DNA of 64,000 nucleotides from Asterias rubens (taxonomy: Eukaryota). The stretch spans positions 4,092,001 to 4,156,000 of the forward strand of contig NC_047067.1 in assembly GCF_902459465.1 (NCBI RefSeq), read 5' to 3'. Under the pieces are notes generated by a model, which ran no database searches, was not told where the DNA came from, and saw only the letters and a program-made list of their open reading frames with translations. The translations under genes were made by a program, and so were the position numbers. Of this stretch, positions 1 through 64,000 are shown piece by piece (positions within the stretch are counted from its first letter, which is position 1; every line of letters begins with the position of its first letter).

Positions 1-708
1 CCAAAACAACTGTGTCTCCGGGCCGGGTGAACTACCGAGTTTACTCTAACTCACGTAGCCGATATTTCCTGTTTTACTATATATGTGTGTGACAACATAC
101 TTCCTTAATAATTCAAATAGTATTGTTTTGTCCTTTTGCTTGGTATTTTTCTTGTGTCCTTCCCAGATTGAAACATTGTGCTCGCTCCCCTCATACACTC
201 GAACGCTCATTGTTCTAGCTGCCCTCGTGTACTCATATGTCATGACTGGTCAGTCTGTTTGAAGGCTAGGCTTGTATTTGCGTTTGTCTTTGTTGTTTCT
301 GTTTTGGTTATTTTGTGTTTATAGTTTCTTCATTTTACTTGTATTGCATTTGTTGTTACTTCTTTGTTGACGTCGAATAAATAATCAGTAAAACTAATAA
401 AGTTTTAGAATTTGCAAATCTCTCATGGGATTGTTGTTCCAGTTGTCACAGAAGTCAACACTCATGTTGAATGACACTGAATATTTGAATGCAGCCGTGG
501 TATTTTAACAAACATTTATATGTCTATAAGGGAGAGATGTTTTACCGATTTCAATATATTATTATTTTGTCTATATGCAGCAGACCCGGTGTCGAAACTT
601 CAGGATTAATATTGTTTTTTTCTTTTCTTCTAAATATTTTCTTAAAATCTGCATTAACTTATGTTTTGCTTAATTTATTGTCCTTTTTCTCCCCTAAAAC
701 GAAAATAG

Positions 709-723
709 GTCCAAATGAGAATG
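709..723 (+). CDS. 15-nt micro-exon (x-PNEN), gene A
   Basis: aaaatag|GTCCAAATGAGAATG|gtaagt after a pyrimidine tract; phase 1-1; paralogue at 51866-51880. Confidence 0.75.
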
Positions 724-3700
724 GTAAGTTCTTTCATTATGTTTAATTATATTGTTCTATCTATATAGTTAAAACAATTCTTTCTTATTAACTTTATGAT
801 TTGTGATAATCATTCTGATTGATTACTCTATACTATAAAGGTATCCGCATTACAAGTCCGGCCCTTTATTCAAATGAAGTACAGTGTGGGTGTTTGTTTC
901 GTCACTTGTTGAAACATATCTAAATATTGCAAAGGGTAACCCAACAACTTTTCAGACCAAAGCTCTGCTGTTGTCAGAAGCAGAGTGAAGGCTCGAATCC
1001 CGGTCATGTCTCTTGAGCAAGGCACCTCACTCTAGTCAGTCGCTTTGTAAAATATTTGTAAGGTAGTGCATTTTGCTCAACATAATACCCAAGCCTACAC
1101 CCTCACATACTGTGAAGGGGGTAACTCTATATCAACCCATGTTGTTATTAGCAACAGAATGTGGGTTCGAATCCTGGTCATGACTCTTGTGTCCTTGATC
1201 AAGGCACTTCACTTTACTCGCTTTGTAAAATGTTCGGCGAAGGTTGTGTATTCAGGCTCCTATATAGTGGATGATACCCAAGCCTACATCCTTACATACT
1301 GTGAAGAGAATAACTGCATATCAGCCCTGGGCCCAATTTCATAGAGCTGCTAAGCACACAAATTTGCTAAGCATGAAATTCCTTCCTTGATAAAAACATG
1401 ATTACCATCAAATCGTCCACGTCCAGGATAAACAAACAACAGCTAAATACCAGTAACAAGCAATATGCAACAAATAGAAATTTGGTTGGTAATTCTGTTT
1501 TTTATCAAGGAAGAAACTTCATGCTTGGCAAATTTGTATGCTTAGCAGCGCTATGAAATTGGGCCCAGGTTGTTGTCAGCAGAAGAACGTTGGCTCAAAC
1601 CGCTGTTACCGTATGAAACTTTTGGCCTTCAGCAAGGCACCTATAACCTTATTCGCTTTGTTAAAAGTTGGAAGTAGTGCATTTTGTTCTATCGGCCAGG
1701 CACCTGATAGTGGATGATACCCATGCCTACACCCTTAGAGACTGTGAAGGGGGTAACCCTGTTCAAGCCACATGAGTAGGTGGCATCATGCCCCTGGTGA
1801 CAGTTGATTTAGGTCGACAGCCAAAATCAGTTAATATTGTAGAAGTTGCCTTGCAGTGACCGTCCGGCCATGCCAAAATTACATACCAGCTGCTACAGTT
1901 CTTAATCATGGAAATACATTTCAGCCCAAAATAATAATAAATTAATCAATTGGGTAACACAAATAATGTGGTTTTAAACATTGTATTTGAAGGAGAGCCA
2001 CGGCTAGGCTCCGAAGGAAATCTGCGCAGAAATTACAAATGTTATTGATTCCCACGTACAGATCACGTGATACTAGAATCAACCAATGGCGAGATGGAAG
2101 ATGTTGATATCCCACTCCTGGCTTTCTGCACACATTCTTCCTATTTGCTGCGGTTCAGTGTCATGTGTTACGACAGTGTTCGCATCGGATTCAAATCAGC
2201 AGTTTATTCGCATGTCTACTACTACGTTTGTGAGTACAACAAATAATATCAAGCTTTTTCAAAAACTTGAGTATGTAATACATTTTATGAGTGATGTGAA
2301 ACAAGTTTAATAATTAATTAATATTTTATTAAAAGCACCAACTGCCATTCCCCTTGATTCCTTCTACATTTCTTCGTTCAATTTATGGATAATTCTTGAC
2401 AAACTGTCTTTAGGGGAGTCTTTTGTGATACTTGGTGGCAGCAGACAAGGTAATGTCAATTGTTCTGGGTATTATGTGCGCATGATCAGAACTACGTAAG
2501 CAATGGTATTTGGTAAATATAATAAGTCTGCTGCCACCTAGCGTTCAAAAGTCTCATATTGACTTATAATAACAAGCCTTGGCCCGATTTCTTTGAGGCT
2601 CTCAAGCGCATAATTACTTTAAAGCAGTAATGGTTTAGCTTTGCAATTTTCCTCAGCAAAACATGGCGAGTTTGTCTTCTAAACAATTTAAGTTCCGATA
2701 GGCCACAATATTAATCTACCATAAATATGGTCTACCGTAAGCAGAAAACTAGCTGTTCCAGTGATTTTTAAGGGACAAAGAAAGCTTAAAGTAGATATAG
2801 ACACAAGCAAAAGAAGCCCACTTTATCAAACACACCTCAGCTCATATCTAAGGTGCCCAAGTTGTTTTTTTGTTTGAGTCAGTGTTTTTTGTTCTTATTT
2901 TTTTCCCCGCAAATCTCGAATAGACATGAGACGCAAGTCCAACGCGAACCTGAGTCACCACCTAAGCGATTGTCAGCTACACTAGAACTGCAACACAATA
3001 ATAAGATGTTGGGAAAATGTTCGGTAAAGTTAACCTATTTAATGGTTTTACCTTAGATTTGGGCAAAAGCTCAGCTCGGATTGAGCACTGTGAGAACAAG
3101 TGTCAATCGGTATCTGAGGTTGACATTAGCGGTCAACTGAGTGCGACAGCCTTTGCTGATTACTACATCCGATTTACATCAACTGGGTCTCTGATAGTTG
3201 GTATCCTTGATGCATCATTTACTGAGCTGATGTCATTCAACGGTGAACCACCAGCTTGTCCTATGCTTGTGTTTGTCAGCTCTGGGGACGGTTATGTGGC
3301 GACCTGGAAGATATATGAAGCCATTACCGAGCAAGGTTTGCTCATCATTTCTTTATTTATACTGATATAAATCATTCATGAATTGAATTTAATGGTCAGT
3401 TCTCATTGTAATTTGATTTGTTTACTATAATCTTGTTTGGAATATGTTTTAAGCTCAATTCATGTGTTTTTGTTTATGTGTTATCCACATCTAAAAAGGA
3501 GCATCAATGGTAACATTAATATATCGCTAGGGCATCATTCAAATACGTATTTTAAAGAAAGTGTATAACTATACACAAATCAAATAATAACCAGACAAAG
3601 TAAGTCCCAATGCGTTTCAAACTGAAAGGGCAGGTTTAACATGTTGTTTGCTTTAGTCGGTGGTGAGGTCCGAGTTGGAGGTCAAATGAAAAGTTTCTAA

Positions 3701-6700
3701 CATGTCATTGAGTTTTGTTTATAAAGAAAGTTGTTAACCTAATCGTGCTGCTATCTGTTTATCCACAGTTAATACAATTACCTGGCGAACAGTCAACGTG
3801 AACCTGAGATCCGATCAGTACACTTACCTGGGTGAAAGCTTCCAGGTATACGACCGACAATTACGACTTGGTCTAGCGATAGATTCAGAGGTGACGGTCT
3901 TGTTATCCAAGGGATATGATGACGTCAATACATATGAGATTGGTAGGTTATGAACGTTTTATTGTAACTTCTACAAAAGTGTTAAATGTTTTTTTTTTTA
4001 CAAGTTTCTCAAAAATAACAGCACCTCAGCAAGTTATGTTTTAAGGGAAGCTTGCTTACATCATTATCTTTTAAAAGTTTAATGTAAATCTGTGGACATT
4101 GTGTCCTGTATAAAAAGTAACCAAACTCATTCATCGTAATTGTTTTCGTATATTTTGTACCAATCTTTGCTTTGTTTTGTTGCTTTTCGAAAACAGTCTT
4201 CCGAGCCGCAGGAAACACAAAACTGCAAATCAAGAAAAACGGTAAAGTTGTGAAAGAAGGGGACTGCGTAATTAACAGCTCCAGCCGCGACGACTTTGAA
4301 GATTTGTGGATAAGCTTCGCTAAGAAAACCATATCAGTTGGTCGAGTTGGGTTAGACATGCAACCTGCATTTGTATCGTGGTCGGACACCTCGCCGCTTG
4401 AGGTCTCACTTGCAGCCTTCAAGGGAGCGTCATCTTCATATCTTGTGTACTACAAATTCGAATATCAAACTGGTAAGTGGTCATGGGTTAACATTTTTTA
4501 TTCTAAATTACCTTAAAGGCACTGAATACTATCTGCACTTACTCAGAATAATTGTTAGCATTTAAACTTTACTAGCAATGGAGAGCTAATAAAACATTGT
4601 GAGGAACGGATCCCTCTGAATAACGTAGTTTTTTATTTTATTCATGATTTTTGTTTGTCCCGCACGTTTGATTAGTACCTTGTAGTTATACTGCCGATGT
4701 CAGATGCAACTGTGTCCGCCATGCAATAATGACCGCTCCGGACACTTTTGCATATGCAATCGTGTCCGGGGCTATGCAAAAACCGTCTGGAGGACATGTG
4801 CATGACTGTACATGTTTTGGGCGCGTAAGCGAGCGTGCATGCACTGAACCTACGTATAATATGCAGCATGAATATTCACGTTTTTGTGATTGCAGCGAAA
4901 ACCGAACGACCGAACATTTCCTATGTCATTCATGATATGCACTTAGCTTGTGGGGAACGTGTTCCGTCGACCAAGGATTTAATTTACTGCAAGGACGGTT
5001 TTGCACGAGGCGGACACAACTGCATATGCGAATGTGTCCGGGTGGACACAATTGCATTATGCAGCAGCGTCCGGGTAGACACGATTGCATATGCAAAACC
5101 GTCCTCCGGATAGTATTGCATAGAGGACATACTTGCATGCGACACCGGTGTCCCATGCAAAGCTTTCCGCCGGAGATTTTTTCCCCCACATAATAATTAA
5201 GGTAAAATAACGTAGGCTGAAAATAACGTAGGCTGCAAGACTATGATTCAAAAGAGGGCGCTACCAGGAGAAGTTTGTACACAGTTTGCAGCATGCGAGG
5301 ACAAAATAATATACGGCCTAACCGGCATCTTTGACTGCATTGAGTCTTTTCCATTCTTGATTTCTAATTATCTTTTTTTATTTGACAATCTTTTCTATTA
5401 GCAAGGGGTATATTCTGGACCTTCGATTGCGATATGGCGTACCCACTACCATTTGAGAAAATTCACATGCCCCAGAAAGCGCTGGAGATTGGTTTGACGG
5501 CAGACTGTGATGCTCATTTCAGTATTGCTGCTTCAGACGAAGACAGTCCAGCGGCTCCGATGTACGAAGTTGGTATGTGAAGTTCAAATACTTATTAATT
5601 GACAAACTGCCAATAGTAACACTTTTGGTGTATTTTTTTCCTGTTAAAATTGTATTTATTTATTTATTTGTTTTATTTATCTATTAATTAAACTTTCGTT
5701 TCTTCTGAATTGTTATGCATTTATTTAAGTGTTATTACCAATGTAGGGTAAGAGGATCACCTTTCTTGCAGTTGTGTGATGTATGTGTTCCATAACTTGT
5801 ATTCTGTATGGTTCTGTGTGATTTCTTTGAATGTGGGGCCGGGGAGGCTGGTATGACCATTACCATGTTTGCCCATAACCTTTAAGGCTCCATCTGATTA
5901 CTGAATAAGCAAATTGTGTAGAGTTTGGACCACACAATTGGAAATACCGTGAACAAATAATATATCTTAAACAAATGCTTGTCATTAAGTAGACCTTGGT
6001 GAAATGAACAGTTCATGTGACAACCCCCCTTCCCGTTTGCCCGGTCGCTCTGTCTCCCTGCCCCGGTCCCTTTAATTTCAAAAGATTTCAATACTAATTG
6101 AAAAGGTTAATGTTTACCGATAAAATGTTGACTGTACTTTAGTTCGATCTACGTGACTGTGTATTGAGTATTGCATGTCAATATTTGGGCTGATGACTTT
6201 TGGACCTTTATGTTGATCTTCGTTAAAATTCTCTTTATTACAGTGATTGGAGCTGAGGATAATACCAAATGCCTCATTCGCAAATGCAAAGAATGCGAGT
6301 GTATGGCCGAAGCGGACTGCCCACATATCCTAGATAAGAACAAGCAGGTCGACTTCACCTTCGAGTTTGAGTTTGGTCACTTGAAACTCTTCAAGGGTAA
6401 GGGTGCTTCCAAGTCGGCCCAACCCATCATATCATGCGAAGATCCAGAACCATTGATTGGTCTGGAATACTTGGCATTGAGTACTGGATTCGAAAGCGAC
6501 GGAGAATCACACTGGAAGACCTACAATGATTGGTAAGCTGACACATATCACTTCATTTAAACATTGCCCTCAATACGACCTAAAGGCACTGGACCTTTTG
6601 ATAATTCCCCCCAAAGACCAGGGGTGGATTTCACAAAGAGTTAGGACTAGTCTTATCTATACTTAGGACCAGTTACTCGTCCAAACTTAGGACTATCCAT

Positions 6701-7533
6701 GCAATTTGTATATCTCCTAGGACTAGTCCTAAGTTAGGACTAGTCCTAACTCTTTGTGAAATCGACCCCAGTATTCCTACTTGGTGTATCCCAAAACTAA
6801 ATGCATAAATACAAAATCTGTTTAAATTTGGGCTTAATGGGCCATACGTTTGACCGCGTGAGGGCGCTCTTAATCACTTCCGGGGTATATCTGTATGGCC
6901 GTGTCCGAATTGATGGATACGACTGCGGCTACGACGGTTGCTAGGGGTGTTGTAAGGGCGTTCTATACTTCAATGCAAGATGACGCGGCGGTCCGGCCGT
7001 AGCCGTAGCCGTAGCCGCCAATTCGGATACGGCCTATGTTTATACCCAAAACAGTTATCAAAGATTGGAACACACCACATACATCTAATCCATCACTGAC
7101 AATAAGACTTTAAAAAGAGCCGTTATAATCCATCTCTAAAGCAAAATTTAAACTACGGCGCAACAAAGGTGACAGATCGCCTGTCCAGGGCGAAAGTGAT
7201 AACTATATGAAGCGCCCTCGCGCGGTCAAAAATAAGGCACATTGGTCACGAATTTACACGAAATTGTGTGTGTATTCAGATGTCTGAGAAAAGCTTCAGG
7301 CCTGAATCCTCTCTCAGATTTAAATGATTTTGCGACGAATCACCTTAGAACTACCTCAAAACTACGTTATTTCTTCAGAGGGAGTCGTGACATACAAGTT
7401 TGATGTCAATTGTCAGGCATGATGGGTTGTACAAGATAGATTGTTTGACAAAAGTATGACTTTAATCTTACCTTAAATAGTGTTTACATTCAGTTTTGTT
7501 ATAATTATTGTTTTTATCTTCTTGGATTTCAGA
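709..7533 (+). CDS. Gene A (5'-incomplete): 3' part of a secreted EGF/FAMeT-domain protein, tandem paralogue of gene B
   Basis: Exons with AG/GT ends and continuous frame: 709-723, 2062-2229, 3057-3335, 3769-3942, 4197-4472, 5402-5572, 6244-6532, then stop completed at 7533. Exon sizes (15,168,279,174,276,171,289) are identical to gene B 51866-58321. Window start resembles the intron after gene B's last EGF exon. Confidence 0.85.
961..1780 (+). mobile_element. Three tandem head-less tRNA-derived SINE bodies
   Basis: Units of about 180-190 bp with a B-box (GGTTCGAATCC or variant) followed by CATGAC..GTCCTTGA.CAAGGCAC; two equivalent units at 52085-52480. Confidence 0.6.
1329..1566. mobile_element. 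MITE with long TIRs (Harbinger-like termini)
   Basis: GGGCCCAATTTCATAGAGCTGCTAAGCA... / ...TGCTTAGCAGCGCTATGAAATTGGGCCC; absent from the paralogous intron. Confidence 0.8.
2062..3335 (+). CDS. Gene A FAMeT-like domain 1 (exons 2062-2229, 3057-3335)
   Basis: [23 protein letters not shown]...[16 protein letters not shown]...YYYV + YLGKSSARIEHC...[22 protein letters not shown]...TELMSF...[16 protein letters not shown]; fits the Methyltransf_FA pattern by eye. Confidence 0.75.
2415..2568. mobile_element. Small MITE (GGTGGCAGCAGAC TIR family)
   Basis: TTGGTGGCAGCAGAC...GTCTGCTGCCACCTAG inverted pair; orthologous copy about 53046-53187, another about 47050-47210. Confidence 0.6.
3769..4472 (+). 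CDS. Gene A FAMeT-like domain 2 (exons 3769-3942, 4197-4472)
   Basis: ...[19 protein letters not shown] + [16 protein letters not shown]...[21 protein letters not shown]...[13 protein letters not shown]; YEI / N-x-K-x-x-I / WISF / ISVG / F-x-S-W-x-D motifs. Confidence 0.8.
4687..5117. mobile_element. Non-autonomous DNA element with inverted sub-terminal repeats
   Basis: Repeated GGACAC..TGCATATGC motifs in mirror orientation; ends TATACTGCCG / CGGATAGTAT; only in gene A. Confidence 0.55.
5402..6532 (+). CDS. Gene A FAMeT-like domain 3 (exons 5402-5572, 6244-6532)
   Basis: ...[13 protein letters not shown]...PMYEV + [15 protein letters not shown]...[34 protein letters not shown]; DAH, YEV-VIG, DPEP, STG..W motifs. 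Confidence 0.85.
6622..6768. mobile_element. Harbinger-like MITE, 3-bp TSD CAG
   Basis: cag|GGGTGGATTTCACAAAGAGTTAGGACTAGTC...GACTAGTCCTAACTCTTTGTGAAATCGACCC|cag; removing it restores host AAAGACCAGTATT. Confidence 0.85.
6840..7237. mobile_element. TIR element hosting a second MITE
   Basis: TTTGACCGCGTGAGGGCGCT (6849) is inverted to AGCGCCCTCGCGCGGTCAAA (ends 7230). Confidence 0.6.
6897..7034. mobile_element. Harbinger-like MITE, 3-bp TSD TAT
   Basis: tat|GGCCGTGTCCGAATTG...CAATTCGGATACGGCC|tat. Confidence 0.8.
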
Positions 7534-7724
7534 ATCTTGATGTCACGCGGTTTCTTAAAATTCAAGTGAAAGTGACACACGACTACACCTGAAACGACAT
7601 TGAATTTACTTCAAAAAATCAATATTTATTCAAGAATCCGTTCTTATTTTGAAGCAAAGCTTATTTCAATAGTAATTATGCTGGTTTCTACAGGAAGTTT
7701 TTTTTTCAGAGGAAAAAAAATAAA
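7533..7724 (+). other. Gene A putative terminal exon (completes TG|A stop, then 3' UTR)
   Basis: ttggatttcag|A acceptor, homologous to 59335 in gene B; AATAAA near 7719; exon end uncertain. Confidence 0.55.
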
Positions 7725-7743
7725 TAAAAAATCCTGATTTTGT

Positions 7744-8119
7744 TTAAAAGACACTGGAAACTATTGGTAATTGTCAAAGACTAGCCTTCACAGTAGGTGT
7801 ATCTCAACATATGCATAAAATAACAGACCTGTGTAAATTTGAGCTCAATCAGTCGTTGAAGTTGCAAGATAAAAAACACTCTTGTCACACGAAGTCGTGT
7901 GCTTCCAGATGCTTGATTTCGAGAGCTCAAATTCTGTATTTGGGGTCTCGAAATCAAATTCTTGGAAAAAATGGTCTCTCTCGAAAACTACATAACTTCA
8001 GAGGGAGCCGTTTCTCACAATTCTTTATACTGTCGACCTCTCCCCATAACTCGTTACCAAAATAGGTTTTGAGCTATGAGTTATTTTGAGTAATTGCCAA
8101 TAGTGTCCTCTGCCTTTAA
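7744..8119. mobile_element. Kolobok-like MITE family A (about 375 bp, TTAA TSD)
   Basis: TTAA|AAGACACTGGAAACTATTGGTAATT...AATTGCCAATAGTGTCCTCTGCCT|TTAA; same family at 16822 and 50305. Confidence 0.85.
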
Positions 8120-8389
8120 ACAATAATATTTCGATTATTTACAAAGCTATACTAACTTAATAATGATAAAGCATCAATTTCGAACATTTATGTCGTTCAT
8201 ATTCAGGTAAAAACTCTGTCAACCGAACAACAACATTTAACTGCTTCCTTATTTTGTTTATCTACTTGTAGTCCCTATACCAAGACTAGCTGCCAGCCGT
8301 GTTTGAGGCGAACTTAAATTTAACGAAAAAGTAAGAAGACAAACCTACTGGTAATTTACACTCATTTCTAGTACTTTTTATTCACTCGT

Positions 8390-9120
8390 TTGAAGCACTC
8401 ATTCAAAATACTCATTTGAAGCATTCAATTTACACACTCTTTTGCATCAGTTATTTCAGGCACTCATTCAAAATACTCATTGGAAGCACTCAATTGAAAC
8501 ACTCTTTTGAATCAGTTATTTGAGGCACTCATTCTAAATACTAATTTGAGGCACTCAATTGAAACACTACTTTGAAACTCTCATTTTAAACACTCATTTG
8601 AAATACTCAATTGAAATACTCATTTTCATAGGGCATGTTTCAAACACTCCTTTGAAACAATGAAAGTAAAGCAATCTTTTGAAAAACTTAATTGAAACAA
8701 TAATTTTAAACACTCATTTAAAATACTCATTTGAAACACTCATTTTATAGCGCATATTTCCAATATTCATTTGCAATAATTAAATTACTCGTGTGCAGCA
8801 ATCTTTTGAAAACTAAATTGAAAACACTCATTTGAAACACTCATTTGAAGCACTCATTTGAGGCACTCATTTGAGGCACTCATTTGAGGCACTCATTTGA
8901 AACACATTAGTTGGAGCACTCATTTGGAGCACTCATTTGAAGCAGTCATTTGAAGCAGTCATTTGAAGCAGTCATTTGACGCACTCATTTGACACACTCA
9001 TTTGAAACACTCATTTGAAACACTCATTTGACGCACTCATTTTGATCACTCATTTGGAGCAGTCATTTGAAACCCTAGTGTGAAGCACTGTTTTGAAACC
9101 CGTCGTGTGAAACACTCACT
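8390..9120. repeat. Degenerate 13-bp minisatellite (CACTCATTTGAAA)
   Basis: Dozens of variants, purest at 8820-9070; paralogous array 59850-60430. Confidence 0.9.
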
Positions 9121-10408
9121 CAGTTTAAACTGTTGCCAACATACAATCACTGACGTGTTTGATACGAGTTTAAAGGGGATATTTCCGTTTAAAAAGCATA
9201 TTACGCGTTATTAAATAATACGGTATAAAACCCTTTCAGCAAATGTGCAGTAATTTAAATAATATGGTATTTCGGGTATTATTAAATATTAACGCTGCAT
9301 TAAATCTTACTGAACCTAGTTTGACAACCATTGTTGAATCATTGATCTCTTTAAAATGAATGTATTTATGATAACCAGCTGCATGGACGTAGACTTAGTG
9401 AAGAAGTATACATCATAACTGAAAAATACAATTGAAGACACAAGTGGAGGGAGAATTGTCTGGTCACGTTGATGAACGCGAAAGCAATAAATAAAACAAT
9501 ATATAGCATGCAACAGAATGTCTTAATGCGTGTTAATTGCGTATAGTGTTAAAGGGTCTGTTCAAATTCGAGACGCATCTATTCCGTAGCTTGGGGACTG
9601 ACCAACAAGTTTTAAATATGGTTTAGAAGTAAGCTTTAAGAAGTAAGTTTTTATGTCAACAATAATTATCTCTAGTGTCCAGTGCCTTATTGGTTGTAAT
9701 AATAGGGGTAAATTATATTTATCCTTTGTTGACTTGATTGACAATAACAAGAGCTACAAAGGGAACTTTGGCGCTAAAGATTATACCGATTTTGAGGACT
9801 AAGGATACTGACGGTAACGGTTCCGAACAGTTATGGAATACAACATTATCCACCCAATTGAAGGTTGGAGTATATTTACGACAATGTATGTTAATGATAC
9901 TCATCCCGATCTTAAATCAACCGAAATTGATCAGTTGTTCGCTGGTACTAGCCATGGTTTTACAGGTCCAAGATTAAGGCGCTTGCGATTGGGATTCAAG
10001 TTTGATTTGCATGCCATAGGTACATGCAAACCGGTTGCTTTTAAGACCACTCTCTCTCTATATATATATACTAAAACCCATGTCACTCGAGGCAATATAT
10101 AGGTTACCTCCATGAATAAAAGGCAATCACATTAGTGTTCACATTGTATTTAGAATCGTACGACATTATGTCTGTTTGAGCGCTAAGTACTCGTGTAACT
10201 TGCACTGCAGTTGATTGCGTCCAGGTTGCCTGTAAAAGTTGCTTTGTGATGTGAAGGGGTTCATTGGTTCTTTATAGGCACGCTGTCGATATAAACGGTT
10301 ACTTAACAATCGTAATTTAACAACCGTTCAACGATGGTATGACCACGCTAGTTCGGTCTGAGGTAGTTGTTTCCTGAACAGTAAAAAAAACCTTCTCAGA
10401 CTACAATA

Positions 10409-10560
10409 GATGCGTTTGTTTAGCTTCCATGGGTCGACCCCGGTGTGTGGCGGTTTTTTCTTCCAGGACGAACGTGGGTAATTATCTGCACACGTTCGTC
10501 CTGGGAAAAAACCCCGTCTCACACACCGGGGTCGACGCAGGGAAGCTAAACGAACGCACC
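10409..10560. mobile_element. Palindromic MITE (GGTGCGTTCGTTTAGCTTCCC TIR family)
   Basis: Near-perfect 150-bp hairpin; same TIR at 15056-15275 and a half copy at about 50930-51010. Confidence 0.8.
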
Positions 10561-12401
10561 CAATGTGCAGACCACTGAGTAGACTTGATTCAAGTCCCAT
10601 TCTCGTGCGAGAGGTCCCTAGGCATACCCACCGCCGTCAAATGTAGCTATCGTGGTGCGGAACAGGTCGGGTGGAATGCAGAGCATCACAAAGCAATAGT
10701 TTTCTGAGATTGGTACGGGATTGGGACTTGTCTTCCAATAATGTTCCTATGCCATATGTTGAATGTTTTAAACATCACTCTGTTATGCTTGTGATATTGG
10801 TTTGAATCAAATAACTTCATATTGCCCTCTTTACTGTTTTTTTTCTTCAAAAACATGTTAAACAGGTGAATGTATAGTTCGTGTGTTGTGTACCTTTCCC
10901 CCTTTCACTTGTTTGTGTTTCCCATGTTGTGCTACTTTAAAAAAAAATCCTTGCCCTCTCTTTCGACAAATTCGTTGGTGAAAATATTAAACGGGTAAGG
11001 CCTTGCCAAAACAATGCGAACAAACCCAGCCGGAAAAGCTTAATACACTGCGATCAATTATAATCATTCATTGGCGTAAACAAGCCACCAATACTACACG
11101 ATATAAAGTAACTCTCAGTAGGGCCTACATTTTAAATTGTTGGTTTAGAGAGAATCCGAATTGAATGGCGGGAACATACTATCTGAAATCAATACTGATG
11201 CAATGCTATTTCAGGCCTGTAATCCGTTCCAGCTGTCAAACTTGCATTGTTCTGGGCTAATTTTGTGCTGAGATCAATGATGATTTTGAACGAAAACAAG
11301 TATATGCTTAAGTACCCGACTTTGAACCGGCCTTGTTTCCCTGCACAGTTGTCATTTTGAAGTAAACAAATTATTTTGGGTCACCAATTTGAACCGATAA
11401 CCTTCTGATCTTATTTTCCCTCAGTTTTTTTCTTGAATGTATTGGCCTTACATCGTTTCTACTCGGTTAATTATAAGTCCTACAATTAGTTTCCATAAAG
11501 ACTTCTTTTTCTGTATAGATCCGACCAATTCGATCGGGCTCAGTCCTTGCGCACATTTAGAGTTTTTGAGTCTGTGCTGTCATTAACTTTGAAGACCCTA
11601 GTACAAAGAATTAACAAACAAACAACAAACAACAAAAACTAGGAATGTGAAGGCCAATGAATTTTAAAAACAACGGCATTAAACAAGATTGTTGTTGAAT
11701 ATAGAAACTCGTTTTAAAACACCCGGACGACAATTTCAGAGCTGGTAAGATTGTGCTTATTATTTAGAAAGAAAAGAGCACCAACATAACTGATATACCA
11801 CTAAATTGACAACTATTGGTGCTTCGGAGTCTAGTCTGGTGTATTGTTAATGTGTTGTTATTGTAAGATGCCATTCATCAATGTACAATTGGCTTTAATA
11901 GGGTCAAGTCATTGATAGAGCGGGGTCCTGCAGTTCCTGTTTGGCAAACGACTTCAAGTTCTGCTCACTTTAATACACCGAACACGGACTCAATAAAAAT
12001 GGCGGCAGTGACACTGTGATTTTGAACTCATCACGTAACATCTCTGCCATCCATTTATAAATGAATTAACGGATAATCATGCAACTTCAGAGAAACAGCT
12101 GAGATGATGAAGAAGGTAAAAAACAAATGCTTTGGTCGTGAACAAATAATGTTCCTAAATTGTGTATTTCATGTAGGATACATTGGATGTGTTCTTGGGT
12201 TATACTTTATGATACAACACTTACCACTTCTTAGTGACGACTCTAAGTTGATTATTGGAGTTTTTATTTTAGTACTGATTGCTTAGTGTAGTTTATGTGT
12301 ACATTATTAATGTTTACTCAGAAAATTTATTGTTTTGATATGTTAACTGATTATTGCCACATACGAAAAGTTTAGACACTTCGCAGACGTTTGCTCTAAA
12401 C

Positions 12402-12736
12402 TAAAGGGAAGGTACACGGTTGGTAATTACTCAAAACAATTTAACTTAAAAACTCACTTGGTAACACCATTGGATAGCTGTTGATAATAAAAAACATCGT
12501 GAGAAACGATTCCCTCTATAATGAACATTGATTTTGAGAAAGAGGTAGTTTCTCATTAAAATAATAAAAGACTTTTATTTTATCTGAAAACACACAAATT
12601 CGTCCAACAAGGGTATTTGTTCTCTCATAATTTTTTTCAAAAATTTTCACAGGCTTGTTAATTTATGCTTAAGTTGGGATACATTAAGTGAGAAGACTGG
12701 TCTTTGACAATTACCAAACGTGTACCTTCCCTTTAA
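12402..12736. mobile_element. Kolobok-like MITE family B
   Basis: TAAAGGGAAGGTACACGGTTGGTAATT...AATTACCAAACGTGTACCTTCCCTTTAA. Confidence 0.8.
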
Positions 12737-13484
12737 CATATGCATTAGGTTCTTTTGAAGTTGCTTTATATTATATAAGTTGTTTGTAAAGTAGGGTTGG
12801 ACTAAAACACAAGTTCAAAAGGTACTGTAAGTAGAATTCTACCGTTTCAGTAAAGCCAAATTAATAATCAAAATCAGCAACACATCAATCAATATTTGAG
12901 CTGTCAAACGCAAGGTTATAATTAAAAAAAAACAGCTGCTGCACGTGACAAAGAAGGCATATTTAGACTCGAGGACGGAATAACATAATAGCAAAATCAA
13001 TCAAACTTCGTTTTGCCTCTTTTTTTTTAAGATATCAAAAAGTTAACTTACTGCGGCTTGTGTTTCAAAGTAAACACACTATCACAAGGCGACGTAGCAA
13101 CTGTTTTGGGTAAAAGTCATTGTGAATAAGGTTACAAATGATAGGCCTATACTAATTTCGTTAAACAAACGACGAAAAACAAGTTATATATATTTTATCC
13201 TCGATGCAAATGCTCGTCTTTTGGAGCAGTCTTCTGAACAAAAGCAGAGTTTACTGGTCGAAACGTCGAGCTGAGCCAACAACACTCTACAAAATAGATG
13301 TGCACATGGTTGTACCCGCAAGTTTACTATTATTTATAATTTCTTTCTTTTACAAGTCGCTTGATTAGTTGGTTGACATTTATGTTTTCTTCATGTTTGT
13401 ATCTAGTCAAGTATCATGGCCATTATTTATGTTGGCTTTCTTTGAAAATAATGTATCTCGCTGCAGTATTGGTTACAACACTGA

Positions 13485-14092
13485 TTGGTTAGAGATACTA
13501 GTCCTCGCTACAGTATTGGTTAGAGATACTAGTCCTCGCTACAGTATTGGTTAGAGATACTAGTCCTCGCTACATTATTGGTTAGAGATACTAGTCCTCG
13601 CTACAGTATTGGTTAGAGATACTAGTCCTCGCTACATTATTGGTTAGAGATACTAGTCCTCGCTACAGTATTGGTTAGAGATACTAGTCCTCGCTACAGT
13701 ATTGGTTAGAGATACTAGTCCTCGCTACAGTATTGGTTAGAGATACTAGTCCTCGCTACAGTATTGGTTAGAGATACTAGTCCTCGCTACAGTATTGGTT
13801 AGAGATACTAGTCCTCGCTACAGTATTGGTTAGAGATACTAGTCCTCGCTACAGTATTGGTTAGAGATACTAGTCCTCGCTACAGTATTGGTTAGAGATA
13901 CTAGTCCTCGCTACAGTATTGGTTAGAGATACTAGTCCTCGCTACAGTATTGGTTAGAGATACTAGTCCTCGCTACAGTATTGGTTAGAGATACTAGTCC
14001 TCGCTACAGTATTGGTTAGAGATACTAGTCCTCGCTACAGTATTGGTTAGAGATACTAGTCCTCGCTACAGTATTGGTTAGAGATACTAGTC
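13485..14092. repeat. 31-bp tandem minisatellite, about 19-20 copies
   Basis: Unit ATACTAGTCCTCGCTACAGTATTGGTTAGAG, head-to-tail, almost invariant, no spacers. Confidence 0.95.
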
Positions 14093-14479
14093 AATCATAC
14101 ATTGATCCAGGTCAACTTAAATTATATTGTATAGCCTAAAAAAACATAGATTTGTATTGATCCAAAGGCGTTTAAACCCAACATTCATGTTATTACGTCT
14201 GTATTATTTCAACACAGTAACATAATATGAAACCATTAACTATAGTTATGGGTAACGTGCTATTCATGTATAACCTTGGTCCGTTAGGTTTTCATCTGCT
14301 AACTCAAGCTGCACACCACCTATTCATCGCCCTCAATGCATTGACACAAAAGCAATTGGCAAATCATTGATTTTATTGAATTGAAGTTATAATGTAAAAC
14401 AAAAAAGATAAAAACGATAAAACTAGCCAACTCAACAAGGTTGCGGTCAATAGTAAAACCACGTTACTTGGGCTCTTAT

Positions 14480-14529
14480 TCTACACTTGCTTGAGCGGAG
14501 CGCCAGGCAGCAGTAGTACAACGGGCATT
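14480..14529 (+). other. Possible non-coding first exon of gene B
   Basis: Donor-like CATT|GTGAGT at 14530; the ATG exon has its own acceptor at 16051, so an upstream exon is expected. Start position unknown. Confidence 0.3.
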
Positions 14530-15055
14530 GTGAGTATCTTTCCTCGATTATTAATTTGCTAACAACCACGACGACGTATTTCTTGGTTAAGGGTGGACAG
14601 ACAACGTTTTTGTTTTGCTTTCGAACTGGATACGTTTTTGGTTATTACTCTAATTTGTTATACCACCAACTTAGGCCTACTTGGCAACGAGCAACGGAGA
14701 GTTCTTGATGATAAACATATTTGTGAAGAACGACTACCTCTGATCATGCTCTGATATAATGTAGTTTTCTAAAAAGAAGTAACTTCTCACTAAAATATTT
14801 GAACTTAAGAAAAATAGATAGGGCCAGTGATGGGACATGCAATAATGCAACCGTGCTGAGGAATGTCTACCTTACTTATTGTAAATGCAGGCCTTGCCAC
14901 CATATTGAAAATGCAGTCCTAATAATATATTGACACCCTGTTGGAAATGCAGGCCTAATATTGCCACCACGTTGGAAATGCAGACCTAATAATACCACCG
15001 TGTTTTAAAATGCGTGCCCCATAATGCCTCAATGTTGAATGCATGCCTCAAAATG

Positions 15056-15275
15056 GGTGCGTCCGTTTAGCTTCCCTGGGTCATCCCCGGTCTGCCCCGG
15101 TGCGTTTGAATAGCTTTTGACGTCATTACAGGGGCTCACCCAGGTCAGCCCCGAGTGCCCTGCTTGCGGAGTGGGTCGCAACGAGAGCGGTGAGTGGTCG
15201 TTCGTTTAGCTCTTGTCAGGGGCTCACCCGAGTGAGAACCGCGGGGTAGACCCAGGGAAGCTAAACGAACGCACC
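15056..15275. mobile_element. MITE (GGTGCGTCCGTTTAGCTTCCCTGGGTC TIR)
   Basis: 27-bp TIRs with one mismatch; interrupts the degenerate flank of the 27-bp satellite. Confidence 0.8.
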
Positions 15276-15489
15276 GCTTGTCACCCATTAGGGAATGCAT
15301 GCCTATCAATGCCACCCTGTTGGGAATGCATGCCCTATACTCCCACCGTGAAGGGGGATGCATGTATGCCTATGTGTACTATTGCCGGCCTGTCCGGGAT
15401 GCCACCCTGTTGGGAATGCGGGCCTCAGTATTGTCACCGCGTTCGGAATGAAAGCCTAATGTTGCCCCCCCCCCCCGTTGAAAATGCAG

Positions 15490-15950
15490 GCCTAAAGTTG
15501 CCACCCTGTTGGTCAGGCCTAAAGTTGCCACCCTGTTGGTCAGGCCTAAAGTTGCCACCCTGTTGGTCAGGCTTAAAGTTGCCACCCTGTTGGTTAAGGC
15601 CTAAAGTTGCCACCCTGTTGGTCAGGCCTAAAGTTGCCACCCTGTTGGTCAGGCCTAAAGTTGCCACCCTGTTGGTCAGGCCTAAAGTTGCCACCCTGTT
15701 GGTCAGGCCTAAAGTTGCCACCCTGTTGGTTAAGGCCTAAAGTTGCCACCCTGTTGGTCAGGCCTAAAGTTGCCACCCTGTTGGTCAGGCCTAAAGTTGC
15801 CACCATGTTGGTCAGGCCTAAAGTTGCCACCATGTTGGTGAGGCCTAAAGTTGCCACCCTGTTGGTGAGGCCTGTTGCCACCATGTTGGCCAGGCCTATA
15901 GTTGCCACCGTGTTGGTTAAGGCCTAAAGTTGCCACCCTGTTGGAAATGC
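15490..15950. repeat. 27-bp tandem minisatellite, about 17 copies, with degenerate flanks (about 14860-16020)
   Basis: Unit CCTAAAGTTGCCACCCTGTTGGTCAGG; explains the repetitive ORFs on both strands. Confidence 0.95.
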
Positions 15951-16094
15951 ATACCTAACAATGCGACCCTATTGTGGAATGCATGCCTAATAATGCCACC
16001 CTATTTTAGAATGCAGGATTTATAATGTCAACCTGATGTATATTTTCCTAGTTTGAGAGACCACAGGAGTCTTGAAACTTCTGAAGGAGCCAAA

Positions 16095-16149
16095 ATGGGG
16101 CGATTCTGCTTTGATATCGCCTTCTGCAGTCTGGTATGTTTGTTCCTCG
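16095..16149 (+). CDS. Start exon, signal peptide
   Basis: caaaATG; [18 protein letters not shown] then G|gtaagt; acceptor ttttcctag at 16051. Confidence 0.8.
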
Positions 16150-19100
16150 GTAAGTGAGTTTATTTTGCACAAAGGTTAGCCATTTAATTTTGTTGGCTTT
16201 TTCAAAAAGAAAGATGGGCTGAAAATATTACCGTTTACCAACTTGTTTTGGGCAACAAAAATACCTGTTTCAACATGTCATTTCACAACAAACTTATGTG
16301 AAAGCTATGTGTTGACATAAAGCCCCTGGCTATAGAATAAAATTGACAATTTAAAACTCGTCTAAGATCAGAGGTTTACATAAAACTTACACGAGTCTAA
16401 TGATGATAGTAGCAATCATACTTTCTCATGACCCAGATAGCCGATCGATTTTAAATTTTTACAAGTGTTAACATTGTTAGCATTTATTTTTTATTTTTAT
16501 AATTATCCTTTAAAGTGTAACCTTGTTGTGTTTGAAGACATGCAACTTACCGTTACCCCTTTTGGTTAATTACAATTTAATTAAAACGCTTCGACTCCAC
16601 ACACACCATACATTTATTTCGTGATTGCATTCAATAGTCATGAATTCCTTTGAAATACAGCTATCTACAGCGTCGACGGTTACTCTATTTCTAGAGGAGG
16701 TTCTGGGTCTCAGGAAAGTACAAAAGGAAGCGGGTGAGTGAGAAAAACTTGTTCGGCTTATAACTGTGTGTTTCGTCAAGAACATTGTACAAATCTATGC
16801 AGTCCGGTAAGAATGGGCAGATTAAAGGCAGTGGACACTATTGGTAATTGTCAAAGACTAGTCTTCACAGTTGGTGTATCTCAACATATGCATAAAATAA
16901 AAAACCTGTGAAAATTTGGGCTCAATCGGTCATCGAAGTTGCGAGATAATAATGAAACAAAAACAACCCTTGCAACACGAAGTTGTGTGCGTTTAGATGG
17001 TTGATTTCGAGACCTCAAGTTCTAAACTTGAGGTCTCGAAATCAAATTCGTGGAAAATTACTTCTTTCTCGAAAACTATGGCACTTCAGAGGGAGCCGTT
17101 TCTCACAATGTTTTATATCATTAACCTCTCCCCATTACTCGTCACCAAGAAAGGTTTTATGCCAATAATTATTTTGAGAAATTACCAATAGTGTCCACCG
17201 CCTTTAAACGCCCGGTCACACATGCCTCGATAACGACAATAAAAACATGTTAAAATCGCATGCCCTCGATTGGTTGAATAAGCGTGGGCGTATTCTGCTG
17301 GAGCAATTCAAGCAATACAATGCGTACTCTTTGCTTCGTTATCGTTTTCGTTATCGCGGAAGTGTGCCTCGGCCTTTAAAATCAGAATAAAGCGGACCTC
17401 GTTCACGTTAGCCTTTCGTCAAGGCGCTTCGTCACTGGTCTTTTTTTGTGAGTGACATTCGGGGTTGTGCGTGACATCTGGGTGCCGCGTGAGCCCTGAC
17501 TAAAGGCTACGTTCACCTCGACCACGGTTGTGTTTTTTTCTTTTTCGAGTGAACGTCAACATCATAGTTTTGGGGTCCTCGACTTCTTCAGACAACGTTG
17601 GTGACGAATTGACGCATGCGCAAAGCCTCAGTATGACGTAGTCATGTAACTGTTGACGTACGTGGATGCCACATCTGGAGCTGCCTGTCTGCACGACGGG
17701 TTGTATTAGGCGCTAAGTGTAAATTTATTATTTAACGAAATTATTTACAAAGTTCATAATGTACCCCTAACCACTTTACATTTTAGTGGCATTTTGTTAT
17801 TAGGGGTTGCTGTATTGTGCAATTTCCAAAATGTGTCGGATACTTCAAACTGTCAATAATCACATATACATGTTCGATCGAAACTGCTCCCTCTGTCTCT
17901 GAATGAATTCATTACACCTTACCAGCAAAATTGCACACTCCGCTCCAGCTCAGATACAAGGATTCTCACAACACCACAAACCACAATGTCTTCGTCAAAA
18001 GTTGTTTAATGGAGCTGCTCAAAACCTTTGGAACAATCTGAAAACACTTTGCCTTTCGGTAGTTGATAATCGATATTCGGTTTTTTTCTTTCTTTTTTCT
18101 GCAGGGGTTCTTCAACAGGAGGCTCTCATGAACAACACGGTAAAAAACTTACCCTTAAGTTCATATCATATACTACTAGACCTATCCGTGTTGTTTTGCT
18201 TATGCTTAATTAAGTACGGTTACCAAAGGCTAGTTTTCAATGCCCAATGAGTCTATGGCTGAAAATTAAAATTAAATTCGGTTCTGTAGCTCTAGAGATA
18301 TGGTCCAACTTCCCGTAGTAATTGTCAACATGGGGTCAAGTTTACCACAGCTAAGCTCAAATGCCAATGAACCTATAACTGAAAATAAGTTTGAAAATCG
18401 GATGTGTACTTTCTTAGATATGGTCCCACTTCCGGTTGACCCGGAAGTAAAGGTCAGCATGGGTTCACTGTTATTCAATGCTTATGCCCAAGGAGTCTAT
18501 AACTGGGTATAGATTTAATACAAATCGGTGGTGTAGTTCTTGAGAAGGTCCCACTTCCGGCTGAACTGGAAGTAAAGGTCAACACGAGGTCACTGTTTTG
18601 AACGTTTTAGTGATACAAACCAGATTTGGGAGTGTTTTAGAGAGTTTACATTTGATTTGTTGTCGTTTGTAGTCCAGTTTTTATCTCGATGATTGTTCAT
18701 CCAAAATGTTACCAAAACATTCAATTTATTCATTACACTTTGATAGATGCTTACACATTGGAAGCCGGAACATTCTGAAATTATTCATGGCATGTTCCTA
18801 ACATTTGCCTAAAGGCCCACTGAATCTAACATGTTGTATTTGTTTGTTCTTTAACCATGTAATTTTGCAATCAGTATTATAAAAAACAATCAGTATTATC
18901 AACACCAGGTCAAGTGTTTTAAAAAGTCTTTGTGCTGGTAGTGACATTCAACCAAAAGAAATACTGCTAGTTTTCACACAGGTTAACTCACCTTTAAAAA
19001 AGAATAAACAGGCACTGTTCTTGAAATTTTGAATAAACACTCTCTTTGTGCTATTCTTTTGAGGGTATCTTTTTGTATTTCGTATTTTTTTTCAGCACCA

Positions 19101-22100
19101 AGTCCTCAGCCTTGTGATAGTCATCCATGCCAACATGGCGGTATATGCCATAATCATGGAACAACATATGAGTGTGTTTGCCCCAGTGGCTGCTCAGGAG
19201 CACGCTGTGAACTAGGTAAGTATGTACGTTTCAAACCGTCTTATAGACGATGTGACCTCTGACGTCACTCGAAAACCATAACATGATTCGCGTGCATACC
19301 GCTGTTTCGGCAGCCAGCTAGAAAAATTATGCACTCTTACCATGACTACGCGTCTTTTTGCCCGGCGAAACATGACGTATACAATGTTTTGTCAACAGAG
19401 GGCAGTTTGAATGTAAACATAGGTCACATCGTCTATATACACCCAAGATAAACATGCCAATAAACAATGGATTACTATTCTCTGACAACTATTCTCCCAA
19501 AGTTATTAACTAGTAGCAGCAATATATGAACTAGATTTAATAATTGACTTACAATGCGAACACAACTATCCTGCTGGGTGTTCAATTAAAGGCGCAGTAA
19601 AAACAAAACGAAAGCAAAAAATAAACAACAGACACAATAAATGGAGTCCTTGAAAACCTGTGACAAAAGATAAGTTTTAAGAAGAGATTTGAATTGTGTG
19701 ATACAAAGACAAGATCTAAGATCAGGTGGTAGAGAGTTCCAGATGCGTGGCGCAGCTGAGACTTGGGTTCAATGATGCATGGCACTTGATCGAAGATTCC
19801 TTGATGGGAGGGATCAGTGAAGTTGTTTCAATATGGGGGTGAAAGAACATGATTTTCTAGACAGTGTCACGAAGCGGTGTTTTGGAGGCATTAAAAACGG
19901 GATAGTTGGTCGCAAGGGCGACTGTAGAGAAGAGCAATGACTTTGTCAAGAAAAGAGGTAATTAGCAAAATGCACGAATGACCTTTTCAGTGGTACTCTT
20001 GTCCAAGTACTTGCGAATCTTACCAATATTCCCCCATGTGATATGATGACAGACGAATTTTGATGTTGATATGTAGTTGAAGTGTCAAAAATAACCCTTC
20101 AAGTTCCGTGTGAGACCTATTCGAGCGTCACCGATGGAAACGTATGGCACGGAAACATTTGTAAACTGTGGACGTTATTATTTCTCAACAATGAGTGTGG
20201 ACTCGTAGAATTACTCGTGCATAAATATTTGTAGTTATAACACACCTCTTGCTTTTTCTGTATTCTGGTTGGCTGAAACACGGTCACGTGGGATGAACTA
20301 ATATAGGCTAGTGATCGCGCGCGCGTGTTTTGCGGGAATAGTACCAGAGCGGGCACTAGTCTTTGCAAATAGTGCCCGCGGTAACAGCGCCCTCTCTTGA
20401 CTTGAACCGTGAACAAACTACAAAATTCCTTTATCTGTTCTTATTTGACATTTTAAGACCGACCTGTGTTATAAAACACATATTGACTGGCATAATTCGG
20501 TAACTAGTGTACGTCTATTCCCCCTCGGGCCTGTGAGTGACCAGAAGAGGGGCCTATTTCCCTCGGCCTCGGGAAATAGGTCGCTCTTCTGGTCACTCAA
20601 AGACCCTCGTGGGAATAGACGTATACTAGTAACCTCGTTGCCAGTCAATATGTGTATGCTAAACTACTAGTCATCATTCATTTGATGTACAGTCTTCTAT
20701 AAAGAGAAAACTTATGTGGACCAAGAGACCATTATTAAAGCTCTCAGTATTGCAGCTGCCGCACATTCAAATACCATCTCGATCAAGAGTAGATTCGTAA
20801 TGAATCTACAGTTAAGGGTAGAATCATATACGAATCTACACCTTCATGTCATGATGTTTTCTCTATAATTTTAGAAAATAAACTGTTGGACACCATCAAA
20901 GGAGCTACAGGAAGCGGCAGCAGTCAAACTTACCCTGACCATGTCAACTCGTAAGTTTCAATCATGCGACCACGAGTATTGTAGATCTTGTAGATCTTTA
21001 TAATGTGCTGAAACCAACACATTGATTCATTGTGCATTGTTACCGATATCGTGACAAAAACACGTATGCAGTAGGCTTTTTCCGTTTTAGTACAAAATTA
21101 ATAAAATGGTAATTGAAGGCCCTATCTGTTTTTTCAGCATGCCTAAAGTTTAAGTTTTATTTAAATAATGAACTTGGATAGAAAGGTTTATAAAAAGCCT
21201 GCATGTAAACTATTTTTGCAGGTCATTTTTCCAAGTTTTTTTTTTCCAATTAAACTTTTGCTCAATTTACATCTCATAACATACGTAAATTGTCATTTTC
21301 AATTGTCGTTATAGCTTTCTCTTTCAGAAGGTATAAGTAATTTATGAATGGAGAACGATTAATCCGAAAATCTATATTTCTTAACAGAAAATCAAATTCT
21401 GGAAGCAATGAAGTGCCAGGTAAGTGAATCAATACGATCTATAGGGGCTTTATGTTACCTATAATGTTGCTCATCTCAAGCCTTTAGTTCTTGACAAGAC
21501 TGCATCAGTGATCGTAACTTTCTGATAACAACAGCAAACTTCTTTTCAAACTTGGCACCTGTATCCTCTTCTCATTTTATGTTTTACCATTCCAAGTTTC
21601 TCTGGACGTCAGTATTGAACTGTTCTGTTTGCATTTAAGCTTTAGGTGATACACAAAACCCAACCAAGTCCGCAAGTAAAGAGAGCCGCCCCTCTTCCTC
21701 TGGCAGCAGCAGTCATACAGACCCTGACCACGTCAACTCGTAAGTTTCATTCACGCGACCACAAATTTGGTAGAACTATATTGACTTTCCAAAATGAGCC
21801 GGAACTTAAAAGCAAAAATGTTGCTTTATTGTGCATTGTGACGGATAACGTGAACAATCTATGCAGAAGTCTTCTTCCTTTTTACAGAGTTTAGCGACTA
21901 AGAAAAACAAAAAGTAAGTTTAACTTTTATTTAAATAACGAATTGGGATAGAAAAGCTTAAGAAAAGCCTGTTTGTAAACCATTTACATCTCATTATATA
22001 TTATATACGTATAAAACTGTCATTTTCGTTTGCTGTTGTAGCTTTGTCTTTCACAAGGTAAAGGTAAATTAACGTATGGTAGATGGTTAATAAAAAAAAA

Positions 22101-25100
22101 TCTATGTTTCTTAACAGAAAACCAAGTTCTGAAAGCAATGAAGTGCCAGGTAAGTGAATCATCACGATCTCTATAGGGGCCTTATCTTTCCTATAATGTT
22201 GCTCATCTCAAGCCTTTAGTTCTTGAAATCACTGCATCGGTGATCGTTATTTTCTGATAACAACAGCAAACTTCTTTTCAAACTTGGCACCGGTATCCTC
22301 TTCTTAGTAGTATCTTTGTTTAGATTTTTGATCATGTATTTAAATTGTGTTTTTTTCAGCACCTAATCCTCAGCCTTGCGATAGTCATCCATGCCAACAT
22401 GGCGGTGTATGCCAAAATAAAGGACAATTATTTGAGTGTGTTTGCCCCAGTGGCTGCTCAGGAAGACGCTGTGAAAATGGTAAGCATGTAAATATCAAAC
22501 CGTCTTATATACACCTAAGTTTAAGATGTGAGTGATGTGAATTGATGGTTTTAGATATTGATTGATATTTCTGTTTAATTTTGTCTTACATTAACTACAA
22601 TGTATAGGACCTGTTCAAGACCCATGTGCGAATAACCCTTGTGAGCATGGGGGAGCATGTTCACCTTATGGATCCAGCTACCGATGCAGTTGCCCGTCAG
22701 CGTACATGGGTTCTAGATGCCAACTAGGTATCAATGAGTTTTACTTGTTCGAGCGTAGTTACTTCTGAACTGTGGAACACCAACTCTATGTTCTGTTTCG
22801 CCTTTGTCAATCAGTTATCAAGACCAAAAACACTTGAGCAGATCATTACGTACTGGTGTAACATGCGACTGTTACAATTACTGCTTCTTTTCATCTCCAC
22901 TGACACAATTTGAGCACAATAAACCCGAGAGGTATTGCTCTTAAAGTTATTATTTAATCACTAACTCTCGTTAACTTTGATCTGATTACCGATGACATTC
23001 CAATGCAATTTATCACCCAATTCGGCATGTGTTAATACTAAGTATTACCTGAAAGGATTTAATAAGCACTATTAATTTTAATCCACGATTCTCTGAACGC
23101 CAATATTTAACTAATCTGTTCTTATAAAATCTTTAGGCAAAACACAAAACCCAACCAAATCTGCAAGTAAAGAAAGCGGACATTCTTCCCATGGCAGCAG
23201 CAGTCATGAAGACCCTGACCATGTCAAACCGTAAGTTTCATTCATGCGACCACAAATATGGTAGATCTTTGTTTTTTCCCCCAACAAATAATAAGTAAAA
23301 AAACATGAAGGCCCTGTCTGTTTTTCTCAGCAAACCTTAAAGTTTAACATTTTTCTTAAATAACGAACTTGGATAGAACAGGTTAAGTAAACCCTGCATG
23401 TTAACTATTTTTGTAGGACGTTTTTCTAAGTAATAGGTTTTTTTCTCGAGCTGCTTTTGTTCCAATCACATCTCATTACATACGTCATATGTCATTTTCA
23501 TTTGTTTTCTCTTTCAAAAGGTATAAGTAACTAACCAATGGTAGATGATTAATCCGAAAATCTATATTTCTTAACAGAAAATCAAATTCTGGAAGCAATG
23601 AAGTGCCAGGTAAGTGAATCAATACGATCTATAGGGGCTTTATCTTACCTATAATGTTGCTCATCTCAAGCCTCTTTAAATCACTGCATCAGTTATCGTT
23701 ATTTTCTGATAACAACGGCCAGTTGCTTTTCAAACTTGGCACCTGTATCCTCTTCTTAGTAGAATTGCTCAACCAAGCTGAGTTATACCTTGAAAACTTT
23801 AAGAAATTTTATGTTTTACCATTCCAAGTTTCTCTGGACGTCATTATTGATCTATTCTGTTTGCACTTAAGCCTTAGGAGATACACAAAACCCAACCAAG
23901 TCTGCGAGTAAAGAGAACCGCCCCTCTTCCCCTGGCAGCAGCAGTCATACAGACCCTGATCACGTCAACTCGTAAGTTTCATTCACGCGACCACAAATTT
24001 GGTAGAACATTATTGTTTTTCCAAAATGTGCTGAAACTTAAAGGCAAAAATGTTGCCTTGGTGTGCATTGTGACGGATAACGTGAACAATCTGTGCAGAA
24101 GTCTTGTTCCATTTTAGTGAGTTTATCGAAAGAAAAAACAATTCAAATATTTAGGACCTATCTGTTTTTTTCTCAGCAGACCTTTGAGAGTAAGTTTTAT
24201 TTAAATAACGAGTTGGGATAAAAAGCTTAAGAAAAGCCTGCATGTAACTTAGTTGTGTTGGTCGTTTGTCTTTTTTTTAGCTACTTTTATTCAATTTACA
24301 TCTCATTACATACGTAAACTGTCATTTTCCTTTTGTATTATAGCTTTGTCTTTCAAAAGGTATAAGTAATTAACGATTGGTAGATGATCAATCCGTAAAT
24401 CTATGTTTCTTAACAGAAAATCAGGTGATGAAAGCAATGAAGTGCCAGGTAAGTGAATCAATACAATCCATAGGGGCTTTATCTAGTTGCTCATCTCAAG
24501 CCTTTAGTTCTTGAAATCACTGCATCAGTGATCGTAATTATCTGATAACAACAGCAAACTTCTTTTCAAACTTGGCACCGGTATCCTCTTCTTAGTAGAA
24601 TCTTAGTTTAGATTATTGCCCATGTATTTAAATTGTGTTATTTTTTCAGCACCTAATCCCCAGCCTTGCGATAGTCATCCATGCCAACATGGCGGTGTAT
24701 GCCAAAATAAAGGACAATTATTTGAGTGTGTTTGCCCCAGTGGCTGCTCAGGAAGACGCTGTGAAAATGGTAAGCATGTAAATATCAAACCGTCTTATAT
24801 ACACCTAAGTTTAAGATGTGAGTGATGTGAATTGATGGTTTTAGATATTGATTGATATTTCTGTTTAATTTTGTCTTACATTAACTACAATGTATAGGAC
24901 CTGTTCAAGACCCATGTGCGAATAACCCTTGCGAGCATGGGGGAGCATGTTCACCTTATGGATCCAGCTACCGATGCAGTTGTCCGTCAGCGTACATGGG
25001 TTCTAGATGCCAATTAGGTATTATTGATTTTTACTTGTTCGAGCGTAGTTACTTCTGAACTGTGGAATACCAACTCTATGTTTTGTTTCGCCGTTGTCAA

Positions 25101-28100
25101 TCAGTTACCAAGACCAAAAACACTTGAGCAGATCATTACGTACTGGTGTAACATGCGACTGTTACAAATACTGCTTCTTTTCATCTCCACTGACACAATT
25201 TGAGCACAATAAACCCGAGAGGTATTGCTCTTAAAGTTATTATTTAATCACTAACTCTCGTTAACTTTGATCTGATTACCGATGACGTTCCAATGCAATT
25301 TATCGCCAAATTCGGCATGTGTTAATACTAAGTATTACCTGAAAGGATTTAATAAGCACTATTAATTTTAATCCACGATTCTCTGAACGCCAATATTTAA
25401 CTAATCTGTTCTTATAAAATCTTTAGGCAAAACACAAAACCCAACCAAATCTGCAAGTAAAGAAAGCGGACATTCTTCCCATGGCAGCAGCAGTCATGAA
25501 GACCCTGACCATGTCAAACCGTAAGTTTCATTCATGCGACCACAAATATGGTAGATCTTTGTTTTTTCCCCCAACAAATAATAAGTAAAAAAACATGAAG
25601 GCCCTGTCTGTTTTTCTCAGCAAACCTTAAAGTTTAACATTTTTCTTAAATAACGAACTTGGATAGAACAGGTTAAGTAAACCCTGCATGTTAACTATTT
25701 TTGTAGGACGTTTTTCTAAGTAATAGGTTTTTTTCTCGAGCTGCTTTTGTTCCAATCACATCTCATTACATACGTAATATGTCATTTTCATTTGTTTTCT
25801 CTTTCAAAAGGTATAAGTAACTAACCAATGGTAGATGATTAATCCGAAAATCTATATTTCTTAACAGAAAATCAAATTCTGGAAGCAATGAAGTGCCAGG
25901 TAAGTGAATCAATACGATCTATAGGGGCTTTATCTTACCTATAATGTTGCTCATCTCAAGCCTCTTTAAATCACTGCATCAGTTATCGTTATTTTCTGAT
26001 AACAACGGCCAGTTGCTTTTCAAACTTGGCACCTGTATCCTCTTCTTAGTAGAATTGCTCAACCAAGCTGAGTTATACCTTGAAAACTTTAAGAAATTTT
26101 ATGTTTTACCATTCCAAGTTTCTCTGGACGTCATTATTGATCTATTCTGTTTGCACTTAAGCCTTAGGAGATACACAAAACCCAACCAAGTCTGCGAGTA
26201 AAGAGAACCGCCCCTCTTCCCCTGGCAGCAGCAGTCATACAGACCCTGATCACGTCAACTCGTAAGTTTCATTCACGCGACCACAAATTTGGTAGAACAT
26301 TATTGTTTTTCCAAAATGTGCTGAAACTTAAAGGCAAAAATGTTGCCTTGGTGTGCATTGTGACGGATAACGTGAACAATCTCTGCAGAAGTCTTGTTCC
26401 ATTTTAGTGAGTTTATCGAAAAAAAAAAAAATACAAATATTTAGGACCTATCTGTTTTTTTCTCAGCAGACCTTTAAGTTTGCCTTTTATTTAAATAACG
26501 AATTGGGATAAAAAAGCTTCAGAAAAGCCTGTTTGTAAACTATTTGTGTAGGTCGTTTATCAGTTTTTTTCTCGATCTATTTTTTTTTTCCCCATTTATA
26601 TCTCATTGTATAAGTAAACTGTCGTTTTCGTTAGATTTAATATAGCTTTGTCTTTCACAAGGTAAAGGTAAATTAACGAATGGTAGATGGTTAATAAAAA
26701 AAAATTGTTTCTTAACAGAAAACCAAGTTCTGAAAGCAATGAAGTACCAGGTAAGTGAATCATCACGATCTATAAAGGGGCCTTATCTTTCCTATAATGT
26801 TGCTCATCTCAAGCCTTTAGTTCTTGACATGACTCCATCGGTGATCGTAATTTGCTGATAACAACGGCAAGCTACTTTTCAAACTTGGTACCGTAGAGAA
26901 GTAATGCCTTATTATTTAACCACCAATTCTCACTTTCTTTCATGTGACTACCTTCAGATGAAATTCCCGCGCATTGTTTTCACCAAATTCAGCTTTTTTT
27001 TATTCCAAGTTATACCTTAAAGGATTTAAGCAATTTTTTGTTTCACTATTCCTAGTTTCTCTGGACGTCAGTATTGAATTATTCTGTTTGCATTTAAGCT
27101 TTAGGTGATACACACATTCCAACCAAGTCTGCAAGTAAAGAAAGCCGTCCCTCTTCCCCTGGCAGCAGCAGTCATAAAGACCCTGACCATGTCAACTCGT
27201 AAGTTTCATTCATTCGACCACATTTTGGTAGAATTTGTTTTTCTCCAGAATGTGCTGAAACTTAAAGCCAAGATGTTGCCTTGGTGTGCATTGTGACCGA
27301 TAACGTGAACAATCTATGCAGAAGTCTTCTTCCATTTTACTGAGTTTGTCGTATACAAAATATACGAAAAAATACAAAAAAATGTAGGCCCTATCTGTTT
27401 TTCTCAGCAGACCTTTGAGAGTAAGTTTTATTTAAATAACGAGTTGGGATAAAAAGCTTAAGAAAAGCCTGCATGTAACTTAGTTGTGTTGGTCGTTTGT
27501 CTTTTTTTTTAGCTACTTTTATTCAATTTACATCTCATTACATACGTAAACTGTCATTTTCCTTTTGTATTATAGCTTTGTCTTTCAAAAGGTATAAGTA
27601 ATTAACGATTGGTAGATGATCAATCCGTAAATCTATGTTTCTTAACAGAAAATCAGGTGATGAAAGCAATGAAGTGCCAGGTAAGTGAATCAATACAATC
27701 CATAGGGGCTTTATCTAGTTGCTCATCTCAAGCCTTTAGTTCTTGAAATCACTGCATCAGTGATCGTAATTATCTGATAACAACAGCAAACTTCTTTTCA
27801 AACTTGGCACCGGTATCCTCTTCTTAGTAGAATCTTAGTTTAGATTATTGCCCATGTATTTAAATTGTGTTATTTTTTCAGCACCTAATCCCCAGCCTTG
27901 CGATAGTCATCCATGCCAACATGGCGGTGTATGCCAAAATAAAGGACAATTATTTGAGTGTGTTTGCCCCAGTGGCTGCTCAGGAAGACGCTGTGAAAAT
28001 GGTAAGCATGTAAATATCAAACCGTCTTATATACACCTAAGTTTAAGATGTGAGTGATGTGAATTGATGGTTTTAGATATTGATTGATATTTCTGTTTAA

Positions 28101-31100
28101 TTTTGTCTTACATTAACTACAATGTATAGGACCTGTTCAAGACCCATGTGCGAATAACCCTTGCGAGCATGGGGGAGCATGTTCACCTTATGGATCCAGC
28201 TACCGATGCAGTTGCCCGTCAGCGTACATGGGTTCTAGATGCCAATTAGGTATTAATGATTTTTACTTGTTCGAGCGTAGTTACTTCTGAACTGTGGAAC
28301 ACCAACTCTATGTTTTGTTTCGCCGTTGTCAATCAGTTACCAAGACCAAAAACACTTGAGCAGATCATTACGTACTGGTGTAACATGCGACTGTTACAAA
28401 TACTGCTTCTTTTCATCTCCACTGACACAATTTGAGCACAATAAACCCGAGAGGTATTGCTCTTAAAGTTATTATTTAATCACTAACTCTCGTTAACTTT
28501 GATCTGATTACCGATGACATTCCAATGCAATTTATCACCAAATTCGGCATGTGTTAATACTAAGTATTACCTGAAAGGATTTAATAAGCACTATTAATTT
28601 TAATCCACGATTCTCTGAACGCCAATATTTAACTAATCTGTTCATATAAAATCTTTAGGCAAAACACAAAACCCAACCAAATCTGCAAGTAAAGAAAGCG
28701 GACATTCTTCCCATGGCAGCAGCAGTCATGAAGACCCTGACCATGTCAAACCGTAAGTTTCATTCATGCGACCACAAATATGGTAGATCGTTGTTTTTCC
28801 CCCCAACAAATAATAAATAAAAAAAACATGAAGGCCCTGTCTGTTTTTCTCAGCAAACCTTAAAGTTTAACATTTTTCTTAAATAACGAACTTGGATAGA
28901 ACAGGTTAAGTAAACCCTGCATGTTAACTATTTTTGTAGGACGTTTTTCTAAGTAATAGGTTTTTTTCTCGAGCTGCTTTTGTTCCAATCACATCTCATT
29001 ACATACGTAATATGTCATTTTCATTTGTTTTCTCTTTCAAAAGGTATAAGTAACTAACCAATGGTAGATGATTAATCCGAAAATCTATATTTCTTAACAG
29101 AAAATCAAATTCTGGAAGCAATGAAGTGCCAGGTAAGTGAATCAATACGATCTATAGGGGCTTTATCTTACCTATAATGTTGCTCATCTCAAGCCTCTTT
29201 AAATCACTGCATCAGTTATCGTTATTTTCTGATAACAACGGCCAGTTGCTTTTCAAACTTGGCACCTGTATCCTCTTCTTAGTAGAATTGCTCAACCAAG
29301 CTGAGTTATACCTTGAAAACTTTAAGAAATTTTATGTTTTACCATTCCAAGTTTCTCTGGACGTCATTATTGATCTATTCTGTTTGCACTTAAGCCTTAG
29401 GAGATACACAAAACCCAACCAAGTCTGCGAGTAAAGAGAACCGCCCCTCTTCCCCTGGCAGCAGCAGTCATACAGACCCTGATCACGTCAACTCGTAAGT
29501 TTCATTCACGCGACCACAAATTTGGTAGAACATTATTGTTTTTTCAAAATGTGCTGAAACTTAAAGGCAAAAATGTTGCCTTGGTGTGCATTGTGACGGA
29601 TAACGTGAACAATCTCTGCAGAAGTCTTGTTCCATTTTAGTGAGTTTATCGAAAAAAAAAAAATACAAATATTTAGGACCTATCTGTTTTTTTCTCAGCA
29701 GACCTTTAAGTTTGCCTTTTATTTAAATAACGAATTGGGATAAAAAAGCTTCAGAAAAGCCTGTTTGTAAACTATTTGTGTAGGTCGTTTATCAGTTTTT
29801 TTCTCGATCTATTTTTTTCCCCCATTTATATCTCATTGTATAAGTAAACTGTCGTTTTCGTTAGATTTAATATAGCTTTGTCTTTCACAAGGTAAAGGTA
29901 AATTAACGAATGGTAGATGGTTAATAAAAAAAAAATTGTTTCTTAACAGAAAACCAAGTTCTGAAAGCAATGAAGTGCCAGGTAAGTGAATCATCACGAT
30001 CTATAAAGGGGCCTTATCTTTCCTATAATGTTGCTCATCTCAAGCCTTTAGTTCTTGACATGACTCCATCGGTGATCGTAATTTGCTGATAACAACGGCA
30101 AGCTACTTTTCAAACTTGGTACCGTAGAGAAGTAATGCCTTATTATTTAACCACCAATTCTCACTTTCTTTCATGTGACTACCTTCAGATGAAATTCCCG
30201 CGCATTGTTTTCACCAAATTCAGCTTTTGTTTATTCCAAGTTATACCTTAAAGGATTTAAGCAATTTTTTGTTTCACTATTCCTAGTTTCTCTGGACGTC
30301 AGTATTGAATTATTCTGTTTGCATTTAAGCTTTAGGTGATACACACATTCCAACCAAGTCTGCAAGTAAAGAAAGCCGTCCCTCTTCCCCTGGCAGCAGC
30401 AGTCATAAAGACCCTGACCATGTCAACTCGTAAGTTTCATTCATTCGACCACATTTTGGTAGAATTTGTTTTTCTCCAGAATGTGCTGAAACTTAAAGCC
30501 AAGATGTTGCCTTGGTGTGCATTGTGACCGATAACGTGAACAATCTATGCAGAAGTCTTCTTCCATTTTACTGAGTTTGTCGTATACAAAATATACGAAA
30601 AAATACAAAAAAATGTAGGCCCTATCTGTTTTTCTCAGCAGACCTTTGAGAGTAAGTTTTATTTAAATAACGAGTTGGGATAAAAAGCTTAAGAAAAGCC
30701 TGCATGTAACTTAGTTGTGTTGGTCGTTTGTCTTTTTTTTAGCTACTTTTATTCAATTTACATCTCATTACATACGTAAACTGTCATTTTCCTTTTGTAT
30801 TATAGCTTTGTCTTTCAAAAGGTATAAGTAATTAACGATTGGTAGATGATCAATCCGTAAATCTATGTTTCTTAACAGAAAATCAGGTGATGAAAGCAAT
30901 GAAGTGCCAGGTAAGTGAATCAATACAATCCATAGGGGCTTTATCTAGTTGCTCATCTCAAGCCTTTAGTTCTTGAAATCACTGCATCAGTGATCGTAAT
31001 TATCTGATAACAACAGCAAACTTCTTTTCAAACTTGGCACCGGTATCCTCTTCTTAGTAGAATCTTAGTTTAGATTATTGCCCATGTATTTAAATTGTGT

Positions 31101-34100
31101 TATTTTTTCAGCACCTAATCCCCAGCCTTGCGATAGTCATCCATGCCAACATGGCGGTGTATGCCAAAATAAAGGACAATTATTTGAGTGTGTTTGCCCC
31201 AGTGGCTGCTCAGGAAGACGCTGTGAAAATGGTAAGCATGTAAATATCAAACCGTCTTATATACACCTAAGTTTAAGATGTGAGTGATGTGAATTGATGG
31301 TTTTAGATATTGATTGATATTTCTGTTTAATTTTGTCTTACATTAACTACAATGTATAGGACCTGTTCAAGACCCATGTGCGAATAACCCTTGCGAGCAT
31401 GGGGGAGCATGTTCACCTTATGGATCCAGCTACCGATGCAGTTGCCCGTCAGCGTACATGGGTTCTAGATGCCAATTAGGTATTATTGATTTTTACTTGT
31501 TCGAGCGTAGTTACTTCTGAACTGTGGAACACCAACTCTATGTTTTGTTTCGCCGTTGTCAATCAGTTACCAAGACCAAAAACACTTGAGCAGATCATTA
31601 CGTACTGGTGTAACATGCGACTGTTACAAATACTGCTTCTTTTCATCTCCACTGACACAATTTGAGCACAATAAACCCGAGAGGTATTGCTCTTAAAGTT
31701 ATTATTTAATCACTAACTCTCGTTAACTTTGATCTGATTACCGATGACATTCCAATGCAATTTATCGCCAAATTCGGCATGTGTTAATACTAAGTATTAC
31801 CTGAAAGGATTTAATAAGCACTATTAATTTTAATCCACGATTCTCTGAACGCCAATATTTAACTAATCTGTTCATATAAAATCTTTAGGCAAAACACAAA
31901 ACCCAACCAAATCTGCAAGTAAAGAAAGCGGACATTCTTCCCATGGCAGCAGCAGTCATGAAGACCCTGACCATGTCAAACCGTAAGTTTCATTCATGCG
32001 ACCACAAATATGGTAGATCTTTGTTTTTCCCCCCAACAAATAATAAATAAAAAAAACATGACGGCCCTGTCTGTTTTTCTCAGCAAACCTTAAAGTTTAA
32101 AATTTTTCTTAAATAACGAACTTGGATAGAACAGGTTAAGTAAACCCTGCATGTTAACTATTTTTGTAGGACGTTTTTCTAAGTAATAGGTTTTTTTCTC
32201 GAGCTGCTTTTGTTCCAATCACATCTCATTACATACGTAATATGTCATTTTCATTTGTTTTCTCTTTCAAAAGGTATAAGTAACTAACCAATGGTAGATG
32301 ATTAATCCGAAAATCTATATTTCTTAACAGAAAATCAAATTCTGGAAGCAATGAAGTGCCAGGTAAGTGAATCAATACGATCTATAGGGGCTTTATCTTA
32401 CCTATAATGTTGCTCATCTCAAGCCTCTTTAAATCACTGCATCAGTTATCGTTATTTTCTGATAACAACGGCCAGTTGCTTTTCAAACTTGGCACCTGTA
32501 TCCTCTTCTTAGTAGAATTGCTCAACCAAGCTGAGTTATACCTTGAAAACTTTAAGAAATTTTATGTTTTACCATTCCAAGTTTCTCTGGACGTCATTAT
32601 TGATCTATTCTGTTTGCACTTAAGCCTTAGGAGATACACAAAACCCAACCAAGTCTGCGAGTAAAGAGAACCGCCCCTCTTCCCCTGGCAGCAGCAGTCA
32701 TACAGACCCTGATCACGTCAACTCGTAAGTTTCATTCACGCGACCACAAATTTGGTAGAACATTATTGTTTTTCCAAAATGTGCTGAAACTTAAAGGCAA
32801 AAATGTTGCCTTGGTGTGCATTGTGACGGATAACGTGAACAATCTCTGCAGAAGTCTTGTTCCATTTTAGTGAGTTTATCGAAAAAAAAAAACCAATTCA
32901 AATATTTAGGACCTATCTGTTTTTTTCTCAGCAGACCTTTAAGTTTGCCTTTTATTTAAATAACGAATTGGGATAAAAAAGCTTCAGAAGAGCCTGTTTG
33001 TAAACTATTTGTGTAGGTCGTTTATCAGTTTTTTTCTCGATCTATTTTTTTTTTCCCCATTTATATCTCATTGTATAAGTAAACTGTCGTTTTCGTTAGA
33101 TTTAATATAGCTTTGTCTTTCACAAGGTAAAGGTAAATTAACGAATGGTAGATGGTTAATAAAAAAAAATTGTTTCTTAACAGAAAACCAAGTTCTGCAA
33201 GCAATGAAGTACCAGGTAAGTGAATCATCACGATCTATAAAGGGGCCTTATCTTTCCTATAATGTTGCTCATCTCAAGCCTTTAGTTCTTGACATGACTC
33301 CATCGGTGATCGTAATTTGCTGATAACAACGGCAAGCTACTTTTCAAACTTGGTACCGTAGAGAAGTAATGCCTTATTATTTAACCACCAATTCTCACTT
33401 TCTTTCATGTGACTACCTTCAGATGAAATTCCCGCGCATTGTTTTCACCAAATTCAGCTTTTTTTTATTCCAAGTTATACCTTAAAGGATTTAAGCAATT
33501 TTTTGATTCACAATTCCAAGTTTCTCTGGACGTCATTATTGAATTATTCTGTTTGCACTGAAGCTTTAGGTGATACACACATACCAACCAAGTCTGCAAG
33601 TAAAGAAAGGCGCCCCTCTTCCCCTGGCAGCAGCCCTGGCAGCAGCAGTCATACAGACCCTGACCACGCCAACTCGTAAGTTTCATTCACGCGACCACAA
33701 ATTTGGTAGAACATTCTTGTTTTTTAAGTTTAGGTTTTATTTAAATAACAAACTTGGCTAGAAAAGCTTAAGAAAAACCTGCATGTGAAGTATTTGTGAA
33801 GATCGTTTTTCATTTTTTGGTTTTCAAGCTACTATCATTTACGTAAACTGTCACGATTGGTAGATGATTAATCCGAAAATCTATGTTTCTTCACAGAAAA
33901 TCAAATTCTGGAAGCAATGAAGTGCCAGGTAAGTGAATCAATACGATCTATAGGGGCTTTATATTACCAATAATGTTGCTCATCTCAAGCCTTTAGTTTT
34001 TTATGTTATGTTTTACCATTCCAAGTTTTTCTGACGTCATTATTGATCTATTCTGTTTGCACTTAAGCTTTAGGAGATACACAAAACCCAACCAAGTCTG

Positions 34101-36777
34101 CGAGTAAAGAGAACCGCCCCTCTTCCCCTGGCAGCAGCAGTCATACAGACCCTGACCACGTCAACTCGTAAGTTTCATTCACGCGACCACAAATTTGGTA
34201 GAACATTATTGTTTTTCCAAAATGTGCTGAAACTTAAAGGCAAAAATGTTGCCTTGGTGTGCATTGTGACGGATAACGTGAACAATCTCTGCAGAAGTCT
34301 TGTTCCATTTTACTGAATTTATCGACTAAAAAAAGAAAATACAAATATTTAGGACCTATCTGTTTTTTTCTCAGCAGACCTTTCAGTTTACCTTTTATTT
34401 AAATAACGAATTGGGATAAAAAAGCTTTAGAAGAGCCTGTTTGTAAACTATTTGTGTAGGTCGTTTATCAGTTTTTTTCTCGATCTATTTTTGTTTCCAT
34501 TTATATCTCATTGTATAAGTAAACTGTCGTTTTCGTTAGATATATTAAAGCTTTGTCTTTCACAAGGTAAAGGTAAATTAACGAATGGTAGATGGTTAAT
34601 AAAAAAAAATATATGTTTCTTAACAGAAAACCAAGTTCTGAAAGCAATGAAGTGCCAGGTAAGTGAATCATCACGATCTCTTTAGGGGCCTTATCTTTCC
34701 TGTAATGTTGCTCATCTCAAGCCTTTAGTTCTTGACATGACTGCATCGGTGATCGTAATTTGCTGATAACAACGGCAAGCTTCTTTTTAAACTTGGTACC
34801 GTAGAGAAGTAATGCCCTTTAAAGATATTATTTAACCACCAATTCTCACTTTCTTTCATGTGACTGTACCTTTATATAAAATTCCCGCGCATTGTTTTCA
34901 CCAAATTCAGCTTGTGATTGTTCCAAGTTATACCTTGAAGGATTTAAGCAATTTTATGTTTTACTATTCCTAGTTTCTCTGGACGTCAGTATTGAATTAT
35001 TCTGTTTACATTTAAGCTTTAGGAGATACACACATTCCAACCAAGTATGCGAGTAAAGAGAGCCGCCCCTCTTCCCCTGGCAGCAGCAGTCATAAAGACC
35101 CTGACCACGTCAACTCGTAAGTTTCATTCACGCGACCACAAATTCGGTAGAACATTATTGGATTTAAAAATGTGCCGAAACTTAAAGGCAAACATGTTGC
35201 TTTAGTGTGCATTGTGACGGATAACGTGAACAATCTATGCAGAAGTCTTCTTCCGTTTTACAGAGTTTAGCGACTAAGAAAAACAAAAAGTAAGTTTAAC
35301 TTTTATTTAAATAACGAATTGGGATAGAAAAGCTTAAGAAAAGCCTGTTTGTAAACCATTTACATCTCATTATATAGTATATACGTATAAAACTGTCATT
35401 TTCGTTTGCTGTTGTAGCTTTGTCTTTCACAAGGTAAAGGTAAATTAACGAATGGTAGATGGTTAATAAAAATAAATCTGTGTTTCTTAACAGAAAACCA
35501 AGTTCTGCAAGCAATGAAGTGCCAGGTAAGTGAATCATCACGATCTCTATAGGGGCCTTATCTTTCCTATAATGTTGCTCATCTCAAGCCTTTAGTTCTT
35601 GACATGACTCCATCGGTGATCGTAATTTGCTGATAACAACGGCAAGCTACTTTTCAAACTTGGTACCGTAGAGAAGTAATGCCTTATTATTTAACCACCA
35701 ATTCTCACTTTCTTTCATGTGACTACCTTCAGATGAAATTCCCGCGCATTGTTTTCACCAAATTCAGCTTTTTTTTATTCCAAGTTATACCTTAAAGGAT
35801 TTAAGCAATTTTGTAATTTACCATTCCAAGTTTCTCTGGACGTCATTATTGAATTATTCTGTTTGCATTTAAGCTTTAGGTGATACACAAAACCCAACCA
35901 AGTCTGCGAGTAAAGAGAACCGCCCCTCTTCCCCTGGCAGCAGCAGTCATACAGACCCTGACCACGTCAACTCGTAAGTTTCATTCACGCGACCACAAAT
36001 TTGGTAGAACATTATTGTTTTTCCAAAATGTGCTGAAATTTAAAGGCAAAAATGTTGCCTTGGTGTGCATTGTGACGGATAACGTGAACAATCTATGCAG
36101 AAGTCTTCTTCCATTTTACTGAGTTTGTCGTATACAAAACATACAAAAAAATACAAAAAATGTAGGCCCTATCTGTTTTTCTCAGCAGACCTTTAAGTGT
36201 AAGATTTATTTAAATAACGAGTTGGAATAAAAAGCTTAAGAAAAGCCTGCATGGAAACTAGTTGTGTAGGTCGTTTGTCAGGTTTTTTTTAGAGCTACTT
36301 TTGTTCAATTTACATCTCATTACATACGTAAACTGTCATTTTCATTTTGTATTATAGCTTTGTCTTTCAAAAGGTATAAGTAATTAACGATTGGTAGATG
36401 ATCAATCCGTAAATCTATGTTTCTTAACAGAAAATCAAGTGATGAAAGCAATGAAGTGCCAGGTAAGTGAATTAATACAATCCATAGGGGCTTTATCTAG
36501 TTGCTCATCTCAAGCCTTTAGTTCTTGAAATCACTGCATCAGTGATCGTAATTATCTGATAACAACAGCAAACTTCTTTTCAAACTTGGCACCGGTATCC
36601 TCTTCTTAGTAGAATCTTAGTTTAGATTTTTGATCATGTTTTTAAATTGTTTTTTTTTCAGCACCTAAACCTCAGCCTTGCGATAGTCATCCATGCCAAC
36701 ATGGCGGTGTATGCCAAAATAAAGGACAATTATTTGAGTGTGTTTGCTCCAGTGGCTGCTCAGGAAGACGCTGTGAA

Positions 36778-36810
<33 letters not shown>

Positions 36811-39800
36811 AACTTATAAAGCGCACAAATCCATCAAAGTGCTCATGGCGCTAAATACAAAGAATAATATTGACATGTACAATAACCAAAATTGAAACGT
36901 AAGCCTAAGCTAAGAAGAAATCAAGATCATGTTGAAGAGAAAATACAGTACAAATGCAATATCAAAGAAAACATCGAAGGGTAGAAATCAAACCATTTTC
37001 TCAAATACTTGGTTGAAAAGATGTGTCTTAAGGTTTTTCTTAAATTGTGTTAAAGAAACAGATGATTTTACTAGTGCTGGCAATTTGTTCCAAAGGCGTG
37101 GGGCAGCATGTGAGAAAGATCGGTCTCCCCATGAATGATTGGATATGGGCTCAATAAGGAGACTAGAATTGTAAGACCGGAGTTTGCGAGGAGGATTGTA
37201 TGGTTTGAGTAGATCATCAATATATGCAGGGGCATTGTTGGTGAGTGATTTATACACAAAAAGCAGAAGTTTATACTTGACTCTACTGCTTACGGGTAAC
37301 CAGTGTAATTCTTTCAAAATCGGAGTTATATGACAGGACTTTTTATTTAAGGTGATAACACGAGCAGCATAGTTCTGAATACGCTGAAGTCGTTCAATTT
37401 GAGTATTAGGAAGACCATATAGAAGTGAGTTACACATGTCAATTCTGGAAACGACGACGGAGTGGACTATTTGCTCAGTTGCTTTTTGTGTTAAATATTT
37501 CCTCACTTTGCCTATATTACGAATGTGAAATGTTGTAGAACGTGCAATACTAGAAATATGTGAATAAGTGTCATGGAAGAGTCGAAGATCACACCAAGAT
37601 TACGAGCTTTGGTAACAGCGGTAACTTCGGAGTCACCTATATTAATATGGGGAATAGTAACTTTAGAGAGTTGTTGGCGTGAACCAATTATCATAAATTC
37701 AGTCTTGTTATCATTAAGTTTAAGGAAATTGTCTTGCATCCAAACACGAATTTCACCAACACACGTTTCAATACGACTGATGCTCTCATCAGCAAAATGT
37801 TTGGATGGTATAAAAGAGAAATACAACTGAGTGTCATCAGCATATACATGATAGTTCAGTTTGTGTTTCAGGATGATGCTATGAACTGGGTAGGTGTACA
37901 CCGTGAACCACAGCGGTCCAAGAACCGACCCCTGAGGGACTGAACAATCATGAACAACTGGGTCCGATGTGGAATTGCCAATGCGTACATGTTGTGGTCT
38001 GTTTTGCAAATAGGATTGGCACCATTTAAGGGCATTGCCCTGTAAACCAATAATATCACGTAGTCTCTTGAGCAAAATAGTGTGATCCACGGTGTCAAAA
38101 GCCGCACTTAAATCAAGCAGAATCAGGGCAGTCACATGGCCTTCATCCATAGCACATAAAATGTCATTTTGCACCCGTAATAGTGCCGATTCAGTGCTAT
38201 GCTTGGACCTGTATGCTGATTGAAATTTATCAGCAAGGCCAGAGTCAGAGATAACAGTATTCAATCTGGAGGCGACTATGCGCTCAATGGTCTTGCCAAC
38301 AAACTTCAAATTAGCCACCGGTCTGTAGTTAGAAAAAGTCTCAATATCTAAACCTGGCTTCTTGATTAGGGGACGAATGTAAGCAGTCTTAAGACTGTCT
38401 GGAAAATTACCTTGTTCAAAGGACTTGTTCACAATAGTAGTAATAAGAGGTGCTAGAACATTAATACACCTTTTAAGAAGATGTGTAGGTATGGGGTCCA
38501 GTTCACATGATTTAGAAGGAGAACTGCTTATTAATTTTATAATCTCAGACACAGTAGCAGATTCAAACTGGGAAATTTTTGTTACATGAGCACACACAGG
38601 TAAATGGTTAATCTGCGATACAGTAGAACTAGTTGCTACAGGAAAAATACTACGAATATTAACAATTTTGTTGCTGAAATAGTTAGAAAAACTATCTGCC
38701 AGAACCGCATCTGATACACTACTGGGTAATACAGGCTTTTCCTTTGTTTGATTTAGTAACCCATCAACAACTTTAAATAGTTTCTTCTGATCTCCTGAAC
38801 AATCTGTAATTTGAGAGGAGTAATATTCAATCTTAGCTACATTAATTAATTCATTAACCCTTTGTCTTTGATTACAATACAACTGTCTATCAATCTCAAG
38901 TCTTGAGTGCCTCCATTTTCTCTCATGAACTCTGCGCAGCTTTCTAGCAGTCTGTATAGCATCATTAAACCAAGGACTATGAGGTCTCAAACGAACAGAT
39001 CTAGTGCGAGCTGGTGCATGCTTGTTCAAAAGACTACTAAGGATAACCTCATAATTTTGCACACAAGAGTCGAGATCGGTAGAAGTCATATCAAAGTCGG
39101 AGAGTAACACAACCAGATCATTGCGGAAAACATCAACATCAATAGACTTAATGTTACGTGTTGTAATAATAACTTTAGGGGGTTGTGGTTTCTAAAGTGA
39201 TAATTGAGACATAACAGCAAAGTGATCAGATAATCCAGGATGAAGATAAATACCAGAAACAAGTGTAGCATTTTCACGAGTTATGAGTAGGTCAAGCAAA
39301 TCCCCATGTATGTGCGTTGATCCTGAGACATGCTGATGAAGACCATAGGATTGTAATATGGTCTTAAACCGGATGGCGTTGGTATCATTTAAATTATCCA
39401 TATGAATGTTAAAATCACCCCCCAAAAAAAAATGGTAAGCATGTAATTATACACACCCAAGTTTAAGATGTGAGTGATGTGAATTGATGGTTTTAGATAT
39501 TGATTGATATTTCTGTTTAATTTTGTCTTACATTAACTGCAATGTATAGGACCTGTTCAAGACCCATGTGCGAATAACCCTTGCGAGCATGGGGGAGCAT
39601 GTTCACCTTATGGATCCAGCTACCGATGCAGTTGCCCGTCAGCGTACATGGGTTCTAGATGCCAATTAGGTATTAATGATTTTTACTTGTTCGAGCGTAG
39701 TTACTTCTGAACTGTGGAACACCAACTCTATGTTTTGTTTCGCCGTTGTCAATCAGTTATTTAAGACAAAAACACTTGAGCAGATCATTACGTACTGGTG

Positions 39801-42800
39801 TAACATGCGACTGTTACAAATACTGCTTCTTTTCATCTCCACTGACACAATTTGAGCACAATAAACCCGAGAGGTATTGCTCTTAAAGTTATTATTTAAT
39901 CACTAACTCTCGTTAACTTTGATCTGATTACCGATGACATTCCAATGCATGTTATCAACCAATTCGGCATGTGTTAATACCAAGTATTACCTGAAAGGAT
40001 TTAATAAGCAATATTTATATTAATCCACGATTCTCTGAACGCCAATATTTAATTAATCTGTTCATATTAAATCTTTAGGCAAAACACAAAACCCAACCAA
40101 GTCTGCAAGTAAAGAAAGCGGCCCCTCTTCCCATGGCAGCAGTAGTCATGAAGACCCTGACCATGTCGAACCGTAAGTTTCATTCATGCGACCACAGATA
40201 TGCAGGTAGATCTTTGTTTTTTTCCCCCAACAAATAATAAAAAAAAAACATGAAGGCCTTATCTGTTTTTCTCAGCAAACCTTAAAGTTTAAGATTTCTT
40301 TTAATAACGAACTTAAATAGAAAGGTTAAGTAAAGCCTGCATGTTAACTATTTTTGTAGAACGTTTGTATAAGTAATGTTTTTTTTATCTCAAGCTGCTT
40401 TTGTTCCAATCACATCTCATTACATACGTAATATGTCATTTTTATTTGTTTTCTCTTTCAAAAGGTATAAGTAACTAACCAATGGTAGATGATTAATCCG
40501 AAAATCTATATTTCTTAACAGAAAATCAAAATCTGGAAGCAATGAAGTGCCAGGTAAGTGAATCAATACGATCTATAGGGGCTTTATCTTACAAATAATG
40601 TTGCTCATCTCAAGCCTTTAGTTTGTTTTATGTTATGTTTTACCATTCCAAGTTTCTCTGGACGTCATTATTGAATTATTCTGTTTGCACTTAAGCTTTA
40701 GGTGATACACACATACCAACCAAGTCTGCAAGTAAAGAAAGGCGCCCCTCTTCCCCTGGCAGCAGCCCTGGCAGCAGCAGTCATAAAGACCATGACCACG
40801 CCAACTCGTAAGTTTCATTCACGCGACCACAAATTTGGTTGAACATTCTTGTTTTTTAAGTTTAGGTTTTATTTAAATAACAAACTTGGCTAGAAAAGCT
40901 TAAGAAAAACCTGCATGTGAAGTATTTGTGAAGATCGTTTTTCATTTTTTGGTTTTCAAGCTACTATCATTTACGTAAACTGTCACGATTAGTAGATGAT
41001 TAATCCGAAAATCTATGTTTCTTAACAGAAAATCAAATTCTGGAAGCAATGAAGTGCCAGGTAAGTGAATCAATACGATCTATAGGGGCTTTATCTTACC
41101 AATAATGTTGCTCATCTCAAGCCTTTAGTTTTTTTAAGTTATGTTTTACCATTCCAAGTTTTTCTGGACGTCATTATTGATCTATTCTGTTTGCACTTAA
41201 GCTTTAGGAGATACACAAAACCCAACCAAGTCTGCAAGTAAAGAAAGCCGTCACTCTTCCCCTGGCAGCAGCAGTCATACAGACCCTGACCACGTCAACT
41301 CGTAAGTTTCATTCACGCGACGACAAATTTGGTAGAACATTATTGTTTTTCCAAAATGTGCTGAAACTTAAAGGCAAAAATGTTGCCTTGGTGTGCATTG
41401 TGACGGATAACGTGAACAATCTCTGCAGAAGTCTTGTTCCATTTTACTGAGTTTATCGACAAAAAAAAATACACAAATATTTAGGACCTATCTGTTTTTT
41501 TCTCAGCAGACCTTTAAGTTTACCTTTTATTTAAATAACGAATTGGGATAAAAAAGCTTAAGAAGAGCCTGTTTGTAAACTATTTGTGTAGGTCGTTCAT
41601 CAGTTTTTTTCTCGATCTATTTTTTTTCCCCCATTTATATCTCATTGTCGTTTTCGTTAGATTTAATACAGCTTTGTCTTACACAAGGTAAAGGTAAATT
41701 AACGAATGGTAGATGGTTAATAAAAAAAAATATATGTTTCTTAACAGAAAACCAAGTTCTGAAAGCAATGAAGTGCCAGGTAAGTGAATCATCACGATCT
41801 CTATAGGGGCCTTATCTTACCTATAATGTTGCTCATCTCAAGCCTTTAGTTCTTGACATGACTCCATCGGTGATCGTAATTTGCTGATAACAACGGCAAG
41901 CTACTTTTCAAACTTGGTACCGTAGAGAAGTAATGCCTTATTATTTAACCACCAATTCTCACTTTCTTTCATGTGACTACCTTCAGATGAAATTCCCGCG
42001 CATTGTTTTCACCAAATTCAGCTTTTTTTTATTCCAAGTTATACCTTAAAGGATTTAAGCAATTTTTTGATTCACCATTCCAAGTTTCTCTGGACGTCAT
42101 TATTGAATTATTCTGTTTGCATTTAAGCTTTAGGTGATACACAAAACCCAACCAAGTCTGCAAGTAAAGAGAACCGCCCCTCTTCCCCTGGCAGCAGCAG
42201 TCATACAGACCCTGACCACGTCAACTCGTAAGTTTCATTCACGCGACCACAACTTTGGTAAAACATTATTGTTTTTCCAAAATGTGCTGAAACTTAAAGG
42301 CAAAAATGTTGCCTTGGTGTGCATTGTGACGGATAACGTGAACAATCTATGCAGAAGTCTTCTTCCATTTTACTGAGTTTGTCGTATACAAAACATACAA
42401 AAAAATACAAAAAATGTAGGCCCTATCTGTTTTTCTCAGCAGACCTTTAAGCGTAAGATTTATTTAAATAACGAGTTGGAATAAAAAGCTAAAGAAAAGC
42501 CTGCATGGAAACTAGTTGTGTAGGTCGTTTGTCAGTTTTTTTTTAGAGCTACTTTTGTTCAATTTACATCTTATTACATACGTAAACTGTCATTTTCATT
42601 TTGTATTATAGCTTTGTCTTTCAAAAGGTATAAGTAATTAACGATTGGTAGATGATCAATCCGTAAATCTATGTTTCTTAACAGAAAATCAAGTGATGAA
42701 AGCAATGAAGTGCCAGGTAAGTGAATTAATACAATCCATAGGGGCTTTATCTAGTTGCTCATCTCAAGCCTTTAGTTCTTGAAATCACTGCATCGGTGAT

Positions 42801-45800
42801 CGTTATTTTCTGATAACAACAGCAAACTTCTTTTCAAACTTGGCACCGGTATCCTCTTCTTAGTAGAATCTTAGTTTAGATTTTTGATCATGTTTTTAAA
42901 TTGTTTTTTTTTCAGCACCTAAACCTCAGCCTTGCGATAGTCATCCATGCCAACATGGCGGTGTATGCCAAAATAAAGGACAATTATTTGAGTGTGTTTG
43001 CCCCAGTGGCTGCTCAGGAAGACGCTGTGAAAATGGTAAGCATGTAATATCAAACCGTCTTATATACACCTAAGTTTAAGATGTGAGTGATGTGAATTGA
43101 TGGTTTTAGATATTGATTGATATTTCTGTTTAATTTTGTCTTACATTAACTACAATGTATAGGACCTGTTCAAGACCCATGTGCGAATAACCCTTGCGAG
43201 CATGGGGGAGCATGTTCACCTTATGGATCCAGCTACCGATGCAGTTGCCCGTCAGCGTACATGGGTTCTAGATGCCAATTAGGTATCAATGATTTTTACT
43301 TGTTCGAGCGTAGTTACTTCTGAACTGTGGACCACCAATTTTATGTTTTGTTTGGTCTTTGTCAATCAGTTATCAAGACCAAAAGTACAATTGAGCAGAT
43401 CATTACGCACTGGTGTAACATGCGACTGTTACAAATACTGCTTCTTTTCATCTCCACTGACACAATTTGAGCACAATAAACCCGAGAGGTATTGCTCTTA
43501 AAGTTATTATTTAATCACTAACTCTCGTTAACTTTGATCTGATTACCGATGACATTCCAATGCAATTTATCACCAAATTCGGCATATGTTAATACCAAGT
43601 ATTACCTGAAAGGATTTAATAAGCACTATTAATTTTAATCCACGATTCTCTGAACGCCAATATTTAACTAATCTGTTCATATAAAATCTTTAGGCAAAAC
43701 ACAAAACCCAACCAAATCTGCAAGTAAAGAAAGCGGACATTCTTCCCATGGCAGCAGTAGTCATGAAGACCCTGACCATGTCAAACCGTAAGTTTCATTC
43801 ATGCAACCACAAATATGGTAGATCTTTGTTTTTTCCCCCAACTAAAATAAATAAAAAACATGAAGGCCTTATCTGTTTTTCTCAGCAAACCTTAAAGTTT
43901 AAGATTTCTTTAAATTACGAACTTGGATAGAACAGGTTAGTTTTTTTTTCTCAAGCTGCTTTTGTTCCAATCACATCTCATTACATACGTAATATGTCAT
44001 TTTCATTTGTTTTCTCTTTCAAAATGTATAAGTAACTAACGAATTGTAGATGATTAATCCGAAAATCTATATTTCTTAACAGAAAATCAAATTCTGGAAG
44101 CAATGAAGTGCCAGGTAAGTGAATCAATACGATCTTTAGGGGCCTTATCTTACCTATGTTGCTCATCTCAAGCCTTTAGTTCTTTAAATCACTGCATCAG
44201 TTATCGTTATCTTCTGATAACAACGGCCAGTTGCTTTTCAAACTTGGCACCTGTATCCTCTTCTTAGTAGAATTGCTCAACCAAGCTGAGTTATACCTTG
44301 AAAACTTTAAGAAATTTTATGTTTTACCATTCCAAGTTTCTCTGGACGTCATTATTGATCTATTCTGTTTGCACTTAAGCCTTAGGAGATACACAAAACC
44401 CAACCAAGTCTGCGAGTAAAGAGAACCGCCCCTCTTCCCCTGGCAGCAGCAGTCATACAGACCCTGATCACGTCAACTCGTAAGTTTCATTCATTCGACC
44501 ACATTTTTGTAGAATTTGTTTTTCTCCAGAATGTGCTGAAACTTAAAGTCAAGATGTTGCCTTGGTGTGCATTGTGACCGATAACGTGAACAATCTATGC
44601 AGAAGTCTTCTTCCATTTTAGTTATTTTGTTAATTTAAGAAGAAAAAAGAAGAAAAACAAAAGAAGAAGACCATTATCTCTTTTTCTCCGCAGATCTTTA
44701 AGTCTAACTTTTATTTAAATAACGAACTTGAGATTAAAACCAAACCAATCAAAGCCAACTTTTCCAGTTTGCTTTCTTATTTAATCCAATATAATGGACC
44801 CGGATCAAAATCTTCGCGATCTGGCAGTCGTGAGCACTTTCCAAAAAAGTTAGTTTAGCGAACAAAACCACCAGCATTTACTGCTTGTGATAACTAAACA
44901 TTTCGCAGACACGTTTAATATTTGTACTCTCAAAAACTTCCAAAAGGTTTGTATTAGTTGGAATTAAAGTATAATAACTTGTGCAGTCTCTCGACGGGAA
45001 CGTTGAGGTTGTTTTATTTAGTGTCTCTGCCATAAATGTTTTTTGTTTTAACACTGTACTCCTTTCCAGACATGCATCAGGAAGTAAATCAGGGAGTGGT
45101 TCAGGGCGTGGCTCAGGCAGTAACGAAAGAAGAGGTAATTAAGAATGGATTTATTGTAAATACTATAATCAAAACAACTTACTACAAAGGAAGACAAACT
45201 ATCAATGCAAACATACTCTTCGGTGGGTGTGTACTAAGACAAATTACTGGAGCAAGATTTGAACTAACGACCTCCTCGTTAACGTGTTCAACCAACTATG
45301 AGCTACACAGCGAAAACAACAACAGTTTGACCAACGTTTTGACCAACCATAGCTTTACTGATATTGCGATGCCGTTGAGAACAAACTTTTTTGTTTAATT
45401 GTATTTTAAAAAATGGTGGCTAGGAAGGTAAAATCTATATATGTTATAGCAGTTGGCAATATTATCTGTACCACCGTTAGTCCGGAGGTCGTTGGTTCAA
45501 ATCCCACTCTTCTCAATTAGAATTGTCTTTGTTCAACAACAAATTTACTAAAATTAACCCTTCCAGCTTCCCTTTGGGTTTATTACTTGGGTTAACAGGA
45601 ATACGTTGCCTTGGATCGGACGAGTTGATCTATAAAAAGCGTATGAAACCGTTTGTTATGAAGGGGGGGGGGGGAGATGTTTTAAAAGTAGAATATAATG
45701 ATCCACACAAGTAGCACTCGAAATTGCACGGTTTTCATTTTACGTCACGAACTAACACGGTCGGCCATTTATGGGAGTCAAAAATTGGCCGACCGTGTTC

Positions 45801-48800
45801 GTCGACGAGGTAAACAGAAACCACGCAATTTCGAGGCATATTTTTGTAGATCATTGTATTCTACTTTTACAACATCTTTCTACCCATATGCATTTTATAA
45901 CAAAAGGTTACAGAACGTTTTTCAAAGACCGACAAGACCGATCCAAGGCAACGTGTTCCTTAAAGATTATTCTAAACAAATGTAAAGATACTCATCCTTA
46001 AGATTTCAAACATGAACAGTTGAACATCCAAACACAGGTAGATACATTACTAGTAAATACCAATAAAATAAATTAAATATTAGATACTACTTTTCAATAA
46101 TTCAGTAATCTTAACCGTTGACTTTTCCTTAAAAATTAATGTTAAAAAATTGTTAAAAGTTTGTGTTGTTCTATTTACCAGGCTACTACAGAAGTCCGTG
46201 TGAGAAAAACCCTTGCAAACGGGGATCTTGCAAAGAGTTCGGCAAAACATTCAAGTGCAAATGTCCAAGTGGCTTCAAAGGAAGACGCTGCCAATACAGT
46301 AAGTATGCCTATTTGTATTGAACAACATTTGCGTGCGAACGGGAAAAAAAAATCTGCGTGCGAACGAAACAAATTTGCGTGCATTTGTAAGTCTGATTCA
46401 GTGTCGTTGTGGAAAGCAGGAAGATACAATATTTCCACGAAAGAAGTTTTAAAGTCCCTCCGTTATCTGTATTCAGAAATCTTAACAGTATTGTTTTCCT
46501 TCTTATTCCCTCGAAGCAAAAAGACCACGCACAACTCATACCCATGGGAGCAAATCGAGCGGGTAAATATTGTCCTCTGTGTAATTTCCCCCAATGTAGT
46601 TTTATAAAGTCTTCGCTATTGGTTTGCATTTATTGATTTTAGACATAATTGATCGTTTTAATGTTATAACCTTTGAGTTTTTCCCCTCCCCATGTGAAAC
46701 AGACATTTACACCGTTTCATTAAATAATACGTATAATACAATTCAATGTAAGAGGTTATTGTATTTGTAGTAACCTTACAGTTTTACAAACTTGCTCATC
46801 TAAATATGCGAAATTTAAAAAAATTGATGGAGGGGGGGCTTTTATTAATTTTCTCTGTAACAACAATAATGATTTACTTTCCTCTTTTTAAACAGCTCGT
46901 CGTCTTCTGCAGAAATCGAAGGTAAGTGAATAATTCGCTTGCTTCTAGATAATAATAACAATATACATTAATGACAATATTGTTAATATTGTTATTATTG
47001 TTATAAATTTATCAAATTTTGGGCACCACAGCAGTGTATGTGCATGAGCTAATAAAGGATAACACGTGATATGTGGTCAACCAATCAAATGACAACGAAG
47101 ACCTACCAGGTACATTTCAATTGTTAACGTATTTCCGAGCGTGTGCACAATACCGAGAACAATGGATTTTACCTGGTAAGTCTGCTGCCACCAAGCGTTC
47201 CAAAAGTCTCTCAATCAGATAATGCTGACAATAGTATTAATATGATGTAGTAAGATTTGTGTTTGTTTGCATGTTATAGCACCCCAACCATGTGATTACA
47301 ACCCATGTTGGAACGGAGGAACCTGTTTGCCCGAGGGTGACCCGTATACCTGTAATTGCGCACCAGGATATGAAGGAAGACGTTGTGAAATTGGTAAGAA
47401 TTTTGCAGTTATTATTTCCATACCCTGTTTCACTTGCTGAAACATTTGAAAACGATTGAAAAACACTTCAGTTTACTGCTCAAATTTTTGAATATGATGG
47501 TTATAAATAATCAATAGTTTTGAAGTTACCCCTACATTTGATTTCCCCACACTATGGGGACAGTTGTTTGTCAAGTGGTTCGGGACAAGCTTTTGTACAG
47601 CAACCTCCACATGAGCAATCCCTGGTGCCACTGTGCCATACACATTCATTCAAAATTGTGTGTAGTTGTTCACCGTCTCTTACGTTACTAAAAGCTTGCC
47701 CCAAATCATGTGACATAGCAACTGTTTCTGTAGCCGGAGGAATTCGAATTTAAACAGTAACTTGTGAACAAGCACGTCATTGTACCAGACAAACGGGAGG
47801 TTTAGCTGCAATCAATTGAAAGTAATTTCCTAATATTCAAATCCAATTGTGTATAGCTCTTGTTTTCAGAGCTCTTGCTATTTCTTTTACTATTAATGGT
47901 AACACCACCAGTGGTTATTGCTTTAGTTGACTGCATTTTGTTTATTTATTTTTTTTTTTGTTTAACTACTGTAGCTCCCACACCTCATCCATGTGAACAA
48001 GACCCTTGCTCTGGCCACGGTAAATGCTACTCGACCCGGGACGGAGGATACAGGTGTGAATGTGATCCTAATTACGGGGGTGAACGTTGCAATGAAGGTA
48101 AGGGCACGAACAAACAAACAGGCACCACCACCCCCGCCCCCCCCCCCCAACAAATGGTCTTCCAAAAACGTCGACTTGTTGTTTTTTGTTGTTGTTTTTT
48201 AATTGATGTAGGAAGTAAAATGTCATCAGAGGCATATTTTCACACATTTACAACATCCATATTACATGTGACATTGCTCACAACAACAATTAATGCATAA
48301 CTGTTACATAAATATATTTTTCGTTCAAGTGATGTTAAACTCTGTACACCAATCATTCAATATTAACAACAGAATGCACATGAGCTACAATAACGTACGT
48401 AAACAACAAAACAACTTTGAAGGAAAAGAAAATAAACCTGTTGGGCAATTCAAAATGTACCTGCTATTTGCTTTGTTCATTATCTCCCTGGTTTTAGGGT
48501 TTGCGTAGTGTTGTCTTCCCATGCCTTTCTCCTCTATAGGATCACTATTCAAAACACGTCGTGGGTTGGGTTTTCAGTCATTACCTGACAACGTTGGTTT
48601 TTTTTTCTTTCTTTTTCTTAAATATATGTATATATATATATAATGAATAGGGTAGATGGCCTTAGCTTTCGATCCAATCCGGACCTTCTTCAGAGGCATA
48701 AAACAAGTACAAACAAATACATATCCATTTATAGAAAAAGAGAGGGGGAAGGGATTAAGGAAAGGATCCAGAAAGAAGCGGGAAAAATAACAGCCAATCA

Positions 48801-51800
48801 AAGTTTCTATTTCAGAAACAATATTGGTGGCTATGAACCAATAGGAGTGGAGTGGCGAGGACAAAGGATGTTTAGAATGAAAGGAAGGGTTACTGGACCA
48901 TAAAAGTGGTAAAAGTATTGTTCGACAACAATGCAGGGAGACATGAAAGGGTAGGATTAGAGAGCAAGTTGCATCATGATGCAACTAACAATGGTCAATT
49001 AATAAGAATAGCAAGATCAAAGGTATGATGATTTTAAAAAAAGGTATGAGGGACCTGTGGAAAAAAAGAGGGGGGTTACTTACATCAGATAGTTACAGTG
49101 ATGAATTTATATATATATATATATAAGGTAAGAACAACAATTAGAAAAAAGGTATATTTTGAATTGCCCATTATATGTATAATTTTTTTTTGGGGGGAGG
49201 GGTTATTTGGTTAACTATTGTTAAATAAAGTTGGTCTAATATTGTTGATAATAATCTGCTTTTTGCATCGTTTATTAAAAGTGAACGAACCCTTGATCAT
49301 AGTGTTATCTATACTTTCTGCATTGTTAACGAAGGTTATTAATGTTGAATACATGCTTTTTGAACTAGTATTATTTTACTTTATCTAGCTTTTGCATTGT
49401 TAAAGTGTACTATTATTTGTGTTGCCTGTTGTTTGCATTTCTATGTTGAACTAACAATTTGTGCTACCTTATTATTTAATTGTTTAACTGATATTTTTGT
49501 TCCCTGCTTGTTTCAGTTATCCCTGTAAATCCATGTGACAGAAACCCATGTAAGAATGACGGCAGATGTTTAACAAGAGGTGACGACTACCAATGCCACT
49601 GCATGTTTCCATACGAAGGCACTAACTGTGAACAAGGTATTAACAACATCAATCAACTACTGCATAATGTTCTTAACATTTGAAATCACTTTGACTAAAA
49701 TGTACTTAATTTGCTTATTTTTCTCCCCTTTTCACCAATATGGAAATAAATGTGAATTGAATTGAATTGAATTGAATACAAAATTCAAAGCCGTTATAAG
49801 CAATCTGTTTTGTTTGTAACATGATGATTATTTTTATCTGGTTTGTATTTAGTCCAACCTGGTCCCTGTGAGGACAGCCCATGCACCAACGGTGGAACCT
49901 GCTTTCCGGACGGTCAAGATTTCTTCTGTCAATGCCCAAAACAATTCGAGGGTAGACGATGCGAAATAGGTAAAGAATATCACGTGATATGCAAATAAAA
50001 CTGCACTTTGTGTTAATAATAGTAATCGAGTTTATAAAAAAAACTTACTTAGTAACGAGCACTGGAGAGTTATTGGTAGTTTAAAACGTTGTGAGAAAGA
50101 GGTAAATTCTAACTCAAAATTAAAGAGACTTCTGAAAGCACAAACATTGTGCAACAATAGTTTTTTTTCTTGTATATTCCCTTGCAATTTGGATGACAAA
50201 TTGAGTCAAAATTTCCACAGATTTGTTATTTTAAGCATATGTATGACACACCAAGTGAGATTACTCGGTACTTTGACAATATTACCATATAGTGTCCAGT
50301 GCATTTAAAGACAACGGACACTATTGGTAATTGTCAAAGACCAGTCTTCTCACTTGGTGTATCTCAACATATACATAAAATAACCAACCTGTGAAAATTT
50401 TAGCTCAATCGGTGGTTGAAGATAATAATGAACGAAAAAACACCCTTGTCACACGAAGTTGTGTGCTTTCAGATGCTTGATTTCGAGACCTCAAATTGTA
50501 AACTTGAGGTCTCGAAATCATGTTCGTGGAAAATTACTTCTTTCTCGAAAACTACGTCACTTCAGAGGGAGCCGTTTCTCACAATGTTTTATACCATCAA
50601 CCTCTCCCCGTTACTCGTTAACAAGAAAGGTTTTATGCTAATAATTATTTTGAGTAATTACCAATAGTGTCCACTGCCTTTAAGCGTCTAAATTGAATTC
50701 AATTGATGGATACACTTTTGTTTGTATTACTAACAGCGCTTAAAGTTGGACCATGTCAAACTGAGCCCTGTTTCAACGGAGGAACTTGTACACCAACAGC
50801 AACTGATTTTGAATGTGCATGTAAGCCAAGCTACACTGGGAAAAGATGTGAAGACAGTGAGTACAATCAAACACTTTCCAATTGGTTATCCGATTCAGCC
50901 CAAACTGTGTCTCTGTGTGAACTACCGTTTTAATTACCCACGTTCGTCCTGGAAAAATAAAACCGCCACACACCAGGGTCGACCCATAAGGGAAGCTAAA
51001 CGAACGCACACATTTACTCGTGTAGATTCGTACGAGATTCCATGTGTACGAGATTCTATGGGACAACAGGCTTCCGAGCAACAGTGATTTATTTTACTGT
51101 TGTTGTCCCTGACCCACTAAGTATTGTTTTGTCCTTTTGTTAGTTTTTTTTTTGTGTGTACTTCGCATAAAAACTTCTTGTAATAATTTGCCTGTTCCCC
51201 TCATACACTCATTGGCAACTATTCTTGTTTAGGTAGCCGCCCTCGCGTCATCAGAATTTCTGTATTTTACTGATCCGGTTGTTTTAGGGCTGGGCCTGTA
51301 ATTATGTTTCTGTTTTTGTTGCATAGCTCTTCATTCTGCCTTGTATTGCATTCTTGTTATTTTGTTGTTGATGAAGAATATATAATAATACTACAACTAA
51401 TAATCAAGATAATAGTAATATTAACAAGGTTTTATAACTTGAAAATCTCTTTTTGATTAGTGTCTCAGTTGCAAAAAGTGAACGCTAACAGAAAACAAAA
51501 CCATTAATGAGTTAAATGTTGGAACGCAAAGTTTCGGTTTTGGAAATTAGTGTCCCAAAACCCCAAACAAAGCATAATGTCCCCTTATGTATTCTGCTAA
51601 TTTGATTCACTGCCCTGTGGTCGAAACCAAGTTTTTGTGATTTAAACGAAAATTGTAACAAAAAAATATATAAGTTTACAAAACAGAAATGTATTGTTAC
51701 TTATTTCGAGCTATGTTTCTGTTTAAATGAAGAGAGAGACTATGCCTGTGTCAAAACTGAAGGCTTAATTTGTTTTATTTTTTTGTTTGGTTTGTTCTAA

Positions 51801-54800
51801 ATGCTTTGAATTTGCATTTTTGAAATTTTTGCATTTTTTTTCTTTTTCTCCCCAATAATAAAAAGGTCCAGATGTAAATGGTAAGTTTTTTCATTTCGTC
51901 AAAACATTCTATGTAAATGATGAAAACGATTCTTTTTTTGTATTTATCCTATCGATTTGTTAAATTGTATTGATTACTCCATCCTAGAAAACTATGGTTT
52001 GGCCCCTTATTGGTGTTTGTTTCGTCTCTTGTTGACAAATCTAAATATCGCAAACGGCAAACAATCCAACGTACCAGACACAAGCTCTGTTGTTGTCAGC
52101 CGCAGAATGTGGGTTCGAATCCTGGTCATGACTTTTGTGCCCTTGATCAAGGCACTTCACTTTACTCGCTTTGTAAAATGTTCGAAGGTTGTGCATTCTG
52201 CTCTACCAGCCAGGCTCCTAGTGGATGATACCCAAGCCTACATCCTTACATACTGTGAAGGGGGTAACTGTATATCAACCCATGTTGTTATTGGCAACAG
52301 AATGTGGGTTTGAATCCTGGTCATGACTCTTGTGTCCTTGATCAAGGCATTTCACTTTGTAAAGTGTTCGTCGAAGGTTGTGTATTCTGCTCTATCAGCC
52401 AGGCTCCTAGTGGTTATATCTAAGCCTACATCCTTGGAGACTGTGTATGGGTAACTGTATTCCAGCCCCTTGAGTAGGTGACAAAATGCCCTTTCAGTTG
52501 ATTTGTGTTGACAGCCAAAATCAGTTACTATTGACCGCGCTAAATTAACACACGAGCTGCGAAAATTCGTAATAAATTATGGAAAACACTATACAGCAGA
52601 ACAATAACAATCAATTAAAATATTAATATTAAAGACATTTTTGTTTTTAGATGTGTTTGTAAGAGAGCCACGGTTCCGAAGCAAACCTGCGCAGAAATGA
52701 GCAACGTTTCACTTTTATTGATTCCCACGTACAGATCACGTGATACTAGAATCAACCAATGGCGAGATGGAAGATGTTGATATCCCACTCCTGGCTTTCT
52801 ACACACATTCGTCCTATTTGCTGCGGTTCAGTGTCATGTGTTACGACAGTGTTCGCATCGGATTCAAATCTGCAGTTTATTCGCATGTCTACTACTACGT
52901 TTGTGAGTACAACAAATAATATCAGTCTCGAGTATGCTACGCTTTGTGCGTAATGTAAAGAATGATACGTTTAATAATTATGTAATTTTTCATTAAAAGC
53001 ATTTCTCCATTTAATTATGGAGACCTCTTAGCACAAAAGGCATTAGGGAACTTTTGGGATGATTGGTGGCAGCAGTCTTATCATGTAAAATCCATTGACT
53101 TCGTTAATGTGCGCATGCTCAGAACTACGTAAGCAATAGCAAAATACCTGGTAAGTCTGCTGCCACCTTGCGTTCCAAAGGCTTCTATTGACTCGAGCGC
53201 AGAATTACTTTAACGCATTGATGATGTAGCTTTGCAGATTTTAACAGAACAAAAACAGGGCTCTTTTTTTCCTGACTGGATAATTACCAATCCGAGTCTT
53301 AGGTTACAATATTGTGTCTGTTCATTTTGTGAGCAGAAAACTAGCTGGTTCATTTCGTGCTAGTTACTTAGGTCAAGTCGGTATTCATTTTATTAAAAAC
53401 ATTTTGCTATTCTCAAGTAGTATGAGAATCAAGTCCCACGCAAACACTAGTCACCGCTTCTGTGATTGCCAGTATCACAAAACTAGCAACACAATAATAA
53501 GACATTGAGAACATTATTCAAAAAAGTTAACCTTTTTATTTATGTTTTTTTAATTTCAGATTTGGGTAAAACGTCAGCTCGGATTGAACACTGTGAGAAC
53601 ACATGTCAAAGTGTATCTGAGGTTGACATTAGCGGTCAACTGAGTGCGACAGCCTTTGCTGATTACTACATCCGATTTACATCAACTGGGTCTCTGATAG
53701 TTGGTATCCTTGATGCATCATTTACTGAGCTGATGTCATTCAACGGTGAACCACCAACATGTCCTTTGCTCGTGTTTGTCAGCTCTGGGGACGGTTATAT
53801 GGCAACCTGGAAGATATATGAAGCCATCACCGAGCAAGGTTTGCCCATCATTTGTTTTTTATACTGATAAAAACCATTCATAAACTAACTTGGTAGGCCT
53901 ATTTATTTATTACGATCCTGTTTAAACTTTATTCATTGGTTTTTGTTTACGTGTTATCCATCTAAAAAGGGGCGAATAATTGCTTATTAATTATCATTTG
54001 TCATTATAATTAATTGTTCTTGGTAGAACTAATATATCGCTAGGGGATCTTTCAAATAAGTATTTCATAGGTATAGGTATGGGTGCATTATTATATTTAA
54101 ATTAATAAACAGACACAAAATGTCCCAGTGCGCTTCAAACTAACGGGACAATTTTTACAGTTTGTTTGTTTTCTATGGCGAGTTTGAGGGAAAAATAACT
54201 GGCTTCATAATAAAACATGTCATTCGGGTTTCTGTTTATAACGAAAATTGAGTTTGGGGGTCGAACAAAGATTTGACTTGAGTGGGATTCGAACCAAGGA
54301 CCTCCGGATTAACGTGTCGGCGCTCTTCCAACTGAGCTATCTAGCCCTCTATTGGCGGTCTCCCTATTATGTCAAAATCTTTGTTCGGGGTGCCAATTCT
54401 TTGTCCAAGCCCCCAAATCATATACAAATTTACTCAGTCGGTTTCACTTGTGGTTTTTATTGATATAAAGAAAGTTGTTAACCATATCATGCTGTCATCT
54501 GTTTATCCACAGTTAATACAATTACCTGGCGAACAGTCAACGTGAACCTGAGATCCGATCAGTACACTTACCTGGGTGAAAGCTTCCAGGTATACGACCG
54601 ACAATTACGACTTGGTCTAGCGATAGATTCAGAGGTGACGGTATTGCTATCCAAGGGATATGATGACGCCAATAATTATGAGATTGGTAGGTTCTAAACG
54701 CTATATTGTAACTTCTAAACAAAATGTTATAAGTATTGACAATTGTATTGATTGTGGAAGTGTCGTGGCGGAGCGGAAAAGCACCGAATTTCAAACTCCG

Positions 54801-57800
54801 GTGTTTCTTATCAGCAGAGTGTGGGTTCGAATACCCAGCCGTGACACTTGTGTCCTTAAGCAAGACACTTTACCATTGCTTCGTCCTTCGGATGGGATGT
54901 AAAGCCGTTGGTCCCACGTGTTGTGTAACTCATGTAAAAGAACCCAGTACAAAAAGCGAAGGGGTTTGCCCCGGTGTTCCTGGCTGTGGCTGATGTATGC
55001 GCAGTAGCACCTTGTACACCCTTGTAAAGGTGCTATACATAATTGGGTCTCAGAATTCATCTCTGCAATAACCTATCTTTCTGAAAGTTGGTATATACTC
55101 AGCGCCTTGTGTACATTGTGTGGTAGATACGTGCGCTATGTAAGACTTCGATATTATTATAATTATATTTACAGACCTAACGTGCAAAATCTGTGATTTA
55201 AAAGAATTGTTTTAATGTGGTTACTTATACATTTAAAGGGTCATGATACCTTTTGTAGATAAAGTTTTTGGCCATGACATGAATCCGTACTCACTGTGAA
55301 TGAAGATATGTAATATGATTTACATAAACAAGTTTCAGCTTCATTAATCGTCAAGTTTTGGAGACAAAAGTGAAAATTACAGAGTGATGTTTTCAGGAGA
55401 GTAGCGTAAATACTAGTTTACTAGTACTGGTAAATACGATATGCATGCTAAAAAAATCGTATCTTGGGATTAAAGTTATTTTCGTGACATTAATTTACTA
55501 GATTCTCAAAAACTACAGCATCTTTAGCAAGTAATATTTTGAGGGAAGATTGCTACCATCGTTATCTTCAACAAGTTGAATGTTGTGTTTTGTGTCCTAC
55601 AAAAAATACCTTAACCCATTAAATGTCATTGTTTGTGTAGATTTTGTACTAAATTTTGCTTTGTTTTGTTGCTGTTCAAAAACAGTCTTCCGAGCCGCAG
55701 GAAACACAAAACTGCAAATCAAGAAAAACGGTGAAGTTGTGAAAGAAGGGGACTGCGTGGTTAATAGCTCCAGCCTCGATGACTTTGAAGACTTCTGGAT
55801 AAGCTTCGCTAAGAGTACCATCTCAGTTGGTCGAGTTGGTCTGGACATGCAACCTGCATTTGTCTCGTGGTCGGACACCTCGTCACTTGAGGTCTCACTT
55901 GCAGCCTTCAAGGGAGCGTCATCTTCATATCTTGTGTACTACAAATTCGAATATCAAACTGGTAAGTGGCCATGAGCTAACATCCTGTATTCTATATTCG
56001 TAAATACCTCAGACAGTTTCGCTATTCCTAATGGTAGAGAGCGCGTCACGTGGGTGTGTATAAACCTTTGTTTATGACCAGTAAAAAGCTGGAGGGGTGT
56101 TGTGTTGAAAGAAATCATTGAACAATTATAATGTTTGCATTTATTTTATTTTGTTACAAATTGTTTTGGATGTTTTTGACCGAAAAGGTATTGATGAATG
56201 GGAATCAAAGTGTGTTGAATCGGTTTTCAACTAATGGTTTAAACCCGCCGAGGCCTGGTTCTTGATAATTTACCTCGACTTCGTCTTGGTAAAATTATCA
56301 AAAACCAGGCCTCGATGGGATTAAACCACTAGTTGAAAACCTCTTCACCATACATTGATTCCCTTGTTAAAGGCACTGGACTCTATTAGTAAATAATCAA
56401 AATAATTGTTAGCAGATATCAATTACCTGGTACTGAGCAACGGAGAGAGTTGATAGTGTTGTGAGACACGGCTCCCTCTGAAGTAACGTAGTTTTTGAGA
56501 AAAAGGCAATTGCTCACTCAATGACATTTAAATACTTAAAGCCTGACAGCTTTTTAAGACATCTGAAAGCACACAAAATGTGTACAGTATGTTTTTCTCT
56601 ATATTTTCTTGCAATTTGGATGTTATTTCTCTCATTATTCTTGCAACTGGGATGGCTAATTGAGTCAAATTTTTACAGATGTGTTATCTTATGCAATGTT
56701 GGGATACACCAATTTTGAGGATACTGCCCTTTGACAATTACCAAGAGTGTTTAGTGCCTTTAATGCTTACCTTAAAGATTTGGGAAGTAAGTGTTAGCGC
56801 CCACTTTTGTGGCTGCGAGTAAACTTCGTTTGGCTCTTTCTGTCTCTTATTCTTCAACGTATGAATTCATTCCTGTTTTTTGTGTGGATTTGTTTTCTGA
56901 GTTCCTTAGGAACTAAAATTCATGGCAGCGTTTGAGCATTCACTGCACATTGGTTTTAGTTGCCGGTGTCCCATGGAAAGCTGTCCGTCGGAGATTCTGT
57001 CGTGGGCTGAAGGAGTATGATTCAAAAGAGGGCGCTATCAGAAGACGTTTGTGCACAGTTTGCCGTATGGGGGGGGGGGACACGACCGGCATTCTGTGAA
57101 AAAAAAGGCTACAGAGAAGAGCACAACACCTAGTCTCAAGCTTACCCCTGTGACTGCATTGATTCCTTTTCCATACTTGATTTCTAACATCTTTTTTTAT
57201 TTGACGATCATTTATATTTAGCAAGGGGTATATTCTGGACCTTCGATTGCGACATGGCGTACCCACTACCATTTGAGAAAATTAAAATGCCACAAACAGC
57301 GCTGGAGATTGGTTTGACCGCAGACTGTGATGCTCATTTCAGTATTGCTGCTACAGACGAAGACAGCCCAGATGCTCCGATGTACGAAGTTGGTATGTGA
57401 AGTTTAAATACATTAGCCCACTGTCAATGTTACCGATGTACTTTTTTCGTTAAACTATTAATTTTATTATTATATATATTTTGTTTAAGTGGAAGAGGAT
57501 CTGTGTTGCAATTTGATTGCAATGTATGTTTCAATACTTTTGTTTTGTTTAGTTTTGTGTTAATTCTATCAGGATTGGGGGGAAGGGGGTACGATGTGGC
57601 CCTGCCATATTTTTGTCAGTATACTTTTAAGGCTGCGTCTGATCAATACCAATTTAATCAGAAATTGCCCCAACGGCATGACCCTAGTGGTATAATAAAG
57701 TCATTATTGATCATGTCAAAGCAAGCAAGAATTTGTAGCACACAATGTGACAAAATAATGTATCATGTTTAATTTGGCTTCATCGATCAATGTTACTGTG

Positions 57801-59335
57801 TATTGAGTACAGACGATGTGACTCGAAAACCATAACATGATTCGCGCGCATACTGCCGGGCAAAACCTTTGTGTTTTGACAGCCAGCTAGAAAGCGTACC
57901 ATGACTACGAGTCTTTTTGCCCGGCGAAACATGACGTATACATAGGTCACATCGTCTATTGCATGTAAATAATTGGGTTGGTGACTTAATAAAGTACACT
58001 ATACTGATTGTTATTTCGTTATCTTATTACAGTGATTGGAGCTGAGGATAACACCAAATGCCTCATTCGCAAATGCAAAGAATGTGAGTGTATGGCCGAA
58101 GTAGACTGCCCACATATCCTAGATAAGAACAAGCAGGTCGACTTCACCTTCGAGTTTGAGTTTGGTCACTTGAAACTCTTCAAGGGTAAGGGGGCTTCCA
58201 AGTCGGCCCAACCCATCATGTCATGCGAAGATCCAGAACCATTGATTGGTCTGGAGTACTTGGCGTTAAGTACTGGATTCGAAAGCGACGGAGAATCACA
58301 CTGGAGGACATATAATGTGTAGTAAGTTGACAAATGTATGTTTATTATTATCACTTGATTAACATGGTCTTCAACATAATGCACTGGACACGTTTGATAG
58401 TATTGTCAAAGACCAGTATTCCCACTAGGTGTATGCATAAAACAATCAAATATGTAGAGATTTTGGCTCAATATTGGGCATCGAAAGTTGTGTGCTTTCA
58501 GATGCATTAATAAAGCTTCAGGCCTGAAGTCTCTCTTTGGTTAAAATATACTGAGTGATAAATTACCTCTTTCTCCAAAACTTTGTTTCTTTATGTTATC
58601 AGCAGCTATCCATTGCTCGGGTTTCAATTAGGGATTATGCTAACATATAATTTGAAAAAATACAATCAAATGTGTGAAGTGCCTTTAAAGGCAGTGGACA
58701 CTATTGGCAATTAATCAAAAATAATTATTAGCATAAAACCTTACTTGGTAACGAGGAATGGGGGAAGAGGTTGATAGTATAAAACATTGTGAGAAACGGC
58801 TCACTCATACCTCAGAATTAGATTTTGAGGTATCGGAATCAAGCATTTGAAAGCACACAACTTCATGTGACAAGGTGTTTTTTCTTCCATTGTTATCTCG
58901 CAACTTCTACGACCAATATTGAGCTCACATTTTCACAGGTTTGTAATTGTTAGCATATGTTGAGATATACCAAGTGAGAAGACTGGTCTTTGACAACTAC
59001 CAATAGATATTGTCGAGTGCCTTTAATGTCAATAGAGTGTAGTTACTCAAAATCAGTGAAACTAGGTGGGACACCGAGCGTCACTATTAAACATCATTAT
59101 GGCCGACAACGACCATAAAGTCTGCAAGGGGTTTGTCGGACACTATACTAATGACCAGTAAAACCAATGGGTCCGACATAAAGTTTCATATCATTTGTAA
59201 GACTTGATGGTTTGGACAAGTTTGTTTGACACACGTATCAATTATTTATTTGTTCTTTCATAGCTAACCCTGAATATATGTTTAAATTCAGTTTTGTAAT
59301 CAAGGAATAATGTTTTAATCTTCTTTGATTTCAGA
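16095..59335 (+). CDS. Gene B: giant secreted modular protein, SP-(EGF / Ser-His linker)n-EGF6-FAMeT x3; 76 coding exons, about 2229 aa (about 2189 aa without the LINE-disrupted exon)
   Basis: Exons: 16095-16149, 16661-16733, 18105-18139, EGF 19096, 22 linker exon pairs and 12 EGF exons in 20875-45134, 46182-46298, 46517-46562, 46896-46921, 47280-47393, 47975-48097, 49517-49636, 49853-49969, 50737-50856, 51866-51880, 52735-52902, 53560-53838, 54513-54686, 55686-55961, 57222-57392, 58033-58321, 59335. All junctions are GT-AG and phase-compatible. Summed length 6690 nt is divisible by 3 with no internal stop, using the native 120-nt length for exon 36662. Confidence 0.85.
16661..16733 (+). CDS. 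Exon 2 (phase 1-2): end of signal peptide plus Gly/Ser linker
   Basis: tacag|...|gtgagt; [25 protein letters not shown], plausible cleavage after VDG. Confidence 0.75.
16822..17207. mobile_element. Kolobok-like MITE family A
   Basis: TTAA|AGGCAGTGGACACTATTGGTAATT...AATTACCAATAGTGTCCACCGCCT|TTAA. Confidence 0.9.
17209..17378. mobile_element. Small TIR element abutting the Kolobok-like MITE
   Basis: GCCCGGTCACACATGCCTCGATAACGA / TCGTTATCGCGGAAGTGTGCCTCGGCC imperfect inverted ends. Confidence 0.5.
18105..18139 (+). CDS. Exon 3 (35 nt, phase 2-1): [11 protein letters not shown]
   Basis: Long pyrimidine tract + ctgcag acceptor; restores phase 1 for the first EGF exon; weak donor gtaaaa. Confidence 0.7.
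18280..18610. repeat. Three degenerate repeats of about 125 bp
   Basis: GGTCC(C/A)ACTTCC...GTCA.CA.G.GGT(C/T)CA recurs near 18300, 18420, 18545. Confidence 0.55.
19096..19215 (+). CDS. EGF exon type A (7 Cys), first copy
   Basis: [40 protein letters not shown]; 120 nt, phase 1-1. Confidence 0.92.
   Translation, partial: HQVLSLVIVIHANMAVYAIIMEQHMSVFAPVAAQEHAVN
19242..19437. mobile_element. MITE with TA/TATA target duplication
   Basis: TATAGACGATGTGACCT...AGGTCACATCGTCTATA; empty site CCGTCTTATATACAC in sister introns; second copy 57811-57958. Confidence 0.85.
19590..19760 (-). mobile_element. 3' fragment of a second L2-clade LINE
   Basis: Minus strand reads [38 protein letters not shown], homologous to the C-terminus of the 36.8-39.4 kb LINE. 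Confidence 0.7.
20476..20655. mobile_element. Long hairpin element (about 180 bp)
   Basis: ACACATATTGACTGGCA...TGCCAGTCAATATGTGT with arms paired to the centre. Confidence 0.65.
20875..22149 (+). CDS. Linker cluster 1 (2 exon pairs)
   Basis: 20875-20950 + 21388-21419; 21646-21739 + 22118-22149; [78 protein letters not shown]. Confidence 0.85.
22360..22727 (+). CDS. EGF pair A+B (22360-22479, 22608-22727)
   Basis: A: [40 protein letters not shown]; B: [40 protein letters not shown]. Confidence 0.92.
23137..24448 (+). CDS. Linker cluster 2 (2 pairs)
   Basis: 23137-23230 + 23578-23609; 23878-23971 + 24417-24448. Confidence 0.85.
24650..25017 (+). CDS. EGF pair A+B (24650-24769, 24898-25017)
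   Basis: Near-identical to the 22360 pair; 120-nt phase 1-1 exons. Confidence 0.92.
25427..27680 (+). CDS. Linker cluster 3 (3 pairs)
   Basis: 25427-25520 + 25868-25899; 26168-26261 + 26719-26750; 27105-27198 + 27649-27680. Confidence 0.85.
27882..28249 (+). CDS. EGF pair A+B (27882-28001, 28130-28249)
   Basis: As above. Confidence 0.92.
28659..30910 (+). CDS. Linker cluster 4 (3 pairs)
   Basis: 28659-28752 + 29101-29132; 29401-29494 + 29950-29981; 30336-30429 + 30879-30910. Confidence 0.85.
31112..31479 (+). CDS. EGF pair A+B (31112-31231, 31360-31479)
   Basis: As above. Confidence 0.92.
31889..36462 (+). CDS. Linker cluster 5 (6 pairs)
   Basis: 31889-31982 + 32331-32362; 32631-32724 + 33184-33215; 33570-33675 (106 nt) + 33897-33928; 34074-34167 + 34627-34658; 35023-35116 + 35494-35525; 35880-35973 + 36431-36462. 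Confidence 0.85.
36662..36780 (+). pseudogene. EGF type A exon separated from its splice donor by a LINE insertion
   Basis: Intact acceptor and 119 of 120 nt; the final G and GTAAGC donor are displaced to 39434-39440. Read-through gives CEN(N)9ENL-stop (TAA 36817). Carries a private CCC>TCC (P>S) change. Confidence 0.85.
36781..39428 (-). mobile_element. 5'-truncated L2-clade (CR1 group) non-LTR retrotransposon: endonuclease C-terminus + reverse transcriptase, inactive
   Basis: GGDFN and SDH endonuclease motifs; RT motifs [25 protein letters not shown]; L2-type [13 protein letters not shown]; (ATT)n tail; in-frame TAG at 39192-39194; 1-nt frameshift near 37570; candidate TSD AAAAT. Confidence 0.95.
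39550..39669 (+). CDS. EGF exon type B
   Basis: [40 protein letters not shown] with intact AG/GT. Confidence 0.9.
   Translation, partial: DLFKTHVRITLASMGEHVHLMDPATDAVARQRTWVLDAN
40079..42716 (+). CDS. Linker cluster 6 (4 pairs)
   Basis: 40079-40172 + 40522-40553; 40702-40807 (106 nt) + 41029-41060; 41208-41301 + 41748-41779; 42134-42227 + 42685-42716. Confidence 0.85.
42916..43282 (+). CDS. EGF pair A+B (42916-43035, 43163-43282)
   Basis: [12 protein letters not shown]... and [12 protein letters not shown]... Confidence 0.92.
43694..45134 (+). CDS. Linker cluster 7 (2 pairs; last partner is a unique 65-nt exon)
   Basis: 43694-43787 + 44083-44114; 44386-44479 + 45070-45134 ([22 protein letters not shown], phase 2-1). 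Confidence 0.8.
46182..46298 (+). CDS. Basic Lys/Arg/Tyr-rich EGF exon
   Basis: [39 protein letters not shown]; 117 nt, phase 1-1. Confidence 0.88.
46517..46921 (+). CDS. Short linker exon pair (46517-46562 phase 1-2; 46896-46921 phase 2-1)
   Basis: [16 protein letters not shown] + SSSSAEIE; only the pair preserves frame. Confidence 0.65.
47280..47393 (+). CDS. EGF exon
   Basis: [38 protein letters not shown]. Confidence 0.9.
47975..48097 (+). CDS. EGF exon
   Basis: [41 protein letters not shown]. Confidence 0.9.
48659..48697 (-). ncRNA. Minimal type I hammerhead ribozyme, Penelope-like element type
   Basis: Minus strand GCCT-CTGAAGA-A-GGTCC(GGATT)GGATC-GAA-AGCT-A-AGGC: core CUGANGA/GAAA, helix II 5 bp, palindromic AGCT helix III, CUA cleavage triplet, helix I GCCT/AGGC. 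Confidence 0.65.
49517..49636 (+). CDS. EGF exon
   Basis: [40 protein letters not shown]. Confidence 0.9.
49853..49969 (+). CDS. EGF exon
   Basis: [39 protein letters not shown]. Confidence 0.9.
   Translation, partial: SNLVPVRTAHAPTVEPAFRTVKISSVNAQNNSRVDDAK
50030..50683. mobile_element. Two back-to-back Kolobok-like MITEs sharing a TTAA (50305-50308)
   Basis: Decayed family B copy ending GTGTCCAGTGCATTTAA, then family A copy 50305-50683 ending GTGTCCACTGCCTTTAA. Confidence 0.75.
50737..50856 (+). CDS. EGF exon (last)
   Basis: [40 protein letters not shown]. Confidence 0.9.
51866..51880 (+). CDS. 15-nt micro-exon (SPDVN), gene B
   Basis: aaaag|GTCCAGATGTAAATG|gtaagt; paralogue of 709-723. 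Confidence 0.75.
52085..52480 (+). mobile_element. Two tandem head-less tRNA-derived SINE bodies
   Basis: Orthologous to 961-1780. Confidence 0.6.
52735..53838 (+). CDS. Gene B FAMeT-like domain 1 (52735-52902, 53560-53838)
   Basis: Same sizes as and near-identical protein to gene A domain 1 (for example AFCTH>AFYTH). Confidence 0.78.
54263..54392 (-). mobile_element. tRNA-derived repeat (SINE head)
   Basis: Minus strand GGGCTAGATAGCTCAGTTGGAAGAGCG...GGTTCGAATCCC with A and B boxes but a poorly paired acceptor stem; decayed relatives near 45250-45310 and 45470-45545. Confidence 0.65.
54513..55961 (+). CDS. Gene B FAMeT-like domain 2 (54513-54686, 55686-55961)
   Basis: ...DANNYEI + [16 protein letters not shown]...[20 protein letters not shown]... 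Confidence 0.82.
54754..55165 (+). mobile_element. Full-length tRNA-derived SINE with an L2-type 3' tail
   Basis: A box GTGGCGGAGCGG, B box GGTTCGAATAC, core GACACTTGTGTCCTTAAGCAAGACAC, 3' AGCGC...GCGCT stem and TATTAT tail; absent from the gene A intron. Confidence 0.8.
56197..56365. mobile_element. Long hairpin element
   Basis: GGGAATCAA...TTTTCAACTAATGGTTTAA...GAGGCCTGGTT / AACCAGGCCTC...TTAAACCACTAGTTGAAAA...TTGATTCCC. Confidence 0.6.
56367..56763. mobile_element. Kolobok-like MITE family B
   Basis: TTAA|AGGCACTGGAC...GTGTTTAGTGCCT|TTAA; 5' remnant at the same intron position in gene A (about 4513-4635). Confidence 0.8.
57222..58321 (+). CDS. Gene B FAMeT-like domain 3 (57222-57392, 58033-58321)
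   Basis: ...[23 protein letters not shown] + [15 protein letters not shown]...[30 protein letters not shown]. Confidence 0.85.
57811..57958. mobile_element. Second copy of the AGACGATGTGAC MITE
   Basis: Same internal sequence as 19242-19437. Confidence 0.75.
58378..59026. mobile_element. Two adjacent Kolobok-like MITEs sharing TTAA at 58685-58688
   Basis: ...GAAGTGCCT|TTAA|AGGCAGTGGACAC...GAGTGCCT|TTAA. Confidence 0.75.
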
Positions 59336-59520
59336 TTCTGAAGGTCACACGGCTTCTTCAAATTCGATGGAAATAGACACACGACTACACAAAGAGTGAC
59401 AATGAATTTATTTAAAAACAGCAACATTTACTCAAGAACAATTTCTTAACATGTAAGCAAAACTTATTTTAATAGTGATTATGCTGGTTTTTACAGGGAT
59501 TTTTTTTTTTAGAGGAAACA
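59335..59520 (+). other. Gene B putative terminal exon (completes TA|A stop, then 3' UTR)
   Basis: ttctttgatttcag|A; homologous to 7533 onward; exon end uncertain. Confidence 0.55.
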
Positions 59521-59849
59521 ATATAATTTTAAAGAAAATATTGTCTTAGTTTTAAACACTAATATTTCGATTGTTAAGAAAGCTATAATAACATAATATA
59601 TTATGATAAAGCATCAATTCCGAATAGACTGTTGTTAGTATTCAGGTTTAGAAACTCTATCAACTGCATGAGTCAGCTAAGAAAATAGGCTGATTCAGAA
59701 CAGCAACATTTAGCTCCCTAAACTTTGTTTTCATCTTCTTGTAGCCCTTGTACTAGTGACTGTCAAACTTGTTTGAGAAGAACTTTTAATTTCTCCTTAA
59801 TAGACAAAGGACGAGGAAACATCTACAGGTAATTCACACTTATTTCAAG

Positions 59850-60430
59850 CACTTTTGAAACACTCGTTTACAAAACTCAACTGAAGCACTCATTTGTAGC
59901 ACTCTTTTGAATCGGTTTGGCACTCATTCAAAATACTCATTTGAATCACTCATTTGAATCACTCATTTGGAACACTTATTTGAAACCCATTTGAAGCGCA
60001 TATTTTAAAGCAATAATGTGAAGCAATCTTTTGATAAACTCACTTGAAGCACTCATTTGAAACGCTCAGTTAAAAACTCTTTTGAAGAACTCATTTGAAG
60101 TAAATTGAAACACTGATTTGAAGCACTCATTTCAAGCACTCAATTGAACACTAATTTGAAGCGCATAATAAAAACATTCATTTGAAACAATTAAAGCACT
60201 ATTTTTAAGTGAAGCCATCTTTTGAAAAACTCATTTGAAACACTCATTTTAAATACTCATTGAAACTCTCAAGTGAAACATTTTAAATACTCATTTGAAA
60301 CTCTCAAATGAAACACTCAATTAAAGCGCATAATTATTTCAAACATTCATTTGACACAATTTAAGCACTAATATGAAGCCATCTTTTGAAAAACTCACTT
60401 GAAACACTCATGTGAAACACTCACTCAGTT
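59850..60430. repeat. Degenerate 13-bp minisatellite, paralogue of 8390-9120
   Basis: CACTCATTTGAA variants. Confidence 0.88.
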
Positions 60431-60916
60431 TAAACCGTTGCTAACACATAATCTTTGACGTGTTTGATATGAGTTTAAAGGATACTGATAACTTACGTTT
60501 AAAATGCATAAATTATTAGGCGTTATTAATAACAAGTTAAAAAAAACATCTATTTAGCAATATGTGCAGTAATTAAAACATATGGTATTTGGGAAATTAT
60601 TTTAATATAATAAATCCTGCATCAAATCTAACTGAATCTCGTTTGACAACCAATTGTTGAATCATTGATCTCACTATAAGGAATGTTATTATGGTAACCA
60701 ACTACATGGATGTAGATTTAGTGTAGACGTGTAAATCAATGTAAACGATCATTGAAGATAACAGTGAAATGAGAGTCGTCTGGCTGTCTGGTCACGTTGA
60801 TGAACGCGAAAGCAATAAACAAAACAACCTATAGCAACAGAATCACTGGAAATGATTCTTACTTGCGTATCGTGTTGTCTGGACTGAACTAAGGGTCGGT
60901 TCAAATTGGAGACGCA

Positions 60917-61846
60917 TATGCAGTGGCCCATATGAGTGTATTAAGATAAAACATGGCCACTCCCAATCTGGGCAAAATATGCAGTGGCCCATATGAGTTT
61001 ATTAAGAGGAAACATGGCCAATCCCAATTTGGGCAAAATATGCAGTGGCCCATATAAGTGTATTAAGATAAAACATGGTCAATCCCATTCTGGGCAGAAT
61101 ATGCAGTGGCCCATATGAGTTAATTAAGAGGAAACATGGTCAATCCCATTCTGGGCAGAATATGCAGTGGCCCATATGAGTTTACTAGGAGGAAACATGG
61201 CAAATCCCATTCTGAGCAGAATATGCAGTGGCCCATATGAGTGTATTAAGAGGAAACATGGTCAATCCCAATCTGGGCAAAATATGCAGTGGCCCATATG
61301 AGTTTACTAAGATGAAATTTGGCAAATCTCATTTTGGGCAGAATATGCAGTGGCCCATATGAGTTAATTAAGAGGAACATGGTCAATCCCATTCTGGGCA
61401 GAATATGCAGTGGCCCATATGAGTTAATTAAGAGGAAACATGGCAAATCCCATTCTGGGCAGAATATGCAGTGGCCCATATGAGTTAATTAAGAGGAAAC
61501 ATGGCCAATCCCAATCTGGGCAGAATATGCAGTGGCCCATATGAGGTTTTTAACAGGAAACATGACCAATCCGAATCTGGGCAGAATATGCAGTGGCCCA
61601 TATGAGTTTATTAAGAGGAAACATGGCCAATCCCAGTCTGGGCAAAATATGCAGTGGCCCATATGAGTTTATTTAGGGGAAAAAATGGCCAATCCCAATC
61701 TAGGCAGAATATACAGTGACCCATATGGATATAAAGGAACAGATTGTCAATCCCAATCTGGGCAGAACATGCAATGTCCCTTTATGGGTATACAAAGGGG
61801 AAAACATGGCCAATCCCATTCTGTCTAGAATGTGAAGTGACCCATC
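60917..61846. repeat. 61-bp tandem minisatellite, about 15 copies
   Basis: Unit like TGCAGTGGCCCATATGAGTTTATTAAGAGGAAACATGGCCAATCCCAATCTGGGCAGAATA; period measured 60919 to 60980. Confidence 0.95.
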
Positions 61847-62817
61847 ATGGGTATTGTTATGGTCACATTTTGTACCATCTGTTTTATTTGTGTAATTTCT
61901 TATAGCCACATTATTGCCAAGCTGAACATTCTATGTTTAAATGTTCCTTTTGTGTCGATTGTTCTCGGCTACCTGAATTCCTAAGTTCTTTCATTACTTT
62001 AGCAAAGGGTCCAATTTGGTTTAATTCTATTGAGCGCATTTTAAGGCATTGTATGCCCACGCTACGGCCTACTTTTACTCTGAGCTCGGTATGGGACGCT
62101 GACCGGCCACACCAAGGGAACAGACGGCACTAAACTACCACTGGCATGTAATGCTCTTGCTGTGGGCTTGTCTGACGAGATGTCCCATGTGAAGGCTACC
62201 CACTACCCCGCTACGTGTGACTGTGTAATTTGCACTAATCTCGAGACCGGAGTTGTTTTAGCAGACGTCATTATGGTATTTCAATTTCTATTTTTACGTA
62301 ATATTCATTTTTTTATAGCAAGTCGGTTCGATTATTTTCTGTTACTGATTGTGATTTCCTTGATAAACAATTTTGTTTAGTGCTGGTTTTCCCTGTCTTC
62401 ATCATTAAGGCATTATCCACTGTGTAAGTTCTCTGTTAAAAATGTTGACCCCTTGTACCCAGCTATCCTACCGATCTCATCTGCACGTAATTCAACCCCC
62501 CCCCCCCCCACCACCACCCCCCCCCCCCCACCACCACAAAAAAGTATTTGTTTTGTGTGATAACTTTATGTTTATTATGTGTGTGTGTAGCTTTAGGATA
62601 CTTACTTTGGTTGTCAATTAAGAGTCAGTTCAGGTAAATAATTGACATACTTGCTCACGGTCAAAAAATTAATTTTTTGTATACTTTGTGGGTGGAAGGG
62701 CCTTGGGGTGCAAGTAAACAAAATTGCATTTTCAATTTCATATATAGCCCGTTGCCATGGTTACGGCTCATTTTGTTTTTTGGCCATTTTGGGCCGATTT
62801 TGGGGTCTGGAAAACTG

Positions 62818-62955
62818 GTTGGAAAAGTTTCCGTATGGCGCCACCACTTTTTTATTCGACATAAAATAATATAGTATCTAATTTACCTGATTGATATATC
62901 CCTTTTTGTAAAAATGAGTGAAAAAGTGGTGGCGCCATACGGAAAGTTATCCAAC
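62818..62955. mobile_element. Small inverted-repeat element
   Basis: TTTCCGTATGGCGCCACCACTTTTT / AAAAAGTGGTGGCGCCATACGGAAA. Confidence 0.6.
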
Positions 62956-63644
62956 TGGTTTTTAGCTCATTTTTACAACTCCACCCGACAAAAATGCTAA
63001 ATTATTTCAAAAAACCTAGTATATCACTACAAAGTATCATCCTTGGCCTTCCTTGAGAAAAACAATTATTGCTTTAAATATCACCCCTGTGCCATTTTTG
63101 CAACGTTTATTACAGTATGTTTTTAGAACTTGCAAAATCGCCATTTTTACCCTATTTTTGGACCCCGAAATGTCAACTTGCCAGGGGTCTCAGAAAATTT
63201 TCCTTTCGGCTGTGGTTAGCAACTGTAAGTGTAACCACGAAAAATACTTCTCACTTCCAAGCAATCATAACAATTGATATAAGGCTCAAATAGGGTAAAG
63301 ACACCGTGAAATGCAAAAAAGGAACAGTGACTCAAATTGTAGTTTGCCTCAAACAAAAAACAAGAAACAAATTTATTGATAAATCGATCAACAAATGCAA
63401 ACCTGTGGTTGAAATAAATAAATTAAATTGAGCAATAAACAATTAAAATACCTTCAGACTAATGGATATTGATGGTAGAAACTGCAAATAAAGAAAATAA
63501 AATGTGGAGTGTTTCCCTTGCACCTCCAGGTTGCTATATAAACATAGTGAGTAGTTGACCACGGATTTTGCAAAACCTGTTTATTACAAAACACTTTAAA
63601 CAATTTACAAACTAGGCGAGTGCTAGAAGGGTTACAGCTCGATG

Positions 63645-63910
63645 GTCCGAAGGTTCAATAGTCTGAAGGTTCGATAGTCCAAATTGACAATAAGGTCCGA
63701 TAGTCCGAATTGACAATAAGGTTTGATCGTCGATTCGGACTATCGGACCTTATTTTGACCAGTGAACCTTCGGATCAATGAACCTTCGGACTATCGTATC
63801 AAATGTATGGGTTAATGAAACCTACTTCATTTTGGGACTAATGAACCCCCTGTTATGGGAAATTTGTGTGTTCGGACAATCGAACCTTCGGACTAATGGA
63901 CCTTCGGGTG
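63645..63910. repeat. Mirror-arranged short repeats (GGTTCGATAGTCCGA / TCGGACTATCGAACC), probable non-autonomous DNA transposon
   Basis: Left half has GAAGGT.C.ATAGTC units; right half has the reverse-complement GAACCTTCGGA units. Confidence 0.5.
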
Positions 63911-64000
63911 GACACCGGTAGAAGACCGTAAAGAAATGTAAACAGTGGTGGATAGGGGAAAACTAACTTGAATGAACATTTTAAATGGGTTTTCTACCTA

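What the first reader, a model, noticed from the sequence alone, without database searches (positions are those of the whole stretch)
16095..59335. Hidden 76-exon gene for a giant secreted EGF-linker-FAMeT protein (candidate adhesive/mucus/matrix protein)
Seen: a continuous, stop-free spliced frame of about 2,230 codons from a signal peptide, through 19 EGF exons (one disrupted) and 22 Ser/His-rich linkers, to three FAMeT-like domains. The ORF track shows only scraps of it. Knowledge: from my recollection of the literature, EGF and FAMeT-like domains recur in sea star footprint (Sfp) adhesive proteins, and tandem EGFs form mussel foot protein 2; this needs checking. Inference: this beads-on-a-string secreted architecture, with no transmembrane segment, suits a cross-linkable extracellular polymer, and I do not recognise it as a named gene.
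Basis: partly seen in the sequence, partly recalled or inferred. Interest (0 to 1): 0.92.

Follow-up and report, generated by a model that had tools for sequence, protein, structure and literature searches.

The report
Giant secreted EGF-linker-FAMeT protein gene
This is a real, transcribed gene of about 70 exons for a secreted protein of about 2,100 residues, made of EGF beads, serine/histidine-rich spacers and lectin-like 'FAMeT' domains; it most likely belongs to the sea-star footprint (adhesive) protein class Sfp4a/4b, which is already published, and is not a new kind.

Summary
From an ATG at 16095 I rebuilt a stop-free spliced frame of 70 exons, all AG/GT, giving 2,129 codons with the stop at 58320-58322. 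It has a hydrophobic N-terminus, 19 EGF exons (one destroyed by a LINE), 22 linker exons each followed by a 32-nt mini-exon, a 15-nt micro-exon, and six exons forming three FAMeT-type domains. Two of those domains are significant; the first is degenerate. RNA contigs of the same species (0.3% mismatch) and of a relative (about 4%) join the last EGF exon, through the micro-exon, to the FAMeT exons exactly at the predicted junctions. The 5' array (16-50 kb) has no direct transcript evidence here.

Algrain et al. 2022 (PMC9382459) describe Asterias rubens footprint proteins Sfp3, Sfp4a and Sfp4b with this EGF + FAMeT make-up. Sfp4a and Sfp4b lie at one locus whose full ORF was unsolved. So this is a known kind, though the full gene model may be new. 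I could not fetch those sequences, so orthology and tube-foot expression are untested.

A proxy model of the FAMeT fold is a galectin-like beta-sandwich, not a methyltransferase fold. The scan had already noted the LINE and the homogenised array in this window.

The parts
16095..16149 (+). Exon 1: ATG plus an 18-residue hydrophobic N-terminus (probable signal peptide), GTAAGT donor, phase 1
   Evidence: the only Kyte-Doolittle window above 1.4 in the whole protein
19096..19215 (+). First EGF-A exon (7 Cys, C-x-S-x-P-C motif)
   Evidence: Pfam EGF 33.9 bits
20875..20950 (+). Divergent first linker exon (76 nt, phase 1 to 2)
21388..44479 (+). Higher-order tandem array. It holds 6 more EGF-A exons (one broken), 6 EGF-B exons, 21 linker exons of 94 or 106 nt and 21 mini-exons of 32 nt. 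Units of about 3.23 kb are 95-99.4% identical, introns included. Exon coordinates are in the full report.
36662..36780 (+). EGF-A exon disrupted 2-3 nt before its donor; presumably skipped (phase 1-1, so the frame is kept)
36781..39432 (-). 5'-truncated LINE with an RVT_1 ORF and a (TAA)n tail, inserted into the EGF-A exon
   Evidence: (RVT_1 E 2.2e-32)
45070..45134 (+). Ser/Gly-rich exon (phase 2 to 1) that closes the array frame
46182..46298 (+). Unique EGF exon 1
   Evidence: 30.8 bits
47280..47393 (+). Unique EGF exon 2 (C-x4-T-C motif)
47975..48097 (+). Unique EGF exon 3
49517..49636 (+). Unique EGF exon 4
49853..49969 (+). Unique EGF exon 5
50737..50856 (+). Unique EGF exon 6, joined in RNA contigs to the micro-exon
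51866..51880 (+). 15-nt micro-exon (AG ... GTAAGT), phase 1-1
   Evidence: (12 extra letters in contigs); the paralogous copy at 709-723 is
52735..52902 (+). FAMeT-like domain 1, N-half exon (degenerate)
53560..53838 (+). FAMeT-like domain 1, C-half exon
54513..54686 (+). FAMeT domain 2, N-half exon
55686..55961 (+). FAMeT domain 2, C-half exon
   Evidence: (PF12248 28.6 bits)
57222..57392 (+). FAMeT domain 3, N-half exon
58033..58322 (+). FAMeT domain 3, C-half exon with the stop codon at 58320-58322
   Evidence: (41.3 bits)

Best explanation
The region holds one gene on the + strand, 16095-58322. It encodes a secreted modular protein of about 224 kDa with no membrane anchor. After the signal peptide come EGF modules alternating with Ser/Pro/Gly/His-rich, probably disordered spacers. 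These are encoded by a recently amplified, homogenised exon array. Then come six unique EGF modules, a micro-exon, and a C-terminal triple of FAMeT-type beta-sandwich domains.

I read it as a member of the sea-star footprint protein class with EGF + FAMeT architecture, closest in make-up to Asterias rubens Sfp4a/4b. In that reading it is released by tube-foot adhesive gland cells and works as a cohesive, cross-linkable thread.

Shown: gene structure, domains, splicing of the 3' third, purifying selection, and the galectin-like fold of the domain family.

Inferred:
- secretion;
- the stiff disulfide-bonded EGF beads are spaced by flexible linkers that are O-glycosylated and/or phosphorylated (56 S-x-E motifs);
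- intermolecular bonding occurs through one surplus cysteine per EGF-A module and through histidines;
- the lectin-like FAMeT tail docks onto glycans or partner footprint proteins.
For: Gene model: 70 AG/GT exons give 2,129 codons with no internal stop.

Domains: Pfam EGF scores on every EGF exon tested and PF12248 on the tail. The spliced exon pairs rebuild full-length FAMeT domains (i-E 1.9e-8 and 7e-21).

Transcripts: a 1,435-nt RNA contig of the same species (3 mismatches in 898 nt, depth 273) joins the exons in this order:
- 50856 to the micro-exon;
- the micro-exon to 52735-52902;
- then 53560-53838, 54513-54686 and 55686-55961.
Contigs of a relative about 4% diverged do the same.

Conservation: an adjacent paralogue keeps the micro-exon and all six FAMeT exons, with pN/pS 0.21. 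Another species keeps the two D3 exons with a shorter intron.

Protein properties: the only hydrophobic stretch is N-terminal. Composition is S 16.7%, C 6.1%, H 4.4%. EGF-A carries 7 Cys.

Fold: a proxy FAMeT domain modelled at pLDDT 96 matches galectins and GH16 (TM 0.55-0.60).

Literature: Sfp3/4a/4b have EGF + FAMeT, and Sfp4a and Sfp4b share one locus with an unsolved ORF. That locus lies in a cluster of FAMeT-bearing Sfp genes, expressed in AC1 gland cells, with high Cys and a Ser/Gly-rich part (PMC9382459).
Against: - No sequence comparison with Sfp3/4a/4b was possible, and the species of the window is unknown.
- The tissue of the RNA runs is hidden, so tube-foot expression is not shown.
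- There is no transcript evidence for exon 1 or the array (16-50 kb). Array copy number may be affected by assembly, because units are up to 99.4% identical.
- The paper calls the Sfp EGF domains calcium-dependent, but here no module has the cbEGF motif and EGF_CA never reaches its cut-off.
- FAMeT + EGF secreted proteins are common in deuterostomes, and this genome has several other FAMeT families. The architecture alone therefore does not prove adhesion.
- The fold evidence comes from a crinoid homologue about 33% identical, not from this protein.
- The signal peptide was judged by hydropathy only.
Confidence: 0.6

Rival explanations
1. It is a general extracellular matrix, cuticle/mucus or immune-type lectin protein, expressed broadly in epidermis or coelomocytes. 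It shares modules with footprint proteins but is not part of the adhesive.
For: PF12248 domains combine with EGF, CUB, C-type lectin, discoidin and fibrinogen modules in many deuterostome secreted proteins. Other secreted FAMeT-like gene families were noted elsewhere in this genome. The fold is lectin-like. No tissue information was obtained here.
Against: The specific combination matches Sfp4a/4b at one locus: signal peptide, EGF repeats, a Ser/Gly-rich part, and EGF + FAMeT. So does a neighbouring FAMeT paralogue, as in the A. rubens chromosome 6 Sfp cluster.
Confidence: 0.22
2. The locus makes two products rather than one giant protein. One would be a short 5' isoform (signal peptide, EGF and linkers, ending early). 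The other would be a separate 3' transcript (EGF + FAMeT). The full-length chain would then be rare or absent.
For: In A. rubens, Sfp4b was reported as a complete 334-residue ORF and Sfp4a as a separate 769-residue fragment, with several predicted splice variants. Retention of any intron after a linker or mini-exon stops the frame within 1-2 codons. I have no reads across 16-50 kb.
Against: Phases match across all 70 exons with no need for extra exons. No ATG/signal exon precedes the unique EGF part. The 961-nt contig of the relative extends 355 nt upstream of the last EGF exon. Short-read assemblers break in 99%-identical repeats, which would explain the fragments.
Confidence: 0.1
3. It is a skeletal (stereom) or other biomineral matrix phosphoprotein.
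For: FAMeT domains occur in mollusc shell-matrix proteins (PMC9382459; PMC6003135). The linkers are acidic and Ser-rich, with 56 S-x-E motifs.
Against: There is no evidence of expression in skeletogenic tissue, and the closest published architecture is adhesive.
Confidence: 0.05
4. It is a decaying gene: the LINE hit and the repeat turnover mean it no longer makes a functional protein.
For: One EGF exon is destroyed by a LINE. FAMeT domain 1 is degenerate.
Against: The other 70 exons are intact. The lost exon is phase-symmetric. Spliced RNA is present at depth 273. pN/pS against the paralogue is 0.21.
Confidence: 0.03

Closest known systems
Asterias rubens sea star footprint proteins Sfp4a / Sfp4b (GenBank OP067639, OP067640; Algrain et al. 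2022, PMC9382459)
   Same: Sfp4b has a signal peptide, repeated EGF and Ser/Gly-rich sequence. Sfp4a has EGF plus FAMeT and no start. Both map to one locus, have high Cys, and the locus sits in a cluster of FAMeT-bearing genes. The paper reports repeats and splice variants that prevented a full ORF. This window offers a one-gene reading of such a locus.
   Different: Sequence identity was not tested and the species is unknown. The paper calls the EGF domains calcium-dependent, whereas here none has the cbEGF motif. The reported lengths (334 and 769 residues) are fragments compared with 2,129 here.
A. rubens Sfp3 (OP067638, 1,184 residues)
   Same: Secreted, repeated EGF plus FAMeT, expressed in AC1 gland cells.
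   Different: Sfp3 also carries WAP and antistasin domains. None was seen here.
Mussel foot protein 2 and flatworm Mlig-ap1 (tandem-EGF adhesive proteins)
   Same: A string of EGF modules in a secreted adhesive or cohesive protein.
   Different: They have no FAMeT tail. Here Tyr is only 2.7%, so a DOPA chemistry like that of Mfp-2 is unlikely. Here the EGF modules are separated by long spacers.
Arthropod farnesoic acid O-methyltransferase (FAMeT, PF12248 + PF11901 proteins of about 280-450 residues)
   Same: Shares the PF12248 domain.
   Different: Those proteins are short and pair PF12248 with PF11901. This protein is secreted, has EGF modules and lacks PF11901. The domain fold is a galectin-like beta-sandwich with no nucleotide-binding fold, so enzyme function is not implied.
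Galectins / concanavalin-A-like lectin and GH16 glucanase fold
   Same: The best structural matches of the FAMeT domain model are galectins and GH16 (TM 0.55-0.60, Foldseek E about 1e-5).
   Different: Sequence identity is only about 10% and galectin sugar-binding residues were not examined. This is a fold resemblance only.

Membership tests
Sea star footprint proteins of the EGF + FAMeT class (Sfp3/Sfp4a/Sfp4b) | N-terminal signal peptide, no membrane anchor | tested here: inconclusive
   The N-terminus is 18 hydrophobic residues after M-G-R. There is no other hydrophobic window and no hydrophobic C-terminus. No signal-peptide predictor was available.
Sea star footprint proteins of the EGF + FAMeT class (Sfp3/Sfp4a/Sfp4b) | Repeated EGF-like domains | tested here: met
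   There are 19 EGF exons, 18 of them intact. Pfam EGF scores 27-35 bits against a cut-off of 21.5.
Sea star footprint proteins of the EGF + FAMeT class (Sfp3/Sfp4a/Sfp4b) | FAMeT (PF12248) domain(s) | tested here: met
   Pfam scores 28.6 and 41.3 bits on single exons. Spliced D2 and D3 reach i-E 1.9e-8 and 7e-21. D1 is weak.
Sea star footprint proteins of the EGF + FAMeT class (Sfp3/Sfp4a/Sfp4b) | High cysteine content; Ser/Gly-rich part (Sfp4b) | tested here: met
   Cys is 6.1% overall. The array part has S 21.4%, P 11.8% and G 9.3%.
Sea star footprint proteins of the EGF + FAMeT class (Sfp3/Sfp4a/Sfp4b) | Calcium-binding type of EGF, as described in the paper | tested here: not met
   No [DN]-x-[DN]-[EQ]-C motif is present. 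EGF_CA scores at most 16.6 bits against a cut-off of 27.
Sea star footprint proteins of the EGF + FAMeT class (Sfp3/Sfp4a/Sfp4b) | Sequence orthology to OP067638-OP067640 | not testable with these tools
   Four protein searches returned no annotated asteroid full-length relative. The paper's supplements are not held.
Sea star footprint proteins of the EGF + FAMeT class (Sfp3/Sfp4a/Sfp4b) | Expression in tube-foot adhesive gland cells and presence in secreted footprints | not testable with these tools
   The RNA runs are coded with no tissue given. Only transcription and splicing are shown.
Farnesoic acid O-methyltransferase enzymes | Short PF12248 + PF11901 protein | tested here: not met
   Arthropod members pair PF12248 with PF11901 at about 440-550 residues. 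This protein has 2,129 residues, a secretory start and EGF modules, and no other Pfam family was seen on the tail exons.
Farnesoic acid O-methyltransferase enzymes | A fold able to bind the methyl donor | tested here: inconclusive
   The proxy domain model is an all-beta sandwich like galectins. It was modelled on a homologue, not on this protein.
Mussel Mfp-2-type DOPA adhesive | Tyr-rich EGF repeats for DOPA chemistry | tested here: not met
   Tyr is 2.7% of residues.

The most novel reading that the evidence does not exclude
The published fragments Sfp4a and Sfp4b would be the two ends of one protein of about 2,100-2,200 residues, encoded by a locus of this kind. Its middle would be a rapidly evolving, homogenised exon array whose copy number sets the length of a cohesive thread. 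The thread would be cross-linked through one surplus cysteine per EGF-A module, through histidine and phosphoserine-rich spacers, and through a lectin-like FAMeT triple that grips glycans of partner footprint proteins.
Probability: 0.35. Interest if true: 0.55.

Novelty: new member of a known kind. Interest (0 to 1): 0.45.

Why it matters
Sea-star temporary adhesion is a model for reversible wet glues. Several footprint proteins, among them Sfp4a, are still known only as fragments, because repeats defeat short-read assembly (PMC9382459). A complete exon-by-exon model of an EGF-spacer-FAMeT gene gives three things:
- a full-length candidate for mass-spectrometry searches and recombinant work;
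- specific chemical features to test, namely an unpaired Cys in each EGF-A, dense S-x-E sites and His-rich spacers;
- a reason to treat the 'FAMeT' domain as a lectin-like binding module and not as an enzyme.

It is also a clear example of a phase-compatible exon array evolving in concert and tolerating the loss of one exon to a LINE.

Tried and rejected
1. Full-length relatives. The exhaustive representative search with the last exon gave only short ORF fragments at 44-46% identity and non-asteroid FAMeT proteins at 34% or less. The three word-indexed searches also failed:
- A1, with a long amphioxus first row, was swamped by generic FAMeT proteins.
- A2, with window exons only, was limited to proteins of 93-131 residues.
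- A4, with a long divergent first row plus window exons, returned only relatives of that first row.
As a result, Sfp3/4a/4b sequences were never obtained.

2. Species and gene identity through the paper's antibody peptides for Sfp7/8, Sfp10 and the astacin-like Sfp: no match in any frame of the window.

3. The paper's supplements are not held. Later literature adds nothing on Sfp4.

4. I tested whether intron retention after some exon gives exactly the 334 residues of Sfp4b. It does not. A 769-residue 3' fragment would begin inside linker exon 43694-43787; that is compatible but not evidence.

5. The share of sampled words held by RNA runs for 16000-22800 is 0.11 in X1, close to the exon fraction. 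Dispersed repeats inflate it, so I do not count it as expression evidence.

6. A possible extra exon at 44768-44848 was left out. The frame does not need it and its sequence is unlike the linkers.

7. The EGF-like regex hit at 4698-4799 was rejected as chance.

Full report
What is there.

The window is AT-rich eukaryotic DNA with no gaps. The features below lie on the + strand.

- Exon 1. An ATG at 16095 opens a 55-nt exon. It encodes M-G-R followed by 15 mostly hydrophobic residues and ends at a GTAAGT donor in phase 1.
- EGF exons. From 19096 onward every EGF module is one phase 1-1 exon.
- Spacers. Each spacer is a pair of exons. A linker exon of 94 nt (sometimes 106 nt; the first, divergent one is 76 nt) runs from phase 1 to phase 2. 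A 32-nt mini-exon then returns the frame to phase 1.
- Exon 45070-45134. This 65-nt Ser/Gly exon plays the mini-exon's part after the last linker.
- Tail. Six unique EGF exons follow, then a 15-nt micro-exon, then six exons that pair up into three FAMeT-type domains. The stop is at 58320-58322.

Exon coordinates:
- Signal exon: 16095-16149.
- EGF-A: 19096-19215, 22360-22479, 24650-24769, 27882-28001, 31112-31231, 42916-43035, plus the broken 36662-36780.
- EGF-B: 22608-22727, 24898-25017, 28130-28249, 31360-31479, 39550-39669, 43163-43282.
- Linkers start at 20875, 21646, 23137, 23878, 25427, 26168, 27105, 28659, 29401, 30336, 31889, 32631, 33570, 34074, 35023, 35880, 40079, 40702, 41208, 42134, 43694 and 44386.
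- Mini-exons start at 21388, 22118, 23578, 24417, 25868, 26719, 27649, 29101, 29950, 30879, 32331, 33184, 33897, 34627, 35494, 36431, 40522, 41029, 41748, 42685 and 44083.
- Ser/Gly exon: 45070-45134.
- Unique EGF: 46182-46298, 47280-47393, 47975-48097, 49517-49636, 49853-49969, 50737-50856.
- Micro-exon: 51866-51880.
- FAMeT: 52735-52902, 53560-53838, 54513-54686, 55686-55961, 57222-57392, 58033-58322.

Is it more than chance?

Joined, the 70 exons give 6,390 nt and 2,129 codons. There is no internal stop, and every acceptor is AG and every donor GT. All EGF exons tested pass the Pfam EGF threshold. The tail exons hit PF12248.

I built a profile from 60 FAMeT domains of other animals and ran it on the spliced protein. 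Domains 2 and 3 were then recovered over nearly the full profile length across their exon junctions (i-E 1.9e-8 and 7e-21). That is an independent check of those two splices. Domain 1 has the same two-exon layout and length but is degenerate: no Pfam hit, 12 bits against an enlarged profile, and hhalign probability 75%.

They differ on total exons and codons: 70 or 71 against 76, and 2,129 against about 2,230.

Transcript evidence.

I laid four runs on 50600-56500.
- A 1,435-nt contig of run X1 has 3 mismatches in 898 aligned letters and depth 273. It joins 52734-52902, 53560-53836, 54511-54685 and 55685-55961 without gaps. Upstream it joins the EGF exon ending near 50858 through 12 extra letters.
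- Those letters, with the flanking bases, are a 15-nt sequence found once in the window, at 51866-51880. It lies between an AG and a GTAAGT.
- Contigs of organism B (X2 and X3, about 4% mismatch) show the same joints. One X2 contig extends 355 nt further 5' than the last EGF exon.
- X4 behaves like genomic DNA, with pieces running across exon borders.

The EGF-to-FAMeT link is therefore transcribed and conserved in a close relative.

Conservation.

The first 6.5 kb of the window hold the 3' end of a paralogue. It has a 15-nt micro-exon at 709-723 and six FAMeT exons at 2064-6530 (its stop follows at 6534-6536). These are 94-98% identical in nucleotides to this gene, while the introns align only in part at 70-86%. 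Over the six exon pairs pS is 0.128 and pN is 0.027, a ratio of 0.21. Both copies have thus been under purifying selection.

A Logan contig from another species (L002) carries the two domain-3 exons at 77% protein identity, with a 160-nt intron in place of 640 nt.

The array.

Units of about 3.23 kb each hold two EGF exons and three spacer pairs. They are 99.4%, 98.4% and 95.3% identical to the reference unit, introns included. Such identity means recent amplification or conversion. It also means the copy number in the assembly should be checked.

One EGF-A exon is interrupted after ...GAAAA, 2-3 nt before its donor. The insert is a minus-strand, 5'-truncated LINE with an RVT_1 ORF and a (TAA)n tail, and the exon's last bases and donor reappear at 39433-39440. 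All EGF exons are phase 1-1, so skipping this one keeps the frame.

Properties of the protein.

- Size and charge: about 224 kDa, pI 5.9.
- Composition: S 16.7%, P 9.8%, G 8.8%, C 6.1%, H 4.4%, Y 2.7%.
- Topology: the only hydrophobic window is the N-terminus, and the C-terminus is polar.
- EGF type: no EGF module has the calcium-binding motif.
- Extra cysteine: every EGF-A has seven cysteines. The extra one replaces the usual aromatic residue in the C5-C6 loop. By inference it is unpaired and available for intermolecular bonds.
- Sugar motifs: EGF-A also carries C-x-S-x-P-C, the motif known from Notch-type O-glucosylation. Three unique EGFs carry C-x4-T-C, the O-fucose motif. This is knowledge-based inference only.
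- Spacers: they hold 56 S-x-E motifs, the motif of the secretory-pathway kinase Fam20C (inference). They also have repeated His-Asp pairs.

The FAMeT domain.

No solved structure matches by sequence. An AlphaFold model of a crinoid domain about 33% identical to domain 3 was built on a 60-row alignment. It is an 11-strand beta-sandwich with pLDDT 96. Its best PDB matches are fungal and animal galectins and GH16 glucanases, with TM 0.55-0.60 and about 10% identity.

This is a proxy, not the protein itself. Even so, it argues that the domain is a binding module of the concanavalin-A-like kind and not a methyltransferase.

Comparison with what is known.

Algrain et al. 2022 (PMC9382459) list the A. 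rubens footprint proteins.
- Sfp3, Sfp4a and Sfp4b have repeated EGF domains and are expressed only in type-1 adhesive gland cells.
- Sfp1, Sfp3, Sfp4a and Sfp5 have FAMeT domains.
- Sfp4b (334 residues, signal peptide) is Ser/Gly-rich.
- Sfp4a (769 residues) lacks its start.
- Sfp4a and Sfp4b map to the same place on chromosome 6, where seven Sfp sequences cluster.
- For Sfp4a the correct ORF 'remained unsolved' because of repeats and predicted splice variants.
- The authors say FAMeT domains have an unknown role and may be specific to sea-star adhesives.

The gene here has the make-up expected if Sfp4b and Sfp4a were the 5' and 3' parts of one gene. It also sits next to a FAMeT paralogue. 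That is resemblance plus circumstantial fit, not a demonstrated orthology. I could not retrieve any Sfp sequence, the organism names are coded, and the tissues of the runs are hidden.

Verdict.

The gene is real and expressed at least in its 3' third. I class it as a new member of a known kind, or possibly the first full model of a known but unresolved locus.

My confidence that it is a footprint-type (Sfp4-like) protein is about 0.6. My confidence that it is a single functional secreted EGF-spacer-FAMeT gene is about 0.85-0.9.

Noticed in passing
window 1-6536 (+): This is the 3' end of a tandem paralogue. It has a micro-exon at 709-723 and six FAMeT exons spanning 2064-6530 (stop 6534-6536), 94-98% identical in nucleotides to this gene's tail. 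pN/pS is 0.21. Its 5' part lies outside the window.
   Followed up: partly
window 36781-39432 (-): A 5'-truncated LINE with an intact 532-residue RVT_1 ORF and a (TAA)n 3' tail, inserted 2-3 nt before the donor of an EGF-A exon. The short A-rich target appears duplicated.
   Followed up: partly
window 54274-54346 (-): An Rfam tRNA match (32.8 bits) that ARAGORN does not call. It lies in an intron stretch with very high contig depth in all runs, so it is probably a tRNA-derived SINE.
   Followed up: no
window 16983-17191 and 50432-50683 (+): Two copies of a dispersed repeat whose translations are alike. The second copy has contig depth in the hundreds of thousands in every run, and many contigs end at 50683.
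   Followed up: no
window 13484-14092, 15487-15944, 60916-61845, 8383-9118: Four tandem repeats: a 31-mer x 19.6 (99% matches), a 27-mer x 17 just upstream of exon 1, a 61-mer x 15.3, and a degenerate 13-mer x 56.
   Followed up: no
window 1066-1344 and 51957-52313 (+): A repeat with an internal duplication lies in the intron before FAMeT domain 1 in both paralogues. The gene duplication therefore covers at least 1.9 kb upstream of domain 1.
   Followed up: partly
L001 (ENA metagenome scaffold, 944 nt): A marine metagenome assembly holds a contig 99.2% identical to window 53228-54169. DNA of this sea star or a very close relative is thus present in an environmental sample.
   Followed up: no
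all EGF-A exons, e.g. window 24650-24769: There is a seventh cysteine in place of the conserved aromatic residue of the C5-C6 loop. It is kept in all seven EGF-A copies, including the divergent first one.
   Followed up: partly

What the first reader, a model, noticed from the sequence alone, without database searches (positions are those of the whole stretch)
20875..45134. Low-complexity 42-aa repeat encoded by obligate exon pairs (94 nt phase 1-2 + 32 nt phase 2-1)
Each linker (e.g. [42 protein letters not shown]) is split over two mini-exons, neither frame-neutral alone. All 22 pairs keep AG/GT sites, have no stops, and the only exonic indel within the repeat family is an in-frame 12-nt duplication (33570, 40702). 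The introns show many homopolymer indels. The same 1-2/2-1 pairing builds the unique linkers at 16661/18105 and 46517/46896, so it is a gene-wide design rule.
Basis: seen in the sequence. Interest (0 to 1): 0.82.

Follow-up and report, generated by a model that had tools for sequence, protein, structure and literature searches.

The report
Sea-star glue gene's repeated linker exons
The repeat is real and is spliced as described: it is the previously unresolved middle of the Asterias rubens adhesive gene Sfp4, 22 two-exon linker units made by tandem duplication. The exon-pair rule is inherited structure with a known precedent, not a new design principle.

Summary
On the + strand, 22 long "A" exons alternate strictly with 22 short "B" exons between 20875 and 45134. 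All keep AG/GT, none has a stop, and the only length changes are multiples of 3.

The A-exon peptide found a single protein among 1.84 billion: sea star footprint protein 4b (Sfp4b) of Asterias rubens. That cDNA-derived protein is collinear with the window. RNA contigs show GT..AG joints A→B, B→A, A→last B and onward into unique EGF exons, with zero depth across most intron bins.

The correction: the cDNA and the RNA contigs use an acceptor 6 nt upstream in the A exons that follow a B exon (15 of 22). Those exons are 100 nt, not 94, and add Ala-Leu.

The array also holds six EGF exon pairs. One open frame of 1,683 aa runs from the start codon at 16095 to 48097, and FAMeT exons lie downstream. 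Published Sfp4b (334 aa, listed as complete) and Sfp4a therefore look like two ends of one gene.

The 1-2/2-1 pairing is inherited by tandem duplication. One pair is a clean recombinant with its crossover inside the phase-2 intron. Human LPA KIV-2 (160 + 182 bp exons) is a direct precedent.

The finding is useful for sea-star adhesion research but structurally ordinary.

The parts
16095..16149 (+). Exon 1: start codon and signal peptide of Sfp4b
   Evidence: tblastn of P0001 residues 1-18 at 100% identity; GT follows the exon
16661..18139 (+). Unique N-terminal linker pair: exons 16661-16733 (73 nt, phase 1-2) and 18105-18139 (35 nt, phase 2-1)
   Evidence: P0001 residues 19-54 at 100% identity; sequence read
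19096..19215 (+). First EGF exon (120 nt, phase 1-1)
   Evidence: P0001 residues 55-94 at 100% identity; Pfam EGF match on P0001
20875..21419 (+). Pair 1: diverged A exon 20875-20950 (76 nt) and B exon 21388-21419 (32 nt)
   Evidence: The cDNA has 4 extra residues here, an in-frame 12-nt polymorphism.
21640..22149 (+). Pair 2: A exon 21640-21739 (100 nt, -6 acceptor) and B exon 22118-22149
   Evidence: The cDNA contains ALGDTQ... mapping from 21639/21640
23137..23609 (+). Pair 3: A exon 23137-23230 (94 nt, follows an EGF exon) and B exon 23578-23609
23872..24448 (+). Pair 4, a recombinant unit: A exon 23872-23971 and B exon 24417-24448, with a crossover in the intron between about 24129 and 24168
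   Evidence: It has 0 mismatches to the A1B1 unit up to about 24129 and 0-1 mismatch per 40 nt to the A2B2 unit from about 24168. The cDNA ends here and reads TCG TAA into the donor.
25427..25899 (+). Pair 5: A exon 25427-25520 (94 nt) and B exon 25868-25899
26162..26750 (+). Pair 6: A exon 26162-26261 (100 nt) and B exon 26719-26750. This is the start of the canonical 3,232-nt higher-order unit.
27099..27680 (+). Pair 7: A exon 27099-27198 and B exon 27649-27680
28659..29132 (+). Pair 8: A exon 28659-28752 (94 nt) and B exon 29101-29132
29395..29981 (+). Pair 9: A exon 29395-29494 and B exon 29950-29981
30330..30910 (+). Pair 10: A exon 30330-30429 and B exon 30879-30910
31889..32362 (+). Pair 11: A exon 31889-31982 (94 nt) and B exon 32331-32362
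32625..33215 (+). Pair 12: A exon 32625-32724 and B exon 33184-33215
33564..33928 (+). Pair 13: long A exon 33564-33675 (112 nt, carries the 12-nt in-frame duplication) and B exon 33897-33928
34068..34658 (+). Pair 14: A exon 34068-34167 and B exon 34627-34658
35017..35525 (+). Pair 15: A exon 35017-35116 and B exon 35494-35525
35874..36462 (+). Pair 16: A exon 35874-35973 and B exon 36431-36462
40079..40553 (+). Pair 17: A exon 40079-40172 (94 nt) and B exon 40522-40553
40696..41060 (+). Pair 18: long A exon 40696-40807 (112 nt) and B exon 41029-41060
41202..41779 (+). Pair 19: A exon 41202-41301 and B exon 41748-41779
42128..42716 (+). Pair 20: A exon 42128-42227 and B exon 42685-42716
   Evidence: RNA joint 42716|42916 into the EGF exon
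43694..44114 (+). Pair 21: A exon 43694-43787 (94 nt) and B exon 44083-44114
   Evidence: RNA joints 43282|43694 and 43787|44083, both GT..AG
44380..45134 (+). Pair 22: A exon 44380-44479 (100 nt, -6 acceptor) and the diverged last B exon 45070-45134 (65 nt)
   Evidence: RNA joints 44114|44380, 44479|45070 and 45134|46182
22360..43282 (+). Six interspersed EGF exon pairs, each exon 120 nt and phase 1-1: 22360/22608, 24650/24898, 27882/28130, 31112/31360, 36662/39550, 42916/43163
   Evidence: Cysteine-pattern scan; Pfam EGF; coordinates and AG/GT; RNA joint 43035|43163
36782..39434 (-). 5'-truncated non-LTR retrotransposon. It separates EGF exon 36662-36781 from its donor, which now lies at 39438.
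   Evidence: Sequence at both junctions; reverse transcriptase PF00078, E = 2e-32, on the minus-strand ORF
46182..48097 (+). Unique 3' continuation: EGF exon 46182-46298, linker pair 46517-46562 (46 nt) and 46896-46921 (26 nt), then EGF exons at about 47280-47392 and 47974-48097
   Evidence: One 797-nt RNA contig (X1, depth 160.5) and its joints link these exons to the last array exons
53487..58319 (+). Downstream FAMeT-domain exons, the likely C-terminal (Sfp4a) part of the same gene
   Evidence: PF12248 matches at 55580-55972 and 58008-58319. The link to the array in mRNA beyond 48097 was not tested.

Best explanation
The stretch is the central part of the Asterias rubens adhesive-footprint gene Sfp4. 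A two-exon linker unit has been multiplied by unequal crossing-over into a 24-kb higher-order tandem array. The long exon runs from phase 1 to phase 2 and the 32-nt exon from phase 2 to phase 1. The canonical unit is 3,232 nt: A1-B1-A2-B2-EGF-EGF-A3-B3.

The intron inside the linker was copied with every duplication, so all 22 units share it and its phase. Taken together, a pair behaves as a phase 1-1 module that fits between the phase 1-1 EGF exons. Exchanges between paralogous introns of the same phase add or remove whole units without breaking the frame.

Shown here: the exons are transcribed and spliced in order. Shown here: they encode about 970 residues of Ser/Pro/Gly/Asn/His-rich, nearly non-hydrophobic sequence between disulfide-rich EGF pairs. 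Inferred from composition and a low-confidence fold: this sequence is intrinsically disordered.

Inferred function: flexible, hydrophilic spacers, probably modified on serine or threonine, in a secreted cohesive protein of the tube-foot adhesive. The number of spacers between EGF pairs, 2 to 6 here, is set by recombination.
For: Identity:
- The A-exon peptide hits exactly one protein among 1.84 billion representatives. It is UVH36220.1, 'sea star footprint protein 4b [Asterias rubens]'.
- That protein maps collinearly, exon by exon, at 87-100% identity, from 16095 to 23972.

Transcription and splicing:
- RNA contigs give GT..AG joints 42716|42916, 43035|43163, 43282|43694, 43787|44083, 44114|44380, 44479|45070, 45134|46182, 46562|46896 and 46921|47280, plus an approximate joint ~46298|46517 whose ends as listed are CA..AG with two other letters between.
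- Depth is zero across most intron bins; the exceptions are intronic repeat elements.

Open frame: 65 exons, 5,050 nt and 1,683 aa without a stop.

Frame constraint:
- There is 1 in-frame indel in 138 exon columns, against 55 gap intervals in 743 intron columns.
- 10.2 would be expected in the exons at the intron rate (P about 4e-4).
- pN/pS is 0.46, and pS (0.168) equals the intron divergence (0.167).

Duplication mechanism:
- Unit copies are 97-100% identical.
- Pair 4 switches from 0 mismatches with the A1B1 unit to essentially 0 with the A2B2 unit inside its intron.

Disorder:
- Composition is S 26.5%, P 11.4%, H 6.6%, with 1% hydrophobic or aromatic residues and GRAVY -1.64.
- AlphaFold pLDDT is about 40 with no secondary structure in the linkers, against 60-83 in the EGF domains.

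Biology, from PMC9382459:
- Sfp4a and Sfp4b are expressed only in type 1 adhesive gland cells.
- Both map to the same place on chromosome 6.
- Sfp4b is rich in Ser and Gly.
- Sfp4a carries EGF and FAMeT domains.
- FAMeT exons lie downstream in the window.
Against: - The copy number in the assembly may not be exact. Several units are 100% identical, and this was not checked against reads.
- One EGF exon (36662-36781) has lost its donor to a retrotransposon. This haplotype must skip that exon, which is frame-neutral, or make an aberrant transcript.
- RNA contigs in the array are short, about 85-130 nt, and could come from any copy. The use of every individual unit is therefore not shown.
- Substitution-level constraint is weak. 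Variable sites by codon position are 9/9/16, which is not significant. Exons are no better conserved than their 30-nt intron flanks.
- Disorder, modification and the spacer role are inferred, not measured.
- The link from the array to the FAMeT exons beyond 48097 was not tested with RNA.
Confidence: 0.85

Rival explanations
1. Selected design rule. The asymmetric 1-2/2-1 split is kept by selection as a safeguard. Among near-identical splice sites, any single-exon skipping error then shifts the frame and is removed by nonsense-mediated decay, so only whole units can be lost.
For: - Skipping an A exon alone gives a stop after 12 codons, and skipping a B exon alone gives one after 3 codons.
- All 24 linker pairs in the gene share the phases, including two unique pairs with no detectable DNA homology to the array.
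Against: - The 22 array pairs are copies of one unit and count as one observation.
- Two further pairs sharing a phase-2 intron has a chance probability of about 0.05-0.11.
- The same pattern follows automatically from duplicating a segment that contains an intron, as in LPA KIV-2.
- No comparison with orthologues was possible.
Confidence: 0.1
2. Isoform ladder. Every A-exon donor reads xCG|TAA when it is not spliced. Intron retention or intronic polyadenylation at different units could therefore yield a series of truncated secreted proteins. The published 334-aa Sfp4b would be one real member of that series.
For: - All 22 A donors read TCGTAA or CCGTAA.
- The deposited protein ends exactly at the end of the A exon at 23971, with its last Ser matching TC+G.
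- It is listed as a complete ORF in PMC9382459.
Against: - Any phase-2 exon followed by GTAAGT gives this stop, so the feature is generic.
- The A→B introns within the laid stretch have zero RNA depth in run X1.
- The intron carries a run of 13 A, seen in the identical copy at about 26420, which could prime oligo-dT on pre-mRNA.
- Trinity isoforms in repeats are often truncated.
Confidence: 0.12
3. The repeat is a non-functional or decaying part of the gene. The exon-like segments would be kept only by recent duplication and gene conversion, not by use.
For: - Exons are no better conserved than the adjacent 30 nt of intron.
- Many copies are 97-100% identical, so there has been little time for decay.
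- A LINE has broken one EGF exon's donor.
Against: - The spliced exons are present in RNA contigs of runs under two coded organism labels and in an independent cDNA.
- There is no frameshift or stop in 44 exons, while the introns carry 45 indels that are not multiples of 3.
- The protein family was identified from secreted footprints (PMC9382459).
Confidence: 0.03

Closest known systems
Sea star footprint proteins Sfp4b and Sfp4a of Asterias rubens (Algrain et al. 2022, Open Biol 12:220103, PMC9382459; UVH36220.1)
   Same: - This is the same gene. The Sfp4b protein maps to window exons 16095-23972 at 87-100% identity.
- It has the reported signal peptide, EGF domains and Ser/Gly richness.
- Downstream EGF and FAMeT exons match the reported Sfp4a architecture.
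   Different: - The published sequences are a 334-aa protein listed as complete and a 769-aa fragment, and the paper states the ORF could not be solved.
- The genome and the RNA joints show a continuous frame of at least 1,683 aa, with 22 linker units and 6 internal EGF pairs between the two fragments.
- The 334-aa ORF ends where the frame reads into an unspliced donor (TCG TAA).
- The text of the paper that is held does not describe the exon-pair structure or the higher-order array.
Human LPA kringle IV type 2 repeat (PMC4378929)
   Same: - Both are intragenic tandem arrays whose unit holds two exons.
- Neither exon is a multiple of 3 (160 and 182 bp), while the sum is (342 bp).
- The introns are homogenised.
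- Units are gained and lost as wholes.
   Different: - The LPA unit encodes a folded kringle domain, is 5.5 kb long and has proven copy-number variation from 1 to more than 40.
- Here the unit encodes a disordered linker, is 0.5-1.5 kb long and is nested in a 3.2-kb higher-order repeat with EGF exons.
- Copy-number variation here is untested.
Mucin-type Pro/Thr/Ser tandem-repeat domains and repetitive marine adhesive proteins (for example the Thr-rich Sfp12 in PMC9382459)
   Same: Both are Ser/Thr/Pro-rich, hydrophilic, repeated, secreted sequences that probably carry O-linked modifications. S+T+P is 44% here.
   Different: - By general knowledge, mucin repeats are usually encoded in one large exon. 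Here every 42-48-aa unit is split over two mini-exons with introns of 0.15-1 kb.
- Here Ser dominates over Thr, and His is unusually high at 6.6%.
Phase 1-1 module rule for extracellular mosaic proteins (Patthy's exon-shuffling rule; general knowledge)
   Same: The EGF exons are all phase 1-1, and each linker pair is bounded by phase-1 introns, so any order of modules keeps the frame.
   Different: The linker module carries an internal phase-2 intron, so the module is the pair and not the single exon.

Membership tests
Sfp4 (Sfp4b/Sfp4a) gene of Asterias rubens | Encodes the deposited Sfp4b protein | tested here: met
   P0001 (UVH36220.1) is collinear with window exons, most at 100% identity
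Sfp4 (Sfp4b/Sfp4a) gene of Asterias rubens | Signal peptide, repeated EGF domains, and Ser/Gly-rich sequence | tested here: met
   Hydrophobic N-terminus with a helix at residues 5-21; Pfam EGF; composition
Sfp4 (Sfp4b/Sfp4a) gene of Asterias rubens | FAMeT domains in the C-terminal (Sfp4a) part at the same locus | tested here: inconclusive
   PF12248 exons lie at 55580-55972 and 58008-58319 on the same strand. The Sfp4a sequence could not be retrieved, and the RNA link was shown only as far as 48097.
Sfp4 (Sfp4b/Sfp4a) gene of Asterias rubens | Expression in type 1 adhesive gland cells and presence in footprints | not testable with these tools
   Reported in PMC9382459. Here only RNA presence in runs of coded origin was seen.
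Intragenic tandem array of two-exon coding units (LPA KIV-2 type) | The unit holds two exons, neither a multiple of 3, whose sum is a multiple of 3 | tested here: met
   100+32, 94+32, 112+32, 76+32 and 100+65 nt
Intragenic tandem array of two-exon coding units (LPA KIV-2 type) | Head-to-tail copies with homogenised introns and recombinant units | tested here: met
   97-100% identical 300-nt blocks spaced 3,230-3,234 nt apart; intronic crossover in pair 4
Intragenic tandem array of two-exon coding units (LPA KIV-2 type) | Copy number varies between individuals | not tested
No second haplotype of the array was available.
Mucin-type PTS tandem-repeat domain | Pro/Thr/Ser-rich repeated sequence | tested here: met
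   S 26.5%, P 11.4% and T 6.0% over 937 residues
Mucin-type PTS tandem-repeat domain | Repeats encoded in one large exon | tested here: not met
   Each unit is split over two mini-exons separated by introns
Mucin-type PTS tandem-repeat domain | Dense O-glycosylation | not testable with these tools
   Needs glycoproteomics of footprints

The most novel reading that the evidence does not exclude
The array may be a recombination-driven, copy-number-variable spacer that tunes the reach and compliance of the sea-star adhesive meshwork between individuals or populations. In addition, the universal xCG|TAA at the A-exon donors may let intron retention produce a ladder of truncated secreted isoforms, with the published 334-aa Sfp4b as one real member.
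Probability: 0.12. Interest if true: 0.55.

Novelty: new member of a known kind. Interest (0 to 1): 0.3.

Why it matters
For sea-star adhesion research, the window resolves a gene that the 2022 protein catalogue could not assemble. Sfp4b and Sfp4a appear to be the two ends of one large secreted protein. Its middle is about 970 residues of disordered Ser-rich linker alternating with EGF pairs.

This changes three things:
- The expected size of the protein.
- The peptide database that should be used to search footprint mass spectra. Junction peptides contain ...NEVPALGDT..., not ...NEVPGDT....
- The design of recombinant fragments for biomimetic glue work.

For gene-structure biology it is a clear non-vertebrate example of a two-exon coding unit amplified into a higher-order array. 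It includes a visible intronic crossover that shows how the frame survives. It does not establish a new principle.

Tried and rejected
- A fuzzy-regex scan for exon copies timed out. It was replaced by blastn.
Python showed there are no Ns in the window.
- The search for homologous proteins with Sfp4b returned only generic EGF proteins and no relative carrying the linker.
- The HMMER scan of 1.84 billion representatives found only Sfp4b itself. No orthologue could therefore be compared, and the age of the exon-pair design could not be tested.
- The look-up of encoding contigs found no contig encoding exactly Sfp4b. The nucleotide sequence after its stop codon could not be inspected, and the retained-intron reading of its end remains an inference from the genome.
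- The supplementary files of PMC9382459, which include the mass-spectrometry peptide data, are not held.
- Local alignment with shuffles between the unique linker exons plus flanks and the array units gave nothing beyond a shared donor context of about 15 nt.
- Descent of the linker from a degenerate EGF exon was considered, because 126 nt is close to 120 nt. It was dropped: the EGF exons here have no internal intron and there is no residual cysteine pattern.
- The DPDH motif was considered as a GDPH-type autocatalytic cleavage site. It was rejected as unsupported, because by general knowledge that site acts within a vWD domain and there is none here.

Full report
**What is in the sequence**

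The window has no Ns. BLAST of one exon copy with its flanks against the window finds 22 long exons ("A") and 21 short exons ("B") on the + strand. A diverged 65-nt last B exon lies at 45070-45134. Extraction with flanks shows AG before and GTAAGT after every copy. A and B alternate strictly.

The region is not linker only. Between some B exons and the next A exon lie two 120-nt EGF exons, both phase 1-1. There are six such EGF pairs.

The canonical higher-order unit is 3,232 nt: A1-B1-A2-B2-EGF-EGF-A3-B3. Blocks are 97-100% identical between units. The number of linker units between successive EGF pairs is 2, 3, 3, 6, 4 and 2.

**Identity**

The 30-aa A-exon peptide was scored against 1.84 billion representative proteins. 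It found exactly one (E = 7e-30, four matched stretches). That protein is UVH36220.1, "sea star footprint protein 4b [Asterias rubens]".

tblastn shows this 334-aa protein is collinear with the window:
- the signal-peptide exon at 16095,
- the unique linker pair at 16661/18105,
- the EGF exon at 19096,
- the first four linker pairs and the first EGF pair.

Most exons match at 100% identity. The window is therefore the Sfp4 locus of A. rubens.

Algrain et al. 2022 (PMC9382459) report the following:
- Sfp4b: 334 aa, listed as complete, with a signal peptide, rich in Ser and Gly.
- Sfp4a: 769 aa, incomplete, no signal peptide, with EGF and FAMeT domains.
- Both come from the same Trinity component and the same place on chromosome 6.
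- Both are expressed only in type 1 adhesive gland cells.
- Repeats and predicted splice variants prevented the authors from solving the ORF.

**Transcription and splicing**

RNA contigs of four runs were laid on 42600-48599.

Runs X1 and X2 give canonical GT..AG joints at:
- 42716|42916 (B→EGF)
- 43035|43163 (EGF→EGF)
- 43282|43694 (EGF→A)
- 44114|44380 (B→A)
- 45134|46182
- 46921|47280

X1 alone gives GT..AG joints at:
- 43787|44083 (A→B; X2 has it with three other letters)
- 44479|45070 (A→last B)
- 46562|46896

One further joint, at about 46298|46517 in X1 and X2, is listed with ends CA..AG and two other letters between, so its placement is approximate.

Depth is zero across most intron bins. 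The exceptions are bins holding intronic repeat elements. One 797-nt contig at depth 160.5 carries the chain from the last A exon into the unique EGF exons.

**Correction of the boundary**

The cDNA reads ...NEVP-AL-GDTQ... at both B→A junctions it covers, mapping from 21640 and 23872. The RNA joint is 44114|44380, not 44386. These are exactly the A exons that follow a B exon.

All three junctions that could be observed use the upstream site. Those exons are therefore 100 nt (112 nt for the two with the 12-nt duplication), and the unit is 44 or 48 aa. The six A exons that follow an EGF exon are 94 nt, and the first is 76 nt. The phases are unchanged. Minor use of the downstream site cannot be excluded, because 51 joints were not listed.

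**Frame**

Sixty-five exons were joined from the ATG at 16095 to 48097. They give 5,050 nt and 1,683 aa without a stop. The only defective site is the donor of EGF exon 36662-36781.

Other properties of the frame:
- Skipping an A exon alone gives a stop after 12 codons.
- Skipping a B exon alone gives a stop after 3 codons.
- All 22 A donors read TCG|TAA or CCG|TAA if unspliced.

The deposited Sfp4b ends in ...DPDHVNS, with the final Ser matching TC+G at 23970-23972. In spliced mRNA the next codon would be AAA. I infer that the "complete" ORF stops in a retained intron or a truncated assembly, and that Sfp4b is the N-terminal end of a much longer protein.

FAMeT exons (PF12248) lie downstream on the same strand at 55580-55972 and 58008-58319. 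This fits the description of Sfp4a. The RNA link beyond 48097 was not tested.

**Evolutionary signature**

Twenty pairs were aligned with their flanks.
- Mean pairwise substitution is 0.114 in A exons, 0.092 in B exons and 0.167 in introns.
- Introns have 55 distinct gap intervals, 45 of them not multiples of 3. Exons have one, 12 nt and in frame. At the intron rate 10.2 would be expected in the exons (P about 4e-4).
- Part of this deficit is mutational. Introns carry 10 homopolymer runs of 5 or more per 805 nt and exons none. Leaving out indels of 1-2 nt still predicts about 5.6 against 1 observed (P about 0.02, my arithmetic).
- pN/pS is 0.46, and pS is 0.168, equal to the intron divergence.
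- The codon-position bias in variable sites (9/9/16) is not significant.
- Exons (29% variable columns) are no better conserved than the 30 nt of intron beside them, about 31% (34/111, derived).

Coding status therefore rests on the cDNA, the RNA joints and the indel pattern.

Between individuals, the only exonic indel seen is an in-frame 12-nt difference in the first A exon, cDNA against genome.

**Mechanism of amplification**

Pair 4 (23872/24417) is identical to the A1-B1 unit up to about 24129. From about 24168 it is identical to the A2-B2 unit. This is an unequal crossover inside the phase-2 intron that removed one B exon and one A exon in register. It explains why the first unit is 2,290 nt rather than 3,232 nt. 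Pairs 16 and 20 are similar mosaics.

Exchanges between introns of like phase change the unit number without touching the frame. This is enough to explain why the pairs stay "obligate".

**The "gene-wide design rule"**

The two unique pairs (73+35 nt and 46+26 nt) do share the 1-2/2-1 phases. They show no DNA homology to the array beyond the donor context. With only two extra observations, chance (about 0.05-0.11) and ancient common descent both remain open.

Human LPA KIV-2 is a documented precedent: 160 + 182 bp exons, a 5.5-kb unit and 1 to more than 40 copies (PMC4378929).

**Product**

The linker residues are S 26.5%, P 11.4%, K 8.8%, N 7.6%, G 7.6%, D 6.8%, H 6.6%, E 6.5% and T 6.0%. Only 1% are hydrophobic or aromatic, GRAVY is -1.64 and pI is 6.2.

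A single-sequence AlphaFold model of Sfp4b gives pLDDT of about 40 and no secondary structure in the linkers. The EGF domains score 60-83 and show beta-hairpins. This is weak evidence, but it is consistent with disorder.

I infer hydrophilic, flexible spacers between EGF pairs in a cohesive footprint protein. They are probably O-glycosylated or phosphorylated, given the recurrent S-x-E motifs.

**Verdict**

The feature is real, expressed and correctly described apart from the 6-nt acceptor shift. It is a new, well-resolved example of a known kind of gene architecture in a known adhesive gene. Its main value is completing the Sfp4 gene model.

Noticed in passing
window 36782-39434 (minus strand): A 5'-truncated non-LTR retrotransposon sits one base before the donor of EGF exon 36662-36781. 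It has a reverse transcriptase domain (PF00078, E = 2e-32), and its (AAT)n tail abuts the exon. Reading on from the exon meets a stop after ...[14 protein letters not shown]. Skipping the 120-nt exon would keep the frame.
   Followed up: partly
window 23970-23975, and every A-exon donor: The deposited 'complete' 334-aa Sfp4b ends exactly where the frame reads TCG TAA into an unspliced GTAAGT donor. The published ORF is probably truncated by intron retention or assembly. An A13 run in the same intron, seen in the identical copy at about 26420, could prime oligo-dT on pre-mRNA.
   Followed up: partly
window 3005-6533 compared with 53487-58319: Near-identical FAMeT-type exon translations occur upstream of the gene and at its 3' end. 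An upstream tandem paralogue, possibly another chromosome-6 Sfp gene, ends just before Sfp4 begins.
   Followed up: no
window 13484-14092 and 15487-15944: Two minisatellites lie just upstream of the Sfp4 start codon at 16095. One has 31-nt units, 19.6 copies and 99% matches. The other has 27-nt units, 17 copies and 93% matches. The second lies within 150-600 nt of exon 1.
   Followed up: no
window 45400-46000, 47000-47200, 47600-47800: Introns hold elements with very high RNA contig depth, up to about 1e5, and many variant contigs in all runs. One loose end resembles a tRNA 5' part. These are probably SINE-like or other abundant repeats.
   Followed up: no
alignment of 20 pairs; intron flanks about 45 nt after A donors and about 100 nt before A acceptors: The intron sequence next to the exons is as conserved between subfamilies as the exons themselves, with 86-95% column identity. 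This could reflect splicing signals for the mini-exons or conversion tracts centred on the exons. It remains unexplained.
   Followed up: no
window 42600-48100, RNA runs labelled organism B (X2, X3): Contigs from a second organism label differ at about 1-4% of letters in the unique exons. X2 shows seven of the joints, including the -6 acceptor. The architecture is therefore shared by a close relative or a divergent population.
   Followed up: no

What the first reader, a model, noticed from the sequence alone, without database searches (positions are those of the whole stretch)
36662..39440. LINE inserted one base before a splice donor, knocking out one repeat exon
The L2 element's (ATT)n tail joins the exon's ...GAAAAT and the stranded G|GTAAGC reappears at 39434, with AAAAT on both sides. 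This suggests target priming on AAT microhomology. Inclusion of the exon hits TAA at 36817 before any GT. Because the exon is phase 1-1 and 120 nt, skipping it preserves the frame, so the modular design may buffer the hit. The exon has a private P>S change and the orphan donor intron has a 13-bp deletion, consistent with relaxed selection. The alternative is a truncated secreted isoform lacking FAMeT domains.
Basis: partly seen in the sequence, partly recalled or inferred. Interest (0 to 1): 0.75.

Follow-up and report, generated by a model that had tools for sequence, protein, structure and literature searches.

The report
LINE insertion splits one EGF exon
A young jumping gene (a LINE) landed one base before the end of one repeat exon of a large, expressed sea-star secreted-protein gene; this is a well-known kind of mutation, and public RNA data could not show its effect on the message.

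Summary
A 2,653-bp insert (36781-39433) separates a 119-nt EGF exon (36662-36780) from its last base and donor (G|GTAAGC, 39434). Five paralogous units in the window keep the uninterrupted site GTGAAAATGGTAAGC.

The insert is a 5'-truncated non-LTR retrotransposon on the minus strand. It has a reverse transcriptase, an endonuclease tail fragment, an (ATT)n tail, a 5-bp target-site duplication (AAAAT) and 9 filler bases. It differs by about 0.5% from the abundant family majority, so it is young. "L2" was not tested; earlier notes of this scan describe a young CR1/L2-like LINE elsewhere in this genome.

The frame logic is right:
- Skipping the exon keeps a 54-exon frame open.
- Inclusion meets TAA at 36817, before any GT.

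The gene is an EGF-linker-FAMeT array, a candidate Asterias rubens footprint protein. Exons on both sides of the insert appear in spliced public RNA, including letters private to this unit downstream.

Neither the skip junction (36462>39550) nor read-through into the LINE was seen. The insertion state of the RNA donor animals is unknown. The exon's acceptor is strong and near; the next exon's is weak and 3 kb away. A GTAAGC cryptic donor lies 118 nt into the insert. Clean buffering is therefore unproven.

This is an ordinary kind of event and a tidy example of it.

The parts
36431..36462 (+). 32-nt linker mini-exon upstream; its donor (36463) must choose between the acceptors at 36661 and 39549
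   Evidence: Exon map and open frame. RNA joints 35973>36431 and 36462>36662.
36662..36780 (+). Body of the disrupted EGF-A exon (119 of 120 nt). It carries the private T at 36748 (Pro>Ser at a Pro kept in all five paralogs).
36776..36780 (.). Left copy of the target-site duplication AAAAT
36781..36807 (-). (ATT)n tail of the LINE, read as (AAT)9 on the + strand
36817..36819 (+). In-frame TAA met if the exon is read into the insert
36899..36904 (+). First strong cryptic donor, AAC|GTAAGC. It has the same hexamer as the native donor and would make a 237-nt, phase-preserving exon that contains the stop.
36808..39419 (-). Body of the 5'-truncated non-LTR retrotransposon: 3' UTR, C-terminal ORF piece 36988-37506, RT ORF 37512-39110, endonuclease end 39192-39419. 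It has one frameshift near 37510-37565 and one stop near 39190.
   Evidence: other copies continue 5' beyond 39419, and the family majority has one more letter at 37564.
39420..39428 (.). 9 filler bases (CCCCAAAAA on +) at the 5' junction, absent from both the LINE family and the target
   Evidence: X2 loose end at 39419.
39429..39433 (.). Right copy of the target-site duplication AAAAT
39434..39440 (+). Stranded last exon base G plus the orphan donor GTAAGC
39435..39549 (+). Orphan intron with a private 12-13-bp deletion after 39446 and private substitutions at 39452, 39458 and 39539
39550..39669 (+). EGF-B exon, intact and identical to three paralogs. Its acceptor is weak (9/18 pyrimidines).
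   Evidence: RNA joint 39669>40079.
40079..40172 (+). Next linker exon with five letters private to this unit. The private form is present in RNA run X15.
   Evidence: at 40122 the window's own letter C takes about 141 of 439 depth.
40522..40553 (+). Mini-exon with a letter unique in the window (AAAATCAAAATCTGG), seen spliced to 40172 in RNA run X15

Best explanation
A young copy of an abundant CR1/L2-type LINE, 5'-truncated, inserted by target-primed reverse transcription. It lies antisense to the gene, inside the last codon of one EGF-A exon of a multi-exon EGF-linker-FAMeT secreted-protein gene.

Inferred mechanism:
- The endonuclease nicked the gene's sense strand after ...GAAAAT.
- That 3' end paired with the (AUU)n RNA tail and primed cDNA synthesis.
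- The second nick, 5 nt away, gave the AAAAT duplication.
- The 5' end was joined with 9 filler bases.

Shown result: the exon now lies 2,653 nt from its donor and cannot be included productively.

Inferred outcome: I think a mixture is most likely on chromosomes that carry the insert.
- The strong, nearby acceptor still recruits the exon. It is then joined through cryptic donors such as 36899, or through retention, into stop-containing RNAs that are degraded.
- A fraction of transcripts skip the exon in frame and encode a protein with five rather than six EGF-A modules.
- Transcription runs through the antisense LINE, so the downstream exons stay expressed.

The element is so young that the insertion may well be polymorphic.
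For: Insertion anatomy and empty sites:
- Searches show the junctions and the five uninterrupted paralog sites.
- Searches show the RT and endonuclease domains on the minus strand.
- One search shows other copies continuing 5' in frame beyond 39419 (truncation).
- One search also shows family word depth of 160-6400 with a 3'>5' gradient.
- This copy differs from the majority contigs at about 11 substitutions and 1 indel in about 2.3 kb.

Frame logic.

Splice-site layout:
- The A* acceptor has a 10-pyrimidine run 199 nt from the upstream donor.
- The B acceptor has 9/18 pyrimidines and lies 3,087 nt away.
- The cryptic donor GTAAGC is at 36899.
- The insert has only one ATTAAA on the gene strand.

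Expression: canonical joints appear in RNA on both sides. Letters private to this unit (40122 C and the mini-exon at 40522) appear in spliced RNA.

Gene integrity:
- 54 exons with AG/GT borders and no stop.
- FAMeT exons differ from those of the upstream paralog at 24 synonymous and 21 non-synonymous codons out of 312, roughly dN/dS 0.3.
Against: - No RNA contig or read showed a cryptic-exon product or read-through. The depth in bins over 36879-36943 is fully explained by contigs from other loci.
- No skip junction was listed either.
- The tool masked 36770-36816, so the junction itself could not be read.
- The RNA animals may simply lack the insert.
- RNA contigs of the major paralog type could in part come from the upstream paralogous gene, whose array lies outside the window.
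- No independent DNA sample was shown to span either junction.
Confidence: 0.55

Rival explanations
1. Clean modular buffering. Without a donor the exon is no longer defined. It is skipped essentially always, so the allele makes a normal amount of protein lacking one EGF-A module.
For: - The exon is 120 nt and phase 1-1, and skipping keeps the frame open.
- The number of linker modules already varies between units, so the protein tolerates variation in module number.
- Downstream exons private to this unit are present in RNA at about per-unit depth.
- From general knowledge, loss of a donor commonly causes exon skipping in vertebrates.
Against: - No 36462>39550 joint in X15, X18 or X29.
- Strong proximal acceptor against a weak distal one, plus a good cryptic donor 118 nt inside the insert.
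- The short flanking introns (199 and 128 nt) favour intron definition.
- No unit in the window has EGF-B without EGF-A.
Confidence: 0.3
2. Truncated secreted isoform. The exon is included, translation ends at TAA 36817 (...[15 protein letters not shown]), and a stable short protein without the C-terminal EGF and FAMeT domains is produced.
For: - The stop lies 12 codons into the insert.
- The literature reports a short complete ORF (Sfp4b, 334 aa) and an unresolved long one (Sfp4a) at one A. rubens locus (PMC9382459). Identity with this gene was not tested.
Against: - No RNA contig covers 36879-36943.
- The only poly(A) hexamer in the insert lies 2.1 kb downstream, so such an RNA would be spliced further and be a target for decay.
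- A search with the read-through peptide found no protein.
- The exon lies more than 1,000 codons into the gene, too far for a 334-aa product unless repeats were collapsed in assembly.
Confidence: 0.07
3. Gene B is a dead copy, so the insertion has no consequence.
For: - A paralogous gene lies just upstream.
- RNA contigs of the major type cannot be assigned to one gene.
Against: - 54 array exons are open with canonical splice sites.
- Letters private to this unit are found in spliced RNA.
- An RNA contig links the last array exon to exon 45070.
- The FAMeT exons show purifying selection.
Confidence: 0.05
4. Assembly artefact: a LINE-containing read was wrongly joined into the array.
For: - The array is 97-99% repetitive and hard to assemble.
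- No independent DNA contig was shown to bridge a junction.
Against: - A mis-join does not create a 5-bp duplication of the target, a tail abutting the nick site and a precise empty site in the paralogs.
- Both flanks carry letters private to this unit.
Confidence: 0.03

Closest known systems
Disease-causing L1 insertions into or next to exons in human genes that cause exon skipping (for example dystrophin and factor VIII cases; from general knowledge)
   Same: A 5'-truncated LINE with a target-site duplication lies inside an exon. The exon is made unusable, and an in-frame skip is a possible outcome.
   Different: - The element here is a CR1/L2-type LINE with an (ATT)n tail instead of poly(A).
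- The host is a sea star.
- The hit is in one of six near-identical repeat exons.
- No transcript evidence of the outcome was obtained.
Stringent-type LINEs with 3' microsatellite tails (UnaL2/ZfL2 of the L2 clade, CR1; from general knowledge)
   Same: - An endonuclease plus RT element.
- A short tandem repeat as tail.
- The tail abuts a target end with matching letters, as expected if the tail repeats pair with the nicked DNA.
   Different: - The RT was not placed on a tree.
- There is no match to any Rfam family, including the UnaL2 3' element.
- The tail unit is ATT, not TGTAA.
Sea star footprint proteins Sfp3/Sfp4a/Sfp4b of Asterias rubens (PMC9382459)
   Same: - Repetitive EGF domains with FAMeT domains.
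- A Ser/Gly-rich part.
- Several such genes clustered at one chromosomal location.
- An ORF left unresolved because of multiple predicted splice variants.
   Different: The chromosome and the tissue of expression were not checked here.

Membership tests
Non-LTR retrotransposon (LINE) insertion made by target-primed reverse transcription | Reverse transcriptase of the LINE type | tested here: met
   RVT_1, E 2.2e-32, minus strand 37512-39110.
Non-LTR retrotransposon (LINE) insertion made by target-primed reverse transcription | AP-type endonuclease upstream of the RT | tested here: met
   Only the C-terminal end is left. Exo_endo_phos_2 scores 23.4 bits, below the 27.4 cut-off, E 5.6e-5. Other copies continue in frame through ...VFVGDFN.
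Non-LTR retrotransposon (LINE) insertion made by target-primed reverse transcription | Target-site duplication and an identifiable empty site | tested here: met
   AAAAT on both sides. Five paralogs have the uninterrupted site. Chance about 0.0013.
Non-LTR retrotransposon (LINE) insertion made by target-primed reverse transcription | 3' tail at the primed end, with variable 5' truncation | tested here: met
   (ATT)n tail at 36781-36807. Truncation at 39419, with family depth falling from the 3' end to the 5' end.
L2 clade of LINEs | RT groups with L2 reference elements on a tree | not tested
   No reference LINE library was available. The conserved C-terminal motif (...LHWLPV...GDRSF..AAP.LWN.LP) resembles L2 elements only from memory.
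L2 clade of LINEs | Conserved 3' stem-loop of the UnaL2 type | tested here: not met
   No Rfam match at E<=1 over 36600-39600. The fold of the 3' end is no better than shuffles (z = 0.91). This feature is not required of every L2 family.
Transposon-induced in-frame exon skipping | The exon is frame-symmetric, so its loss keeps the frame | tested here: met
   120 nt, phase 1-1. The 3,990-nt model without it has no stop.
Transposon-induced in-frame exon skipping | The skip junction is present in RNA of carrier animals | tested here: inconclusive
   No 36462>39550 joint in X15, X18 or X29. Contigs drop rare forms, the raw run had 1-3 reads per exon, and the genotype of the animals is unknown.
Sea star footprint protein Sfp4 (A. 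rubens) | Repetitive EGF modules plus FAMeT domains in a secreted protein | tested here: met
   EGF exons. PF12248 hits on exons 55580-55975 and 58008-58322. The signal peptide was not checked.
Sea star footprint protein Sfp4 (A. rubens) | Sequence identity with OP067639/OP067640 | not testable with these tools
   Protein searches did not return the gene's own product. The supplements are not held. Peptide strings were not found in the paper library.

The most novel reading that the evidence does not exclude
The insertion is a segregating allele of a sea-star adhesive (footprint) protein gene. Carriers make an in-frame protein lacking one EGF module. This would be a natural test of whether single modules of a repeat-built adhesive are dispensable. 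In addition, the 2.65-kb heterology may locally shield the adjoining sequence from the homogenisation that keeps the other units alike. That would explain the excess of private changes just downstream of the insert.
Probability: 0.2. Interest if true: 0.4.

Novelty: new member of a known kind. Interest (0 to 1): 0.25.

Why it matters
It is a clean, datable example of target-primed insertion by a microsatellite-tailed LINE, with the empty site preserved five times next to it. That makes the junction anatomy (nick site, 5-bp duplication, 9-base filler, tail microhomology) unusually easy to read.

If the gene is indeed a tube-foot adhesive protein, the allele could serve as a natural knock-down or module-deletion variant. 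Beyond that, exon disruption by a LINE and possible exon skipping are textbook phenomena.

Tried and rejected
1. Read evidence. The single read-laying run masked 36770-36816 and gave only 1-3 raw RNA reads per exon. The junction and the skip could therefore not be decided. DNA run X2 gave no contig that demonstrably bridges 39434.

2. The gene's own annotated product.
- A whole-library HMMER search with a FAMeT exon returned only relatives of 46% identity or less.
- A word-index search with the read-through peptide found no candidate.
- Spliced queries could not be given by reference, so Sfp4 identity and annotated isoforms stayed untested.

3. Two scans of metagenome contigs, one for the unit-specific intron and one for the 5' junction, found nothing.

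4. The paper's supplements are not held. Peptide strings are absent from the paper library.

5. Rfam and folding of the LINE 3' end found nothing.

6. I considered that the LINE marks a sharp boundary of homogenisation and rejected the strong form. The high-identity tract with the next unit (98.7%, from 35485) continues about 290 nt past the insert.

7. 'Relaxed selection' on the exon was rejected as untestable. One change in 119 nt equals the local neutral divergence.
Full report
**What is there**

The + strand from about 19 kb to 59 kb carries one large modular gene.

- A mechanical scan found 120-nt, phase 1-1 EGF exons of two types. Type A reads [39 protein letters not shown]. Type B reads [39 protein letters not shown]. 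They occur as pairs at 22360, 24650, 27882, 31112 and 42916.
- At 39550 there is a B exon whose A partner is missing from the scan.
- Between the pairs lie alternating 94-nt (twice 106-nt) and 32-nt exons. Together they encode Ser/His/Pro-rich linkers of 42 residues.
- The higher-order unit is about 3.2 kb. Three units are 98.6-99.4% identical.
- A model of 54 exons from 21388 to 44479 has AG/GT at every border and no stop codon.
- Downstream follow unique EGF exons (46182-50856) and exons matching the FAMeT domain PF12248.
- The 3' end of a paralogous gene, with the same FAMeT exons, lies at 3017-6536. The two genes differ there at 24 synonymous and 21 non-synonymous codons out of 312, roughly dN/dS 0.3.

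**The observation**

- The sixth A exon starts normally at 36662 after a long pyrimidine run and reads ...CSGRRCEN. After ...GAAAAT (36780) it runs into (AAT)9 and 2.6 kb of foreign sequence.
- The exon's last base and its donor, G|GTAAGC, reappear at 39434.
- The left flank (36300-36780) and the right flank (from 39430) each align to the same five intact units, and the two alignments overlap by four bases.
- All five intact units read GTGAAAATGGTAAGC. The insert is therefore 36781-39433, and AAAAT is duplicated on both sides. The chance of such a match is about 0.0013.
- Read into the insert, the frame gives ten Asn, then Glu-Asn-Leu, then TAA at 36817. The first GT comes only at 36839.
- The exon differs from all five paralogs only by T at 36748 (Pro>Ser). 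The Pro belongs to a C-x-C-P-S-G motif kept in every paralog.
- The orphan intron has a private 12-13-bp deletion and three private substitutions.

**What the insert is**

- On the minus strand it encodes a reverse transcriptase (RVT_1, E 2e-32) and a further conserved C-terminal ORF piece.
- At its 5' end it keeps only the last part of an AP-type endonuclease.
- It ends in (ATT)n. It has one frameshift and one stop.
- In a DNA run, contigs of the same family continue past 39419 in frame (...[11 protein letters not shown]). This copy is therefore 5'-truncated at 39419. The nine bases 39420-39428 are filler, belonging neither to the element nor to the target.
- The family's word depth is 160-6400 with a 3'>5' gradient. 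Flanking array sequence is at about 35-100.
- The majority contigs differ from this copy at about 11 substitutions and one indel in about 2.3 kb, or 0.5%. This is a young copy of an abundant family.
- Family contigs also appear in the RNA libraries.
- The window holds no second copy.
- The architecture and the microsatellite tail fit the CR1/L2 group. Earlier notes of this scan describe a young CR1/L2-like LINE elsewhere in this genome.
- I could not place the RT on a tree. No Rfam family, including the UnaL2 3' element, matches. 'L2' therefore remains a label, not a result.

**How it got there (inferred)**

The element's sense strand is the window's minus strand. The first cDNA strand is therefore the window's + strand, primed by the nicked end ...GTGAAAAT-3'. 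This agrees with what is known of LINEs with repeat tails. The second nick, five bases away, explains the duplication. The truncated cDNA was joined with nine untemplated bases.

**What it does to the message**

Shown:

- The exon can no longer be included productively.
- Skipping it keeps the frame.
- On the gene strand the insert has a single poly(A) hexamer, ATTAAA at 38964. Transcription can therefore run through it.
- The array's canonical junctions are present in public RNA: 35973>36431, 36462>36662 and 39669>40079.
- One RNA contig links the last array exon to the Ser/Gly-rich exon at 45070.
- Downstream of the insert, letters private to this unit are found in RNA run X15. The window's own C at 40122 takes about 141 of 439 depth. 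The mini-exon variant AAAATCAAAATCTGG is exact only at 40522 and is seen spliced to 40172.
- 'Not transcribed past this point' is therefore not supported.

Not shown:

- The RNA contigs over exon A carry the three letters of the major paralog type (36669, 36672, 36748), so they come from other units.
- No 36462>39550 junction was listed.
- The depth in the bins over 36879-36943 is fully accounted for by contigs from other loci. Neither a cryptic exon nor read-through is visible.
- The tool masked 36770-36816, and contigs drop rare forms.
- The raw run had one to three reads per exon.
- Nothing tells whether these animals carry the insert. With an element this young, polymorphism is a real possibility.

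**Which outcome is likelier**

- The disrupted exon keeps a strong acceptor, a 10-pyrimidine run 199 nt from the upstream donor.
- The B acceptor, which a skip must use, has 9 of 18 pyrimidines and lies 3,087 nt away.
- A cryptic donor, AAC|GTAAGC, has the native hexamer and the native phase. It lies 118 nt into the insert, beyond the stop.
- The normal flanking introns are short (199 and 128 nt). From general knowledge, short introns favour cryptic-site use or retention over skipping.
- I therefore expect a mixture: stop-containing RNAs that are degraded, plus some in-frame skipped mRNA. Clean buffering is a serious rival. A stable truncated isoform is unlikely.

**Relaxed selection**

- One exon change in 119 nt equals the local divergence from the nearest unit (1.3%), so it says nothing by itself.
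- The orphan intron does carry an excess of private events: 4 in 115 nt against 2 in 901 nt upstream (P about 1e-4).
- The whole 739 nt to the right of the insert has 22 private events against 2 on the left (P about 2e-6).
- This excess extends into the next linker exon, whose private form is present in RNA. Relaxed constraint on an unused donor is therefore not the only reading.
- Escape from homogenisation next to a large heterology, or a mosaic origin of the unit, fits as well.
- The high-identity tract shared with the next unit (35485 onwards, 98.7%) continues about 290 nt beyond the insert. The LINE is not a sharp boundary.

**Identity of the gene**

- Earlier notes of this scan name the genome as Asterias rubens. 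I did not verify this.
- In that species, the footprint proteins Sfp3, Sfp4a and Sfp4b combine repetitive EGF domains with FAMeT domains or Ser/Gly-rich parts. They sit together on chromosome 6, are expressed in type-1 adhesive gland cells, and have unresolved ORFs because of multiple predicted splice variants (PMC9382459).
- The architecture found here fits, but sequence identity could not be tested.

**Verdict**

- The proposed buffering by exon skipping is plausible but unsupported by the data reachable here. The splice-site layout weakens it somewhat.
- This kind of event is well known. It is of modest interest unless carriers are shown to make a module-deleted adhesive protein.

Noticed in passing
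window 24286-33711: Three consecutive 3.23-kb units are 98.6-99.4% identical, introns included. The units at 22 kb, 36 kb and 42 kb are 92-94% identical to them. This looks like a young core of tandem duplications inside an older array.
   Followed up: partly
window 35485-36780 plus 39434-39725, against 41670-43330: A tract of about 1.6 kb (with the LINE removed) is 98.7% identical between the disrupted unit and the next unit. It is flanked by 5-15% divergence, which suggests recent gene conversion or duplication. The next unit lacks the LINE.
   Followed up: partly
window 33570-33675 and 40702-40807: Two linker exons are 106 nt instead of 94 nt because of an in-frame 12-nt repeat (an extra SSPG). 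The number of linker modules between EGF pairs varies from 3 to 7, so module number is not fixed.
   Followed up: no
window 3017-6536 against 53505-58322: The FAMeT-domain exons of an upstream paralogous gene are about 94% identical to those of this gene, with roughly equal counts of synonymous and non-synonymous codon changes (24 and 21). This indicates a tandem gene duplication under purifying selection.
   Followed up: partly
window 15487-15944: A 27-bp minisatellite of 17 copies at 93% identity is open in several frames on both strands. It lies in a GC-richer stretch between the two genes.
   Followed up: no
window 36817-36861: Words from the LINE 3' end reach high depth in RNA run X15 on a contig that diverges after 36861. 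A related element's 3' end seems to be embedded in some abundant transcript elsewhere.
   Followed up: no
window 45070-45134: A 65-nt Ser/Gly-rich exon ([21 protein letters not shown]) joins the array to the unique EGF exons. An RNA contig in run X18 supports the junction from the last 94-nt exon.
   Followed up: partly
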